Source: Okamejei kenojei (lineage: Eukaryota). From it: DNA of 64,000 nucleotides. The translations under genes and the position numbers were made by a program. Of the stretch, positions 1 through 64,000 are shown piece after piece (position 1 is the stretch's first letter; each line of letters opens with the position of its first letter). The notes beneath the pieces are model-generated. The model had not been told where the DNA came from and ran no database searches. It saw only the letters and a list, made by a program, of their open reading frames with translations. Location: positions 45,260,001-45,324,000 of the forward strand of contig CM069147.1 of NCBI GenBank assembly GCA_035221665.1, given 5' to 3'.

Positions 1-1383
1 AACCAATTAGGCATGGTGGAAAATGTACTAGTTAAGTTGCTCAGAGATTTTAGGACACTGTGGCAGGTCTTTAATACCAGATCTTTGCGAGCAGATTGGT
101 AACCTGCGTGTTTAATTTTCAAAGCTTTGCTATTTATATGCGAGGTGGGGTGTCTGAATATCCGTGGGACTGACAGCTCTGCATAGTGCTGTTGTATATA
201 CCACTTGTGTCAATGATGTCCGTGTAAGGAAATAAAGCTCCTTTGTGCTGAAGTGTACATGACAGAGTAAAAAGGAAATGGGGGAATAAATGTGAAATAA
301 GTAAGCTGTTCAGCGATGGAGAATGTCGATGCCTACACCTGCTCAAGATTTTTCTTTGAATTGTTAGATATTGACCCTCGAGACCCCTGTGGATTTCCTA
401 ATTGAAAATTAATATTGGATCAATGCAGTGAGTCATTTGCATATTGATCATAAACAACTTTGAAGGCACAAACTATATGGAAAAGACCAGCTGGATCAAT
501 AGGGCCCTTCAGTAGACTTCAGTGTAGTACATCACATTACACCGCACTGCACTAAAGGTTAATGACTCAGAGCAGTTAAGTACCATTGTTGCTTAGAACC
601 TGCGGAGAGAGATTTTCTTTGTAGCACAATGGAAATTGACATGTCAACTTTAAACTTGGAGCGAAGCATGAAAATGTGTGAACTGAATATCCTAAACCAT
701 TCTGATTTGTGAAACTAGAGTGAAAAGAACAGTTGCTTGATTGGGCTCAATTGTTAGATTATTGCCGTTGTTTCATTCAGAAAGGTGGCAGGATTTAACG
801 ATCGTTAAACAATGTTTATGCCAAATCATGATATACAGGGTGGGCATTATATTTGGCTATGTGGTATCATATACAATATGGGAATCAGAAAACCTGATAT
901 CAAGAGGCTCCTTAGCCACAATGGTTCACATTCATTTGCAGTGTTCACACTTGACCGTATTCTGGAAGAAGCACTGGATGTCAATCAAGTGCCAAGAATC
1001 CAACCAGACCTCTATCAATTGAGGACACCCCTTCCACATTCCCGGCTGAAATTCACCAAACTTCCTCCGTGAATCCATTTGTGATTTCTGATCAAAATGT
1101 CTGCTGACTCTATCCAGTCTTGGAATTTATTTGTACTAGTTTCAACATTAACATTCCTTGATTTTTCAAGTCACTGACTCTGACCAGATGCAGCTGCAAA
1201 TGATATTGTTAATACATGAGCAATGATGATGTTCCTGTTGTAAACGCGATGGGATTAACAAATCTATGGCTCCCTAGCTCTTTGATGAGTTTACCTATAA
1301 TGTGGAAAGTGACAACCACAGCTTTGATTTATTTGGAGCCCTTTGTGTATCAGGAGGATTGCCAGCCTCTGCCAGGATTGTTA

Positions 1384-1662
1384 TGCCCCTGTCCCACTTA
1401 GGAAACCGGAACGGAAACTTCTGGAGACTTTGCGCCCCACCTAAGGTTTCTGTGCGGATCCCGGAGGTTTTTGTCAGTCTCTCTAATGGTCAAAACTGGT
1501 TTCCGCTTCTTCTATGTTCCGGCGATTATTTAAATAAATTGAAAAAACCTCCGGGAACCTGACAAAAACCTCCGGGAACCTCCGGGAACCGCACGGAAAC
1601 CTTGGGTGGGGCGCAAAGTCTCCAGAGGTTTCCGTTCAGGTTTCCTAAGTGGGACAGGGGCA
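1384..1662. mobile_element. MITE with long (about 90 bp) terminal inverted repeats, PIF/Harbinger-like
   Basis: tgcccctgtcccacttaggaaacc... mirrored by ...ggtttcctaagtgggacaggggca; flanks TTA (1381-1383) and TAA (1663-1665); no coding capacity. Confidence 0.85.
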
Positions 1663-1731
1663 TAAGTCCCTCATTGAGGGCCTTTGGTGACCTGCAACTT
1701 GACTTTAAGTACTAGTGACAAAGACATAAGA

Positions 1732-1842
1732 GACTGCAGATGCTGGAATCTTGAACATAAAAGCAAACTGCTGGAGGAACACAGTGGCTCGGGCAGCTGT
1801 TGTGGTGAGAAAGAGACAACATTTCAAGTCAAGATCCTTCTT
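1732..1842 (-). mobile_element. Degenerate Penelope-like 3' module fragment
   Basis: actgcagatgctgg...tgctggaggaacacag...catttcaagtcaagatccttctt resembles the better copies at 15855 and 53975. Confidence 0.55.
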
Positions 1843-2162
1843 GTAGAGGGGGGTTTACAACTCACAGTCACAATCAGTTTTATTCGACTCAACTCAACTT
1901 TGAGGTAAATGTGTGGCCAAGGTTATGAGAAGTTACAGTTCCCTAGATACCTGTGGAATGGATATCATGATGGGGATGAAAGACAGTGGTTTCTCTTTTC
2001 TAATATTTAACTAGGTGTAATTTCTCCTCAGCCAGTCCAAGATGTCAGACAAGCATCTCAGTGGGATTCTTCCAGTCTCCTACTGTGAGTTCCTCAAGAC
2101 CTATAGGGAAATAACAGAAAGAGTCACTTTCAGCCATGTTCATTCCTCCAAGGAGTCCTAGA

Positions 2163-2472
2163 GGGGCACTGATGACAGAGCTGCTGCCTCACAGCGCCAG
2201 AGACCCAGATTCAATCCAGACCTCAGGAACTGTCGTGGAGTTTGCATGTCCTCCCTGTGGCAGTGTGGGTATCCTGCAGGTGCTCCGGTTTCCTCCCGCA
2301 CCCCAAAGTTGTGCGGTTTTGTAGGTTAATTGGCTGCTGGAAATTGCCTGAGTGTGTAGGGAGTGGATGAAAAAGTGTGATAACATAGACCTTGTGTGAA
2401 CGGCAGATTGCTGATTGGTGTGGACTTGATGGGCCGAAGGGCATGTTTCCATGTTGCATCTCTAAACTAAAA
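2163..2472 (+). mobile_element. HE1-type tRNA-derived SINE
   Basis: tRNA-like head (ctgcctcacagcgccagagaccca..ttcaatcc), core gtgctccggtttcctccc, LINE-shared tail gggccgaagggc..gtttccatg..tctaaactaaa. Confidence 0.85.
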
Positions 2473-2781
2473 TAATCAGCGTGAAAGGTTATGGCGGGAA
2501 ACAGGGAAATGGAGGTGGTCTAATGTCTAATGTCAGGTGATTTAATTTAGAATTTGCAACAAGCATGATAATGTTAACTCCTCCCTTTTGGGTGATCCAA
2601 ATTTCAGTTACGTCAATTAGTGCTAAAAATAATAATTTTCTATGTACAATTTCGCAATATATGATTTAAAATTAAGACTTTGCAGGGGACCACACGATTT
2701 AGTGGCAACTTGATGAACGCTTCGAATTAATTTGGACTATTTTTAGGAGCTATGGATGAGAGAATTATGTTAATCCACTGA

Positions 2782-3049
2782 GTTTAATTTAGTTTAGAAA
2801 TTCAGTGTGAAAACAGGCCCTTCAGCCCACGCCAACCAGCGATACCTGCACACCAGCGCTATCCTACATACAATTTTTACCGAAGCCAATTAACCGACCA
2901 CTGTGCACGTCTTTGGAATGTGGGGGGAAACCCACGCAGGTCACGGGGAGAATATAACGCTCTGTACAGGCAGCTCCCATAATCTGGATCAAACTTAAGT
3001 CTCTGGTGCTGGTAGGCGGAAAGTCTACTGCTGCATCATTGTGCCACCC
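2782..3049 (-). mobile_element. HE1-type SINE
   Basis: Reverse complement of the same head, core and tail; (tttag) tail at the left end. Confidence 0.8.
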
Positions 3050-4721
3050 CAAAAAATTGCAGAAATCCTTTCTCTTGGATTTTTTTTCCGTTAGATTTCT
3101 TTGTATCCACTTGAAGAACCTTGGTTTTATGTTGCTGTGTAAGGAAGCAGAAGCACTCCTTTGCTGGTCCTCTGGAGCATCAAACTCAAGTAGCAGTTCA
3201 AGTCCTGCTGTTCGTATTGAAATTGCAACCTTTTTTCTTGGAGGCAAGAGTTCCTTTATTCTAATCAAGAGGGGAAAAAAGAGTTTTGTTCCGTTTATAT
3301 GAAACTTGAAGATACTTCTAAATGGCAAGTTTGAATGTCAGTCATCCGCTATCCTTCAGCCTAGTACTAGGGGGCCTGTCATGCCTAGCAGCAGTCTTCC
3401 AAGTTATCAGGGTTTGATTTCATATATAAGGGGTCTTGAGTTGAGAGTTGTTCATGTCCATCAGCAAAACAAAACTACAAAAAACAAGATAGAAGCAAAG
3501 ATATTGATCAGTTTTGAAAGGCAAAGGATACTTTAGTCCAAGCCTTTCATAAGCTGTGAAAGCACTGGAAATGGTGCAAGTGGCAGACTCTCCAGGTCAT
3601 TCACAAACCTGAAGGACAATTCTTTTTTTTTTTTTTTTCATTCCTTTGTACAACTGGCTGAAGGCATCCTCACAGAAAGGAAATGAAAAAGTTGAAGTTA
3701 GCAACAAAGTATTTCAGTTTCATGTCATGAAGAATTGAGTGGGAGGTAAAGGTGCTTTCAACCTCATGAGCCGCACAGTTGCTTCCTCTAGGCATTTTGA
3801 TCATTCGGTAACACTAGCAAGTTTTTTTCTTGAGAATAATGCAAAATTGATGATTGATGTTTATTTTGAAAATAGAATTCTGCTGTGTCATTAAATGCAT
3901 TCATCAATCTGCTCATGGGTATCCCAAAGTATAATTTGAGTAAAAAGCCAAGCCTATTAATTCTTGGATGCCGTTGAAACACTCACAGTCAGCCGAACCT
4001 CACAATTTCATACAACTTTTAAATTTAACTTTATAAACGTAAGAAACACAAATGGCTTAAGACTGTCAAATTCCAAAATACATCTTCCAAAATAGCAACT
4101 GTTCCAATAGAGTTATGTCATATGCATAGATTTTGTTGCTCCATTGATTAAATTGTTTTTTCTGCAGAATAGCAACCAAAACTTCCCTCAGAGAAGTTCA
4201 GATCTTTGGATTTGAAGCCAGCAGTTCCGAATAATACGTTTTAAGGTTGAGCAGTGAGGATCCTGAACTAGTATGCGACTGATCAGCGACCATATTTTAC
4301 CAATGGCTTCCTCAGAGAGCCCAGTGGTGGGGTACAAGCTTCCACAGCACTCAGACTAGAAAACGTACCCACTGGTTAACCCAAAGCAACCAGTTGAGTC
4401 ACATCTATAGATTACCACCTGTCAAACATATCAAAGCAATGGCATGTCTGCGTATGCCTACAAATATTTTAAAAATTGAATGATTCAATATTAAATATCT
4501 TCAGTATTTCTAGCTGGGCCTGCCATTTCTGGTAGGAAAGTACTTGTGGGCCTCATTGATGAGCTGACAGCCCGATTCCCAATGGAAGATAGTGCTGGGA
4601 GCTGAGTCCAGGAAGGAAGTGGTTCTGGAGGCAGGCATCTGGCCTCATGCAGCATTAGAATGCCAGAATGTCTTTACTTGATCCTAAGTGGGCAGATGTG
4701 GCTTTAGTCATGACTAGACTT

Positions 4722-5030
4722 TATTTGGATAGGTACATGGATCAGAAAATGTGGAGGGATGTAGGCCGAACGCCGGCAAGTGGGACTAGTGTAGATGGGG
4801 CATCTTTAGAGCTTGTCAAACCTAGAAGCAGTCTTCTGAATTATCGGGGTTCGATTTCATATACAAGGAGTCTTGAATTGAGAGTTGTTCACATCCATCA
4901 GCAAAACAAAACTAAATAAAACAAGATAGAAGGAAGGATATTGCTCAGTTTTGAAAGGCAAAGGATGCCTTAGTCCAAGTGGGCAGCATAGGCCGAAGGA
5001 GCTGTTTACGTTCTGTGTGACTCTGTGACA
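4722..5030 (+). mobile_element. HER1/CR1 LINE 3' tail interrupted by a 170-bp insert
   Basis: ttggataggtacatggat...tgggactagtgtagatggggcatctt, then insert, then ggccgaagg..ctgttt..ctgtgtgactctgtgac. Confidence 0.7.
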
Positions 5031-5721
5031 CACTTCTGGAGCAGTGCACCAACTTGCTGTTTACGTCCTTCCAGTAAATGGTCCTGGGATATACTGTGCA
5101 TCACTTGGTGATTATACTTTCAGAATTAAATACAGTAGGTTGATATATTTCTTGATCTCAAAGGGATGTGAGAAAAAGGTAGGAACACAATAACGTTTGG
5201 GTAACCAGATATGAGGGTGTAGAATGGTGCAAGCCTGGGCTGAATGGTCTATCCTTACTCCTATAGTCCTGATTCCCCCACATTGTGAAAAATGCCAGCA
5301 AAATAAAAATCACTGCAATTTTTGGTCTTCCATGGCTGTTATTTATAATTAACACAATGGTAGATGATTGCAACATAATCCAGTCTCTGAAGGATATTTG
5401 CATATTAATTTTTATTGAAAATGATGGGTAAATTAAATGTGATTTTTAATAATGTGAAAATCTTTTTAACGTGCCCTGTGCATTCGTAGAATTTTTAAAA
5501 CCGAATGCATTCTTTGTTGTTCTCTGTCGCTCTTTCTATTGTTCAGTCCAATTTTTTTATACTGCTCTTTCCCTGAGAAATAGGGTCTCCCTTTGCTCAT
5601 TGTACATCCCTCACATCACCTCCCAACTTTGTTTACATCGTGCCTCCACCCCTTTGACATGAGGTAACCAGCTATTTCAGTTACATTGTTATGCTTTCAG
5701 GGTAGTTATCAGTTATGATTC

Positions 5722-6017
5722 AGGGTGGCACAACAGTGCAACTGAAAGAGACGCTGTCTCACAGCACCAGGTTGGATCCTGACCTTGGGTTCTGTCTGTG
5801 TGGAGTTTGCATGCTCTTCCTGTGGCTTTCCTCCGGGTGCTCCAGTTTCCTCCCACATCCCAAAGACGTACAGGCTTGTAGGTTAATTGGCCCCTATAAA
5901 TTACCCCAAGTGTGTAGCGAGTGGATTCAACAGTGGAATAGCATAGAACTAGTGAGAATGCTGATCGATGGTCGGTGGGCCGAAGGTCCTGTTTCCATGG
6001 TGTATTACTAATCTAAA
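5722..6017 (+). mobile_element. HE1-type SINE
   Basis: gggtggcacaacagtgca head, ctccgggtgctccagtttcctcccacatcccaaagacgt core, gggccgaaggtcctgtttcc tail. Confidence 0.85.
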
Positions 6018-9000
6018 TGTTAAAAGTATTACCAAAGTGCCTGCTCTTCTGGGGTTACCAAAGTTAGTTCGGAAGCCAGTCTGCCTCTGATTACTTCATC
6101 ACCAGTCCTTCTGTTGACTTTTGCTATGTTGAACTAATGAACTGAGACTGGGGACAAGTGCACCTAATTGAAAGAAATAATTCTTACAGCACATAGCAAA
6201 AATTCTTGGCTTGTTTAAGCAAGGACGTGGAGGAATGGGTTTTAGAACTTGCTATAATTTCACTTCTTATTTTGGTGCATTTATCTACCCCACTGAGGGG
6301 AGGGAAACATGGTTTATGTACATTGCACTGAAAATGAATTTGACGGTTTGAGAAACATGGAACTTCAGTTGAAAATAAACCACATTTTCTAGTTCGAGAA
6401 ACAAATTTGCACAACATTGCCAAAGAGTCCCAATGGCAACATTTATTCGGTCTGGTACAAATGGAATGGAAGCCAGTGTTTCCATTTACATTTCTGTTCT
6501 GGATAGAGTCAGATTCTTTTTTTATCAATAGCACAGCATTGTTGGTGTCAATTTTGGATTAGAAACAGTGGAAAAGCTGATTCCCATGAGTTATTTCAAC
6601 CATCCATACAAAGCAAAATCCTTTCCCCACTAAAATAGGGATTTTCTTCTACTATTCCAAGGCACCATTTTTATTTGAAGTCTACAAAATACAGCAGTGA
6701 ATATCACTGCCATTAATTTCACAAAATAATATTATTCAGCTATGCCTGTTCTGAAAATATTTTAACAAAGGCTGTACATTATACCGTATCATGGTTTGTT
6801 TAATTTGTATAATTCAATTGATGTCAAATGCATAAAACTAACTTGAGGTTGAAAATTTGAAGGAATCTGGTGAAAGGAGGCTGCAAATTTGTACAGTGCA
6901 AGATTGTCCTTTGTATTCACAGTCGCACAAAAATGGCAACTGTCAAAACTCCACGTTTGTGCCACAAAGGATGGAAGGCAGGTTTTAATCACGTAGCAGT
7001 CGAAAGAATCCAAATAAAAAATCTGACGAAAAATGGGGGGTCTTACAGCTTTGAATGAAATTGTGTGCTATTTTCAACCATTCGGCAGCAGAATAACAGA
7101 TAATCATAGGCACATTTATGCAGCACATTTCCTTAAGCCATGCAACTGATGTATATATTTAATTGTTCACACAATGGCCATCTCCCATTGTGTGGTTGAG
7201 CCAAGCAAATAAATGAATGTCATGAACTGCAAAATTGTAAGAATTGAAGAGTATGCACTTGACATCTGTGACCTCACTAGGGTAGATAAATGCACCAGAC
7301 TAAGGGCTGAAATTGCAGCCAGTTCAGATTATTATTTTCCAGGGAAGTCTTTGTTGAATAGAGGAAGCTTGAATTCTTCCTCTGCTGAAATGATTATCAG
7401 TGGTGGGGGGAGGGAGAGAGTGGAAATGCAATTACTCAGATCCTTTCACCCCTCTGAAGCAAGACAGATTTAAGCGTGTTGGCTCATTACTCCACTCTAC
7501 TTCCTGTTAGCATCGGGCTTAAGTTAATACACCTTTCGTAAATGCCCTGTAGATTCTTTGCAGTTCTAGAAAAATGGCTAAAATAAGAGAAAGGGTGTTA
7601 TTAGATAGGCCTTTTAAAATGTATGTCCGAGAAATATCCAAGCTAAATTAATAAGTAAAAGAACAAGGCCTTCTGCAGAAGTTCATTCTGCAACTTAGAG
7701 CTCATTGTAATTTACTGTTAAAATTGACTTTATAAAATACGACTTGATTTTATGATTACGTTCTGAACATCCACTTTGACTTTTCATATAAAAACATTGT
7801 GGCATTTCAACTGTAAAAGGGAATCTCGCTGTCTACATGATATGCAAGACAATTCAAGGGATCAAACTTGATCTTCAGTCTCACAATTCACGTCCTAATT
7901 TCAATCCCTCAGTTACATTGGTAGTTTTTTTAATTGACTGAATGATGTCCAGTGCCATCTGCTTCCCTTTCTGGTGATTTATTTTCTGCAATTTTGAATT
8001 GATGTTTTTAAAAAATCTTGAGCGTTAAGTGCAGAAGGGTTTCCCTGCTAAGTACAGTATGTGGTGTTAATTTTCTACGACTGAAGTTTGATCCACTTTC
8101 AGCTCCTGTGACATAGCGCTTCACAAAACAGTGACTCTGACACATGGACTGATTTCTATTGGTTGTTTTACTGTCACTAAGATACTGATATGCAAAATTC
8201 AAAAGCGCATATTGTTTGTGTCAGGTTTACACAATTAGAATATACTTATTTTTGTGCATTGACCAGATGCACATGTATGACTGAGGTGAAAAATAACAAA
8301 CGGTCAAAATTACTGTCTCTCTTCAGTTTTCGACTATAGTAATAGTTTAAACAAAGAAAGTGGTTTGCTTTTCAACCAGACTACTGACCCTAATCCATGT
8401 TATGAATAGCCTTTCTCTATGTTTTAGGAAATCGAATTTTTTTGTCTGTGTGTGCTGATGTGTAATTTTAATATGAAAAGAGGAGCCACGTCACTTACTT
8501 ATTTTGCTGTTAGTTATGGCTGAGGTTTACAAATGACCTTGGGGCAGCAGGCACTGGTCTTGCAGAATCATAACAAGAAGGTGTCTGTGCCTTTTCTGCT
8601 TGATGAATATTCCTACCACTTCAGGCATGCTGTTATTGTAGGAGATGGAAGGTTTGCAGAAGTGAAGTGCAGAATGCAATTAGCCAGTCTTATTTTTTGC
8701 ACTGTGACCCGGAATGTATTTACCCTTTCTACACAGTAAGCACATAAGTCCGCTTAAATGGCACTGGGAAAAAAAATACATGCACAATTAGAAAAGAATA
8801 GCTATATCTGATTTCTTTTTAGGGTGTAACATGCCGGATAACACCTAATCATTCCACCAAATTGATTAAGATATGACCATTACTTACCCTGTGCTGTTTG
8901 CTGTATATTTTATTGGCTAGATGAAGGAGTTAAACATATTTAGCAATAAAAGTTGCTGCCTTTCTGACAGATTTAAAAATTATTAAGAGAAATATGCTTC

Positions 9001-10289
9001 TGATTATTGGCTTTGGAAAAATGAAACAGAGGCACATAATTATTCATTGTATTAAATCAGGTTATTTTCTTTTTCAAAAAAAAATAAAGGTTGGGATTTT
9101 AATAACGCATTCATATTTCACACTGTATCCAAGGTTGTTTTGATTGTTTGAAAGCCTTGTGCTTTTATAAGCTTAAGGAACTAGAAGTGCACCTAAATTT
9201 AACATTTGTAATTTGCCGCGATTTTAAACTCACTGAGGTCAGACTCCTGTGTGGGTAATTGTAATGATTTAGGGTAAAGCTAGCTAAATTACTGCATAAA
9301 CTACTCGTTATAAAATAGTATATGGTAGGTGTGCTGCCAAATTTAATTATCTTAAAAAATGTCAGTTTTGTCCCAATGTAACGTGTTAAGGGCAACCTAC
9401 TCTGCACGAGCAGGCAATGCATTACCAGTTTTGCCATTTTCCAAGCAGGCAAATATTTTTACACTCTCAATTTTATAATTGGTCGGCATCTGGAGTAGCG
9501 ATGACCAATTTTGCACCTACACAGAATATAGATGCACTTACTTATCTTCTCCCCTTTTACCTGCGATATTTGCTTTTTGCCAGTTTGAGACATCCAACAA
9601 AAAAACTTTTTGTTTCTGTGTTTTGACAATCGAATGAGAGGACAGCTCACTCCTTTGGTCTGGTCGGAGAACAGTTCGACCTGCTCGGGGAACAGGCAGG
9701 AATGTGAAAATCTTTTGGTGGCTTCTTCACTGGAAAGCAGTAAACATCATCCAACTGAAAATATCCAGTTAGCCTGTTGGCATTTGTGAAAAGAGGAACA
9801 GGAGGTAATAATTCAAGTCAATGACATTTCATCAGAATTGAGAAAAGTTAGGGATCTCTGAAGAAAAGATGGCATTGAGAAAAGAACAAAAGGCAAGTTG
9901 TGTGATAGGATGGAAGATAGAAGGAATAAATGACTAATGAGGTGAAGGTTCATGGCAAAGGAGATGGTTGTGGGTTTTAACAGATCTGAATGTTTCCTGT
10001 TCTTATTTCCATTTGTCAGCTTCAGCTTTATTTTATTTTTCAAACTACCTCTGATGTTGCAGAGTGTCAAGTGTCGGAGGTTCAGTTCTCTTCCCCCGCC
10101 GTTCTAGTCCATTGAAAGTATTATTGATATACAATTGTCATGTGTACCGAGATGCAGTGTTTTGCGTGCTAGGCAGGCAAATGATATTATACGTGAGTAT
10201 ATCAGGTTGTGCAAAAGAGTGCAGAATATAAAGACAGTGTAGATTTTATAAATTGCAGGGGCTGGACAAGGTAGATTAGGATTAGGAGA

Positions 10290-10372
10290 ACTGTCCTAAA
10301 GGTCCTGACCCAAAACATCACCTATCTATGCTGCCTGACCTGCTGAGTTATTCCAACACTTTGTGTCTTCTC
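10290..10372 (+). mobile_element. Short degenerate Penelope-like 3' module with target-site duplication
   Basis: gacccaaaacatcacc..atgctgcctgacctgctgagttattccaacactttgtgtc; flanked by taggattag(g/t)aga at 10277-10289 and 10373-10385. Confidence 0.65.
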
Positions 10373-11328
10373 TAGGATTAGTAGACCAGGAACCGCATTA
10401 TTTGGATTTAAGACCGTGAATATTGTACCTCAATATTTGAAGTCTAAATGCAGCTAAATGCACAGTCTTGCTGCACACTGCGGGGGACAGTGGGTGTGGG
10501 AGGAGGTGTGTGTGTGTGTGGTGGAGAGAATGGCAGCTTGTTGAAAGAGAATTTCTTGGTGTGCTGAGGATTCCACATAATAAATTGGCTTCCTTTGTTA
10601 TTTGTGGCCAATTAATACAGAAGGTACATCGAACTGGAAACCTTTCATATGCAGCAGGGCACAGATTTTCAAAATAAATTGCTTATATCCAGATTAGCTT
10701 TACGTGTAACAGGACTGGATATACAGGCTCTGTGGAACAAATTAGGACTAGGTGAAAATATGTTTATCTCAGGAATTTCCTTAGAAAAGATTTGCATATA
10801 AATGGCTTAGTGTGAATATCCATATACACGATATATGAAAAAAACATACAACATCATGAATAAATAATTATTCAAATGATTAAAATTAAAAAGGACCATT
10901 TGTAAAATAGTGAAATTTGCTTATTATCCTTGTTTTTTTATTTTAAAAAAAGGCAACTTCTTGCTAATTCCAATATAAATTAGCCTATTTATACCACAGC
11001 GGAACCCAATTTAATGTCTGGATTAAAGGTATCTTGAAAATAGCTTCTAGATAATATCTACTTAAATTTTGCACATCTTGTGTAGGTGTGAATGGATCTG
11101 TCATGGTCATTTTGAATGTTTTTGCTTGTAAGTAGCCTAGAACTTTGCAATAATCTTTCTGCCCTCACTCCTCTTATCTCTGTTGCAGCCTCCTTTTAAC
11201 ACTTTGTTTGGTATGAGCTTACTGTCTTTGCATTTAATGTGTCAATGACAATAAACAAACCTTAACTTTATTAAAACATGCAGCTTATTAGATTGTTCTG
11301 TTTCAAATCCAGATTGATATTAGGCAAT

Positions 11329-11426
11329 TATTTAGTCTTAGTCCGAAGAAGTCTCAACCCGAAACGTCACTCATTCCTTCTCTCCCGGGATGCTGCCTGA
11401 GTTACGCCAGCATTTTGTGTCTACCT
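11329..11426 (+). mobile_element. Short Penelope-like hammerhead module with 15-bp TSD
   Basis: gtccgaagaagtctcaacccgaaacgtcac...; TSD ttgatattaggcaat at 11314-11328 and 11427-11441. Confidence 0.75.
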
Positions 11427-12473
11427 TTGATATTAGGCAATGTCATATCAGATGGGATAAAAAGATGTCCTTCAGGTATTGTGCAGTTTGGCCACATTAA
11501 TGTGTGTTGATGTTGGTGTAAATGGACAAATGGATGTCAAAAATAGGAACAGGAGTAGGTCATTCAAATTTCTGCAAAACTCAGTTTAAATTTGCTGATA
11601 TTTTCCTCAGTTCCAGCTCACAAATGCCTCGATTCTGTTACTGTCCAAAAATCTATTGATCATTCTCTTGAGTCATGGTCATTGATTTATTGTTCACAAC
11701 CCTTTGAGTTATGAAATTCCAACAAGTAAACATTGCCAAAGGAAGAAATGTCTGCTCATCTCAATCGCAAAAGACCCTTGTTCTGAACCAATGATGTCCA
11801 ATTCTAGACCTCCAAGCAAGAGAAACATCCTCTTAGCATCTAATTGGTGAAGTATCTCTGGAATATTCCATGTTCCAAAGAGGTCACCTCTACTCTGCTG
11901 GACAATATAGAGCTTGTCTACTCAACCTCTCCTCACAGGATCATTCTCCCAATCGATCAATAATTCTTCATTACACCCACACTCAGGCAAGTATATTCTT
12001 CCTCAAGGAAGCCAGAAAGCCCCTCCCCCCACCAGGATTCCACATATTATCATGAATTCCACAAGACTCTTTATAATTCCAGTAAGTATTCTTTATTCTG
12101 CTGCTTTAATCCTTTGACTCTGAAGACCAGCACACAACAATTATGCCCATGTTAACTGTGATTCTGGAACAAGACCTCCCAGGTCCTGCTGACTATCGAA
12201 AAAAATTTAAATATCAACATATTTTTCCTACCAATGTGAATGCCCTCATTCCTTTCCATTGTATTCCATCTTCTGTTTTTTTTGCTCATTCAGTTAACTG
12301 TTTAGATTTTAAAGGCCTCTTGCAGTCTCGTGGTTTCCTGTTAGTAAAATCGGCAAACCTAGATCTTTTACACATGATTCCTGTATCTGTGTTATTGATC
12401 CAGAGAGCTGAAACTGTAATACTGAAGTAAATGTCCATTCAAAATGCTAACCCAACAGAAAACATTTATTCCT

Positions 12474-12634
12474 GCCTGTATCCACCTATCACTTACCTGG
12501 CTTTGTCCCACCCTCACCTCTCTCCTCCCAACAGCAATCAGTGTGAAGACGAGTCCCGATCCAAAACGGTACCTATTTATGTCCTCCAGAGATGCTGCCT
12601 GACCCTCTGAGTTGCTCTAGCACTTTGTGTCACT
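12474..12634 (+). mobile_element. Penelope-like 3' module with 10-bp TSD
   Basis: cagtgtgaagacgagtcccgatccaaaacgg...agagatgctgcctgaccctctgagtt; TSD atttattcct at 12464-12473 and 12635-12644. Confidence 0.7.
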
Positions 12635-12897
12635 ATTTATTCCTACTCTCCATTTTTGTCACTAAATTGCATGTTCTTGCTTTATCAAAAGGAGCTTAAC
12701 TTTCAGTGACATAATGTGCCTACTTTTCTTAAACAATTGAAAATCTTAAGTGAACAGAAATTTAAATTGATATTTAGTTCAAAGCAATAAGTTGCATTAA
12801 TTTCAAAGAATAAAATGAACAAGTGTTTCTCGGTCATAGAAAGACCGAGGTGTGCAGTTACGCAGTTTCCTAGTGAACTATTCTCCTGAGTGTTAGT

Positions 12898-13030
12898 GAT
12901 AGACACTAAATGCTGGAGTAACTCAGTGGGACAGGCAGCATGTCTGGAGAGAAGGAATGGGTGATGTTTCGGGTCGCGACCCTTCTTCGGACTGCGTCAT
13001 GGGAGAGGGAGTTACAGAGATAAGGAAGTG
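12898..13030 (-). mobile_element. Penelope-like 3' module
   Basis: gatagacactaaatgctggagtaactcag...gatgtttcgggtcgcgacccttcttcggac. Confidence 0.75.
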
Positions 13031-15854
13031 TGGAGAAAGCCATTGTAGGCCCATAAAAGTGTAGATGTGCAGATGAGTAAAGGGTTGGGTTAAATGAGGG
13101 GAGTTGATCTCAGGTGTTTGTGATTTGGGTATCTACTTGCAAGGTGGTTGCGAATTTGGCACGGCGTCACATTTTTGTTTGTACATTGCATATAAGTAAT
13201 GAGATTACCCTTTTGCAGCACTGACCTTGAAATGCAAAAACTAAATTACCTTTTATTATCTGTTTTGTGCTGTCAGCTCCAAGCCTCCTGCACCCAGTAC
13301 CAACCTTAGCACAGATAACAGGAAGAATTAGGAAAAAAACACATATTTTCAGCTGCCAAACTTGGAGAATTCAGCAGGCTTAATTTTAATAAATGCAAGA
13401 TATCTGCAAGTCCAAAGCCAGTGCCACAAAACAACACAAACAAAGAGGACTTTAAACAGTTTTAGAACTGCAGAACATGAGAGGGACACGAATGAGCATT
13501 CAACCCCTCAAAGACTCTGCCATTCAGCAAGATCTAAACTGACCTTTCACTTCATTGTTTTCGTGCCCTATCCACCTATCCCTTGATTCTCCTAATCCCC
13601 AAAATCTATTTAGTTTCTTTGTTTTGAAAGCATTGAATGACTGAGCCTACACGGCCCTCAGTTGTAAATTGATCAATTTTTGCGTGAGGTTTCCCTATCA
13701 TATTCCTAAATGCCCTATTGTTTATTTTGAGGATGATCCTAAATGCTGGTTCTCTCAGGCAAGGGTCTGAGTATTGTCTGAGCTCTCCATGACTTGTATT
13801 TCAGTGAGGTTACGTCTCATTCTTCACGACAAAGACTTAACATGTGTAATCTCTGCTCATACGACAGATCGACATCTCAGGAACAAATAGAGAATCTTTG
13901 CTGCATTGCCCACCACTACTCTTCTATAGCATCTATCCTTCCACACATTAAGACATACATATGGTAAATAACAGTCCAGGTGAGGTCTCTGTAAAGCCTT
14001 CAGAACTGCAGTAATATACTTAATTTCTACTAAATTCCTCTAAAGGCTAAACCGCCTTTCTATTTGCATCTGCATGTGAGCTTCCAGTGACTCGTGTACA
14101 AGAATGCCCAAGACCCTTTGAACATGGGTTGAATTCAAACCATTTCTTGATCTCCCACCATTTAAACAAATACTCAGCATTTCTGTTTTATTTATCAAAA
14201 ATGATCACACATATGTATTTTTCAAAAAATAAATTCCAAAATGTTAGTTATAGATGCTGCGTGTCCTCTTGGGTTATTCCAGCACTTTGTGTGTCTCTTA
14301 AATTAATTGCTCTTTTTTGTGGTCTCTCAAGAATTCAGAATCCAATGAAATTATAATACGTGAGCAATAAATCATGGAAATCTGAAAAGGGAAGAGGATT
14401 ATCTGCTAGGATTTTCTCACTGGAATCTGTCACTAAATTCACCATCTCTTCTCACTGAATGTACTTGGGAGGCGTTGCAACTGGAAAATTAAGTTAATAA
14501 TTTTGCTTTTTCTCATATGGTCATCAAACAACGCACGCCAACTGTTGGAAAATAACCTGGAGATATAGGGCAGAGCAGCGCGCGGAAAGCGTGCACTGGG
14601 CGAAATATTAATTTTAACCCTGTCCGGCGTTAGGATGATTATTTCCATCTTCTCGTGAGCAGTGCATCTTTGATATACTCTGGCTGCGAGTGATCTGACC
14701 TTTCATTTACCCTTTTGAAGGGGCACTTGGTGAACTTAGAACAAGCTCAGGTACTCAACCCTGGCTTTGAAAATAAAACAAGCACTTCCACCGAGGATTC
14801 CATCGGGGCAAAAAGGACACGTGCTGGAGCCCCGAAATTTTCTTCAGTTCTGGATTTCAGTTTTTGCATGGAAATGCTATTTCTATTTCATAAAATAATG
14901 TCCATCCTCAAGCAACGCGATCAGAGGGACAACTATCACATCATGTCATTATCCTTGTCACGAGCACTCTTTGTACAAAATACATTGCCAAGGTGATGTC
15001 AGCCCACTGCTTGTTCGCCACATCAAACATTTTGTGTCATTACACGACAGTGAATTCCGCTATTGGGATTGTTAAATGCAAACCAACCACTTTATGTAGT
15101 TCTTAAAAATATATGTACAGGGTGTGCACAAAATCACGTCCAATTTGATTGTTGATTGGGAATAATTTGATGGATCTTCACGCTAGGTTCTTAATTTGGG
15201 CTTCAGTGCAGTAGAGAGGGGTGCTTGGAAGGGGTGAGCTAGTGAAGGCTTGAGGGGGATATGTGTTAACAGCCCAGCAATTGACAAATTCATTCAGGAC
15301 TGTTAAAACACAAGCACTGAAATAAAGGTTTAAGATGTGATTGATCGAGTGGCAGTTACAGACACCATGTTTCTTTTATCATGAATTGCGCCAAAATTGT
15401 AAAATCATGCGGTATGCTTTTGTGCTTCGTAGTGATAGCAAGCAGAGGAACTCGCCTCACATGCCTTCGTTTTAAAAGATAGCTATTAACATATGGGTAG
15501 GATTGTCACTGTTGTCCTTATGTGTCGAGTCTGCCTTCACTTTGGCAAGACTTTACACACAGCCATCACATATTGTTTAATTAATACTCCAGTGTTCTTA
15601 ATCTTAACCTTCTAGTAACACATTCTCAAGTGCAAACTTCAATGCTCAACATCATTGAATAATCAATACGGTGAAATAGTGAATATGTTAAAGCCGAATG
15701 GAAGAGTGAAAAACAACAAATGCGGCAAATACATTGTCCACCCGTGAGTGGCAATACAGGACCGGATTGAGCTGTAAAATCAAAATCTGGGCAATGCATT
15801 ATTACCAGGATTGTACAGTAGGTTACAATTACTGAAGATCCAATGAGAAAATGG

Positions 15855-16240
15855 ATTGAAGATAGACACAAAAAGCTGGAGTAACTCAGCGGGACAGGTA
15901 GCATCTCTGGAGAGAATGAATGGGTGACCTTTCGGGTCGAGAGACTTCTTCAGACTAGTTAGTGAAAAGGGAAACAAGAAATATAAACGATGATGTGGAG
16001 ATATAAAGAACAATGAATGACAGATATGCAAAAAAGTAACGATGATAAAGGAAACGGGCCATTGTTAGTTGTTTGTTGGGTGAAAACAAGAACCTGGTGC
16101 GACTGGGGTGGGGGAAGGATGGAGAGAGAGGGAGTGCAGGGGTTACTTGAAGTTAGAGAAATCAATATTCATATCACTAGGCTGTAAGCTGCCAAAGCGA
16201 AATATGAGATGTTGTTCCTCCAATTTGCGCTTAGCCTCAC
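15855..16240 (-). mobile_element. 3' end of a Penelope-like retroelement: GIY-YIG endonuclease C-terminus plus 3' UTR with hammerhead motif
   Basis: Minus strand 16238-16143 reads EAKRKLEEQHLIFRFGSLQPSDMNIDFSNFK*, matching the R..E...I......P.G.N end of PLE GIY-YIG domains; hammerhead-like core at about 15925-15955. Confidence 0.85.
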
Positions 16241-18395
16241 AGCCAAAATTGATCTGTTTCCAGTGCAAACAGGCCCAAGGATAAACCTGTACCTAAACCA
16301 GCACTAAAAACCCAGTCTATCCCAGGCCACAAGCAGTGTGGCATGTGGCAGGAAGTTATTACTCAGGCCCAACGTGCCATGGAAGTAATGCAGCAGGGAT
16401 ACAATCGTTGCCACATTATGGTTGACTGGAAGCTCTTGAAGCTGCCACATCAGTTGTCTTCCTCTCCTTCACCTCAAAATTGTATTAAACTTACAAAGTA
16501 AAATTTAAAAACATATTTAAGCCTATTTTCTGATTCATTTATTGCATCTTGGGTCACTCTCGTATCAAATATTGAAATTAGAGCCTTATTGTGGAGGTTA
16601 CTTAAAGAAAATGTTCAGACTGGCGATGTGAGAAGCTGCAGGGAGAAGGAGACAAGTGACTGGAAAGTGTTTATAACCTATTGACCAAAGTAGCCCATCC
16701 AGACACACAGCAAAATTGTTGACAATCACCTTTTCCCTTTTTCTTTTCACCCCCAATTTCTAAGTGACCTATTTCAGCAATAAGACAAATCCTTCTACCC
16801 TCGTTTCACAAAGTACTCTTTTCACAGTGGTTTCCTTTTCCTCTGAGTTGGATCATTTTCAAGTGACTTAATCAGACATTTGAAGAAATCTCAATGGACA
16901 TAAACAAGAGCGTAAGTGTGTTTCGTGAAATGTTGTCAAAACTCCCTCATGGTGAGAGGCAATTTTACAGTTTAGAGATGCAGAGCAGAAACAGGCCCTT
17001 TGGCCCACCGATGTAGAACGAGGAATCGCCTGGGTCCTCACTTACAACACCAGAAAGAGGATGCACTGCAGATTGTGTGGCGTTGCATAGAAAAAAACAA
17101 AGGAGTAATAAAAACAGGGCCACCTTGATTCTTCTTTAAAAGATTCAATTATATAAGAGCCCTGCTGCAATTTTCCTGGAAGGCGTTCCGATAGGATTAT
17201 TATTGAAAGACAATGTGAATGTTCATTTTGAATGGCAATTGTGTGTGAGCTGTATCCTACCACAGGAAACAGGTACCAAGATGTGAGGCAGCTGGCTCGC
17301 ACAGCACATGCAACATAGCCTCATGGTTTACAAACAACAGAAAGCCTTTGAAGAAAACCTGTCACTGTGATACTGACTAAATGGCCAGGGTGCATATTGC
17401 AGCCACATAAATACAATACACAAAGTTGATAGTTTTTTTTTTCATTTAGTCCTGTGAGGCAGATATTTCATATCTCTTCCTGCAGGCTATTTTCGACACA
17501 ATGAGCAAGAAACACTATCCAAAGGCTGGCATCGCTCAGCTACTTGAAATGTGCTTTGGGCCAAGGACATTAACATTGTCATGAGCTGCAATCAAATCAT
17601 GTTTAAATATTTGCCAGTGGATTGGAAAATGCAATGGTACAGATATGGCAAGAGAAGGAGTAACAGGACACCTATTTGCCATTATGATGGAGATATCAGC
17701 CCACTCTGAATATGTATAACCCAGAAAACGTATTGATTTTTTATTTGGAATAAGAATCACCAACCTGAAACTGTCAGATTCCTTTGTTAATAGCTCATCC
17801 CCTGTAGATGCAGTCCACCACAAACCAGTTTTAATTGTAATGCATGCACTCAAACAAACAAACACAAGCTGTCCTGGACCATTCACCTTTTTAAATCCAT
17901 CTTTCCAAATGAACAAATCGTCAATAGTGGCTCAGAATTTGCCACAACCCGGGCATCTCACAACATAATTGTTTTTAATAATCTTTCCCTTCGTTATGAA
18001 TATTTTTTAGCAGCAATTGTTGGGAGCATGATGAAGCTTTTGACAGCCACTGATAATGATGGCTTGAAGCTGACAGGGCAGGCCCCACCATCTTGGTGAG
18101 CTATGGGACCAAACGTTTATCTCCTCAACGAGTGATGGTCAAAGATTGACGGTGCAGTGGTTCCAACTGTTGGGACTGGGACTGTTCACAAGCAAACTCT
18201 CAACCTTGCCTCAAATTGCCGAATGACTGACATGTCAACATCAACATCTGCAGTAAACTCACCGCTATTTTCCCAGTCTTCTTTATGTGTTTGAACGTGG
18301 TCTCATTTGTCCACGTACTGAACACTTAGTGCTGAAGCATACCAGGGATGGCGGAACTCTAATTCCATTCACCGCAACCAATACCTGACCTATTA

Positions 18396-18452
18396 AGTTA
18401 CTCCAACGCTTTGTGTCTTTTTCTGTAAACCAGCATCTGCAGTTCCTTGCTT
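18396..18452 (+). mobile_element. Penelope-like module terminal fragment
   Basis: agttactccaacgctttgtgtc...aaaccagcatctgcagttcctt. Confidence 0.55.
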
Positions 18453-18597
18453 CCATGTTTTGCTGCTCTATTGCAAAATCTACTCAAGGTATGTCTACTT
18501 TGAAGAAGTTCTCCATACTCCGATGGTAGTTCTGTGATACCCTCTCTCATTGATCCTCCTCTGCGATTCCTGCCACTCTCCTGCTCTTCCACCGTGT

Positions 18598-18950
18598 TCA
18601 GTTCCGTTTAGTTTATTGCCACATGTTCCAAGGTACAGTGAAAAGCTTTTGTTACGTGCTAACCAGCCAGTGGAAAGACAATACATGATTACAATCGATC
18701 CATTCACAGTGTACAGTTACATGATAAGGGAATAGCGTTTAGTACAAAGTAAATGTCATGACGAAGTCATGCCCCACTGCCTCAGTGACCCAGTCTCGAA
18801 CTTGACCTTGGGTGCAGTGTGTGAGTGGATTTTGCACATGGCTCCCTTCTCCCAACCCGGTGCTCAGGTTTCCTCCCATACTCCAAAGGATGAAAACAAA
18901 ACTAAATGGGAATGTTTTGACATAGACTCAATGGGCCAAATGACCTTCCT
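18598..18950. mobile_element. Rex1/L2-type LINE tail fragment followed by a degenerate HE1-type SINE
   Basis: ccaaggtacagtgaaaagcttt...catgattacaat is shared with 42966-43120; ctgcctcagtgaccc...ggtgctcaggtttcctcccatactccaaag is SINE-like. Confidence 0.55.
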
Positions 18951-20003
18951 CTCGTGAGAAAATGCGGAATATATATTGCCACTCACAAAGAGGAAATGTT
19001 TTTGGAGGATTTTGGGTTTTTTTTTTTGCTTTTGCCTTCTGCTTTATTATATTTAGTACTTCACTCTTTCAACATTAAGAATCGTGGAGCATTAACTAAA
19101 CAATATGTAATCCCCATGTGTACACACTTGTCCATGTTCCTTTAGTGTGCTGCTTTTGCAGTAGGGAGACTTGCATTCCATTCACCTGGGCTGGATTGGA
19201 ACATGGTTGCAGAGATGAAAAGTTGATGTCTCACCCGCTCCAATGCCAAGAAGACCTTTGAACTGACTGTTTGAAATAACACCATCTATTCCATTGCTTT
19301 CATGTGGTCAAGGTGCAATTAAACCTTGAGCTCGAGGTTAACACAGGGTGGATTTGTGTACACCTCAGTGCGGAGATGTCCATGGTGTATACTAAGCTCA
19401 GAGACACGGAACACTCACTTGCAAACTCATTTGCTGTTTTGAGTCTGCAAGTTGTGCTCTATAACTATTTGCTTTTAAAACTGCAGCATTTCAACACAAG
19501 TTCACTTGCCTTTCATTATTCTTTTATAAAGTCTCTGATGTACTGAGGTGTGGGTAGTTACTAGGCAGTATTTATTTTATCTTTTCAAAGTGATTAATAT
19601 TTTCTTGTTACCCTGGACTCCAGCCGAGATAGTAAGTAACTGAGCTGGTCGACAGCCGATTTGATGTTGGACATTTCCCAATACAGAACAGATCAATAAC
19701 ACTAGTGCGGCAATGTACTGCTGTGATTGTGACACCACATGGCTTGGCATCTTCCTCGTACGATTCAGCTGAACTTTAGGAAATGGGGAGCATGTTCTCT
19801 GAATCGTACCACGCAATGGTGTTTGTTTACAGAGCCTCCCTCAATCCCCACCCCCCCCAACCCTGCAAGTGCTGGGATGCATCTCTTGCGCAAAGCCATT
19901 TGTCCGCTGATGAAGGGTTTCAGTTATAATGAAAACCACAGCACTTGGGACTGTGAGCAGAAAGGACAGAGATGCATAAAATCTTGACAGTTTTAAAAGA
20001 GTA

Positions 20004-20229
20004 AGGGCCTGTCCCACTTGGCCGTCATTTGCTCGTCACTTCCTCAACATCATTTATGCGTCACGACGCACGACGGGCACGTTGTGACCCGCACGTGATG
20101 CGCGCATGGTGTGTGGCGACGTAGGCAGTGACTCCAGGTCGTGCGCGACGCCCCAGGATTTTGGGATGTACAAAATCTTTGCGCGCCATCTGCATGGCGT
20201 GCAAATGACGCCCAAGTGGGACAGGCCCT
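20004..20229. mobile_element. PIF/Harbinger-like MITE, CpG-rich
   Basis: TIR agggcctgtcccacttgg / ccaagtgggacaggccct; 3-bp TSD GTA (20001-20003, 20230-20232); same subfamily as 58124-58313. Confidence 0.85.
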
Positions 20230-21170
20230 GTAGATGTCAGCTATTCCCATCAGCGGAGGTATCAAAGACACATTTACATTGATTGCCAAACATCCAGGGT
20301 GATGCAAGGAAAAAGTTATTTGCACAGCCTCTGTGGTGGATACAGATTCAGTTGTCGCTTTCAAAGGGAATTTGATAAATATTTGGTGATCAAAGTTGGG
20401 GAAACGGGGCAATGAAGGTAACGGGTTTGTGCTGAAGGACAGAATGGTGAGCTGTAATGAATTAGCAGGTTTATGAAATGCAACGTCTATTGCAGAATGA
20501 AACTCTTATTAATTCTTGTGTGAGATTGAAATCAGGTGAGATTATAACTGCATCCTCACTAAAGTCAACCACAAGTTGGATCCTGGTGCATGGCAGAGCT
20601 GAGACCACACTATTGGTGTTTTATATCTTTGAGGCCCAGCCCGTTTCAAGGTGACTTGTCCATCTCGGGCCTAAATTCATATTTTAGTTTAATCGGGTCT
20701 GATTCCCAGATCAAAAGAAACTTCAAATGTAATCACATGTTGTTCTATTGATCTATCCCTTTTAACCCATTGAGATTCTCAGAAGAGGAGCTGTGAATCC
20801 ATATAAAGCCCTCGTACCTATATTTAATTTACAGAGAACGTCTTGTGTTAACCGTTCTTGTATCTGTGCAGTAACTCCCTGCTCACTTGCCCCAGTAATG
20901 TATTCCTTCGTAAAGGACACTACCCACTCCCCTCCATGCCTGACCTCCCTCATGTGATGTACTTCTCAGACCGCAGGGCCAGAACTACACCCTTACTTCT
21001 TCCCCCCCCCCCCCCCAACACTCCCCATTTGTGTAATGTAAAGCCTGCATGTCTCTGGCTAGCAGTGCTCTGCAGACCTGATAGTATATACATAAAACTG
21101 ATGGAAGAGGCAATCAAAAGCTACATTGTGAAATACCTGCAGAGAGTGAAAGGGAGAGTGTGTGAGAGAG

Positions 21171-21173
<3 letters not shown>

Positions 21174-21201
<28 letters not shown>
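21174..21201. repeat. (GT)n microsatellite
   Basis: Direct dinucleotide run. Confidence 0.95.
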
Positions 21202-21441
21202 TGGTGAGAGAACGCGATGCCAAATAGTTTTAATTGGGACAATTTTTGGCCATCCAGTCACCGTATGGCTCCTTTGACAAAACAATCTGATCATGTTTAC
21301 ACAGGTTACATTATCTCTGATGGGGTTGTTGCAGCTGCTGTTAAGTTCTTCAAAAGTTATGCCAAGGAACCTCAAGAATACTTACTTTCTTTTCTCACCG
21401 AACAGCTGGGGAACTTAATGAGCAAAAATCTCAATCAGCTA

Positions 21442-21468
21442 ACCTGACCTGACCTGACCTGACCTGAC
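21442..21468. repeat. (ACCTG)5 pentanucleotide repeat
   Basis: acctgacctgacctgacctgacctgac. Confidence 0.95.
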
Positions 21469-23441
21469 TTTGCATATTGTCCTTAATAAGGACTTACATT
21501 AAAGCATTGACGAAACTGTTCATTCTTTGGGAAGTGGAGGATTGTCATTGTTCTGGGGCCCCCAGTCACTGCTGTTTGTGATTAAGTTGATGTGTAAAGT
21601 TTTGCTGTTTGCAGGATTCGGCCCCTTCACAGCATTGGCACAAAGTGCTCATTCACATTTAGATTAGTCTAACAGCTCCAGAGGTCAGTCTAAGGTCAGA
21701 CTTAGTAATGATGTAAGGAGAGGCATGTCTGGGATTCTTATTTTGAACTGAAACATGTACCAGGAACTATTGAGAAAGATGCACCAGCAAGTAAAAGAGT
21801 CCAGACCTGTGGGTACAATCTTTCTGCTTGATACCTTAACGGACAATGGTTGTTTTGTTTAAAGTAACCTTCCTGCTTTTTATGGTCCTATTTACTAGGC
21901 CCAGGGCAGCAGATCACTGTTTCTGAGTTATTGCGGGATTATTTTTAAAAGAGAAAGGTGACTCGGATGGTAGATTACATGCAGCCAGAAAGCACAATCT
22001 TTGCAAGGAGATGTAGATGTGTTACAGCAGTAGAGAGATGTTTAGAGATGGAGAGGTGCACAAGATCAAAAAAAAAACCTGGACTATGCATGAAAGAATC
22101 ACAGCATGGAAGCCAGCGCTCATTGTCTCTGAGCGCACTCCAGCCAGCAGTGCATGTCGTTTCTCATTTTATTACAATAAAAAGGCGCAAGGATTGTCAC
22201 TTCAATAACCACAAAGCAATTTCTTTTTTTATATATTTACAAAAAAAAATCCTTTTTAAAAAAAAATTAGAAGATTACCCTTCCTTCGAAGATTGCAATT
22301 AAGAGCCAGTTAATATCCACAAGTGGGGAAACGCCTTTTTTTAATGAAAAAGTGGCTTGCTTTTTTTTTCTTCGCAAAGAGATCTTAGATCTTGTCACAG
22401 TGTAATGCAACTGAACTGACTGACGGCAACTCAGGCCTCCAGGAATAATATCCTGTTTTGTGGCTAAAGCTGAGATATTTTACAGGCATGAGCGAAAGAT
22501 GAAATGCGGATGCCAACCGACCTTTGCCCTTTCCGAGTTACTTCATACAGTATTAGCTTTTGATGGTATTGGTATGTGAGGTACCTTAGCTTTCTCTGCA
22601 AACCTGATTTATTTTTTTGCATCCTTTGATCTTAATTTTTTTTTGAAGAAAAGGTCCTGGGTTTAAAAATTCGAAATTAAAAAAAAACCTGCCACAATGT
22701 ACATTACATCAGTAAAAGTCTTATTAAAAATCAATGTAGCACAGCAGGATAAGAGGTGGTAAAATATCTTTTCATATGATGGATTCCATCAGGAGGCAGA
22801 TATCCAAGTCGCCACAGGGACTGCCTCTTGGAATCCTACACTTGTACCGAGATTTTAATATGATTAATTGATGTGGTCCAAAATGGTGCATGCAGAAAGC
22901 ATTATAAGATTCTCTTTTTAAATCAGTTTGTTTTTATTGTATCATGCCTGGTATCCAGACACCATGGTGAGGTATATTATTACCATGTGCACAGGTTAGT
23001 GGGGGTGGAGGGGGTTGGCTCGGGAAACAGGTTGACGTTCAACGTCTGCTTGCTTAGACTGCCACCTATAGGTCAAACATGGAAACGAGCAGACGACCAA
23101 ACAATTGTGTCCTGATGAACAAATTGAAAATCTTGTCATATTCGGCATTGTTTAGGCATATTTTAAATCATGTCCTTCTGAACATAGATTATTGTTCTAA
23201 AGTAGTCTTAAATGTGATTCTCCCAGTATATCCTAACATTAAATACTAAATGAAAACGATGCAATTGTGAAGTTAACTATGTTGGCTACGAGCCAGTTAC
23301 GTTCTCCTTGCATTCTTCCCTGCGATGTTTTGACTCCATAAGTTCAATTGGAAAATGTTTGACATCAAATATTGCGATTATCTCACTCTTTGCTCCCGTC
23401 AGAAGCACATTCTTCATTAACCTTTTTTCCTCCTTCCTCAG

Positions 23442-23549
23442 AAGAAACCAACGAAGATGTGGAAGGCCTTAATGAGCCCATGCAGGAAGCAGAAGATTCT
23501 ACCAAAGACAAAGACAGTGGAAGCGAGAAGGAACCCAGCAAAGACACAG
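23442..23549 (+). CDS. ZFHX3: Internal coding exon (108 nt, phase 1-1) of a zinc finger homeobox gene, most likely ZFHX3 (ATBF1); peptide (E)ETNEDVEGLNEPMQEAEDSTKDKDSGSEKEPSKDT(G)
   Basis: Seen: branch-like ttaac, strong polypyrimidine tract ccttttttcctccttcctcag, purine-rich open exon, donor CAG|gtagag, length divisible by 3. Recalled: the ZFHX3 linker exon EEAIEDVEGPSE...KDQ.. between zinc-finger clusters is flanked by large introns and phase-1 boundaries. ZFHX4 is a less likely alternative. Confidence 0.7.
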
Positions 23550-25384
23550 GTAGAGCAATACGTACATATACTGTATGTTTCCCAACCACCTATAGGAATT
23601 GAGAATTTTGTGAGAATTCTTTCACAAGAATTAGCTACACAATTCCAAATGATGTCAATATATTTCAACAGCTTCAATGACAGTCAATTTTTGTAGCTTA
23701 TTTTGCATTCTCTATAAGTAAAACTTCAAAGCAAAGCTGAAAGAGGTTAAACAAAAAAAGGTACAATCATCAGCCCACCAAAATGTTGAACATTTGCTTT
23801 GCACAGACTTAGTTTGATCCAACGTTTCAGTGGGGATTCTAAATGTTTGTTTGATAAGTTGAGGCAAAAACAGTTTTAATTGTATGTGCACTGGAATGAA
23901 ATAATACAAGTCTACACTTGAGAAGTTGAAATAACCTGCATCTGAAACTCTTTGGATTCCAGGGTGCTCAATGCAATGAATTTTGTCATAATCTGTAGAT
24001 GTCACCTGTTGGATGACAAGTACCATTTCACTATTCAGCTGTTATTTAGTTCTTTGTATGATGTGGAATGAGTTATGATTTGCAGATCTTACTTATGAGA
24101 TTTGGTCTGGGAAGTCATGGACATGGAAACTGCAGTCCTGTTAGAACTGTACCTTAACTTGATACAACTATTTCAGGGTATTATTCGTAATGAAGTATTT
24201 GGAGCAAAGATATTTAAATCCCCTAAGAATGTCCTTATTTTCCCGACAAGTAAAATTGGACTTAGGAACACAATTGAATGCCAAAGTGTCCAGTGATAAA
24301 GGCAAACAGAATTGTATGTGATAACTGCTTACAACCTGATGCATCATTCTGCTTTGTGAGACATGATGGTGACCAAGAGAGGTTTTTGGTTACTTATAAC
24401 ATAATCATCACAGACACAATGATGTCAGAAAATTATTGCATTCTTTAAAATTATCGTCTGTTTATGAAACAGTTAAATGAGTTATTGTTTGAAATGTGAG
24501 CGGAGAATTTGAAGTTTTTAACAAGTCTCTTAACTGCATGGTCAATGCAATTTAAAATAGTGTTTATGAAACAAAATCTTTGTTCAAAATGAATGGCAAC
24601 AAATCAAAAGAACATTCTGGCAGGAATTTGGGATTTCGTGTAAAGGCACCTTCCGTTAATATTGATAACCAATTTATAAAATAATTTACTTGAAATTGGT
24701 CTGAAATATTAGCCTGGCATTCCCTGTAATATGTCTGCCTACTTCAACATCACGCTTCCATTACATTTCCACTCGTGTCTGTCCTCATTTTCTTAACCAA
24801 AAATGTATTATTTGATAAAACAATTTCCATAATAACTAGTTTTTCATACAAAATGCATTGTGATTGCACAGTAATTCTTTTATGTGAAAATTGCATTACT
24901 AGACCATAAAATGAATATTAAAATGATTCATTACTTTAATGAAATTATTTATAAAGTTTTAGGGCATTTAAAGATTAGTTAAAATTATAAAACTGAATGA
25001 TCTTTTTACACGTTCATTTTTATTTTTCATAAAATTAGCCACAAAAAAAAGGCATTTTGGTATCTTTCCTCAGTTCAAGTTGAATTTCACATAGATTGCT
25101 GTATTCTATTCAATTTGTTGCCCACTTACAATTTCTAGCCCTTTGAGTGCAAAAGTTCCCATTTACCACATTTCTATGAAGGTAAATGGTACTCATGAAT
25201 AATCTGTGTGCTCTAAAACCATATAATAGCAGATTCTTGGTATAATACCACTGCACATACCATAAATTATCATATAAGACTCCATTTTTAATTTTTGTGA
25301 AGAACCTATAAAAAAGTGCCAATTTACACTTAAATTGTGTGAGAATTTTACTGTGCACGCAAATATGTAGTAGTATAAAGTACG

Positions 25385-26720
25385 TCCTCAATGGCTATTT
25401 CTTCTCTGTTTTTTCCATGGAGAAAGCCATGAAGACTAGGGAACTTGGGAGGTGTTTTGAGGACAGTCCTAATTACAGTCGAAGAGGTGCTGGACATCCT
25501 AAGACATTTGAAGGTTGAAAAATCTCCGTGGCCTGATCAGATATTTCCAAGAACACTCTGGGAAGCTAGAAAGTAAATTGCAGAAGTCATGGCTGAAATA
25601 TATGATCACCATTAGACATCGGTGAAGTGCCAGAAGTCTGGAGGGTGGCAAATACGGTGCTTCTATTTAAGAAGTAAACCTGTGAACCATGGGCTAGTGA
25701 GCTTAACATTTGTAGCAAGATAGTTGCTGGAGAAGATTTTGAGGCATTTGGATAGACAGTGTTCGGGCGAGTCAGCATTATTTTTGTATGTGGGAGATTG
25801 TTTAGGTTGACGAGGACTGGTAGGCTGCTCTAGAAGGCCAGATGGCATGGGATCCAGGGAGAGCTAGCTAAGTGGATACAGACTTGGCAACTTGGCAGGA
25901 AGCAGAGGGTGGTGGTGTGATGACGATTGTTCCTCAGACTGAATGCCCGCAAGAAGTGATCAGCTGGGCAAGTGGACTGAGAAATGGATAATGGAGTTTA
26001 ATGCAGATAGGTGTGAGGTCACAGTGTGAAAACAGGCCCTTCGGCCCATCTTGTCCACACTGGCCAACATGTTCCAGCTATACTCATCCCACCTGCCTGT
26101 ACCTGGTCCATATCCCTCCAAACCTGTCCTATCCATGTACCTGTCTAACTTTTTCATAAACGTTGGGATAGTGCCAGCATCAACTACTTTCCCTGGCAGC
26201 TTGTTGCATTCACCCACCACCCTATGTGTGAAAAGGTTATCCCTCAGATTCCTATTAATTATTTTCCCCTTCACCTTGAACCTATGTCCTCTGTTCCTCA
26301 ATTCCCCTACTCTGGGCAAGAGACTCTGTGCATCAACCCAATCTATTCCTCTCATGATTCTATACACCTCTATAAGATCACCCCTCATCCTCCTGTGCTC
26401 CAAGAAATAGAGACCCAGCCCACTCAACCTCTCCCGACAAGGGATTCACGAAATAGAGGAAAGATTTAATAGAAACCTGAGGGGCAACATTTTCACACTG
26501 AGTTGAGGCGGGTTCAGGAAATGAGCTGCCAGAGGAAGTAGTTGAGGCATGTGCAATAACAATATTTGAAAGACATTTGGGCAACTACCTGGATAGGGAA
26601 GGTTTAGAGGAATATACATCAAACCTTTGGGACCAGCTTAGATGTGGCATCTTGGCCAGCATGGATGAGTTGGATTAAAGGGTTGTGTGACTGTTTTCAT
26701 GTTGTGTGACTCTTTAACTC
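25385..26720 (+). mobile_element. Decayed CR1/HER1 LINE (reverse transcriptase remnants and 3' tail) with an internal inverted fragment
   Basis: RT remnants (KSPWPDQIFPRTL-like, aatgcagataggtgtgaggt = NADRCEV) and a typical 3' tail ending tgtgtgactct. Confidence 0.8.
26020..26435 (-). mobile_element. HER1/CR1 LINE 3' fragment nested in the opposite orientation
   Basis: ORF track LGLYFLEHRRMRGDLIEVYRIMRG..RGHRFKV is the CR1 ORF2 C-terminus. Confidence 0.9.
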
Positions 26721-27490
26721 TACATCAGCTACAACTTGCAACTGGGAAATAACAAAACAAATATCCGACAGGTTTTACTTTATGGTCTGTAAGTCACTAC
26801 ATTTTACTACTCTCCTGGTAAAGGCTTGGTATGAAAGCTTTCATTACGGTAGGTGTTGCAATGCCTGTGGCAGTCCATGTTGGGGGATGCACAATGCACA
26901 TTCCACTGCAACAATCTCTGTGATTCCACATCCTGAAACCAGTGATGCATACTTTTGTAGCCGATAAATTATAAATTTTCCGTGATTATTTTTCAGGAAC
27001 ACTTTTCCCACCATCTCAGATGTTCATACTTTGCAGTCAGAAGTCACTTGCCCGATCCCTTCATATGGTAAAGTCAAGGTTTTTGTTTTTACGAGACAAG
27101 CCACTGTAGCATTAGTAGGAGCCCAGAGTTTCTTCACAGAAGCTTTCAAACTGCAAGGTGTGCGATCAAACAAAATTCTCTTAAATCCTCCCCATGTTGA
27201 AATGTGACTTCACTAGCATTTGACAGAACAGAAAAGTGGGGTCACAGGAAGAGGGACAATGCCAGTGATTTAAGATTTACTCAGCATCAGAGATCAGAAC
27301 TGCTCTATTAGTACTCAGTGAACTACAGCCTAACTTCCGAAACCAGTAGCAGAAACATTACCTAAAATCGTATGAGCCTTGAATAAGATAGAATTCAGGC
27401 ACAAGTCATGTATAATGTTTTGCTTTGCAACTTAAATATAATTATGAATCTGAAAATAGCGCACCGAGAGTTAACACTTGAACATAGTTT

Positions 27491-27717
27491 ACAAAAGGCT
27501 GGAGAAACTCAGCAGGTGCAGCAGCATCTAAGGAGCGAAGGAGATAGGCGATGTTTCGGGGCGAGACCCTTCTTCAGACTGGTCAGTCTGAAGAAGGGTC
27601 TCGACCCGAAACGTCGCCTATCTCCTTCGCTCCTTAGATGCTGCTGCACCCGCTGAGTTTCTCCAGCCTTTTGTGTACCCTCGATTCTCCAGCATCTGCA
27701 GTTCCTTCTTTAACACA
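27491..27717. mobile_element. Palindromic Penelope-derived mini-element with hammerhead cores on both strands
   Basis: 91-bp inverted arms (27491-27581 and 27584-27674) around a 2-nt loop; TSD tgaacatagttt at 27479-27490 and 27718-27729. Confidence 0.85.
27586..27618 (+). ncRNA. Minimal type-I hammerhead ribozyme motif with intact core
   Basis: CUGAAGA (27588-27594), extra A, helix II GGGU-CUCG-ACCC, GAAA (27608-27611), palindromic ACGU helix III, GUC cleavage triplet (27613-27615). Helix I is very short and activity is unproven. Confidence 0.7.
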
Positions 27718-28496
27718 TGAACATAGTTTTACAGCTTTATTTTTGCATAGCAAGTGGCTGGTCTATAAAACACCAAACAGCTCATCTGCTGCTGCGTTTA
27801 CAGAGTTGGTGCTCTGGCTTCAGGCCAAGACGACAGATTTATTTTCTCTGATCCAGCACCGGTGAATTTGAACTTAGATTTTTGGTAGTTAGCCGGCTGA
27901 CTTATTCCTTAATAAAACCTTATGCATTTTTGAAAAAGAGAAGTTACCAGTTTAGAGTTTAATCTCTGCCTCAGATACTCCCATTATCGATCGACAAACC
28001 TGCCCTCATCATTTAAATTAATTTAAGGAGCAATGATTTTATATATAATGTTAAGATATGCATTGATGTAAATATCAATACTACCACTGGCTGGAGGTAA
28101 TTACTGTATCTCACTGTTATCCTTATCCACTTGACATGAAGAATGGAAGGAGAAGGTCCATGGATTTTTCTTTGCAGAGAAGTGACACGAAACCAAAGAC
28201 TGTCAACTTCTACCTTGTAGAAAATTGGTTAGAAAATATAAATAGGCTCTATTGAATTTGTAAAAAAAAAAGTCTGAGAAATATTTCACTTATTACAAAT
28301 GTAAGGAACGTGGAGCATGCCATTTTGAGGCGTAAGATTATTCATTTCATACTATAAATGTGATTCTTCATATCTAATGTGTAAAACAGAGAGACCATCA
28401 ATAATGTGTGATTGCTTTTGTGTTGGAATCTGTGTAACTGAAGATATTGTACATTCCTGGTCAAGAATTAGGGTGGAATTCATCAATAAAGTCGCA

Positions 28497-28617
28497 GAGC
28501 ATAGGACAGAAACAGGCCCTTCAGCCCACCTTGTCCAAGGTTCCCCTGGTCCAATTTGTCTGCATTTGGCCCATGGCCCTCCAATCCCTTCTTATCCGCA
28601 TATCTGTCTAAATGTCT
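28497..28617 (-). mobile_element. HER1/CR1 3' tail fragment
   Basis: acagaaacaggcccttcagcccacc...atatctgtctaaatgtcttt. Confidence 0.65.
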
Positions 28618-31600
28618 TTTACTTGACAAATAATCATAAAAGAAGGCAGATACAGGTATTTTATTCTCTAATGAGTTCTGAATATCACAGTGGAACATAA
28701 TAAAAGGAGAGTTAAAATAGATAGGCAACAGCGAGCATCATCTTTGAAGGCAGTTTCTGTAGTTCCTGGGCTAAAAATAAAATATAGCCTTTAGATTTTC
28801 TTGGTTAACAAATGACAAAATGTAATGCTCGACGTGTAGGCAAAATAATGCAGGCCCTTCAGGTTAATATTTTAAAATAGTTTTGGATGGTTGTCAACAC
28901 AATTAATGTTTCAAAGAAATTGGTACCAAAGGCTGGGAAATGTGAATAGACAACATGAAAAAGTGAAAGGTAATACTAAAACTAGGAAGTAACATTATCA
29001 AATTCCGTTGATTACCTGGCTAATAACAGAGGGTTTCTCAGGGCAAACTGAAAGTGTCTAATCATTGATGTGCCCTATTCTTCTCCACAAGTTCCTGTAC
29101 TAAAAATAAAATATTTATGAAACCATGGCCTAAAGGTTGGAATTGCTCACCTAACGTTGTGCGATTAGTGAAATGGACCGTTTCTGATTTGAGTTGCAGA
29201 GAGAGGAAGGGAGCAAGAGCTATTAAAGATGGTATTAATGGACTGCAAGCAAAGAAAAGTTGTCATGGAAGTGTGTTTATGGTGTATAGTGCTGGCAGGC
29301 ATGATTTCGATAGGCTTTGACATGTTTAACATAAATGTATACAGCAGGGCTCCTGCATTCATGAATAATTCCTTCAGGCCCCATGCCTCCCTAATTACTG
29401 AAATTGAAAAAATAGGTCATGCGCATCTTTACTTGAACAGCAGTATTTTTTCCTTCTCTGAGTGCTTGATGTGCAGAATACATCTGTGATACAATGAGCT
29501 GGCTGGACAAACAGCTGAAAGGACACAGAGAATGTAAGGTGAATAAAAAATGGTGGAGGAAAAAAAGTTTATTTTATGTTAATCTGTTCAGAGCTTTACA
29601 TTTTGTTTAATCTCTGAAGAAGAAAGGAATAGAAGATCCAGTTTTAATTGTCAGGCAAACATAAGAAATGAAGATATTGCAAGATATTGCAATTTCTAAT
29701 ACATCTGCCTGAGAATATTTTGCTTTTTCATTCATTTCTATTGTGAGAGACTCCAGGGTGCTATATGACTGAAATATGACTTTTTCGCATGAAAATATAT
29801 AATTTACGTTATTTAGTAAAAACGTAATAGAATGTCAAATATCCAGTTTCCTTATTATGGCTTTAACTAGGTTTTGTTCTACACTCCTTAATTATCAGAT
29901 CTTATCAATAATTATCAATAATTTATTTTCAAAGGATCTCTCATCCAAATTGGATTTTAACTTTGCTCTCAGCTGCTGATGGCACAAAGAATGCACAAGA
30001 AAGCCAAGGCAGTGTCTCAATAGCCAAAAGTATCATTAATTCTTTGCCAATACGCCAGTAAAATGTAAATGCCAGGCAGTTGTTTGCAACGTGATCATGC
30101 AGAGCGGTGCAGAAATATAACAGCGATTTAATGTAAACCGTGAGCTGCTTATTGTGGCATTTCGATTCCGCGTCCCTCCTATCTCTCGCTGCACACCTAA
30201 CATGGGAAGAGCAAAAACAACAAATCTGTGGACTCTTCCAAAATTGTCGTAATCACCACCGATGGACCCCTTGTCCCACACAGCCTCTTTCGCAAGTCAG
30301 ATTTCTCCTTCCACTCTGATGACATTGCCAAGGCCAGCAAATAGGAAGAAACCCTCAGTGTGAAAACCAGCTGAGACTGGAATCTGAAATTGGGTCCCTT
30401 TGTTAAGAGTCAGGACCCCTTGGGTTGCAGCTACCCAAGGCACAAACTCACCTCTTGAAATACATCCCTGCTGTCAGTTTTTTTAAATATAGATTGACAA
30501 GTTAACTGTAAAGCTGAGACATTTGGAGGGAGATGTAATGTAGGTATGATTTTTGAATCCTATTCACTGCTGCCTGTTTAATGACCTACCTAGACTGCAA
30601 AATCAGAAGTAACGAGTATTAAAGCTGTCTAATATACCATAGCCTTCACATTCAATTAAATCACTCAAGGGTAATTTTTTCCACAGAGCCATAAATAAAG
30701 ATGGAAGATGATTTCCGAAGCAAAAATTAACCTAATTGATGATACCTAAAATCTTTTGAGAGGCAGAGAATCGTGAAGGAAAATGTCATAAAGGTTAGAT
30801 TGTTTGGGTTTTTAACATCAGTGCTGTACATCAATGATGGTCTGCCATCTTTATAAATGATGTAGCATGCTTGGAGCATGGAAGGATGGAATATTTCCAT
30901 TCTGGATAAATAATAAACCTCAGACACTTCAGACAATTTAATCCATGAATGCATTATGTCTTAATAAGAATGGACCTGATTGGCATTTTCTTTCCCTCTG
31001 TGACGCTCTAGCTTTATAGAGCAGAGCCCGAATCCCTAGCCCTCTCCCATTCTTTTCAGTCACGTAGATAATGCCCCAGAAACAAAAAATGAAGTCAAGG
31101 GAAGCTTTTATTAGAAAAGATATCTCTTTTATTGGTCAAATCTGGTATTCTGAATCTGTTTTGATGGCAAGAATTTCATCTTCATATTTCACATGATAAT
31201 GTCACTCATAAAGATATTCTGACTGATTAATATTCATTTTTGCCATATATTGAAATTGATTTATTTGAACTGCAACCAAAATACCAGTAATTCAATAGGT
31301 AACAAATGATTGATGAAATTCTGTCTGAAAATATTACATAAAAAATGCATCATTCTTGATGTAATTTAAAAAAACATAGCTTTATACAGAGTAAAATCAA
31401 ATCAGCCAAAATGCTTCTGCTGGATAACTATGCGGACACTATGGACAATAGATCATACGTGTTAGAAATTACTTTAGACCTAAGTTACCACTTAGTCACT
31501 CTTCTAGGGCAGGGCAATGGAGAAAGAAATTCTGTTTGTATAAAAATTAGAGACTTCTTGGCTCAGTAACCCAGTAATCTGGACCCGATCTACCTCCAAA

Positions 31601-31987
31601 ATATTTGCTACAGAAATGTTCCAATTGAGAAGGAAAATTAGCCCATTTCCAACTTACCCCTAAGTTTAAATACAACCTGTTGACAGATATGCCATCAACA
31701 TTGATTTTCAGGGTCGTAAAAGAATCTAGAATCTGATCCAATTCACATCTATCATGCAAGCAAAATACAAGGTTCTTAATAGAAGAGTAACGATGCACAT
31801 GCGTTGTGTAATTCCTGCAAACTACTCGTGAAGCACAGGAGGGCCTTGATACTTTTAGCCTGCACTTTAATTCTGTAAATGCATTCTTATTAGATATGCC
31901 CTCGGAATTGCGTTTAAAAAAAATCCCTCCACTCAATGTGCAAGCCTCTATTTAAATTCTAACAACTACCATAATGTACCAAAATTC

Positions 31988-32385
31988 TTGATTTTGCTTG
32001 GGCAGCTTACGCCCTAGCGGTATGTACATTGTCTTCTCTAACTTCAAGTAACCCTTGCTTTCCCCCTCTCTCCATCCCTCCCCTTCCCAGTTCCCTGACC
32101 AGTCTTACTGTCTCCGACTACAGTTTATCTCTGTTTGCTCTCCCAGCTCACAAAGATCTATTCTACATTTCCATTGATTTTGATTCCCTTTGTCCTGTTT
32201 TCACACCTTACACTTCCTTATCTACGGATCTCCCTTTCCCTTGACATCAGTCTGAATAAGAGTCTCGACCACAAACATCACCCATTCCTTCTCTCCAGAG
32301 ATGCTGCCTGACTCATGAGTTACTCCAGCATTTTGTGTCTATTTATCATCGATTTAAACCAGCATCTGCAGTTCCTTCCTACACA
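31988..32385 (+). mobile_element. 3' end of a Penelope-like retroelement (GIY-YIG tail plus 3' UTR, decayed hammerhead)
   Basis: 31998-32051 reads LGSLRPSGMYIVFSNFK*; UTR homologous to 15855-16240; decayed core tctgaataagagtctcgaccacaaacatc near 32251. Confidence 0.8.
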
Positions 32386-32404
32386 AAATACTTGATTGAT
32401 TGAT

Positions 32405-32712
32405 TAAGATACTGCATAGAAACACGTCACTTGCCTCATGGGGTCCACACCGACCATTGATCACCCATTTACACCAATTATTCCAATTTGCAATCCACTC
32501 CCTATGCACTTGGGGCAATTTACAGAAGCCAATTAACCTACAAACCTGCATATCTTAGCGATGCAGGAGGAAACTCGAACACCCAAGGTAACCCACGTGG
32601 TCATTGGGAGCACATGCAAACTCCTCACAGATAGCACTCAAGGTTAGGATTGAACCCAGGTCTCCAGCAATGTGAGGCAGCATGTCTACCAGCTGTACCA
32701 CTGTGATGCCCT
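32405..32712 (-). mobile_element. HE1-type SINE
   Basis: aggattgaacccagg (B-box) and tgtgaggcagca head on the minus strand; gaagccaattaacctacaaacctg core. Confidence 0.8.
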
Positions 32713-35700
32713 TCAGATTTTTCTTGGTACTAATTAAATGGAACTTGAGTAAAATGCACAGGAGATGGGTTTTTCATATAAAACTGAATATAAAAATCGG
32801 CATCATTTTTATATTTCTTGCATTGGGCTGTGCCACGTTATGAAAAATAATTTTAGTGTTCAATTTCGCAATAAACCTTCAATTTCCCTGAGATCTCCTG
32901 ATCTCCTGTGTTGAATAAAAATCTGAATGTTTTGCATTAACTGCATTTATGTCCCATTTTTAAAGGAAATTATTTTGCTTTGTGTACCCTTATTCTGTGA
33001 TCTGCAGCATCACTTTCTTCCCAAACAAATGCGCCAGATTATCCCTGAATACTTTTATTCATGTTATCACTTCTAAACCATTAGGATAGCAGTGTAAAAT
33101 GTTTATGTAAGATACAAATTTCTCCTTCAACTTTCAATTTTCCAATATATCTTGAACGAGACTCTGGGAATGTTATATCTGTATACCGCAGTTACTCACA
33201 CAACTGCATCAAGTAACATCTGATAGCATAACAAGCTTCATTTATAATACTCTCTGCATAAGCACTTAATCCACAAGAGTAACTAGCAGTACATTTAACT
33301 GGTGCAGACAGATACATTGTATAATGAAACAGGTAACCTTAAGTTCTCTGCAGAATCGCTTTGTACAGGAGAGACTATGTATGGCAGTGGTGTTCTTCCA
33401 CCCTGATCTTAAAACAAAAATGATGTCGAACATAGAACCGCCAAAAATCATACCCTTGCTTGACCTACACTGATGCTGTAGAGGTATGAGGTGAGAACCC
33501 ACACAAGGAAGGTCAACCAAATTGCAGTTTTGTGCTAACCTTTGCGACACCACACAACCTGCCTCTCCTTTTTGGAAAACACAGTTCTTTTCGCCATTGC
33601 TGAAAGTAAGCGGAACTATTTTTAGATGCAAATTATTGCCGAAGCCAGTAAACAAATGAATTATATCTGGCATGTCTACGGTGATAACAGCAGTCAGTGA
33701 TTAAAAGGTTAAAGTGTTGCACAGCAGTGAATTTTTATTATTAATAAGCAAGAGAAAGGCAGGCAAATTTATAGCCGCAAAAGTTTATTAGTTTACGGTA
33801 TTGTGTTATAGGCGCACGATGCTGAAAACACGGGACTTACGGAAAATGGCATGAATTAATAATTACCTAATTGGCTCTTAGATTTTTTTTCACTGGGAGA
33901 TGGAAGTTTATGTGATGTCCCTGTCAAAAGTACTTTAGCTGACTGATGTAGATGCAAGAGAGAGAAAAATAACCACCACACTCATGTGGGATGGTGTCCT
34001 GGGTAGGTTTTCCGTGTGGCTTTGGTATAATGTATGGTGCTACAGCAGATTGTTGTATGTGTGGGTAATGTCAGGTCTGCAATGTAATCATTTTTGACGC
34101 CTGATCTTTGATTGAGACTGACACTTTAATGTCTGGAGCTGTGCAAGAGGTCAGATGTGGTTAACCTGGCTTTCTAACCTCCCTATACTTACAAAAGCAA
34201 TGTCATTTAATCAGCCTAAATTTAACTCTTTACGATCTGAGGACCGGTACGAAGATGGCTTTTTGAAGTGTCAGCTTCAATCCTTGTGGTGAAAACAATA
34301 AAATAAAATATTGAGATCTACTTCAAGCTACATCGTGAAGGGAACGATAGCCAATCCTCTGACCCAATGTAGCATTTTAAATAGTACTTGCTTTAGTTTG
34401 ATTGCTGGAAGATGTTGAAAGAACGTACTAGCTGCTCCTTCCCAAGTCTGCGTGCTACATTCTGAGCGACGAAGCTTGTAATCCCTCTGGTGTTTATTAC
34501 AAAGTAGTTAAACTGAGCAACCAAACACGCAGATGCTCTGAGAAAAAAAAGCCCTCTGTTTTGGCACTTTTTATGAGTCCATCTAACCAGCCAGATGCAT
34601 TCTCTATGCAAAATTAAATAAATTGACCAGCGCATCTCATTCAAAATTAATTTATATCTGGCCAAGCTCTCTGGTATACTTTCTGCTTACTCCTAATTTT
34701 TGAAAGTTCTGCTAACTGTTCTTTATTTAGTCGTGAAAGTTAACTGTCGGAAGCACTTATTTGTACTGTCATTGGAAAGCTGTACAGGAGAATAATAGCA
34801 TCGCAGAGTAAATTAAAAGTGCTGCAGTGCAATTGATAAACACCATGTTTTAAAAGAAACCCAATAGGCTCGCTTGATTTACTAGTTTGAAATTTAAGTT
34901 CAGTAAGCCAACAGAAAAAAAGGTATGTTTTCTTGGCCTTAAAGGTTTTTCCATTACTGCCATTAACTTCCAGTTTGGCAGCCGCTGAAGATTGTAAACT
35001 CTTCCACAACTTCAGGGCTGACCTTGCTGTGTCAGCTGGTAGGAGATAGACATCATTTTAAAGTCAGACACATGTGCCTCGGACCCACTGAGAAAACAGC
35101 ACACATGGAATACTTGGCCCGCAGGTTTGGAAAATTAGCTTAAATCAAGACTTAAAGAAATCCCTCCATCCGAGGTGTAAAGGCACCGTTCCACGGGCAT
35201 CTTAGCTGAGAACACCATACCGAAGCGGGTAAATTAAAATCTACCTTAAAAACATTGCCTCTGAGATTTGCTCTCCGGTGAAAGCAGTTTGGAGAAGATG
35301 GACAGTTTTACTTGCCGTGGCATTCCTGCAGCATATGTTTCCTTGACACTAAATGTCTGCAGTAACCGTTGTCCTGTTTGACCTGTTTCAGCCACATTTG
35401 GTGCTCAGGCCTCTTGCACTCATTTATTATTTATTCACTCAAATGACAATCACTCAAGGAACTGAGCAAAAAAAAAAAACGGGTGATTTGAAAGGATATG
35501 AGTGAAAGATTGCATTGTGTTTGTGGATTTTATTCAGTAAGTCTGAAGTAGATCCAGAGTACACAGTAGTATGTAGATGATGACATTTATTTTCCTGGCA
35601 GGATAAAATTCGGAGGCTTCTGATGTATGACTGTCTCAACACATGTTCATTCTCCATCGCTTGAAATCTCCAGATGTCATAGATTATTTTTATTAGGTGC

Positions 35701-38062
35701 AAATGGATAATTATCGTTAAGCTGAAGCGGATTCTCAGAGAAAGGAGAGATGCCATTTCAGTTGTCTTGTTTTAAAAGAAGGGGCTTATCATGGGCTTGC
35801 CCATCTGTGGACAGTGGGAAGGATACCCATGTTGAGAGGTTATGGGCCTGTTGGCCCTTTGAGGAAAGAGGCTCTGGAAAAAGTGATGGCTTGTTCTGTA
35901 CTTCAAGGATTTATTTTATTTACTTTAGAATATTTTAAAATTTATAGAAGTTCTTTAATATTTTAGTAGTGTTAAATAATCTCCAATTAACCATTTTCAA
36001 AAATTGCCGTTGAAGGAGGCTGTATCGTTAATTCAATGGGTTAGTTTGATTTCTAAGCTGACAATTGGTATCCTACATGTCACTTTCCTGATAGGATTAA
36101 GCAATGTGGAATTGTCAAAAATATAGTGTTCTTGAGTAATCCATTCCTGAGCTCTTGTTTCATCACTTCACTTCATGGAGTTGAACTGCCCAGCTCTGAC
36201 TTCATTCCAATCACAGCACCAGGCCAGATGCAATCAGCTCATCTGTGTCTTCCCACAATTATTTGCAGGCAATTTGTGACATGCTGGCTGTTTTGCAGGT
36301 TTGAAAGCCATGTTACTTATTTATTATATTGAGTCACATAGCGTGCATTTTCTATGACACAATTGTTTCCAATGAACCTACCCCGTCAGATTTCCCTCTT
36401 TGTACTACCGACGTTTGCAATACCGACATTGTTGGGCAATACATGTCGTGTGACTCTCCAAACCCTACACCATGCGAGAGATGTACAGATGATGTTCAAG
36501 TCCCTCAGATATGGGAATGAGGAGGCCAAATGTAATCTCCAGATGCTACAGAGTTACAGGCTATCAATAATTGAACCAAGGTGTGCCAATATAATTAGGT
36601 CCCCATTTTTAAGTCATAAACTTTGCGTTTAAAAAAAAAAAAATTCCATTGTTCCCATGTTTCCATTATTTTATAATGTAAAATGCCAGTGCAGTTGCGT
36701 CAAGCTGCAATTAATTTTTCCAACCACTGATGGTATTTCTGTGGATGGGGTAATAATACCACATAGGCAGTTTCCATTATAAACATCAACAAAGGAATAC
36801 GTATGTTATGCATACCAGCGCCTTTTTATGTATGAAGAAAGCCCTGAGTACTGGTATGAAATTGTCAATGTGAGTACTCAGTGTGGGGGCCAGAGAGAAA
36901 CATGCATGTGATAGTGATCCCATGTGCTTACTGCCCTGGTTCCTCTATGTAGTAGAGGTGGTGGGTTTGGGAGATGCTGGGAGAGGTCAGACAAGTTGAC
37001 CTCCAGATAGTCCCATCCTGCAGTCAGATGCAGTCAGACACTGGTCCATTTGGAAAGGGCTGCTTGTTGAATGTATATGAATGAACCTTGCTCCTCTAAC
37101 GAAAAGCATGGCCGGCAATTGCGAACGCCCTCCAGTGACCCACTACCCATTTGGAAGTGGATACTTTCATGACTTTCAGGTAAAATCACCAAAATGTTTT
37201 GTTTTTTTAATCGAAAAAAGAATGAGTTAGTGCTGGATTTTGATGAGATTTGGTTGTCTTTGTACACAGTCATGAACTTATCGGTGACTAATAAACAGGA
37301 ATAGGGAGCACTTTGATGGTCTTCAATGGAAATCAAGACTCTCTTTTTCTCTCCATTGAAATGATGCAAAAGATTGATGTAAGTGATTAGCAAAACAAGA
37401 TCCATATTTGTCTTTGTATAAATTAAAAATTGAAAGAATATAGTCTTCTTCCTGTCACTTCAGGTATTGTTTCTTTGGTTCTGCTTTATCTCTCCTTCCT
37501 CATTTATTCTACAAACATTTATTTCACCTCTCTCAAATTGTTGTCTCTTTTGGGAAGGATATCATGACCTGTTCAGATGGGGCAGTAGCAACATCTCTTG
37601 GGCTTGTGGGGAAAATGCATTCAGCAATTGCATTTTTGGTCACATCCATTGAGCTTCAACCTTTCGCCTTAACATTCCTCTGCTCCCCTCATCTCTATGT
37701 GACAATCTTGCATTGTTTTGGCCCACTGCCAATTTCCCACCTCACTTGCCTCACTCAGAACCATCCACCTGTTTTCCCCACCAGCCCGCTCTCCTGAAAG
37801 GCTGACTCTTAGGTCAAAAGCCCGTCCAACTTCTCGCAATTTCCATTGCCTCCTCTAATAAGACGCCTTTCCTCTAGGTGGTTTTGATTACAGTTAAGAA
37901 AGAAAACATAATAGACAGAGTGTAGAAACTGCTTCACCACTCTTCTATTTGTGTTTCTCTATCCCTTTCGTAATGATTAGAAGCGAGTATTTGTTTCAGA
38001 GGTGTGCACAGGACCATTGGTCTTTAGTCAGCTGTCACCCAAAACATAAACGTAGCAAATAG

Positions 38063-38441
38063 TAGTAGTAGTAGTAGGCCCCCTTCGGTCATGACTGACC
38101 ATGGGTGATGCATGCTGGTCGGATGCAAGCCTGGGCATTGTCATATGGAGGACAGGCTCTTGCCCATGCAGCAAGCTCCCCCTCTCCACGTCGCTGATCG
38201 ATCCAAAGGAACAGCAGGGCCGTTACAGTTTGGCACCAGCGCCGTCGCAGGAGCTGCCAGAGCGAGGTTGTAGAGAACGACAAACTGCCTTAGGTGCTCC
38301 GACTCCCAATTTTCGTGAGGCTTACCCCTGGAGCCTTTTCCATGACTGGATGTGGCCACAAGGCAGTGGAGCGTTTAAATCAGAGTTTTCCCTCTCCTAG
38401 ATGGACTTGCCTTCCCAGGCTGACGAGCCCCATCTGCCCAA
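38063..38441 (-). mobile_element. Non-autonomous bipartite RTE-clade retroelement with (TAC)n tail and 11-bp TSD
   Basis: TSD gtagcaaatag at 38052-38062 and 38442-38452; RTE 5' UTR-like motif catctaggagagggaaaactctga; 3' hairpin ggtcagtcatgacc followed by a tactactac tail. Confidence 0.75.
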
Positions 38442-39125
38442 GTAGCAAATAGATAGTTTCAAATTTCAACTTTTTTGACTTCCAAAGTAAAGCTCATTTT
38501 ACATGAAGAAAACTGATCTTTCTTCCTCTCATTCTCTATGTCTAGCCCCTGTGTCCCCGTGCTGAAGTTTACGGAGCATAAAACAGAAGCTACAAGAACT
38601 CCATCAGAATGCTGCCATTTTATATTTTCCTCTCCTGTATATGGCCTATTTACAAAAATTAATTTCATTTTATTCCGACAATGCTGTTGCCATCTCTTCA
38701 AATTATACTTGAAATCATATTAAAAAACCTTTGAATTAAAAATACCGGAAGCTACATACAGGAAATTATTCCTCAGTAAAGATAAGTGAACAGACAGATA
38801 TATCCAGGAAAATTGGATATGCTGCATATACTTGTTCTGCCAATCAAATTTTAATTTGCAACAGCACAATACCAAACCCATATTTTGGACAGAGCTATAA
38901 ACTCCAAGTTGGCATTGTTAATTTTCTATTTTTCAATCTTATTAAAAATGTAAGCTCAGCGCTTATACAGAAAGCATCCGTCATCTTTGTATTAATCTCA
39001 CTTGCCGTCTCCAAACAGAAACTTTCCAGAATGTTTCTAGGTTTCTATCCATACCTTTATGTGAATCATTCACCAGAAACATGATCTGCAAGGCCAAAGC
39101 GGTAACATTGAACACACCACTATAT

Positions 39126-39884
39126 GAATAAAATCTGAAGTACATAAAAATACATCTGTTGCAATATTGAACGGAATGAAAGACAGGATCACTCTGTTTT
39201 ACTACTCGCCTCATTAGAATTGGTTCGGTATTCCAATTCTCCCTTGTTCCAAGTAGCCAGTGGTCAATTTCAAATAGAAACATAGAAAATAGGTGCAGGA
39301 GGAGGCCATTCGGCCCTTCGAGCCAGCACCACCATTCATCGTGATCATGGCTGATCGTCCCCAATCAATAACCCGTGCCTGCCCTCTCCCCACATCCCCC
39401 GACTCCACTAGCCCCCAGAGCTCCATCTAACTCTCTCTTAAATCCATCCAGTGATTTGGCCCCCACTGCTCTCTGTGGCAGGGAATTCCACAAATCCACC
39501 ACTCTCTGGGTGAAAATGGTTTTTCTCACCTCAGTCTTAAATGGCATCCACTTTATTCTAAATAAATACAAATCCATAATTTGACCAAAAAGAGAAACAG
39601 TGTTAGAATTTCTGGCCAAATACCCTCCAGCAGCCCAAACTATCAGCCATAATATTGCCAGCAAATCTGTGTTATTTGAGGGTGAACAGTTATTATATTT
39701 GGTCTAATTATGGATGTACATTTGAAATTGACGATGGCTACTTGGAACAAGGGAGAATTGGAATACCGAACCATTTCCAATGAGACGAGGAGTAAAACAC
39801 AGTGATCCCGTCTTTCATTCTGTTCAATATCACTACAGATGTATTTTTATGTATTTTGGACAAAGAAGACTTTAGATTTTATTC
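39126..39884. repeat. Foldback (long inverted repeat, arms about 170-180 bp) interrupted by a LINE
   Basis: 39126-39275 plus 39565-39590 is the reverse complement of about 39698-39884, e.g. ggttcggtattccaattctcccttgttccaagtagcca / tggctacttggaacaagggagaattggaataccgaacc. Confidence 0.85.
39276..39563 (-). mobile_element. HER1/CR1 LINE 3' fragment with (atagaaac) tail
   Basis: FKTEVRKTIFTQRVVDLWNSLPQRAV in the ORF track; typical tail. Confidence 0.9.
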
Positions 39885-40845
39885 TGCAGTTGTTTGAATT
39901 TGGCAGGCATAATTTGTCATTGTTGTAACATACGTAATATTTTAGGTTTAGTTAGAACTTCTTGCTCTGGAATCTAGAAATTTCAGTCATTGTGAAAAAT
40001 GAAATGATGTAGAATGCATTAAGAAACCGCGAACTCCATGGCTTTAGACTGTGCAGCAGGACTGATGCATTTTATCCATTCTGAGTGTGGGCATAAGGAT
40101 TTATGATAGTAACAGCTGATGCATACCTTTCAATTTCCAGGTAATTCCAGTTCCTTTCCATTGCCATTGAAACCATTAACTGGTTTGTACCAGACAGACA
40201 ATCATCTGAAGCATCTCTTGGTCGAGCTTTTTATTTATTAGTTTCTCTTGAAAATTATCCAAATTCAGAAGGATTTATCAATACCAAAAATGATAGCTTA
40301 GGTGTTTTATTCTTTCTGGAATTCATCTTTTCATGGGATTATTCTTACAATTATCATTTGCTGCAATCCCCTTTTGCTCATTAATTAGCCTGTTTCTGTA
40401 TGTCCCCAACAGGCATCATTATAATTGCAGGTAATCTCAATCTGCCGTTGCTTAGTTTCTCGCAACATAAATCTGAAAGCAGACGCAACAGAAATATGGC
40501 CAGAAAGTTTGTGTTAGCGCAGATGGCAGAGAGAGCCAGAGTATTGCTAAGGGAATGGTCTTTACTGAATGCTGAAAGGGAATGGGAAGATGTTTCATGG
40601 CGGCATCATTTTGAAAGAATGAACAATTGCATGCAGAGACTGGTGGTGTGGAAGACGGAAACAAGAGCAGGAGTATATTTCCTATCCTTAATCTAAGTAC
40701 AGTATAACGAGTGGGGTGACTTTGTGAAGCCTCAGAGCTGCCCTTGTTTCTATATCCATTAAGTTTCCAAAAAAGCCTGAAGAATAGTTATCGGGAACAA
40801 GAATCTTTGCTGATATTTCTTCCTTTGGATCCTTTTGTTTTCCAC

Positions 40846-42206
40846 TTTAGTTTTTATTGCTTTTATGTATACACAAATAAAACACAAATATAACAACGAA
40901 ACATACAACATTACAATGAAACGTACAACAGTGTAGCGGGGGGTTCAGTTTACAATTAATGATGCAGTATACAGAACTATTTTCATATTAAAACATTTTC
41001 CAATAACTTACATTATTGTCTATAAAATTATACAGTGTTGATGTCTTTATTTCTATACCTAATCCATTTTTCCCATTTTCTGTTAAACTCGTCTTCTTTC
41101 ACTCATAGAGAATATGTCATTTTCTCCATGACAAATATTTCCTGTACTATGTCTAACCATTGTCTAAGTCTGGGTGTGTCCGCTGTGAGCCACTTTCTTG
41201 TAATGGCCTTTCTGCCAGCTGTGAGTAGGTCTTCCTTCAGCACCACTGTAGTTATATTACCCAGGTATAAAATGGAACACTTCTTGCAGACTATATATCC
41301 TAATGCCTCCGTTAATTCTGAATTCACTCTGTCCCAAAATGGTTCTATTTTTGGGCAACTCCAGAAGATATGTGCATGGTTTGCGTCTGTTTGGCCACAT
41401 TGCCTCCAGCATGTTTGCTGCCTTAGAATTTGCTTGCTTTTTATGTTAGGCGTTCCAATTAAATTCTCTCCAATTTTGTGAATTGGTGGATGTCTGTAGT
41501 GTTACACACATAGGATGCCATTCTTCTTCTGAGATTGCAATGTTCAATTCCTTTTCCCACTTAGATTTTACATAAAATGTAGTTTTAGCTTGACATTCCA
41601 TTAAACTATGATAAAGTTTAGAAATAATCCTTAATGTTTTTGATGATACGCACTAACTATCACTTCTATCACTGGATTCTTTTCTTCTAGTGCCTCCCTT
41701 TTTACCTTTTTATTGTAATAATCTCTCAGTTGGAGGTATCTAAACAAGTCTTGGTTCCGAAGTGCAAATCTATCCTTCAAATCTTGAAAACCTCTTAGGT
41801 CTCCATTTTCAATAACAGTACAAAATGCAGTCATTCCTTTCTTCATCCACACTTTAAATGTTGAGTCATACATCCCTTGTTTAAATTCATTATCCAAAGC
41901 TATCCATCTTAAAACGTTTTATCGTTTATTCAGTTTAAGTTGTCTGGTAAGAGTGAACCAGGTTTCTAAAGTAAATATCGTTATTGGATCGATTATACTC
42001 CTGATATGTCCAGGAGGCGCTTTTTCTCCCAAAAGTGTTTGGATGTGGAAGTCAGGGATATATGTTCAATCTCTTTCCACCTGGCTATATAGCTGTCCTC
42101 ACACCAATTAATTAGTGGTCGAATTTCGGCTGCATAGAAATATATCCTAAAATTTGGAAGTGCCATTCCACCTTTGTCCTTTGGCAACTGTAGTGTAGTG
42201 TATCCT
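40846..42206 (-). mobile_element. 5'-truncated L1-clade LINE (ORF2 C-terminal remnant with frameshifts)
   Basis: PKDKGGMALPNFRIYFYAA motif; zinc knuckle CWRQCGQTDANHAHIFWSCP at about 41351-41410; AGRKAITRKWL; AATAAA near the 3' end. Confidence 0.9.
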
Positions 42207-42965
42207 TAGTTGTTAATCAGGGGCAGTTGCACACTTGTGTTCCATTTCCCCCCTGTCCCAGTCAGCGATAGGAATCAGAACCATCACTGTTCTTCTCTCA
42301 CGATTTTCTTCTCTCCAGATCCTAGGTTATGGACCTGGAGTAATAATCCTTTCAGAATCTCTCATTTTGATTGAGAGAATGAACACAGGATACTGTTCCC
42401 TCTCTCTAAGTCATGCGGAGAGATTAAAGTTATAGTCTAGGGTGCAATCCTCTTGGATGATCTGGGAACCCCAAGGAGTTGTGGGATGACCTCCCACAGG
42501 CTGCTCCTGGCAAGTTAGCGGAAGTGTGGAGCTTTCACTTCCTATTTGTAGAGTGCGCCTTTACTGTCTTTGCCTGTGAATGGGTGGTATTTTAGAAGGC
42601 ACTATATGTATTGCAAACACAAATCCTGAGCAAAGATGGATCACCAATGTCCAACTATTAAAAACTAAATGCAGTAATGTCTGCAAAGATCATAAGATCA
42701 AGCATACAATACCATCTACTAATGGACTTTGCAACCCTGATAATGCCATCCATTTAATGGTGAGACTAAAATTATTAGTAGTGTCATGATAAGCTTGTTA
42801 TATAACATAACCTCAATGGAATATTAAAAATCACGGTATGACTGTGTCGCCTGTGAGATTTAAAAACACAACACAGTGTAATGAAGTACCCTGGCCAGAC
42901 AAGGTCTTTAATACTTGTTTGGGAATAACTTCAATTGCTCTCCTATTCTACCGATCTCTTGTATA

Positions 42966-43470
42966 TTAGTTTAGTTTCTTTTTGTCACACGTACCAAGGC
43001 ACAGTGAAAAGCTTTCTGTTGCGTGCTATCCATCAAAGAAAAGACTATACATGATTACAATTAAGCTGTCACTGTGTACAGATAAAGGATAAAGGGTACA
43101 GCATTTAGTGCATGATAAAGTCCGATTAAAGATAGTTTAAAGGTCTCCAATAAGGTAGATGGGCAGTCAGGACTGCACCATAGCTGGTGATAGGATGGTT
43201 CCATTGCCTGATAACAGCTGGGAAGAAACTGTCACTGAACCTGGAGGTATACATTTTCAATCTTCTGTACCTCTTGCCTGATGTGAAAGGGGAGTGACTA
43301 GGATGAGACTGGTCCTTGATTATTCTGATGGCCTTCTGAGCATGAAGTATAGATGGAGTCAATAGAAGGGAGATAGGTTTGTGTGATGGTCTGGTCTTCA
43401 TCCACAACTCTCTGCAATTCCTTGCGGTCTTGGTTGAAGCTGTTCCCAAATCGTACTGCCGTGCATCCCA
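42966..43470 (-). mobile_element. Rex1/L2-type LINE 3' fragment
   Basis: AIRIIKDQSHPSHSPF-TSGKRYRRL..TSRFSDSFFPAVIR is the typical ORF end of this group. Confidence 0.85.
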
Positions 43471-43912
43471 ATAAATTTAATACATTGACATTAAATTAAA
43501 GCAACAAGATATTTTTTAAATATTAAAAAAAAAAGACCGTTGCATTTTCTGGCCTTCAGCTTCAAAGTTTAATCTGTTCTTCAGAACAGAATGAAAGCCA
43601 TGCTTGCCAATCAGCTTATCTTTAGCCAGCTCCTCTGCTGGCCACCACTATGGTTTCAGAAGTATCACCTGATACTAGCCATTTCTGAATGTATCAGACC
43701 AGCACAACAAGTTAATTGAGCCCAGAGCTGGATAAACACTCAAATGCTTGAATACAAATGTCATCATGTTCCAATTCAATTTTTATTAAATACTTTAAAA
43801 AATCTTGATCGTAGGCAGTTTCTATATTCTTTATAATAATATGCCTGGATTCAGGTGTTTCAGATAATTTCAATATGAAACTGAGCAACTCAAATGTAAA
43901 CAAAACTACGAT

Positions 43913-44208
43913 CAAGAGTCAAGAATGTTTAATTGTCATCTGTACCACAAGCAGAACAATTAAGGTTTTACTTGATTCTGCTTCTCAGGCACATTAATGC
44001 AACAGCACAACAAATAAATACGCAGCAATAATAAATTATCAGCTGTACTGGGTAACCAGCCCACAATAGTGCAAGCCTAAGTATGTAGTGCAATCTTTTA
44101 CGAAGCCCAGAGAGATACAGTCAGTTAGTACACGCTCTACGGCACCCCATGGAGGTTTGATAAGAGTGTTCAGCAACCTGCTGATTCTCAACACACTTCT
44201 GAGGATGG
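43913..44208 (-). mobile_element. Rex1/L2-type LINE 3' UTR fragment, same family as 55903-56950
   Basis: caagagtcaagaatgtttaattgtcat...gcacattaatgcaa is shared with 55903. Confidence 0.6.
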
Positions 44209-44211
44209 TTA

Positions 44212-44836
44212 AGGGCCTGTCCCACGTTGCCGATTTTTTTCGGGGACAGTCACAGTCGTAGCAGGTCGCCGAAAAAACGACGACTGGACCCCCCCCCCCC
44301 CCCACGACAATGTCTATGACAACCTACCACCAATGTCTACTGGCAATCGGCGACCCATTAGGACCTCCACCTATCGCCACACCTACAACAACCGATGGCC
44401 ACACAGGCGACAACCTACGATATCCGAAGTCAACCTACGACCACACCTACGACAACCTACGTCCACCCGCGACAAGCTACAACAAGGTAAGATCATTCAG
44501 TCGCCGGTACCTGTCACCAGTTGACGTAGGTAGTCGCCAATGGCATTCACCGAAGTCATCACCCGGCGACAACCTACGTTACCAGGCGACAACCTGAGTC
44601 ATCCTGGCGACATCCTACGACAGCACCTACAACAGGAGGAGACAAGCTATGTCAATCCCACAGTCGCCAAAAGATTTTGAACATTTCAAAACCCAGCGGC
44701 GACAAGAAAAAAATTACGACTCTTTAGGCGACTCGAGGAGACAACTCACAACCATACAGGTGTCACCCTGCGACCAAGTGGCGACAGCCTAGTCTCCTGT
44801 AGTCGCCGAAAAAATTGCCTGAGTGGGACAGGCCCT
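44212..44836. mobile_element. PIF/Harbinger-like MITE (625 bp) with an internal array of cgacaacctac motifs
   Basis: TIR agggcctgtcccac / gtgggacaggccct; flanks TTA and TAA; subterminal inverted ttttttcgg..gac / gtcgccgaaaaaa. Confidence 0.85.
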
Positions 44837-45498
44837 TAACAGGAGTGGTTTCACCTACTACAGAAGGTGATGAAACCCAAATTGCTAAACTTTTCAAGGT
44901 GGCGCATAGATATCTGATTGTAAAAGGCATCAATGAGTGTGGAGAAAAGCAGAAAGATGATACTGAAATAGAGGATCCGTCATGATCATACTGAAAGGCA
45001 AAGCAGGCTTTAAGGGCTGAATAACATACTCCTGCTCTAGTCTAGATACAACGTTTCAAAATACTCATTGCTTTATCATACAGTTACTTACTTTGACATA
45101 GGGAATATTTAATTCTGCATTCAACATGTCTGTCGATTCCCCTGAACATTATCCAGGAATTTTGCCATTTTTCAGTGGCAAACTGGCAGAATAATAAATT
45201 CCTAATAGGAACATCACATGCAACGACTTAAAATAAAATTTGGTTTAAGAAGGGAGTATTGAGTACTTTTCTCACCAGTCTCCCAGATTCTTGTAAGCAA
45301 TTAAATTATTAAATGTAAAAAAATAGTTCTTTCTCATATACATTTAATGCCATATTAAATTATGTCTACATTACAATTTTCATCTAGAACTCATTACATT
45401 CGCAGTAGTTATTCAGCAACCACTTTGTTTAATGTAAGCTGTGTTGAAGACCTGTCATTGTAAGGCATTGCTGAAGTAGATATTTTTACTTTCCATTG

Positions 45499-45630
45499 TG
45501 TGTCGGAAGGAACTGCAGATGTTGGTTTAAACTGAAGAGAGACACAAAAAGCTGGAGTAATTCTCCAGAGACAGCATCTCTGGAGAAAAGAAATAGGTGA
45601 AGTTTCGGATTGAGACCCTTCTTCAGACTG
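45499..45630 (-). mobile_element. Penelope-like 3' module
   Basis: ggaactgcagatgttggtttaaac...gtttcggattgagacccttcttcagactg. Confidence 0.75.
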
Positions 45631-46095
45631 TAATAAAGATGAGGGAGTGGGGGCTCGGAAAGCGGAAGTCATTAAAGAGAAGAAGGGCATGCGAGGCATC
45701 TTGGAAATAGGTCGTTTGCTGAGATTGGAAACCAGGGGTATAGGATGGAGGTACTGTGGAAATTATTTCCGCTGGGACAGGAGCAGGCAGCTAAGCTTGG
45801 GTCTGCCAGGGCATTAGTGCCCTTTTGGATTTTGGAGAGAAACGATTGGTGTTCTCTAGCATTTGCATCTCTGCAGTCAAGTTCTGTTCCCTGAACCCTT
45901 TTTCAGCTGAATTTCTCCAGCTGGTAACTTTGTATCATTTATCCCTGATTTCCCTTGTTATATGTCCCGATTTATTCTTTTGCCAGGATGAAGACTACAA
46001 TAAATATTTGTCAACCCTTTGAATTAATTGCCAGTTTTGGCCAAATATTCTTATAGTTACTGTGCTAAAGAACTCAACCATATTATGGTCAATTA

Positions 46096-46541
46096 CTCAA
46101 AACCCAGCAAAAAATCCTCTTCCTCAGCACCCCTGCCAATTTGATTAACCCAATCTATATGTAGATTGAAGTCACCCATTATAACTGTTTTGCCTTTGTC
46201 GCACGCATTTCTAATTTCCTGTTTGATACCATCCCCAACTTCTCTGCTACTGTTAGGTGGCCTGTACACAACACCCACCAGCGTTTTCTGCCCCTTAGTG
46301 TTTTGTAGCTCTACCCATACCGATTCCACATCCTCCAAGCTAATGTCCTTCCTTTCCATTGCTTTAATCTCCTCTCTAACCAGCAACGCTACCCCACCTC
46401 CTTTTCCTTTCTCTCTATCCCTTCTGAATATTGAATATCCCTGGATGTTCAGCTCCCAGCCTACGTCACCCTGGAGCCATGTCTCCGTGATCCCAACTAT
46501 ATCATAATCATTAATATCTATCTGCACGTTCAACTCGTCCA
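46096..46541 (-). mobile_element. CR1/HER1 LINE ORF2 AP-endonuclease domain fragment
   Basis: YDIVGITETWL, RRDR..GKGGGVAL, GVVYRPPN, IMGDFN motifs; truncated at both ends. Confidence 0.95.
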
Positions 46542-47885
46542 ATACTGTATTGTACCTGGCTGCTACTTTTTTAAATGTGTGGCAAACACCTATTCTTGGT
46601 TAAATTGTTGTACTCATTCTATGCAAATTCATTGAAAAAACGGACTGAAGTTTTAATACTAAAATAGTGTTTTGTGGGAATAGTTGTCCATATACTGACT
46701 GCCCTCGTGTATCTGTTGCACAATACAAAGCAGCTGTGTTTGCATTGCGCCCTCACACTTATCACATAACTAAGCTTTTTGGACCCATAATTTGTTGATG
46801 ATGCCTTTGGCACTCTTGGACAACTGCCAGCTTCTTTCCATTTGCATTGTGTGGGCTGTTTTGCTGTAAGACAGGGTGTTAAAGATGCCATTTACAATCT
46901 GCTAATTGGAACAAAAGAATACTGTATGCCACAGACATCACCATATAGTATACCTCTAATTATTTTATATTTACTTAACATCAGAATTGCTGAGTCTAAA
47001 TTATGCCTGTATGAATATATGAAACAGCATTGTGTGGATGACAATTAAGAGTGATGGAAATTAATGTTTTTAATCTAGGCTGCTGGGTGGGGAGGGAAGC
47101 AAGCATACTGTGTACCAGTTTATATTCATTTGGTCATTATAATTATCCAGTTATACAGTGCGAAACTGGGCTCAGTGCTTTTGGAGTTGCAAATTGGTGC
47201 CCGCAGCACAGATGTACATGTCTGAATTGCATTGGATGCAATATTGGTGAGCATGTAAATGTGCTCAGTGAACAGCAATTGAGTTGGTGTGCAAAGGGGC
47301 CAGATCATGATGACAATCCTCATGCCTCGCGAGTATGATACGAACTGCCAGCCATGTACTCTCTCTAATTGCTGAGAGTGTGTTGTGTAACAGAAAGGAC
47401 CTCCAGGGCCCTATTTAAAAAGATTATCCATGACTAACAGGTCAGTTGCTGTTTGATTTCCTCTGACTGTTGCTTTGACTCCACAAGTATTTGGTGCTTT
47501 CCACAGCTATTTCACGTGGCAAATTGCTACACGAGACTCTGCGACAGGCGCTGAGGGATCTTAAGCTGATTCTCACATGGTCGAGACCACGAGAATGAAC
47601 AGAGGGTATCCAAAGCATCCAAACAAATAGAAAAGATGGAGGAGGAAAGGGTGGGGCCATGTCTGTCGGACCCGCTATCCACTTGGATATGAGTTGGGAA
47701 CCATTGTTGAGATCTGGCAAGTTGGGCGTGTAACTATCATATTCTCGAGAAGCAGGCATACTGTAGGAACCATACTTCCCTTCCAAATGCTGAGAGAATA
47801 AATGGTTCAATACTGTGCTAAAACAACAGGTTAACGAATGAAACGCATTGAAACTTTCATTGAAAGTTTCATTGAGACTTACCGA

Positions 47886-48263
47886 ACAGTGAAAGGCTAG
47901 GATAGAATGGGCGTGGGGAGGATGTTTCCACCAGTTGGTAAGTCTAGGACTAGAGGTCATAGCCTCAGAATTAAAGGACGTTCCTTTCGGAAGGAGATGA
48001 GGTGGGATTTCTTTAGTCTTAGGTGAATTCCATATTTATTCCATAGTTGAATCTGTGGAATTCGTTGCCACAGAAGGCTGTGGAGGCCATCAATTGATAT
48101 TTTTACGGCAGAGACAGATAGATTCTAGATTTGTATGGGTGTCAGGGGTTATGGGGAGAAAGCAGGAGAATGGGGTTCGGAGGGAGAGATAAATCAGCCG
48201 TGATTGAATGGCTGAGCAGACAATGGGCCGAATGGCCTGCTCCTGTCACTTATGACCTTATGA
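47886..48263 (+). mobile_element. HER1/CR1 LINE 3' fragment
   Basis: ggactagaggtcatagcctcagaattaaaggacg...; tail cttatgaccttatgac. Confidence 0.9.
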
Positions 48264-48621
48264 CTTCATGATTATCTCGTTGAGGCCTGAGTTGCTGGTA
48301 GAATAACTGTCAAGATGCAGAACAGTCTCTTCCCCACAGTTTCAAAACAAGCCATCTGCAGAACAGGAGCACGAGGAATTCAAAGAAGGAAGAGACACAG
48401 CTTCCTCTCAGATTGTCCATGCTAAACTCAACAGAGGACAATATCTGCAAATGCTATGCTAATTGCTCATGCAACATTAGCTCTTTTACTGTACCTCTGC
48501 TTCTGGCCATGTTTCACATAATCACAATGCAATTTTGAAAACCACCAAAAAAATACATTCCCAATAACCAATCACTCTTGTGCATTTGCCTTTGCCTGCC
48601 ATGCAGCTTCTGCATTGGAAC

Positions 48622-48869
48622 TTAGTTTAGTTTAGTTTAGAGATACAGCATGGAAACAGGCCATTTGGTCCACTGAGTCCACACCGACCAGCGATCACGG
48701 CACAAACCTACAAACCGTTACATCTTTGGAGTGTGGGAGGAAACTGAATTTCTCGGAGAAACCCCACGCGTTCACGGGGAGAACTTATAAACACAGTGCA
48801 GACAGTACCCATAGTCAGGATGGAAGCCGGGTCTCTGGCACTTCTACTGCTACTCCACCATGCCGCCCG
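48622..48869 (-). mobile_element. HE1-type SINE
   Basis: (tttag)4 tail, ctttggagtgtgggaggaaac core, ccaccatgccgccc head. Confidence 0.85.
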
Positions 48870-48870
48870 A

Positions 48871-49135
48871 ACATAGAACAGCACGGCATAGGAATAGGCC
48901 CTTCAGCCCACGATATCCCATGGCAAATATGATGCCAAGTTAAAATAATCTTATCTTAGACAAGTCAAAACAGCACCTTTTTCTCCACCCTTGGAGAAAA
49001 AGGTGCTGACTGTTTACCCTATCTATGCCTCTCATTATTTTAGATAAACCCTTCAGGTCTCCCCTCAGTCTCGAACACTCCAGAGAAAACAATTCCAGTT
49101 TGTCCCACCTCTCCTTATAGCTAATACTCACTAAT
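48871..49135 (-). mobile_element. HER1/CR1 LINE 3' fragment, internally deleted
   Basis: SYKERWDKLELFSLECSRLRGDL..IMRGIDRV. Confidence 0.8.
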
Positions 49136-51515
49136 CCATTGTAATCGCGTTAGTTATAACATTCATTGCAGAAAGGGGGATTGTGAAGGGCCTGGCAGAG
49201 AGACCACATCAGCTTCAGTTCTTGGGGGAATCATGGCATCTTATCACAAAGATGCAGGACACAGGTCTGGCTGTCAGACTGGCATAGCCAAGCCACCGAT
49301 GAAGTAATGTACTTGGGAGGAAAATTACTAGGAATGAAGACGAGAGATTAGTACTGCATTGAACCATCAACCATTTATGCATATTATACTTCACAGCTGA
49401 GACGTGACCTGACCTGAGAAACTTGTGCATGCATCTCACCGTATAGGTTATGATACTGGGTCACTTCCGAGACCTGGCGACAATCTGAATTATACTTAGT
49501 GCTAAGTGTTGCAGAATTGATTATAATTAACAGGCAACACAAATTTGGCATAGCAATCAATAAGCACGAGTTAGCTGGGCGTATTGTGCTCCAAGCACAT
49601 ACTTTGTAATTCTGCCCCCATGTTATTTCAGTACATTTGCGACCTCTTAACTGCATTCAAGAACATCATATTTTTGGTTAGCTTCTTTCTTCTAAGTAGA
49701 AATTAAGAATATAGAATATGTGTTTATTAAAGCTATCTCCTTAAATGTAAATATGTTATTGTAGTGGCTCTTGGACGTGAAAAAGGCCAGTAAAAATATA
49801 GTAAGCTGAGGTCAAAGCAATCTGTTACCTGGTGTGACTTTTACTGTACAGTTTGCCCTGACCACAAGCGCAGCCCAATAAATCTTTGCAATGGTCAAAG
49901 AAGCTGTAGGCATTTAAACAGATTAACGTGATTGAGGATAGAAATCAATTATGAGAATCAGTACAAGTTTGAAAACACAATAAAAGATTTTAAAACTGAT
50001 ATGTTGTCTTGATCTTCACTTTTTCTGGTCAACCAATCTCAATGAATTTTGCAGCTAATATTGATTTAACTTCTTTCTCCGTTAAGATTTCATACAGTAA
50101 ATCACATTTCACAAATGTGACTTATGCTTTTACAAATACATACGGTGAGAACTATTTGTATCCTATTTTGTGTCCTTTAACCTCTTAGTCAAGTTTCTGA
50201 GTTCATTTTCCAAAACGTTGGAGGCAATTGAGGCAATCCATTTGAAAGTAATTTTTTTTCTTGTATTTCTTGGAATTAAAATCTGCCTGATTGCACGAGT
50301 CTATTTACAAGAGCACTTCCATTTTCCACCACTTACTAATTATTAACTAAACTTAATAGATGACCTTCAAACTCATCAGCTGTTGTGCTTGTTTCCCAAA
50401 TAATCTTGTTGGTTTTACTGTGGACATCATTACTCAATATTTGAAAGCACTAAATGAGCTAAGAAGCAGGTTTCCACAATCACTTCTGAACTTGATTTTA
50501 CCCATTGATCAGGAATGTATTATACAGCTTAAAACGCTAGAATAAAATCTCCGGCGTCTGAACCTTACTTAATGAAGAAATGTTAGCTGAATGGCACTTT
50601 CTAAAGAATGTAATTTATATTTATGGTTACAAATTTTCAATCTCCAATCGTAATTTATATTAATTGAACTGATCTATATGTTCCTATCTATAGCTGCTAT
50701 CTATAACTTCCATTTATAACTCTCGTGCTTATTCAGTGAAATAAAAGCTTATGTCTGGTGTAAAAGGCAAAATACTACAAATGCAGGAATTCTGCATATT
50801 CAGTAACATGCGTTTACGTCTCATAATACTGTCTTTGTAAACCATTACAAATTCTGTTCACACAAGGGAGTTTATTTGTGCTTTCCCTGGTCTCTGTGCT
50901 ACTGTGAAAGTCTTAAAATGTTTCACAACAGTGGTCATGGTAAATTGTAGAAGCACAAGAAACACTTAATACAATTTTCTCTTAACTCACCACATTTTTG
51001 AACGAGATTTTAATTTTTAATTATTAAGTAGATGATTAAGGAATTCTTAAAGCATTTCTTAAAAGCCTTCTTGAAAACTACATGGACCAGCACGAGCAGC
51101 CCATCTCCCTCGCCACTCAATTAACCATTCTGTTAAGCAGCCTGTCCCACTTGTGGCAGTGTTCAAGTCCCACATTGGCTTCAGAATCCGTAGAATCACC
51201 ATTGACTTCGTCGGGGCTTCCCACTAAAATGAGAATAACAACATATTAGAGGCAGCCCTGTTCCATTTAATTGTCATACCATCTTCAGATGATATATAGA
51301 TCGGTTTTCTTCCTTATTTATGTAATGCCATCGTCCTTCAAAGAGTTCTTCTCAAACAAGAACTTTATTTGCATAATTCCTACTTTTTGATCGTAATTAA
51401 AACAAGTATAACTTATCATTCCAACACATTTAATCTTGAAATTGGAAGATTTGACCCCAGATGGTTTAGCAAGTTCAACCAGTGATTAGTTGAGCATAAA
51501 TATTTCATTCAAAAG

Positions 51516-51885
51516 GTCATGGGTCATAAGTGATAGGAGCAGAATTAAGCCATTTGGCCCATCAGGTTTACTCCGCCATTCAATCATGGTTGATCTATCT
51601 CTCCCTCTTAACCCCATTCTCCTGCCTTCTCTCCATAACCCCAGACACCTGTACTAATCAAGAATCTATCTATCTCTGTCATAAAAATATCCATTAACCT
51701 GGCCTCCACAGCCTTCTGTGGCAAAGAATTCCACCTTCATCACCCTCTGACTAAAGAAATTCCTCCTCATCTCCTTTCTAAAGGAACGTCCTTTAATTCT
51801 GAGACTATGACCTCTGGTCCTAGACTCTCCCACTAGTGGAAACATTCTCTCCACATCCACTCCATCCCAAGCCTTTCACTATTCG
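51516..51885 (-). mobile_element. HER1/CR1 LINE 3' fragment
   Basis: DVERMFPLVGESRTRGHSLRIKGRSFRKEMRRNFFSQRV; same subfamily as 47886-48263, inverted relative to it. Confidence 0.9.
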
Positions 51886-53317
51886 GAAAGTGAATTGTCA
51901 ACCCCCTCTGAGCTTACTAGTTTTATCCAAGGCCATCATAGTGTTATTAAAATTGGTATTGGAGGAGGAAGTCATTGAGAATTTTCATTCTGGAGATTGG
52001 ATGAACGTAGGACTGATGTGGATTTGTTCTTTTATGTAAATAGCTTGCAATTCCTTTTTGTCAAAGCCTGTAGCTCAGTAATGGCGATTGAGTGAAATAA
52101 CCGATGAACTTTACTTCACACGGAACTTAATATCACCTACAAGAGCAGAAAATGTTGTTGAAAGTGTGTCAAAAGTGGTGTAGTTTGTAACCTGATTTCG
52201 CCGATGTATAAAGGATCTATACGAAGGAGAACATTTGGTTGCAAACTATTTATATGATGAAAGACAAAATGTTTGTTTTGTTTTGAGGGATTTAGTCTTA
52301 CTTTCAGAGTCCAGACAATGATCTGGATAGACTGCAGGTGAACTAAATTCGTGCACAGATGAATAAGCCAAGTGTCTGCAAGTGGAATGCCACTTTCACT
52401 TGGAGTAAAATGAACGTACTCATTTTTCTATGCTCCAGACACTCATATTGTGTCCAATCTCCGAAAGAATTGCCTGAGCCCTAGGACAGTCTTTTTTATG
52501 ATATAATGAACCAGTACTGAAGTTAGCAAAGAATCCCATTTTATGAGTAGCAAACTGGTTTTATAAAACATTCTTGTAATGTTAAAATTTAAATTGCCTT
52601 CTCTGAGTACTGTATCTCCATGGAATTATTTTTCAGTGAAACTTCAGGGCAAATCTATTACTTGGTTTATATGGCAACAAGCTGATATTGTAAAGAATTG
52701 TAGACTTTGTCACAGGGGATATATTCGGTAATTTTACATATTTAACTAAAAATATAATTTTCCTTCTCAATTATTTAAGTGCTTCCATTTAAAGCTATGG
52801 TTGAAATCTTACTTCGAAAAAAAAAAATCAGTGAGTGTCAAGCCATCATTGCATTGAAAATTATTTAAATAATTTAACCATTAATAGATATCGACCTACA
52901 AAAACATTCAAAGAGCTGTGCAGGATTTGATCAAATGACTTGGATAAACATAGGAGTAATGACACATTCAAATATCAAAGCAGGTTTCTGAACTTCCCCT
53001 GGTAGCTGCTGGAAAGGATGTTGTGTGATGTAGTGAATAGACCAAGAGGAAACAAATCCTTACTTTTGCTAAATTCACAGGCAACATTCATTCTTGCCTT
53101 TGTTCATATCTTCTTGTAATGACATGAGATGATACTTCTGATTGAATAGCAGCATGTAGGAGTCCTGTCTGAGTACATCAACAATTTTATCTTCATTCAC
53201 AGGATTTAGATGCTACTAAAAGCACAATGTCCACAAACTGCCCCTGAGATTATAGTTATTAGGCAATCAATACACATCGACACCATTAGGACCACTGGGT
53301 GACCAGGTGATAATAAG

Positions 53318-53605
53318 TGGCGCAATGGTAGAGCTGCTGCCTTACAGCGCCAGAGATCCGGGTATGTACCTGACTATGGGTGCTGTCTGTACCGAGTTTG
53401 TATGTTCTCTCGCGTGCGTTTTCTCCAAGTGCTCCCTTTTTCCTCCCACCCTCCAAAGAAATACAGGTTTGTAGGTTAATTGGCTTCGGTAAATTGTAAA
53501 AATTGTCCCTAGTGTGTGTAGATTAGTGTACGGAATGAACGCTGGTTGGCACAGACTCGGTGAGCTGAAGGGTCTGTTTCCATGCTCTATCGCTAAAGCT
53601 CTAAA
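53318..53605 (+). mobile_element. HE1-type SINE
   Basis: gtggcgcaatggtagagctgctgccttacagcgccagagatccggg head; core and tail present. Confidence 0.85.
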
Positions 53606-53974
53606 GTGTACAGTGTTAGGTTAATAAGCTACTCTAAATTACTCCTGTTGAGGTGGGTGGTAGGGGAATCGGAATGGAGTTCATAGGCATGTTGCAAAGA
53701 ATTACATAAAGGAAAATATATGGAGGAATACTCTGACTGCAATCAGTCTAGTCTAGCTCTGTGGACTGAATGACCATCACCCCTTATCTTAAGAAAATAT
53801 GAGAAAAGAAAGGGAATATGCTCCCATGTCAGATTGTTGTGTTAATTTTTAGATTAGTTTGAGAAGTTTAGTAGTCTTTTGTGTACCTGATGTCTTTGTC
53901 TATGCAGATGGCAGAGAGTACAAAGTTGGAAGGTGAGGGATAGGAAGTTCCCTTAAAAACTTGCTAAAGTTGGT

Positions 53975-54199
53975 GATAGGCCCAAAATGCTGGAGTAACT
54001 CAGCGGGACAAGCAACATCACTGGAGAGAAGAAATGGGTGACGTTTCGGGTCGAGACCCTTCTTCAGATTGAAGAAGGCTCTCGTCCCGAAACGTCACCC
54101 ATTCCTTCTCTCCAGAGATGCTGCCTGTCCCGCTGAGTTACTCCAGCATTTTGTGTCTATCTTCGGTTTAAACCAATATCTGCAGTTCCTACCTACACA
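53975..54199. mobile_element. Palindromic Penelope-derived mini-element with two hammerhead-like cores
   Basis: Arms 53975-54066 and 54070-54161 around a 3-nt loop; intact core on the minus strand at 54040-54067; extra tail to cctacaca. Confidence 0.85.
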
Positions 54200-54892
54200 T
54201 TTAGCAATTTGGTGACCTGCATTTTAAAGCATCTCCAGTGCACCATACTGCTGGTGACTGGAGTGAATGCTGAGACTGATAGATTATGCACAAATTAAGT
54301 CAGCTATTTTTTCCTGGATGATTCCAAGTGTCACGCTTTCACCAAGGCAAGTGGCGAGTATTCCATTGCACTACCGACTTTGTACCATAGATATAGTAGA
54401 AACCCCTTCTGGCTACTGTCCACCTCTTGTAATTGGCTTATTTTTGCTTGGTTTAAGTCAATGTAAAGAAGAATTTTCAGCCTGGTCCCCATTGATCAAT
54501 TTTATTTAGACTCTTTAAATATTGTACTTGGACCAATCGTGCCTTGATGTCAAGGTTTTTACTCTCAACTCACTTCAGAAAAAATTGGCAATATTTGGAC
54601 TAGGATAATGAAGGCAGCATCTGACCTGAATGGATTGAACCAATGTAAGTTATTGATCCGTAAGTGCCGCTTGATAACAATGTTGATAGTTACTTCCATC
54701 ATTTTTTGAAACTTCCAGGGTGGGTTCGAGGGATGCTAATTATCCACATTAGACTTATTCTACCTTTTGGGGAATGGACATTCTTGGGCAATTTTCAACA
54801 TTGTCAGGCAGATGTCACTGTGTAGCTATTTTGAAAAAGTTTGGCTTAAGGCAAAGTTAGTTGTGGAGCACACGTCTTCAGCATCACTGCCA

Positions 54893-55897
54893 CATCCATT
54901 GCCTTCGGTGTTTCTTGACATTACATGGAGTGAATCGGATTAGATGATGGGTAGCAGCTGTGATGAATCAGTCCTCTACACTGAATGAGATTGAGGGAAA
55001 CCATTTCAACGTTATCATTTGCTCTCTTGTGCTGTGTTCTGCTGTCATTGAGGATGGAATCCAAAACAATGGCACTTCCTTCCACTAGTTGTTTGGCATT
55101 TATGACTCAATTTGTAGAGCTCTGACCCATGGGATTGTGAAGTTCTGTCTAGTGCACACTGCCTCAATGATTAAGTGTGCGTGTGTAGGAAATAACTGCA
55201 GATGCTGGTTTACACTGAATAGACACAAAATACTGGAGTAAGCGAGACAGGCAGCATCTCTGGAGAGAAGGAATGGGTGACGTTTCAGGTCGAGACCCTT
55301 CTTCAGTCTGAAGGAGGGCCTTGACCCGAGAAATTTGCCCATTCCTTCTCTCCAAATATGCATGTGCTCCTTTGTATCTCCATGTGCTGGTTTCATCCAT
55401 TGCCTTCGGTGTTTCTTGACATTACATGGAGTGAATCGGATTAGATGATGGGTAGCAGCTGTGATGAATCAGTCCTCTACACTGAATGAGATTGAGGGAA
55501 ACCATTTCAACGTTATCATTTGCTCTCTTGTGCTGTGTTCTGCTGTCATTGAGGATGGAATCCAAAACAATGGCACTTCCTTCCACTAGTTGTTTGGCAT
55601 TTATGACTCAATTTGTAGAGCTCTGACCCATGGGATTGTGAAGTTCTGTCTATTGCACACAGCCTCAGTGATTAAGTGTGCGTGTGTAGGAAATAACTGC
55701 AGATGCTGGTTTACACTGAATAGACACAAAATACTGGAGTAAGCGAGACAGGCAGCATCTCTGGAGAGAAGGAATGGGTGACGTTTCAGGTCGAGACCCT
55801 TCTTCAGTCTGAAGGAGGGCCTTGACCCGAGAAATTTGCCCATTCCTTCTCTCCAAATATGCATGTGCTCCTTTGTATCTCCATGTGCTGGTTTCAT
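54893..55897. repeat. 501-bp tandem duplication (54893-55393 and 55394-55894), each unit containing a partly palindromic Penelope/hammerhead module
   Basis: Units are nearly identical by eye; CAT microhomology at the junctions. Confidence 0.95.
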
Positions 55898-55902
55898 GAA
55901 AT

Positions 55903-56950
55903 CAAGAGCCAAGAATGTTTAATTGTCATAAGCACTGGGAGAAAAACAATGTAATTCTTACCAGTTGTAGTTTATGGGCACATTAATGCAATTATGCAAC
56001 AAATAAATATGTAATAATCAACAATACAATAAAATATCAGTAAAACTAGGTAGTCAGACCGTAACAGTGCAAACTGAAGTACATGGTGCAACCAAAGCAT
56101 AGTCCATAGTAGATTGTTGCTGAGGTAGGTTTGTGGTTAGAGTTGTGCAGTGTCATTCAACAACCTGAAGGTTGATGCGAAGAAGCTGAATCTGCAGGTC
56201 ATGGTTCTCAAGCTTCTGCACCTTCTTTCCAAAGGTGGCAGTGAGATGAAAGCATGGCCAGGGTGGTGTGACTCCATTATAATATTAGCTGCCTTTTGAG
56301 GCAGCGTATCTTGTAGATTCCTTCAATGCTTGAGAGGTCCTTACCCATGATGCACCAGGCAATGGTGCTAAATATTGGCACTTTCTGCCACCTCCCTCAT
56401 TCGTAAATAATGAGTTACCAAACTAGACTGTGGTGCAGCCAGTGAGAATTCTCTCCACCGTACACCTTTAGAAGTTTAATAGTGTATTTGGCAACATACC
56501 AATTCTCCTCAACAATCCAAGAAACTAGAGGTATGGTGAGTTTGCTTTGTGATTGCATCAATGTACTAGGCCCATGGTAGATCTTCATAGATGTACACAC
56601 CCAGGAACTTGAAGCTGCTGACTCTGTCCACTGCCGTACCGTCATTGAAGACAAGATCCTTGGCTTTCCCTCCAACAATCAACTGCTTGGCCTTGCGAAC
56701 GTTGAGAGCCAGATTGTTGTTCTGGTTCAGATCAGAATTATCTATCACCCTCCTGTTCCTATCATTCGTCCAACAACGGCGATATTGTTGGCGAAATTTT
56801 TAAAAGGGTAGAGCTGTGCCTGGCTACACAGTCCTGGCTAAAGACTGAGTAGAGCATGGGACTGAGCACACCATCTTGGGCTGCCCCTTATTGATGGTTA
56901 TCAAGGAGGAAGTATTGTTGCCAATTCGTACTGATTGAGGTCAGTGGAAC
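55903..56950 (-). mobile_element. Rex1/L2-type LINE fragment (RT C-terminus plus 3' UTR)
   Basis: NNLALNVRKAKQLIV, VDRVSSFKFLGVYIYEDLPW. Confidence 0.8.
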
Positions 56951-58123
56951 TAAATTGCAGAAGCAGTCTAACATGTGGCAGCTCCTATAGAGCGTATTTA
57001 TTGCAAGCAGCAGAAAACAAATCTCTTTCCAAGAATTTTACTCCCGATTTATTTAATTATCTGAATTTGAATTTCCGATAATGGGATTTGAACTCATATC
57101 ACCAGATCTTTAATCCAAGCATCTGGATTACTTGGCCAGTTACAAAACTGCTTTGCTATAATGCCATAATTGAAGTACTTCCATTGTCATTTCTGGGAAT
57201 GGTTAATTTAGCCTGTATCAAGTGTTGAACTTTGGGCTTTTTATTTTAAAGCCAGCAGTTTTTGCCCTTTGCTAATTGCATTTGACTAGGCAGTGGTATG
57301 TCATTTGGAACTCCTCGGTCTTTCGGATGATGTACACCCACATCAGTGTTGAGTAGAGAATTCCAGGATTTGAACCCATTGCCAGTGAAGGATTGGCGAT
57401 TATATTTGCAAGTCAGAATAGTGCGCACACACAGGAGGGTGTCTGCAGGTACTTGTGCTCTTGGTGGGAAGTGCAATCAAAGGCTTGATTTTTCCAGGAT
57501 GGTGTTGGGGTTACTGAGCACTTATCCAGATACATGAAGTTAATCATCACACCACCCAACTTGCGATTTTGTTAGGCAGTGAAGAACCCATGCAGGAATG
57601 ATTGACCTCCAAAAAACAAAACCTTCACCCTTTGCACAAAATATGACTGCAATGATAGAGTGAATCCCAAAATCCTGGGGTGCCGTTAGGGAGTGATTTC
57701 CCCTTGATTTTCATGAACAAAATATTTTCAAATGTCTATTCTTCAAATGAACAAAATAAGTAGCCTTTGGTTGATGGAAAAATAAACTTGTGTTAATATA
57801 TTTTTGCAAGCAAACTGCATATGGTACTAAGCAGAATGCTCTTAAAGTTTGTGCTGTGCAAGCCTTCATGTAATATATTTAACAACAGTAATGAACAATA
57901 CTTTCTATTTAAGACTAACGCTCCCACTAATTGTATGATGTGACCATCGGCTCTCTGAGTTGCCACAGAGTTTTATAGAAAGTTGCTGGGCAGTATTAGA
58001 AAAACCCTTGAATAATCTGTACAATCTTTGTTTGGGTTCCTCATGTCATAAATCTCGACCTTCCTAATGGACTGAAGAATTCACAGACACACACTGTTCA
58101 CACTGAAGAACCTCAGACATTAA

Positions 58124-58313
58124 AGGGCCTGTCCCACTTGGGTGTCATTTGCGTGTCACGATGCGCACGTGATGCACGCATGGCGCGTGGTGAGGCGTGG
58201 TGACGTAGGCCGTGACACGCGGACGCGCGTGGCGCCCCAGGATTTTGGGATGCACAAAATCTTCGCGCGCCACCTGCATGACTCGCAAATGATGCCCAGG
58301 TGGGACAGGCCCT
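58124..58313. mobile_element. PIF/Harbinger-like MITE
   Basis: TIR agggcctgtcccac / gtgggacaggccct; TSD TAA (58121-58123, 58314-58316). Confidence 0.88.
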
Positions 58314-58694
58314 TAAGAACATCAATTGGCTTACAGTAATGGCAGCTTTGTCAGGGTGAGCTTGTGAATTTGGCAATTCTAGCAAATTTGAGATGCAGTC
58401 TCGAGCAGAGCAAAGAATGAGAAAAATAGTATTTGCAAAATGGAGCGCAGATAAAGGTTGAGCCCATCATTGGTTTATTATTGGTTTAGCAATTGTGTTA
58501 GGCAAGAGTTTGGCAACTCAGTAAAACCTGTCACTGTCTGGTTATTTCAGAAACATCAAATGTTCTGATGAGGCTGCGAAGCCCTTCATTTCAAACATTA
58601 AAGAACGGTAATCAGTTTATGGATGAATAATATTTGTGGAGAAGCGGGTGAGGGTGAGGATTAAGATGCTTGGAATGAGGCCTCAGTCTCATTT

Positions 58695-58985
58695 CGAGAT
58701 ACAGCGCGGAAATGGGCCCACCGAGTCCACATCGACCAGTAAACCCCGCACGTTAACACCATCCTACACACACTAAGGACAATTTGCAGTTATACCAAGC
58801 CAATTAACCAACAAACCTGTAGGTCTTTGGAGTGTGGGAGGAAACCAAAGATCTCGGAGAAAACCCATTCAGTCACGGGGCAAACGTACAAACACTGTAC
58901 GGACAGCACCCGTACTCGGGATTGAACCCGGGTGTCTGGCATTGTAAGCACCGTAAGGCAGCATCTCTACCACTGCGCCACTGCC
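58695..58985 (-). mobile_element. HE1-type SINE with well-preserved Pol III boxes
   Basis: Minus strand A-box tggcgcagtgg and B-box ggttcaatccc. Confidence 0.85.
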
Positions 58986-59940
58986 AACTTCTAATATCTC
59001 TGTAACTTTAAGAGGAGTAACACCTGCACCACTGTAATCAGAATTGGAAACCAGTAACTCTGTGAATTCTTTAAAATTTGTAATTTTGGGGGAAAATGGT
59101 GCAGCAAATGTAATGTTGGTCAATAGCAGCATTTGTTACTTGTAGGTTGCCACACCCATATAGATTGTGTTTTTGTATCGGCAATGCTTTGCAGAAGTTC
59201 CAGAAGCAGTCTGTAACAAACTCTTGAAACTACATGCATCAATCCGTTTTGTTGTACAATGGACTTGGTTCGAGGTTAAGAACTTATTTAGCTGACACAC
59301 ACTTCTTATCGAGTCTACATCACAAGATTAGAAATTGTTCAGCCAGAGCTGAACACACTTCTCGGCATCTGCATTCAATGGCGTCTTGAGCCTCTTGTGC
59401 GTAGTGGTGGAAAGATTGGTGGAAACAGCGCCGCGACGTGAACTCTCTTTCCTTGACCCCACACACACAATGATCTGTGGCACAACTTTAGTATGGCTGA
59501 AATACAAGCAAATCAAGCACTAGTAGAACAGAGTTGAATGGTAGCGTAGATAAACCAAACTTTGTTTGAATCTTGGATTAAACAGACTTATAATATTGCA
59601 TGCAATTTTGCTCACCATGGTATGAAGAGGAAAGTAGAGGAAACGGAGAGGATGTATAGAAGATTTACAATGATAATACCCAGAAAGAATGAACACACTG
59701 GGTCTCTTTTGCAACAATAGGTCTCCAAAGTGATATAAAGTTCTGGAAGAGTGGACACAGGGAGAACTTGAGGAGACCAGCAAAGATGCAATATAAGCCG
59801 GTGATCAAGAACTGATGTCGGGAATTTGACAGAAATGTCATTATCCAAAGTGAATTTGGTGCAGCCATTCTTAGTACTTTATAAAGGTTGGACCAAATAG
59901 CATAGATTCGTTTAAAAGGAGGCTGGACAAGCAAATAAGG

Positions 59941-60120
59941 TGCAGGAAGAAACTGCAGATGCTGGTTTACACCGAAGATAGACTCAAAATGCTGGAGTAT
60001 CTCAGTGGGACAGGCAGCATCTCTGGACAGTTGCTTCTATTCCATTTCTTCTCTCCAGAGATGCTGCTATCCAGAGATGCTGCCTGTCACGCCGAGTTAC
60101 TCCAGCATTTTGTGTCTATC
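59941..60120. mobile_element. Palindromic Penelope-derived element with the central hammerhead region lost; 13-bp TSD; inserted in an old CR1 tail (about 59560-60220)
   Basis: TSD caagcaaataagg at 59928-59940 and 60121-60133; arms gatagactcaaaatgctggagta / ttactccagcattttgtgtctatc. Confidence 0.8.
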
Positions 60121-61472
60121 CAAGCAAATAAGGGTTACGCTAATGGATTTTAAAGTGGAACATTTCAAGTGGAACATTAATACAGGCATGGACTGGTTGG
60201 GCTGAATGGCCTGTTTTTGCATCATGTATCCAATGCAATCTCATGTAATTACATTTGTACTCTGAATGGTTTTCAATTTATTGCTGTTTTTGAATCATCA
60301 ACAACTGGATTGACTTCAGAGACTTGGCCATTAACGAGCATGAATGAATAATTTCTGTCAGTGTTCATTGAAGTACAGGACAATATTTTGGTGTACTCGT
60401 CAGGAAAATGTAATATTTTGGCGTATGTGAAATTACAGGCCTTGCGGTTTATTCCAATTATTATAGAGTTACTCTACTAGAATAGGAATGTAAATATGTG
60501 TGTATAAGCATTTTTAACTGTCAGTTCATCATCTATAAATATATCATCTTTAAATTCAATTCATCATTATGGAGTCTGAGAACATGAAAGCAGAACCAGC
60601 TAAAGTGAATTAGTAAATTAGATTAAGTAATCGGTCAATCGCGATATTGCCAGAGAATTAAGGGCATTTTTAGAATACACAAAATGGATGCATTCCAATG
60701 AGACAAAAAGATTCCAAAGGAAAAGCCCGTCCTCTGCAGTTAACAACATTTAAAGCTTGTATTTGACTTTAAAAAAAAACATGCAATTGTCCAACGACAA
60801 GGCGCAAGTCAGAAGATCGGACAGAATGTAAAAGAACAATTCAAATGGTTAAAAAATTAATAAGGAAGAAAACAAAATAGAGCATGAGAAATAGCTAGCA
60901 GCAAAAAACAGATGGGAAGAGATTGTGGAGATAGTTGAAAAGAGTTAACAAAGAGTTAAGTGCCCTATAGAAAGTGAGTCTGGAGAATTAATACTGGTAA
61001 ATAAGGAGTTGGCTGATGATCTAAAGAGGTATTTTCCACCATTCTTCATGAAAAAAGATAAAAGTAACATTCCAGACATTGTTGTAAATCAGGAATTGAA
61101 AGGGAGGGAAAGACTCAGGAAAATTACAGAGCCGTTGAAGTGGCACTGAGCAAACAGTTGGAGCTGCAGGCTTGCAATATACCAGGTTCACGTGGGCTTC
61201 ATCCTCAGATCTTAAAATGAGCTGGTAAAATATTTGATGTATTGTGCTTAATTTTCTCAAATTCCCTGGATGCAGCCAAGGTTCCATTAGTTTGCAAAAT
61301 ACTGTATGTATTCCTTTATTTAAAAAAAGGGAAAGAGAAAGCAAAAAGGTGCTGGCTGGTTAGCTTAACGTCTATTATAAGGAAAATGGTAGATGTCACT
61401 GAAGGACAAAGTCAACATGGTTCTATCAAAAGATACTCATGTTTGACTCATTTATTGGAATTCTTTGCTGGA

Positions 61473-61730
61473 AGAGTTGCTTCATAGCGCCAATGACCCA
61501 GGTTTGATCCTGACCACGATTGCTGCCTATATAAAGTTTGCGTATTCTTCCTGTGACCGTGTGGGTTTTCTCTGGGTGCTCCGGTTTCCTCGCTCATCCC
61601 AAAGGCTTGTAGGCTGATTGGCCGAGTGTGCAGGGAATGGATGCGAAAGTGGGAGAACAAAAAACTAGTGTGAGAGGGTGATCAATGGTCGGTGCCAAAG
61701 AATTTCTGTGGCCTATCTTCCAATCAATTA
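61473..61730 (+). mobile_element. HE1-type SINE nested in CR1
   Basis: gacccaggtttgatcctgacc B-box; tctgggtgctccggtttcctc core. Confidence 0.8.
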
Positions 61731-62208
61731 AAACCAATTCCAATCAAGTAATGTGCTGTTGATGAAGGTGAACTGTTGGGTATACAGGACTATAGTTACA
61801 TTTCCAGAAGGCATCTAATAAAGTCCCACACTAAAGGTTAATGTGAAAAACAAAAGCCATAATTTAGGAGGGTGATAAAGTGATTTCCAAGATGTACCGG
61901 ATCTGAAGAGTTTGAGCTATAAGAAGCAGGAAAGACTGGGGCTTTTTTCTTGAAGTGAGGAGGCTGAGGAGCATCATAATAAGCTAATAGACACACAGTG
62001 GCTTGCAAAAGTATTCATAACCCTTGAACTTTTCCATTTTGTCACGTTACAACCACAAACGTAAATGTATTTTATTGGGATTTTATGTGATAGACCAACA
62101 CAAAGTGGTGCATAATTGTAAAGTGGAAGAAAAATGATACATGGTTTCCAAATTTTACAAATAAAAAACTGAAAAGTGTGGCGTGCAAAAGTATTCAGCC
62201 CCCCTGAG

Positions 62209-63385
62209 TCAATACTTTGTAGAACCACCTTTCGCTGCAATTACAGCTGCAAGTCTTTTGGGGTATGTCGCTACCAGCTTTGCACATCTAGAGACTGAAA
62301 TTTTTGCCCATTCTTCTTTGCAAAATAGCTCAAGCTCAGTCGGATTGGATGGAGAGCATCTGTGAACAGCAATTGTCAAGTCTTGCCAGAGATTCTCAAT
62401 TGGATTTAGGTCTGGACTTTGACTGGGCCATTCTAACACATGAAAATGCTTTGATCGAAACCATTCCATTATAGCTCTGGCTGTATGTTTAGGGCCGTTG
62501 TCCTGCTAGAAGGTGAACCTCCGCCCCAGTCTCAAGTCTTTTGCAGACTCTAACAGGTTTTCTTCCAAGATTGCCCTGTATTTGGCTCCATCCATCTTCC
62601 CATCAACTCTGACCAGCTTCCCTGTCCCTGCTGAAGAAAAGCATCCCCACAGCATGATGCTGCCACCACCCTGTTTGACAGTGGGGATGGTGTGTTCAGG
62701 GTGATATGCAGTGTTAGTTTTCCACCACACATAGCATTTTGCATTTATGCCAAAAACTTCAATTTTGGTCTCATCAGACCAAAGCACCTTCCTCCACATG
62801 TTTGCCGTGTCCCCCACATGGCTTGTGGCAAACTGCAAACGGGACTTCTTATGGCTTTGTTTCAACAATGGCTTTCTTCTTGCCACTCTTCTATAAAGAC
62901 CCGATTTGTGGAGTGCACGACTGATAGTCGTCCTGTGGACAGAATCTCCCACCTGAGCTGTGGATCTCTGCAGCTCCTCCAGAGTTACCATGCTTCTCTG
63001 ATCAATGCTCTCCTTGCCCGGCCTGTCAGTTTAGGTGGACGGCCATGTCTTGGTAGGTTTGCAGTTGTGCCATACTCTTTCCATTTTCGGATGATGGATT
63101 GAACAGTGCTCCGTGAGATGTTTTAACATTAACATTTAAGAGTAAAGTGGATAGTTATATGGACGTGAAGGGAATGGAGGGGTATGGTCTGAGTGCAGGT
63201 AGATGGGACTAGGGGAAAACAAATGGTCGGCACGGACTGGAAGGGCCGAGAGGGCCTGTTTCCGTGCTGTAATTGTTATATGGTTATATGTTCAAAGCTT
63301 GGGATATTTTTTTATAATCTAACCCTGCTTTAAACTTCTCCACAACTTTATCCCTGACCTGTCTGGTGTGTTCCTTGAGCTTCAT
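62209..63385 (-). pseudogene. Tc1 DD34E transposase pseudogene
   Basis: Begins MKLKEHTRQVRDKVVEKF; contains [33 protein letters not shown] and ends KGGSTKY. Disrupted by a TAG at 62506-62508, a small deletion near 62990 and a LINE insertion. Confidence 0.93.
63123..63287 (+). mobile_element. HER1/CR1 3' tail inserted into the Tc1 transposase
   Basis: gggccgagagggcctgtttccgtgctgta tail with ttatatgg repeats; TSD atgtt at 63118-63122 and 63288-63292. Confidence 0.85.
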
Positions 63386-64000
63386 GATGCCCATGGAACA
63401 TTGTTTGTTCACTAATGTTCTCTAACAAACCTCTGAGGCCTTCACAGAACAGCTGTATTTATACTGAGATTAGATTACACACAAGTGGACTCTATTTACT
63501 AATTAGGTGACTTCTGAAGGCAATTGGTTGCACTGGATTTTATTTAGGGGTATCAGAGTAAAGGGGGCTGAATACCTTTGTACGCCACACTTTTCAGTTT
63601 TGTATTTGTAAAAAGATTTGAAAACCATGTATCATTTTCCTTCCACTTCACAATTATGCGGCACTTTGTCTATCACACAAAATCCTAATAAAATACATTT
63701 ACGTTTGTGGTTATAACGTGACAAAATGTGGAAAAGTTCAAGGGGTATGAATACTATTGCAAGCCACTGTACATTGGGTTTAACATAAGAGGGAAAAGAA
63801 TTAAAAAGGACCTGACAGCTAGGTTTTTCACACAGAGGGTGATGCGGATATGGACCAAGCTGTCAGAGAAAGTGATAGAGGTGGATACAATTACAACATT
63901 TAAAAGACACTGAACAGGTATATGGATAGGAAAGAATTGGAGGGATATGGGCCAGGGAAAAGGCAAGTGAGATCAGCTTGACAAAGCAACTTAGTCAGCT

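Follow-up and report, generated by a model that had tools for sequence, protein, structure and literature searches.

The repeats spread through the window (the whole stretch of 64,000 nt analysed) are best read as insertions, dead on arrival, of an endonuclease-bearing Penelope-like element (PLE) of the Neptune type from cartilaginous fishes, formed by the mechanism proposed below; the probability of this reading is put at roughly 0.8. Judged by sequence, the loci are 5'-truncated pLTR-plus-tail ends of such an element. The family adds to a kind already on record: Penelope ends with hammerheads, their tails, inverted pLTRs and target site duplications (TSDs) have all been described. The literature search, with Repbase and Dfam outside its scope, returned no description of this family in skates or sharks, of a strand bias, or of twin priming in Penelope elements; the supplements of the 2026 preprint (10.64898/2026.07.22.740005) may list the family.

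About 15 hammerhead-bearing Penelope 3' modules had been predicted here. All 15 loci do belong to one repeat family (blastn; nhmmer with a profile built from the loci), and the same searches of the 64-kb window gave no further locus. The count of modules has to be corrected: the hammerhead core is absent at three of the 15 loci (14250, 18396 and 59941), and 14 insertions stand behind them, because 55183 and 55684 are a single insertion that was later copied in a 501-nt tandem duplication, the units of which differ at 3 positions. Ten loci are solo copies (6 on the plus strand, 4 on the minus strand) and five are head-to-head palindromes, as follows.

1733..1855, minus strand: solo copy of a divergent subfamily with a long (tailed) 3' end and a degenerate core; no TSD found.
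10290..10372, plus strand: solo copy with a short 3' end, starting about 5 nt before C3, core damaged; TSD 10277-10289/10373-10385.
11329..11426, plus strand: solo copy with a short end, starting 14 nt before C3, U4 changed and a deletion in stem II; TSD 11314-11328/11427-11441.
12474..12634, plus strand: solo copy with a short end, starting 69 nt before C3, core with three essential changes; TSD 12464-12473/12635-12644.
12897..13036, minus strand: solo copy with a short end and changes at U4 and G16.2; contigs from organisms B and F extend from the flank into the copy.
14250..14298, plus strand: solo fragment without a hammerhead core, short end; contigs of organisms B and D cover the fragment.
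15857..16262, minus strand (locus 15855): longest copy, with ORF end, pyrimidine-rich spacer, hammerhead and short end; stem II of its hammerhead is out of register and the 15.2-16.2 pair is lost.
16143..16238, minus strand: predicted C-terminus of a Penelope-like GIY-YIG endonuclease, 31 codons and stop (tblastn with P0011, BLASTP with P0012).
18363..18452, plus strand (locus 18396): solo fragment without a core, long end.
27491..27717: head-to-head palindrome, short arm (minus) and long arm (plus); TSD 27479-27490/27718-27729; absent in organisms D and F.
27588..27615, plus strand: best-preserved minimal hammerhead core (C3 to C17), with a 4-bp stem II, palindromic stem III and 2-bp stem I; cleavage predicted from motif fit after 27615 on this strand.
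31994..32383, plus strand: solo copy with a long end, starting 258 nt before C3, changes at G8 and G12; TSD 31980-31993/32384-32397 (one mismatch).
45497..45640, minus strand: solo copy with a long end; essential bases kept, 15.2-16.2 pair lost.
53977..54205 (locus 53975): palindrome, short arm (minus) and long arm (plus), one-base centre at 54068; probable TSD 53967-53976/54206-54215.
54040-54067, minus strand: candidate hammerhead core in the short arm of this palindrome (descriptor fit).
55183..55361: palindrome, long arm (minus) and cut-off arm (plus), one-base centre at 55307; within the first duplication unit, 54893-55393.
55684..55862: duplicate of the 55183 palindrome, within the second duplication unit, 55394-55894.
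59941..60120: palindrome without cores, long arm (minus) and short arm (plus), filler at the centre, internal 16-nt duplication; TSD 59928-59940/60121-60133.

The density is about one copy per 4.3 kb, and nearly all copies are reduced to the pLTR end (50-400 nt). The predicted very high-copy Penelope-derived repeat with a hammerhead motif is supported. Each of three DNA runs from related genomes holds 918-1134 records with loose ends behind 32385; contig depth was not taken as copy number. Exact-motif scans of metagenome contigs and viral contigs gave 0 matches.

Assignment to Penelope follows from the 15855 copy, which runs into a GIY-YIG C-terminus matching RT-GIY-YIG proteins of sharks. The segment 16146-16238 on the minus strand is similar to the shark protein P0011 (tblastn, E 3.6e-8, 58% identity; only the last 31 codons lie in the window), and the ORF end matches a second shark relative, P0012 (BLASTP, E 2e-12), which continues into a peptide resembling the hammerhead frame of the window. 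P0011 gives a below-cut-off match to RVT_1 (E 9.3e-5) and an above-cut-off match to GIY-YIG (E 8.6e-5), and its nuclease is preceded by a CX4CX2C linker, a region outside the window; a CX2-5CxxC linker between RT and endonuclease is given as a mark of Neptune and Nematis (PMC8557442). The position of the ORF start, the limits of the pLTR and the clade are thus provisional, being drawn from a 31-codon overlap and the shark relatives. With the 49-aa ORF end as query, a word-index protein search gave no match and phmmer gave eight, one of them (P0005) unrelated. A search with the frame following the hammerhead returned three short proteins without RT and did not locate the ORF start. No partial-tandem full-length copy with an intact RT-EN ORF is present in the window. 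Module peptides also occur within predicted host proteins of rays and sharks, and gene annotation is therefore disturbed there.

The family shares with the endonuclease-bearing PLEs of the Neptune type (PMC3846280, PMC8557442) a C-terminal GIY-YIG domain, 5' truncation, a tail at one end, TSDs of variable length and head-to-head inverted ends with a palindrome at the junction. It differs from their published descriptions in that nearly all copies consist of the pLTR end only, the inverted arms enclosing no ORF.

The published minimal type I hammerhead could be fitted by motif, with the conserved core, the extra base 9/10.1, the G10.1-C11.1 pair and a palindromic 15.2-16.2. The fit is full at 27588 (plus) and 54067 (minus), and includes a G-U at 10.1-11.1 at 55306 and 55807 (both minus). 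These four arms, all within palindromes, are the only descriptor matches; 30 shuffles gave 0. In the 15855 copy the core lies about 190 nt past the stop codon, i.e., downstream of the ORF. The CUGANGA and GAAA boxes, the extra base, G10.1-C11.1, the palindromic 15.2-16.2, the lack of loop 3 and the mostly solitary, very numerous occurrence are as described for minimal type I hammerheads of metazoan PLEs (PMC4209133). Stem II has 4 bp, against 7-8 in the S. mansoni motifs, and stem I has 2 bp at best, as in the D. virilis variant, the usual helix I being 4-5 bp (PMC4209133). Rfam gave four weak matches on the window at E up to 1, none of them a hammerhead. None of the 7 pieces folded by MFE showed a significant hammerhead fold, and the proposed hammerhead dimer reaches -12.7 kcal/mol vs -21.3 for the best alternative fold. 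Two-sided (compensatory) changes in stems I and II were seen in 0 of 6 pairs (alignment A1, decayed copies). Since there is no Rfam hammerhead match, no compensatory change and only a 2-bp stem I, identification as a ribozyme depends on motif fit and context and should be read as putative. A longer stem I made by splicing was considered and rejected, as no fitting donor was seen by eye in the two long copies. Single copies are probably inactive as ribozymes: a single metazoan minimal hammerhead was reported not to cleave in vitro (PMC4209133), and the hammerhead of PAc (Poseidon of Anolis) is described as needing its protein (PMC11167929).

Insertion at staggered cuts is indicated by TSDs at seven of the 15 loci, each 60-80% A+T. 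The five named originally are all present: 10277/10373 (9 nt exact, 13 with one mismatch), 11314/11427 (15), 12464/12635 (10), 27479/27718 (12) and 59928/60121 (13). Two further ones were found, 31980/32384 (14, one mismatch) and the weaker 53967/54206 (10, one mismatch). Among 400 random 30x30-nt pairs, the search windows for the real loci being about twice as wide, exact matches of at least 10 occurred in 0/400, matches of at least 10 with one mismatch in 6/400 and matches of at least 12 in 0/400. Tails, inverted pLTRs and TSDs of 8-10 bp have been described for PLEs (PMC3846280); the TSDs here are 10-15 nt long, vs 8-10 in rotifer PLEs (PMC3846280, PMC8557442). Empty sites for the 27491 insertion exist in two related species (organisms D and F): in X12 record 7 and X17 record 13, 27469 is joined to 27709, and the 239 nt skipped equal the element and one TSD.

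The 3' ends, placed by eye from the TSD or the loss of homology, fall into two classes. Nine of 17 arms end 6-17 nt past a common anchor and eight end 36-57 nt past it, with none between. Position 32385, the tail end, coincides in each of the three DNA runs with a sharp pile of loose, AT-rich flanks of low agreement. The difference between the classes is the known, optional Penelope tail (30-40 bp). By analogy, the ends may correspond to the two points at which reverse transcription is reported to start in Penelope elements (PMC11167929). PAc is reported to start reverse transcription at two internal sites, to cut AT-rich DNA, to extend both strands and to use mainly uncleaved RNA as template; the family resembles it in the two 3' end classes, which lie past the hammerhead with about 40 nt between them, the AT-rich targets and the lack of any sign of cleaved RNA as template (PMC11167929). 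PAc belongs to another clade, was characterised biochemically and is not known to give palindromic products (PMC11167929); the present element is known from sequence.

The 5' ends range from inside the ORF to past the core. Short copies had been said to begin 10-20 nt upstream of the core; bounded ends do cluster near it, but the real distance is 1-14 nt before C3. Five of eight bounded 5' ends lie there, three of these being palindrome centres (binomial p 1e-3 to 4e-6 under three nulls, for a window chosen post hoc and uncorrected); for solo TSD-bounded copies it is two of four (p 0.01-0.07), and those two differ by 9 nt. Structure at the 5' edge of the ribozyme may have shaped the ends in this cluster. 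The idea that ribozyme cleavage shapes the ends is not supported, because the predicted cleavage site is adjoined by only one of eight bounded 5' ends, that of the short plus arm of 59941, which starts about 2 nt past it in a rearranged copy.

Clustering could also arise if the template RNA began at this point, either at an initiator-like TCAGT start or at a 3' splice site (pyrimidine tract and CAG) beside helix I. The five ends at -14 to -1 would suit this, TCAGT presumably resembles the initiator consensus, and the D. virilis promoter has an Inr. The pLTR of that species has an intron that ends where helix I begins on its 5' side (PMC4209133). This origin is nonetheless doubtful: the solo TSD-bounded ends at this point are too few and too far apart, and no shared 5' exon is found upstream. 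Sequence is common to the subfamilies only from about -3, which biases the unbounded copies; for this reason, loose ends before 27583 and a joint into 27585 were rejected as proof of an RNA start.

All three palindromes with both ends intact combine one long and one short arm, and two of four independent centres lie exactly on the natural inverted repeat TCAG-T-CTGA. The arms of one locus resemble each other more closely than they do arms of other loci: those of 27491 are identical at 88/91 positions and have 12-14 body differences from the majority sequence, therefore the palindromes are not copies of one master. Centres and arm lengths, from two to three cases, suggest that two cDNAs, each primed separately, were joined head to head. 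Self-priming by fold-back of a single strand at TCAG-T-CTGA, followed by endonucleolytic trimming of the tail of the first-made arm, would likewise place centres on the inverted repeat; self-priming on an antisense template (PMC3846280) and endonuclease-mediated tail resolution (PMC8557442) are published readings. However, fold-back of a target-primed long cDNA predicts an A at the centre, and the strand beginning with the long arm has T at both 53975 and 55183, so that the shorter arm would have to be made first; solo copies ending at the same two sites are also left unexplained. Fold-back is accordingly held possible, with the odds against it. Our own tentative proposal, for which the odds are no better, is that the palindromes record, in the genome, twin target-primed reverse transcription: a Penelope protein acting as a dimer would prime both nicks on two RNAs, one per start site, and both cDNAs would halt where the hammerhead (bound by protein) has its 5' edge and anneal via the inverted repeat overlapping the CUGA box.

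The short module might instead be an independent non-autonomous family, SINE-like or a non-LTR retrozyme, with transcription and copying of its own. In each of X6, X12 and X17, 40-42 contigs join the tail end back to the module start (the letters between are not known), by which some spread by tandem units is possible, and pLTR-derived non-LTR retrozymes are reported in one chondrichthyan (10.64898/2026.07.22.740005). Retrozymes share a type I hammerhead in a pLTR-derived repeat; they are described as head-to-tail tandems with mostly canonical ribozymes and circular RNA, whereas the copies here are dispersed, solo or head-to-head (PMC7229834; 10.64898/2026.07.22.740005). No head-to-tail array occurs in the window, the 5' ends vary too widely for a fixed unit and the palindromes lack a common master. 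An independent family is thus quite unlikely.

The original prediction further supposed a ribozyme active in host transcripts, with cleavage setting the ends and selection removing or breaking sense-strand cores in introns. All four non-palindromic plus cores are damaged, as had been claimed, but so are the four minus solo cores, two of them only in paired positions. Essential core positions are changed at 9/48 on plus vs 2-4/48 on minus (Fisher p 0.05-0.23, n=4+4), with similar body divergence (28/239 on plus vs 36/258 on minus). CpG cells are changed at 22/86 vs 84/913 for others (p 2.7e-5), and non-CpG essential core positions at 10/115, both from 12 of 18 arms; decay proceeds at the background rate except at CpGs. 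Nothing in the window shows that the copies are intronic, and no host exon was found. Pfam searches covered all 426 stop-free segments of at least 52 aa and, in the range of 38-51 aa, 150 of the 152 left after filtering (356 of 40-51 aa existed before it; short or Pfam-less exons could escape). Above cut-off, their sole matches were a LINE endonuclease and a Tc1 transposase. A crude scan for splice sites recognised no exon, and the window could be one large intron. Beside the weak plus-strand excess of essential changes, this model could draw on the 59941 plus arm and on the reported under-representation of tandem retrozymes in Xenopus introns (10.64898/2026.07.22.740005). It is very improbable: both strands are damaged, no host gene or strand is identified, plus copies show no depletion (6 vs 4), the window's best core is on plus (27588), seven of eight bounded 5' ends lie away from the cleavage site, and the reported in vitro inactivity and protein dependence of related hammerheads also count against it.

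In the preferred reading, that of truncated Neptune-type insertions, the RT/GIY-YIG protein would cut AT-rich DNA with a stagger of 10-15 nt, and reverse transcription of uncleaved RNA would start internally, either about 100 nt or about 140 nt past the first core base, giving short or tailed ends. Most cDNAs would stop early and the ORF would rarely be copied; the pLTR hammerhead, lying within the first 140 nt copied, would for this reason have multiplied far more than the ORF. Two cDNAs stopping at the hammerhead 5' edge could join head to head via their own 4-bp inverted repeat (TCAG-T-CTGA), yielding TSD-flanked palindromes with one long and one short arm. Once inserted, copies would undergo neutral decay, most rapidly at CpGs; the core contains two of these.

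As a family it is ordinary; its value lies in the material that it offers for questions about Penelope elements, whose second-strand synthesis and hammerhead role are stated as open (PMC11167929, PMC3846280, PMC8557442). Presence/absence copies such as 27491 are clean phylogenetic markers. With one copy per 4 kb, such a genome should contain sufficient junctions to tell twin priming from fold-back, and sufficient copies in introns for a proper test of selection against self-cleavage. The mirror-image copies hint at the route of second-strand synthesis. If twin priming is true, the 5' edge of the hammerhead would serve integration as a stop and joining signal and not as a nuclease, and second-strand synthesis of Penelope could be read directly from genomes, thanks to the enormous copy number in rays and sharks.

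All 15 loci of the original prediction, named here by their start (1732, 10290, 11329, 12474, 12898, 14250, 15855, 18396, 27491, 31988, 45499, 53975, 55183, 55684 and 59941), belong to one repeat family, as borne out by blastn with six of the copies and by a profile made from 18 arms; these searches of the window gave no further loci. The family is represented by ten solo copies (six +, four -) and five head-to-head palindromes. Both 55183 and 55684 lie within one 501-nt tandem duplication (54893-55894, three differences between units), which is either a recent event or an assembly artefact, so the count of 15 stands for loci and falls to 14 for insertions, a density of one per ~4.3 kb. Contig depth, while no measure of copy number, is 0.7-3.8 million in module bins versus 10-65 in unique bins, clearly indicating a highly abundant family. 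The following unrelated elements share the window:

1381-1665, palindromic element, MITE-like, 89-nt arms, 94% complementary
25960-26445 (-), LINE fragment, 3' ORF end, which we take to be CR1/L2-like
39138-39856, LINE fragment, inverted pair with 122-nt arms
44213-44620, low-complexity ACAACC/ACGAC-rich array within a GC-richer element
46096-46599 (-), LINE fragment, AP endonuclease
47900-48221 and 51566-51867, pair of nested inverted repeats with 85% complementarity, separated by ~3.5 kb
62035-63728, Tc1/mariner transposon, 64-nt inverted ends, HTH and DDE matches

The end motif of the 1381-1665 element resembles motifs at 20113-20234, 44213-44240 and 58197-58318.

Its sequence identifies the module as the pLTR end of a Penelope-like element (PLE) that carries an endonuclease, since the 15855 (-) copy reaches upstream into the final codons and stop of an ORF matching the RT/GIY-YIG shark protein P0011 (window 16146-16238, 58% identity, E 3.6e-8). 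A phmmer search with this ORF end gave eight matches, five of which were looked up, the four with a named source coming from shark and rays; a second protein search led to longer shark proteins. P0011 matches RVT_1 (below the cut-off) and GIY-YIG (above the cut-off) and has a CX4CX2C linker, a type given in PMC8557442 as the mark of Neptune/Nematis elements. The label "3' module" gives only half the description, since in such elements the following unit also begins within the pLTR (PMC3846280 and PMC11167929). All general features of the family are already described for PLEs; literature searches found no publications on this module family in rays or sharks, and repeat databases, outside the search scope, are expected probably to hold it. 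An older, broken Penelope-like RT thumb remnant is located at 40492-40668 (-) (tblastn with the shark protein P0012, E 6.8e-4, 37% identity), with no hammerhead module beside it. A Penelope endonuclease C-terminus also forms the terminal piece of three predicted ray/skate host proteins (P0003, P0004 and P0007, annotated as VKORC1L1, neuromedin-U receptor 1 and ATP synthase subunit C), through exonisation or mis-annotation.

The five TSDs named earlier were all confirmed, and two more were detected, at 31980/32384 (14 nt, one mismatch) and, as a weaker case, at 53967/54206 (10 nt, one mismatch). Among 400 random window pairs, narrower than the windows of the real TSD search, neither an exact 10-nt match nor a 12-nt match with one mismatch occurred. 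The A+T content of the seven TSDs is 60-80%, versus 60% for the window. Contigs of three related organisms (X6, X12 and X17, ~3% divergent) were compared over 12400-32399. Record 7 of X12 and record 13 of X17 pass from 27469 directly to 27709, and the missing 239 nt are the 27491 palindrome plus one TSD; the displayed piece of X6 record 28 also ends at 27469. The empty sites in X12 and X17 thus mark 27491 as a true, recent insertion, consistent with only 3/91 positions differing between its arms. Contigs from two or more of these organisms extend from the flanks into the copies 12898, 14250, 15855, 18396 and 31988, which are therefore older and shared. In each related organism, 40-42 contigs rejoin the tail end (32385) to the module start (27585), so that retrozyme-like head-to-tail arrays may exist elsewhere in the genome; the window itself contains none.

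The description as hammerhead-bearing applies to the motif, which fits the minimal type I hammerhead that PMC4209133 describes from PLEs of metazoans (the two boxes of the core, one additional base ahead of G10.1, pairing of G10.1 with C11.1, and, at 15.2-16.2, a palindromic pair requiring a second copy), and fails at three loci, where the core is missing. Against this fit, stem I has at most 2 bp, the module alignment contains no two-sided (compensatory) stem changes, and an Rfam search of the window did not match the hammerhead. The hammerhead descriptor fits four arms (27588+, 54067-, 55306- and 55807-; 0 in 30 shuffles), all within palindromes. For the palindromes that contain these arms, folding gives long hairpins (-82 to -183 kcal/mol) in which the core would be buried on either strand. 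According to PMC4209133, a single minimal motif gave no cleavage, and, in PMC11167929, the hammerhead of PAc (Poseidon of Anolis) cleaved only in the presence of protein.

Shaping of copy ends by cleavage, as originally proposed, is not supported. Relative to C3, the first core base, 5' ends bounded by a TSD or palindrome centre (n=8) lie at -5, -14, -69 and -258 in solo copies and at -5, -1, -1 and ~+30 in palindromes, the last being 59941, with filler at its centre and a 16-nt duplication within an arm. Six unbounded insertions were excluded because subfamilies are alike only from about -3. Cleavage is predicted after +27, and no cluster is present there among the eight ends. Instead of being tied to the GUC, the breakpoints concentrate just at the core's 5' edge, mainly through the palindromes: the interval -14 to -1 contains 5/8 ends (p between 1e-3 and 4e-6 with three null models, the interval being chosen post hoc), and 2/4 in solo copies only (p 0.01-0.07). 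Among 17 arms, with the cut-off + arm of 55183 and the duplicate locus excluded and ends placed by eye, 3' ends lie 6-17 nt (9/17) or 36-57 nt (8/17) past a common anchor, with none intermediate. The long class is the Penelope tail, which two internal RT start sites account for in vitro (PMC11167929); cleavage plays no part in the two classes. Loose ends behind 32385 (918-1134 records per DNA run) lead to AT-rich unrelated flanks.

Solo + cores are all damaged (4/4), as had been claimed, and this is not strand-specific, since solo - cores are too (4/4; those of 15855 and 45499 in paired positions only). Essential bases are altered in 9/48 cases on + versus 2-4/48 on -, the range reflecting an uncertain 1732 alignment; this excess is a trend in the predicted direction and is not significant (Fisher p 0.05-0.23). 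Body divergence is 28/239 on + versus 36/258 on -. Across the 12 of 18 arms compared, changes affect 22/86 CpG cells versus 84/913 elsewhere (p 2.7e-5). Two essential core positions, G12 and G16.2, belong to CpGs; at the others, changes keep to the background rate (10/115). No host exon was recognised in the window by comparing stop-free segments with Pfam or by a splice-site scan, so sense and antisense are undefined for these copies. With solo copies on + not depleted (6 versus 4), selection against intronic self-cleavage finds no support here. Literature searches found nothing on PLE hammerhead orientation bias or on twin priming in PLEs.

The natural inverted repeat of the element, TCAG-T-CTGA, overlaps the CUGA box; the centres of 53975 and 55183 coincide with it exactly and that of 27491 lies a few bases upstream. 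A long and a short arm are present in 3/3 palindromes with both ends intact. Palindromes could be built from two separately primed cDNAs annealing head to head, for which a T is predicted at the centre on the long-arm-first strand. Fold-back with subsequent trimming of the first-made arm is possible, and self-priming is the published reading (PMC3846280); fold-back of a target-primed long cDNA would give an A, and both exact cases have T. Two separately primed cDNAs are thus favoured, on the basis of two to three junctions, in agreement with the extension of both target strands by PAc noted in PMC11167929. The palindrome junction would then be a record of how Penelope integration is completed, a lead worth genome-wide analysis.

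Follow-up and report, generated by a model that had tools for sequence, protein, structure and literature searches.

The 227-bp insert that lies inside 27479..27729 of the window (the whole stretch of 64,000 nt that was analysed) is best read, at a probability of roughly 0.8, as two head-to-head, 5'-truncated ends of a Penelope-like element (PLE) that were joined here, likely in one event, and whose hammerhead motif is predicted to be inactive (Table 1). Head-to-head pLTRs with a one-sided tail are already in print, the element is of a known kind and the insert an ordinary product of it; the locus itself is of little weight, as it is young, sits in an intron, is decaying and has thousands of similar by-products beside it. 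The population of mini-palindromes to which it belongs is nevertheless a large natural data set on the formation of inverted ends by PLEs. New here are the pairing of one short with one long end and the sharing of alleles between the arms, a pattern that would fit the priming of both target strands at two known RT starts.

Table 1. Coordinates of the insert, its hammerhead motifs and the upstream host exon (positions in the window; module position 0 = 27587)
Feature	Position	Strand	Remarks
Host exon, 108 nt (upstream context)	23442..23549	+	AG/GT; long contigs edge to edge
Left target-site duplication copy, TGAACATAGTTT	27479..27490	+	extends to 27471 with one mismatch; single copy in empty sites
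Inverted short-ended pLTR-head arm	27491..27586	-	module about -8 to +88; no tail
Damaged minimal hammerhead core (predicted)	27550..27577	-	helix II mismatch; ACGU to ACAU
CAG, 3-nt overlap common to both arms at the junction	27584..27586	.	sequence compared with long copies
Direct long-ended pLTR-head arm	27584..27717	+	module -3 to about +131
Minimal type I hammerhead motif (predicted)	27586..27617	+	intact core, C17 = 27615
One-arm-only stretch, mostly PLE tail between two recurrent 3' ends	27675..27717	+	
Right target-site duplication copy	27718..27729	+	same 12 nt as left copy

The paired region consists of two arms of 91 nt each (27491-27581 and 27584-27674) that are 97% complementary with three differences, which bears out the description of two head-to-head 91-bp module copies in an earlier note on this DNA; they fold with an energy of -186 kcal/mol, which corresponds to z = -24.7 relative to 200 shuffled sequences. 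The right arm outruns the left by 43 nt past the paired region. Set against the common family sequence, all three differences belong to the left, short-ended arm: an A replaced by C in helix II, a G replaced by A at 16.2 and, further out, a C replaced by T. Two of these substitutions are transitions at CpG; the long-ended arm region is 100% identical across 137 nt to other genomic copies. At the junction, where the left arm reaches to -8 and the right to -3, a CTG-AC-CAG hairpin accompanies the 3-nt overlap, and the final 8 nt of the inverted arm are the reverse complement of CTGACCAG, which is found ahead of the module in long copies. The duplication flanking the whole insert measures 12 bp and reaches 20 nt at one mismatch (27471-27490 and 27710-27729). 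The target to the left of the duplication (27471-27479, TTAACACTT) matches the long end of the element over 7-9 nt (TTAACAC), and this match suggests that priming at the site may have been assisted by homology.

Four runs were compared over 27000-28200 for an empty site. One contig each in two of them (X6 and X9, from two other, related organisms) joins 27469 to 27709, and the 239 bp missing correspond to the 227-bp insert plus one copy of the repeat; in the other two runs, which bear one and the same organism label and one of which may be the source of the assembly, contigs enter the insert from both sides. The insert is lineage-specific, being absent in two related organisms, and as the flanks of these organisms differ by only about 2.5-3%, it is young. 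The empty-site check in related species that the earlier note had proposed was thereby borne out in X6 and X9 alike, and with a single copy of the repeat at the empty sites its claim of a true target-site duplication is confirmed. The host exon, an acidic stretch of 36 codons within a 10.8-kb contig, is spanned edge to edge by long contigs of putative RNA origin in three of the four runs (10,770, 3,992 and 4,206 nt). Its AG/GT borders on the + strand make this the sense strand of the host, with the exon 3.9 kb upstream of the insert, in agreement with the placing of the ribozyme core on the host pre-mRNA strand some 4 kb past the exon; no second exon was found among the pieces listed for 14500-34400. 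The insert is intronic, in an intron on the + strand.

From its sequence context, the module is identified as the pLTR of an endonuclease-positive (RT plus GIY-YIG) PLE. A 137-nt query gave full-length matches at 99-100% identity for all 40 scored candidates (40 of 261), and exact-word counts over the genome come to 23,297 for the 39-mer 0..+38 and to 41,214 for +35..+70. Upstream of many near-identical copies come a pyrimidine-rich UTR, then a GIY-YIG frame and then an RT frame, which agrees with the Penelope-like origin suggested earlier. These frames are broken in the element copies examined, and their Pfam matches (RVT_1 at E 3.5e-5 and 7.8e-4, GIY-YIG at E 5e-4) all stay below the cut-offs; with the RT piece as query, 321 matching proteins 719-2050 aa long were recovered, the best at E 6.6e-100, and RVT_1 plus GIY-YIG is annotated in many of them. 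In 4 of 29 loci (L148, L160, L162 and L164) a directly oriented module stands 823-824 nt ahead of one and the same body anchor and continues into the 5' body of the element; it thus follows one frame and precedes the next in tandem copies, as the pLTR of a tandem PLE does. The optional tail of 30-40 nt at one end, as in PLEs, is present. A cysteine linker, CNRKKCNTC, was seen between RT and endonuclease in locus L016; Zn-finger-like cysteine linkers are described for Neptune and Nematis and not for Poseidon in the cited passages of PMC8557442, and the linker motif, taken by itself, suggests that the clade may be Neptune or Nematis. Where the pLTR of L148 enters the body (about +150 to +170), there is a donor-like AAG/GTATGC with an ATG, possibly a PLE intron or a start codon. 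No account of this PLE family in cartilaginous fish was found in a literature search that had most subscription journals and supplements outside its scope.

The ends of the copies carry most of the evidence on how the insert was formed. They were recorded for copies in the order of their listing along contig C1, beginning at its start and staying within its first 8 Mb. The 0..+38 word marks 88 of these copies, of which 34 have their start at -7..0; among 100 copies with the +35..+70 word, 40 start at -7..+1, 18 at +2..+11, 6 at +12..+23, 5 at +24..+34 and 31 further upstream, so that the 5' edge of the hammerhead (-7..+11) is the starting point of 58. Adding 17 nt upstream to the 0..+38 word halves its count genome-wide (11,609 against 23,297), in line with this start hot spot, with mutation explaining part of the drop. 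The 3' ends of the 100 copies fall into a short class (+85..102, 67 copies) and a long class (+124..135, 33 copies), and solo copies (n = 61) bear either, the short end in 48 and the long end in 13. In palindromes whose two arms extend to +85 or beyond with an identity of 90% or more to the reference, shorter and more divergent arms having been set aside, a short end at about +94 is paired with a long end at about +130 in 24 of 27 cases (P = 3.7e-9 against independent draws from the solo copies, 2.5e-5 at 50:50), and in 23 of 26 after removal of one duplicated locus; the insert in the window (+88 with +131) obeys the same rule. The two arms of a palindrome also tend to carry the same alleles: they agree at polymorphic site +17 in 12 of 12 pairs (8.7 expected) and at +81 in 22 of 23 (14.0 expected), while site +91, beside the short end, gives no excess (16 of 21, 16.6 expected). 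Such sharing of alleles indicates that both arms derive from a single RNA or a single source gene. The ends of these 26 insertions, all from the first 8 Mb of a single contig, lead us to infer that priming was probably dual, at two RT start sites; the two short-short palindromes and the single long-long one do not fit dual-site priming.

The alternative that survives best keeps the same ordinary PLE product and changes only its origin: the inverted arm would come from fold-back self-priming on an antisense template, with the ends set at resolution. Antisense self-priming was proposed in 2013 as the origin of inverted ends, for rotifer Penelope elements (PMC3846280), and it likewise predicts alleles held in common, an overlap at the junction and stronger truncation of the long arm. 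All three are seen: the arms share alleles, the junction of the insert has its hairpin and 3-nt overlap, and in 22 of 24 pairs the truncation of the long arm equals or exceeds that of the short one (more 5'-truncated in 15, equal within 5 nt in 7). We nonetheless regard self-priming as unlikely. Either end occurs on solo copies, as expected from two start sites on a sense RNA of the kind demonstrated in vitro (PMC11167929), and in two of the 24 pairs it is the short arm that is more truncated. In L136, moreover, the long-ended arm comprises only +96..133 and abuts the inverted 0..+96 arm exactly at the short end, which reads as a pure non-overlapping twin-priming pattern. A variant in which cDNA from the long start folds back on itself was rejected; it needs the long arm to extend further 5', and that arm is shorter in 15 of 24 pairs and longer in 2.

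Under dual priming on a sense RNA, the reading preferred here, the element protein would make one nick in each target strand, with about 12 nt between the two; RT would be primed from one of them near +130 of the RNA and from the other near +90, and both cDNAs would head for the same stop near position 0. The free cDNA ends would then be joined through the 3-nt microhomology, and repair would leave the duplication. In the host pre-mRNA, the complementary arm, made first, would capture the core, and the left-over 91-bp intronic hairpin would decay by ordinary mutation. The junctions of L039, L032, L045, L048 and L062 hold partial repeats of the module of 25-41 nt, which suggests repeated re-annealing of the template near the stop site. 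A broader proposition, to which we give about even odds, is that mini-palindromes record PLE insertion as such, with an enzyme dimer priming both strands at two different fixed sites on one RNA and both cDNAs reaching the 5' end of that RNA, just before its uncleaved hammerhead; failure to jump from the RNA 5' end would leave either solo heads or head-to-head pairs. If this is true, twin priming on sense RNA would explain both the inverted pLTRs and their one-sided tail, and neither antisense self-priming nor ribozyme cleavage would be needed for inverted pLTRs. The short-plus-long rule and the shared alleles amount to two predictions that can be tested in the existing in vitro system.

As regards the template, none of the 100 copies with the +35..+70 word starts at +29, the base that directly follows the cut site (1 starts at +30 and 4 at +32), copies truncated beyond +35 being invisible to this word. 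The copies suggest uncleaved RNA as template, in agreement with the in vitro PLE result. The stop at position 0 is preferably read as the 5' end of the RNA; an internal promoter is described for D. virilis Penelope (PMC2377424). By analogy with D. virilis, where a PLE intron ends at the corresponding hammerhead spot (PMC4209133), the stop may possibly be the end of an intron. A spliced template (AAG/GTATGC at about +160 joined to CAG/T at 0) was sought and gave 0 matches in the genome. A cap signature, an extra G before the A at -2, was likewise looked for in the first 100 of 3,580 matches, and the bases, counted by hand, were G 36, A 42 and T 22, with no clear excess; the base upstream of 42 solo copies is A in 15, G in 12, T in 10 and C in 5. 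The sequence CCAGTCT at the hot spot fits both the initiator and the splice acceptor consensus. In the window (27579-27587) and in the long copies L080-L082, a pyrimidine tract and CTRAC..YAG/T precede the hot spot, in several subfamilies.

The earlier note had gone further and seen in the palindrome a propagating, retrozyme-like unit, that is, a non-autonomous palindrome transcribed and re-inserted whole by PLE proteins. Palindromes do have stereotyped outer ends and duplications of their own, and head-to-head junctions with 0-14 nt between the arms are abundant (2,337 matches genome-wide against 1 in the control). The centres, however, vary widely among the 50 junctions listed, where repeats are mostly minimal joins of 1-3 nt, and the exact 32-nt centre of the insert occurs in 4 copies in 2.76 Gb, the other three of which differ from it in arms or subfamily (an arm of 14 nt in the first, membership of another subfamily in the second, an extra partial repeat in the third); none has the structure of the insert. 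The outer ends are the same two ends that solo copies bear. The genome-wide search for identical centres and ends that the earlier note had called for thus yielded, on the genomic side, the randomly differing breakpoints that it had associated with ordinary insertion by-products. The pairs L040/L041 and L062/L234 have flanks in common and are accordingly duplicated regions. The pair L035/L036 (G000:C1:834631 and 890057) is of another kind, with the same 11-nt centre between different flanks and with duplications of its own; this shows that a joined form can recur and counts against de novo joining, as a local event only, the centre being found at just these two places genome-wide, 55 kb apart, possibly through local re-copying or conversion. 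Retrozymes, furthermore, form head-to-tail arrays with a hammerhead per unit (bioRxiv 10.64898/2026.07.22.740005, cited passages); head-to-tail units are absent here, where the arrangement is head-to-head, and so is a common junction with common ends at many sites. Centre diversity in these sequences would therefore largely refute a palindromic unit re-inserted as such, which we hold to be very improbable; the insert was likely joined anew at its site and not copied as a unit.

The hammerhead motif is predicted to be inactive, folded shut and a passenger. On the + strand the arm reads CAGT, CTGAAGA, A, GGGT, CTCG, ACCC, GAAA, CGTC and GCCT, with CTGAAGA at 27588-94, the extra A at 27595, a 4-bp helix II (GGGT/ACCC) at 27596-27607, GAAA at 27608-11 and C-G-T-C at 27612-15; an ACGT palindrome is part of the motif. 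The core boxes, the extra base, G10.1-C11.1 and the palindromic 15.2-16.2 of a minimal hammerhead are present, and the layout of the motif places the cut 3' of C27615, as forecast. Helix I measures 2 bp only (U.G and G-C, 27586-87 with 27616-17); the helix I of at least 4 bp that is a feature of minimal PLE hammerheads is absent. The 2-bp helix I recurs in 180 of 248 copies compared, in which core positions are 88-100% conserved, and among 129 descriptor matches it has 2 bp in 94 and 4 bp in 7, the 5' strand being supplied in these 7 by the junction or the flank. A working ribozyme on both strands, also claimed, finds no support in the minus core, which is hit by two of the three arm differences (U-A to U x C in helix II; ACGU to ACAU). 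The suggested Rfam check returned no hammerhead covariance-model match at gathering score over the window, nor any at E up to 10 among the 18 matches over 27400-27800, which are hairpin miRNA, snoRNA and sRNA models, all under their gathering scores.

Folding, computed at equilibrium and without protein, predicts that a hammerhead-like fold costs 8.2 kcal/mol in a single arm and 56.6 kcal/mol in the palindrome, where helix II has a probability of 0.000 in the full RNA; the proposed hairpin that sequesters the core agrees with these figures. A long-range stem between hammerhead box and tail is present in the single-arm fold and absent in the alignment fold (16 of 60 long heads). The head-to-head geometry has the antisense arm transcribed ahead of the core on either strand, and for this reason no kinetic window is predicted; in prefix folding, C3 is paired to the antisense arm at P >= 0.99 from 27592 on. 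These predictions speak against the kinetic switch of the earlier note and make it highly doubtful that the + hammerhead would cut the host pre-mRNA upon unwinding, editing or help from a PLE protein, even though the host sense strand carries an intact core, the hammerhead of the anole PLE works with the help of protein (PMC11167929) and that of a D. virilis PLE, like the one here, has a 2-bp helix I (PMC4209133): the blocking arm comes first, the same transcript segment offers no sense core as a dimer partner (on this strand the other arm is antisense), the insert is lineage-specific and no sampled copy starts at the cut site.

The window also holds older head-to-head inserts of a related subfamily (53983-54200, 55181-55361, 55682-55862 and 59946-60115), which are about 75-83% identical to the module and have different centres, near 54,070, 55,305 (repeated at 55,806) and 60,050. 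Identity between the copies at 55.2 and 55.7 kb, at a spacing of 501 bp, suggests that a local tandem duplication took place. Further stretches (46093-46599, 25960-26445, 41103-41501 and 62506-63030) resemble, by eye, LINE endonuclease/RT ends and a Tc1-type transposase, which we presume them to be.

In LINE-1 twin priming, the second target strand primes internally on the element RNA, giving an inversion within the duplication and microhomology at the junction, and the two parts do not overlap; here, in contrast, the two arms are usually copies of one 90-nt stretch, and neither start site varies. The short-plus-long rule was not found described as twin priming in the literature covered, with most subscription journals and supplements outside the scope of the search. 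As a hammerhead, the motif resembles the minimal ones of metazoan PLEs (PMC4209133) in its type I order, the extra nucleotide between 9 and 10.1, G10.1-C11.1, the palindromic 15.2-16.2 and the lack of loop 3, and pairs of minimal hammerheads on opposite strands, 100-700 bp apart, are reported there in metazoan PLEs. Helix I has 2 bp and helix II 4 bp here, whereas helix I has 4-5 bp in Schistosoma families; in the cited passages of the same paper a 2-bp helix I is given for the D. virilis variant only, and its supplements, which lay outside the literature search, may list the motif of the insert. With non-LTR retrozymes (bioRxiv 10.64898/2026.07.22.740005), the insert has in common that it is short, non-coding, related to a PLE pLTR and equipped with a type I hammerhead; retrozymes propagate as units in head-to-tail tandem arrays, an arrangement also given in a review (PMC6765202), whereas the insert is head-to-head and its junction is not propagated. 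The closest structural match is to the inverted pLTR units of PLEs (PMC3846280; PMC8557442), which likewise show a head-to-head inverted, 5'-truncated copy, a short duplication round the whole insert, a 30-40-nt tail on one arm and a small overlap at the junction; unlike these, as far as the cited passages describe them, the arms here consist only of a 90-130-nt pLTR head without a reading frame, and the palindromes number thousands.

For the mechanism, the nearest system is the Anolis Poseidon PAc element, whose protein, a predicted dimer, was found in 2024 to nick and extend both target strands in vitro, to start RT at two internal sites bounding the tail and to insert without hammerhead cleavage (PMC11167929). 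In the cited passages of that study these observations are not linked to inversions, and inverted insertions are not discussed. Its hammerhead cleaves only with its protein, and priming in vitro proceeds without homology, as against the 7-9 nt of target homology at the insert. The element here differs from Poseidon PAc in its cysteine linker, CNRKKCNTC, and in having no ATG at helix II; it is like Poseidon PAc in its two internal RT starts, which delimit the tail at about 90-130 nt from the hammerhead start, and, as the paired ends would have it, in the extension of both target strands.
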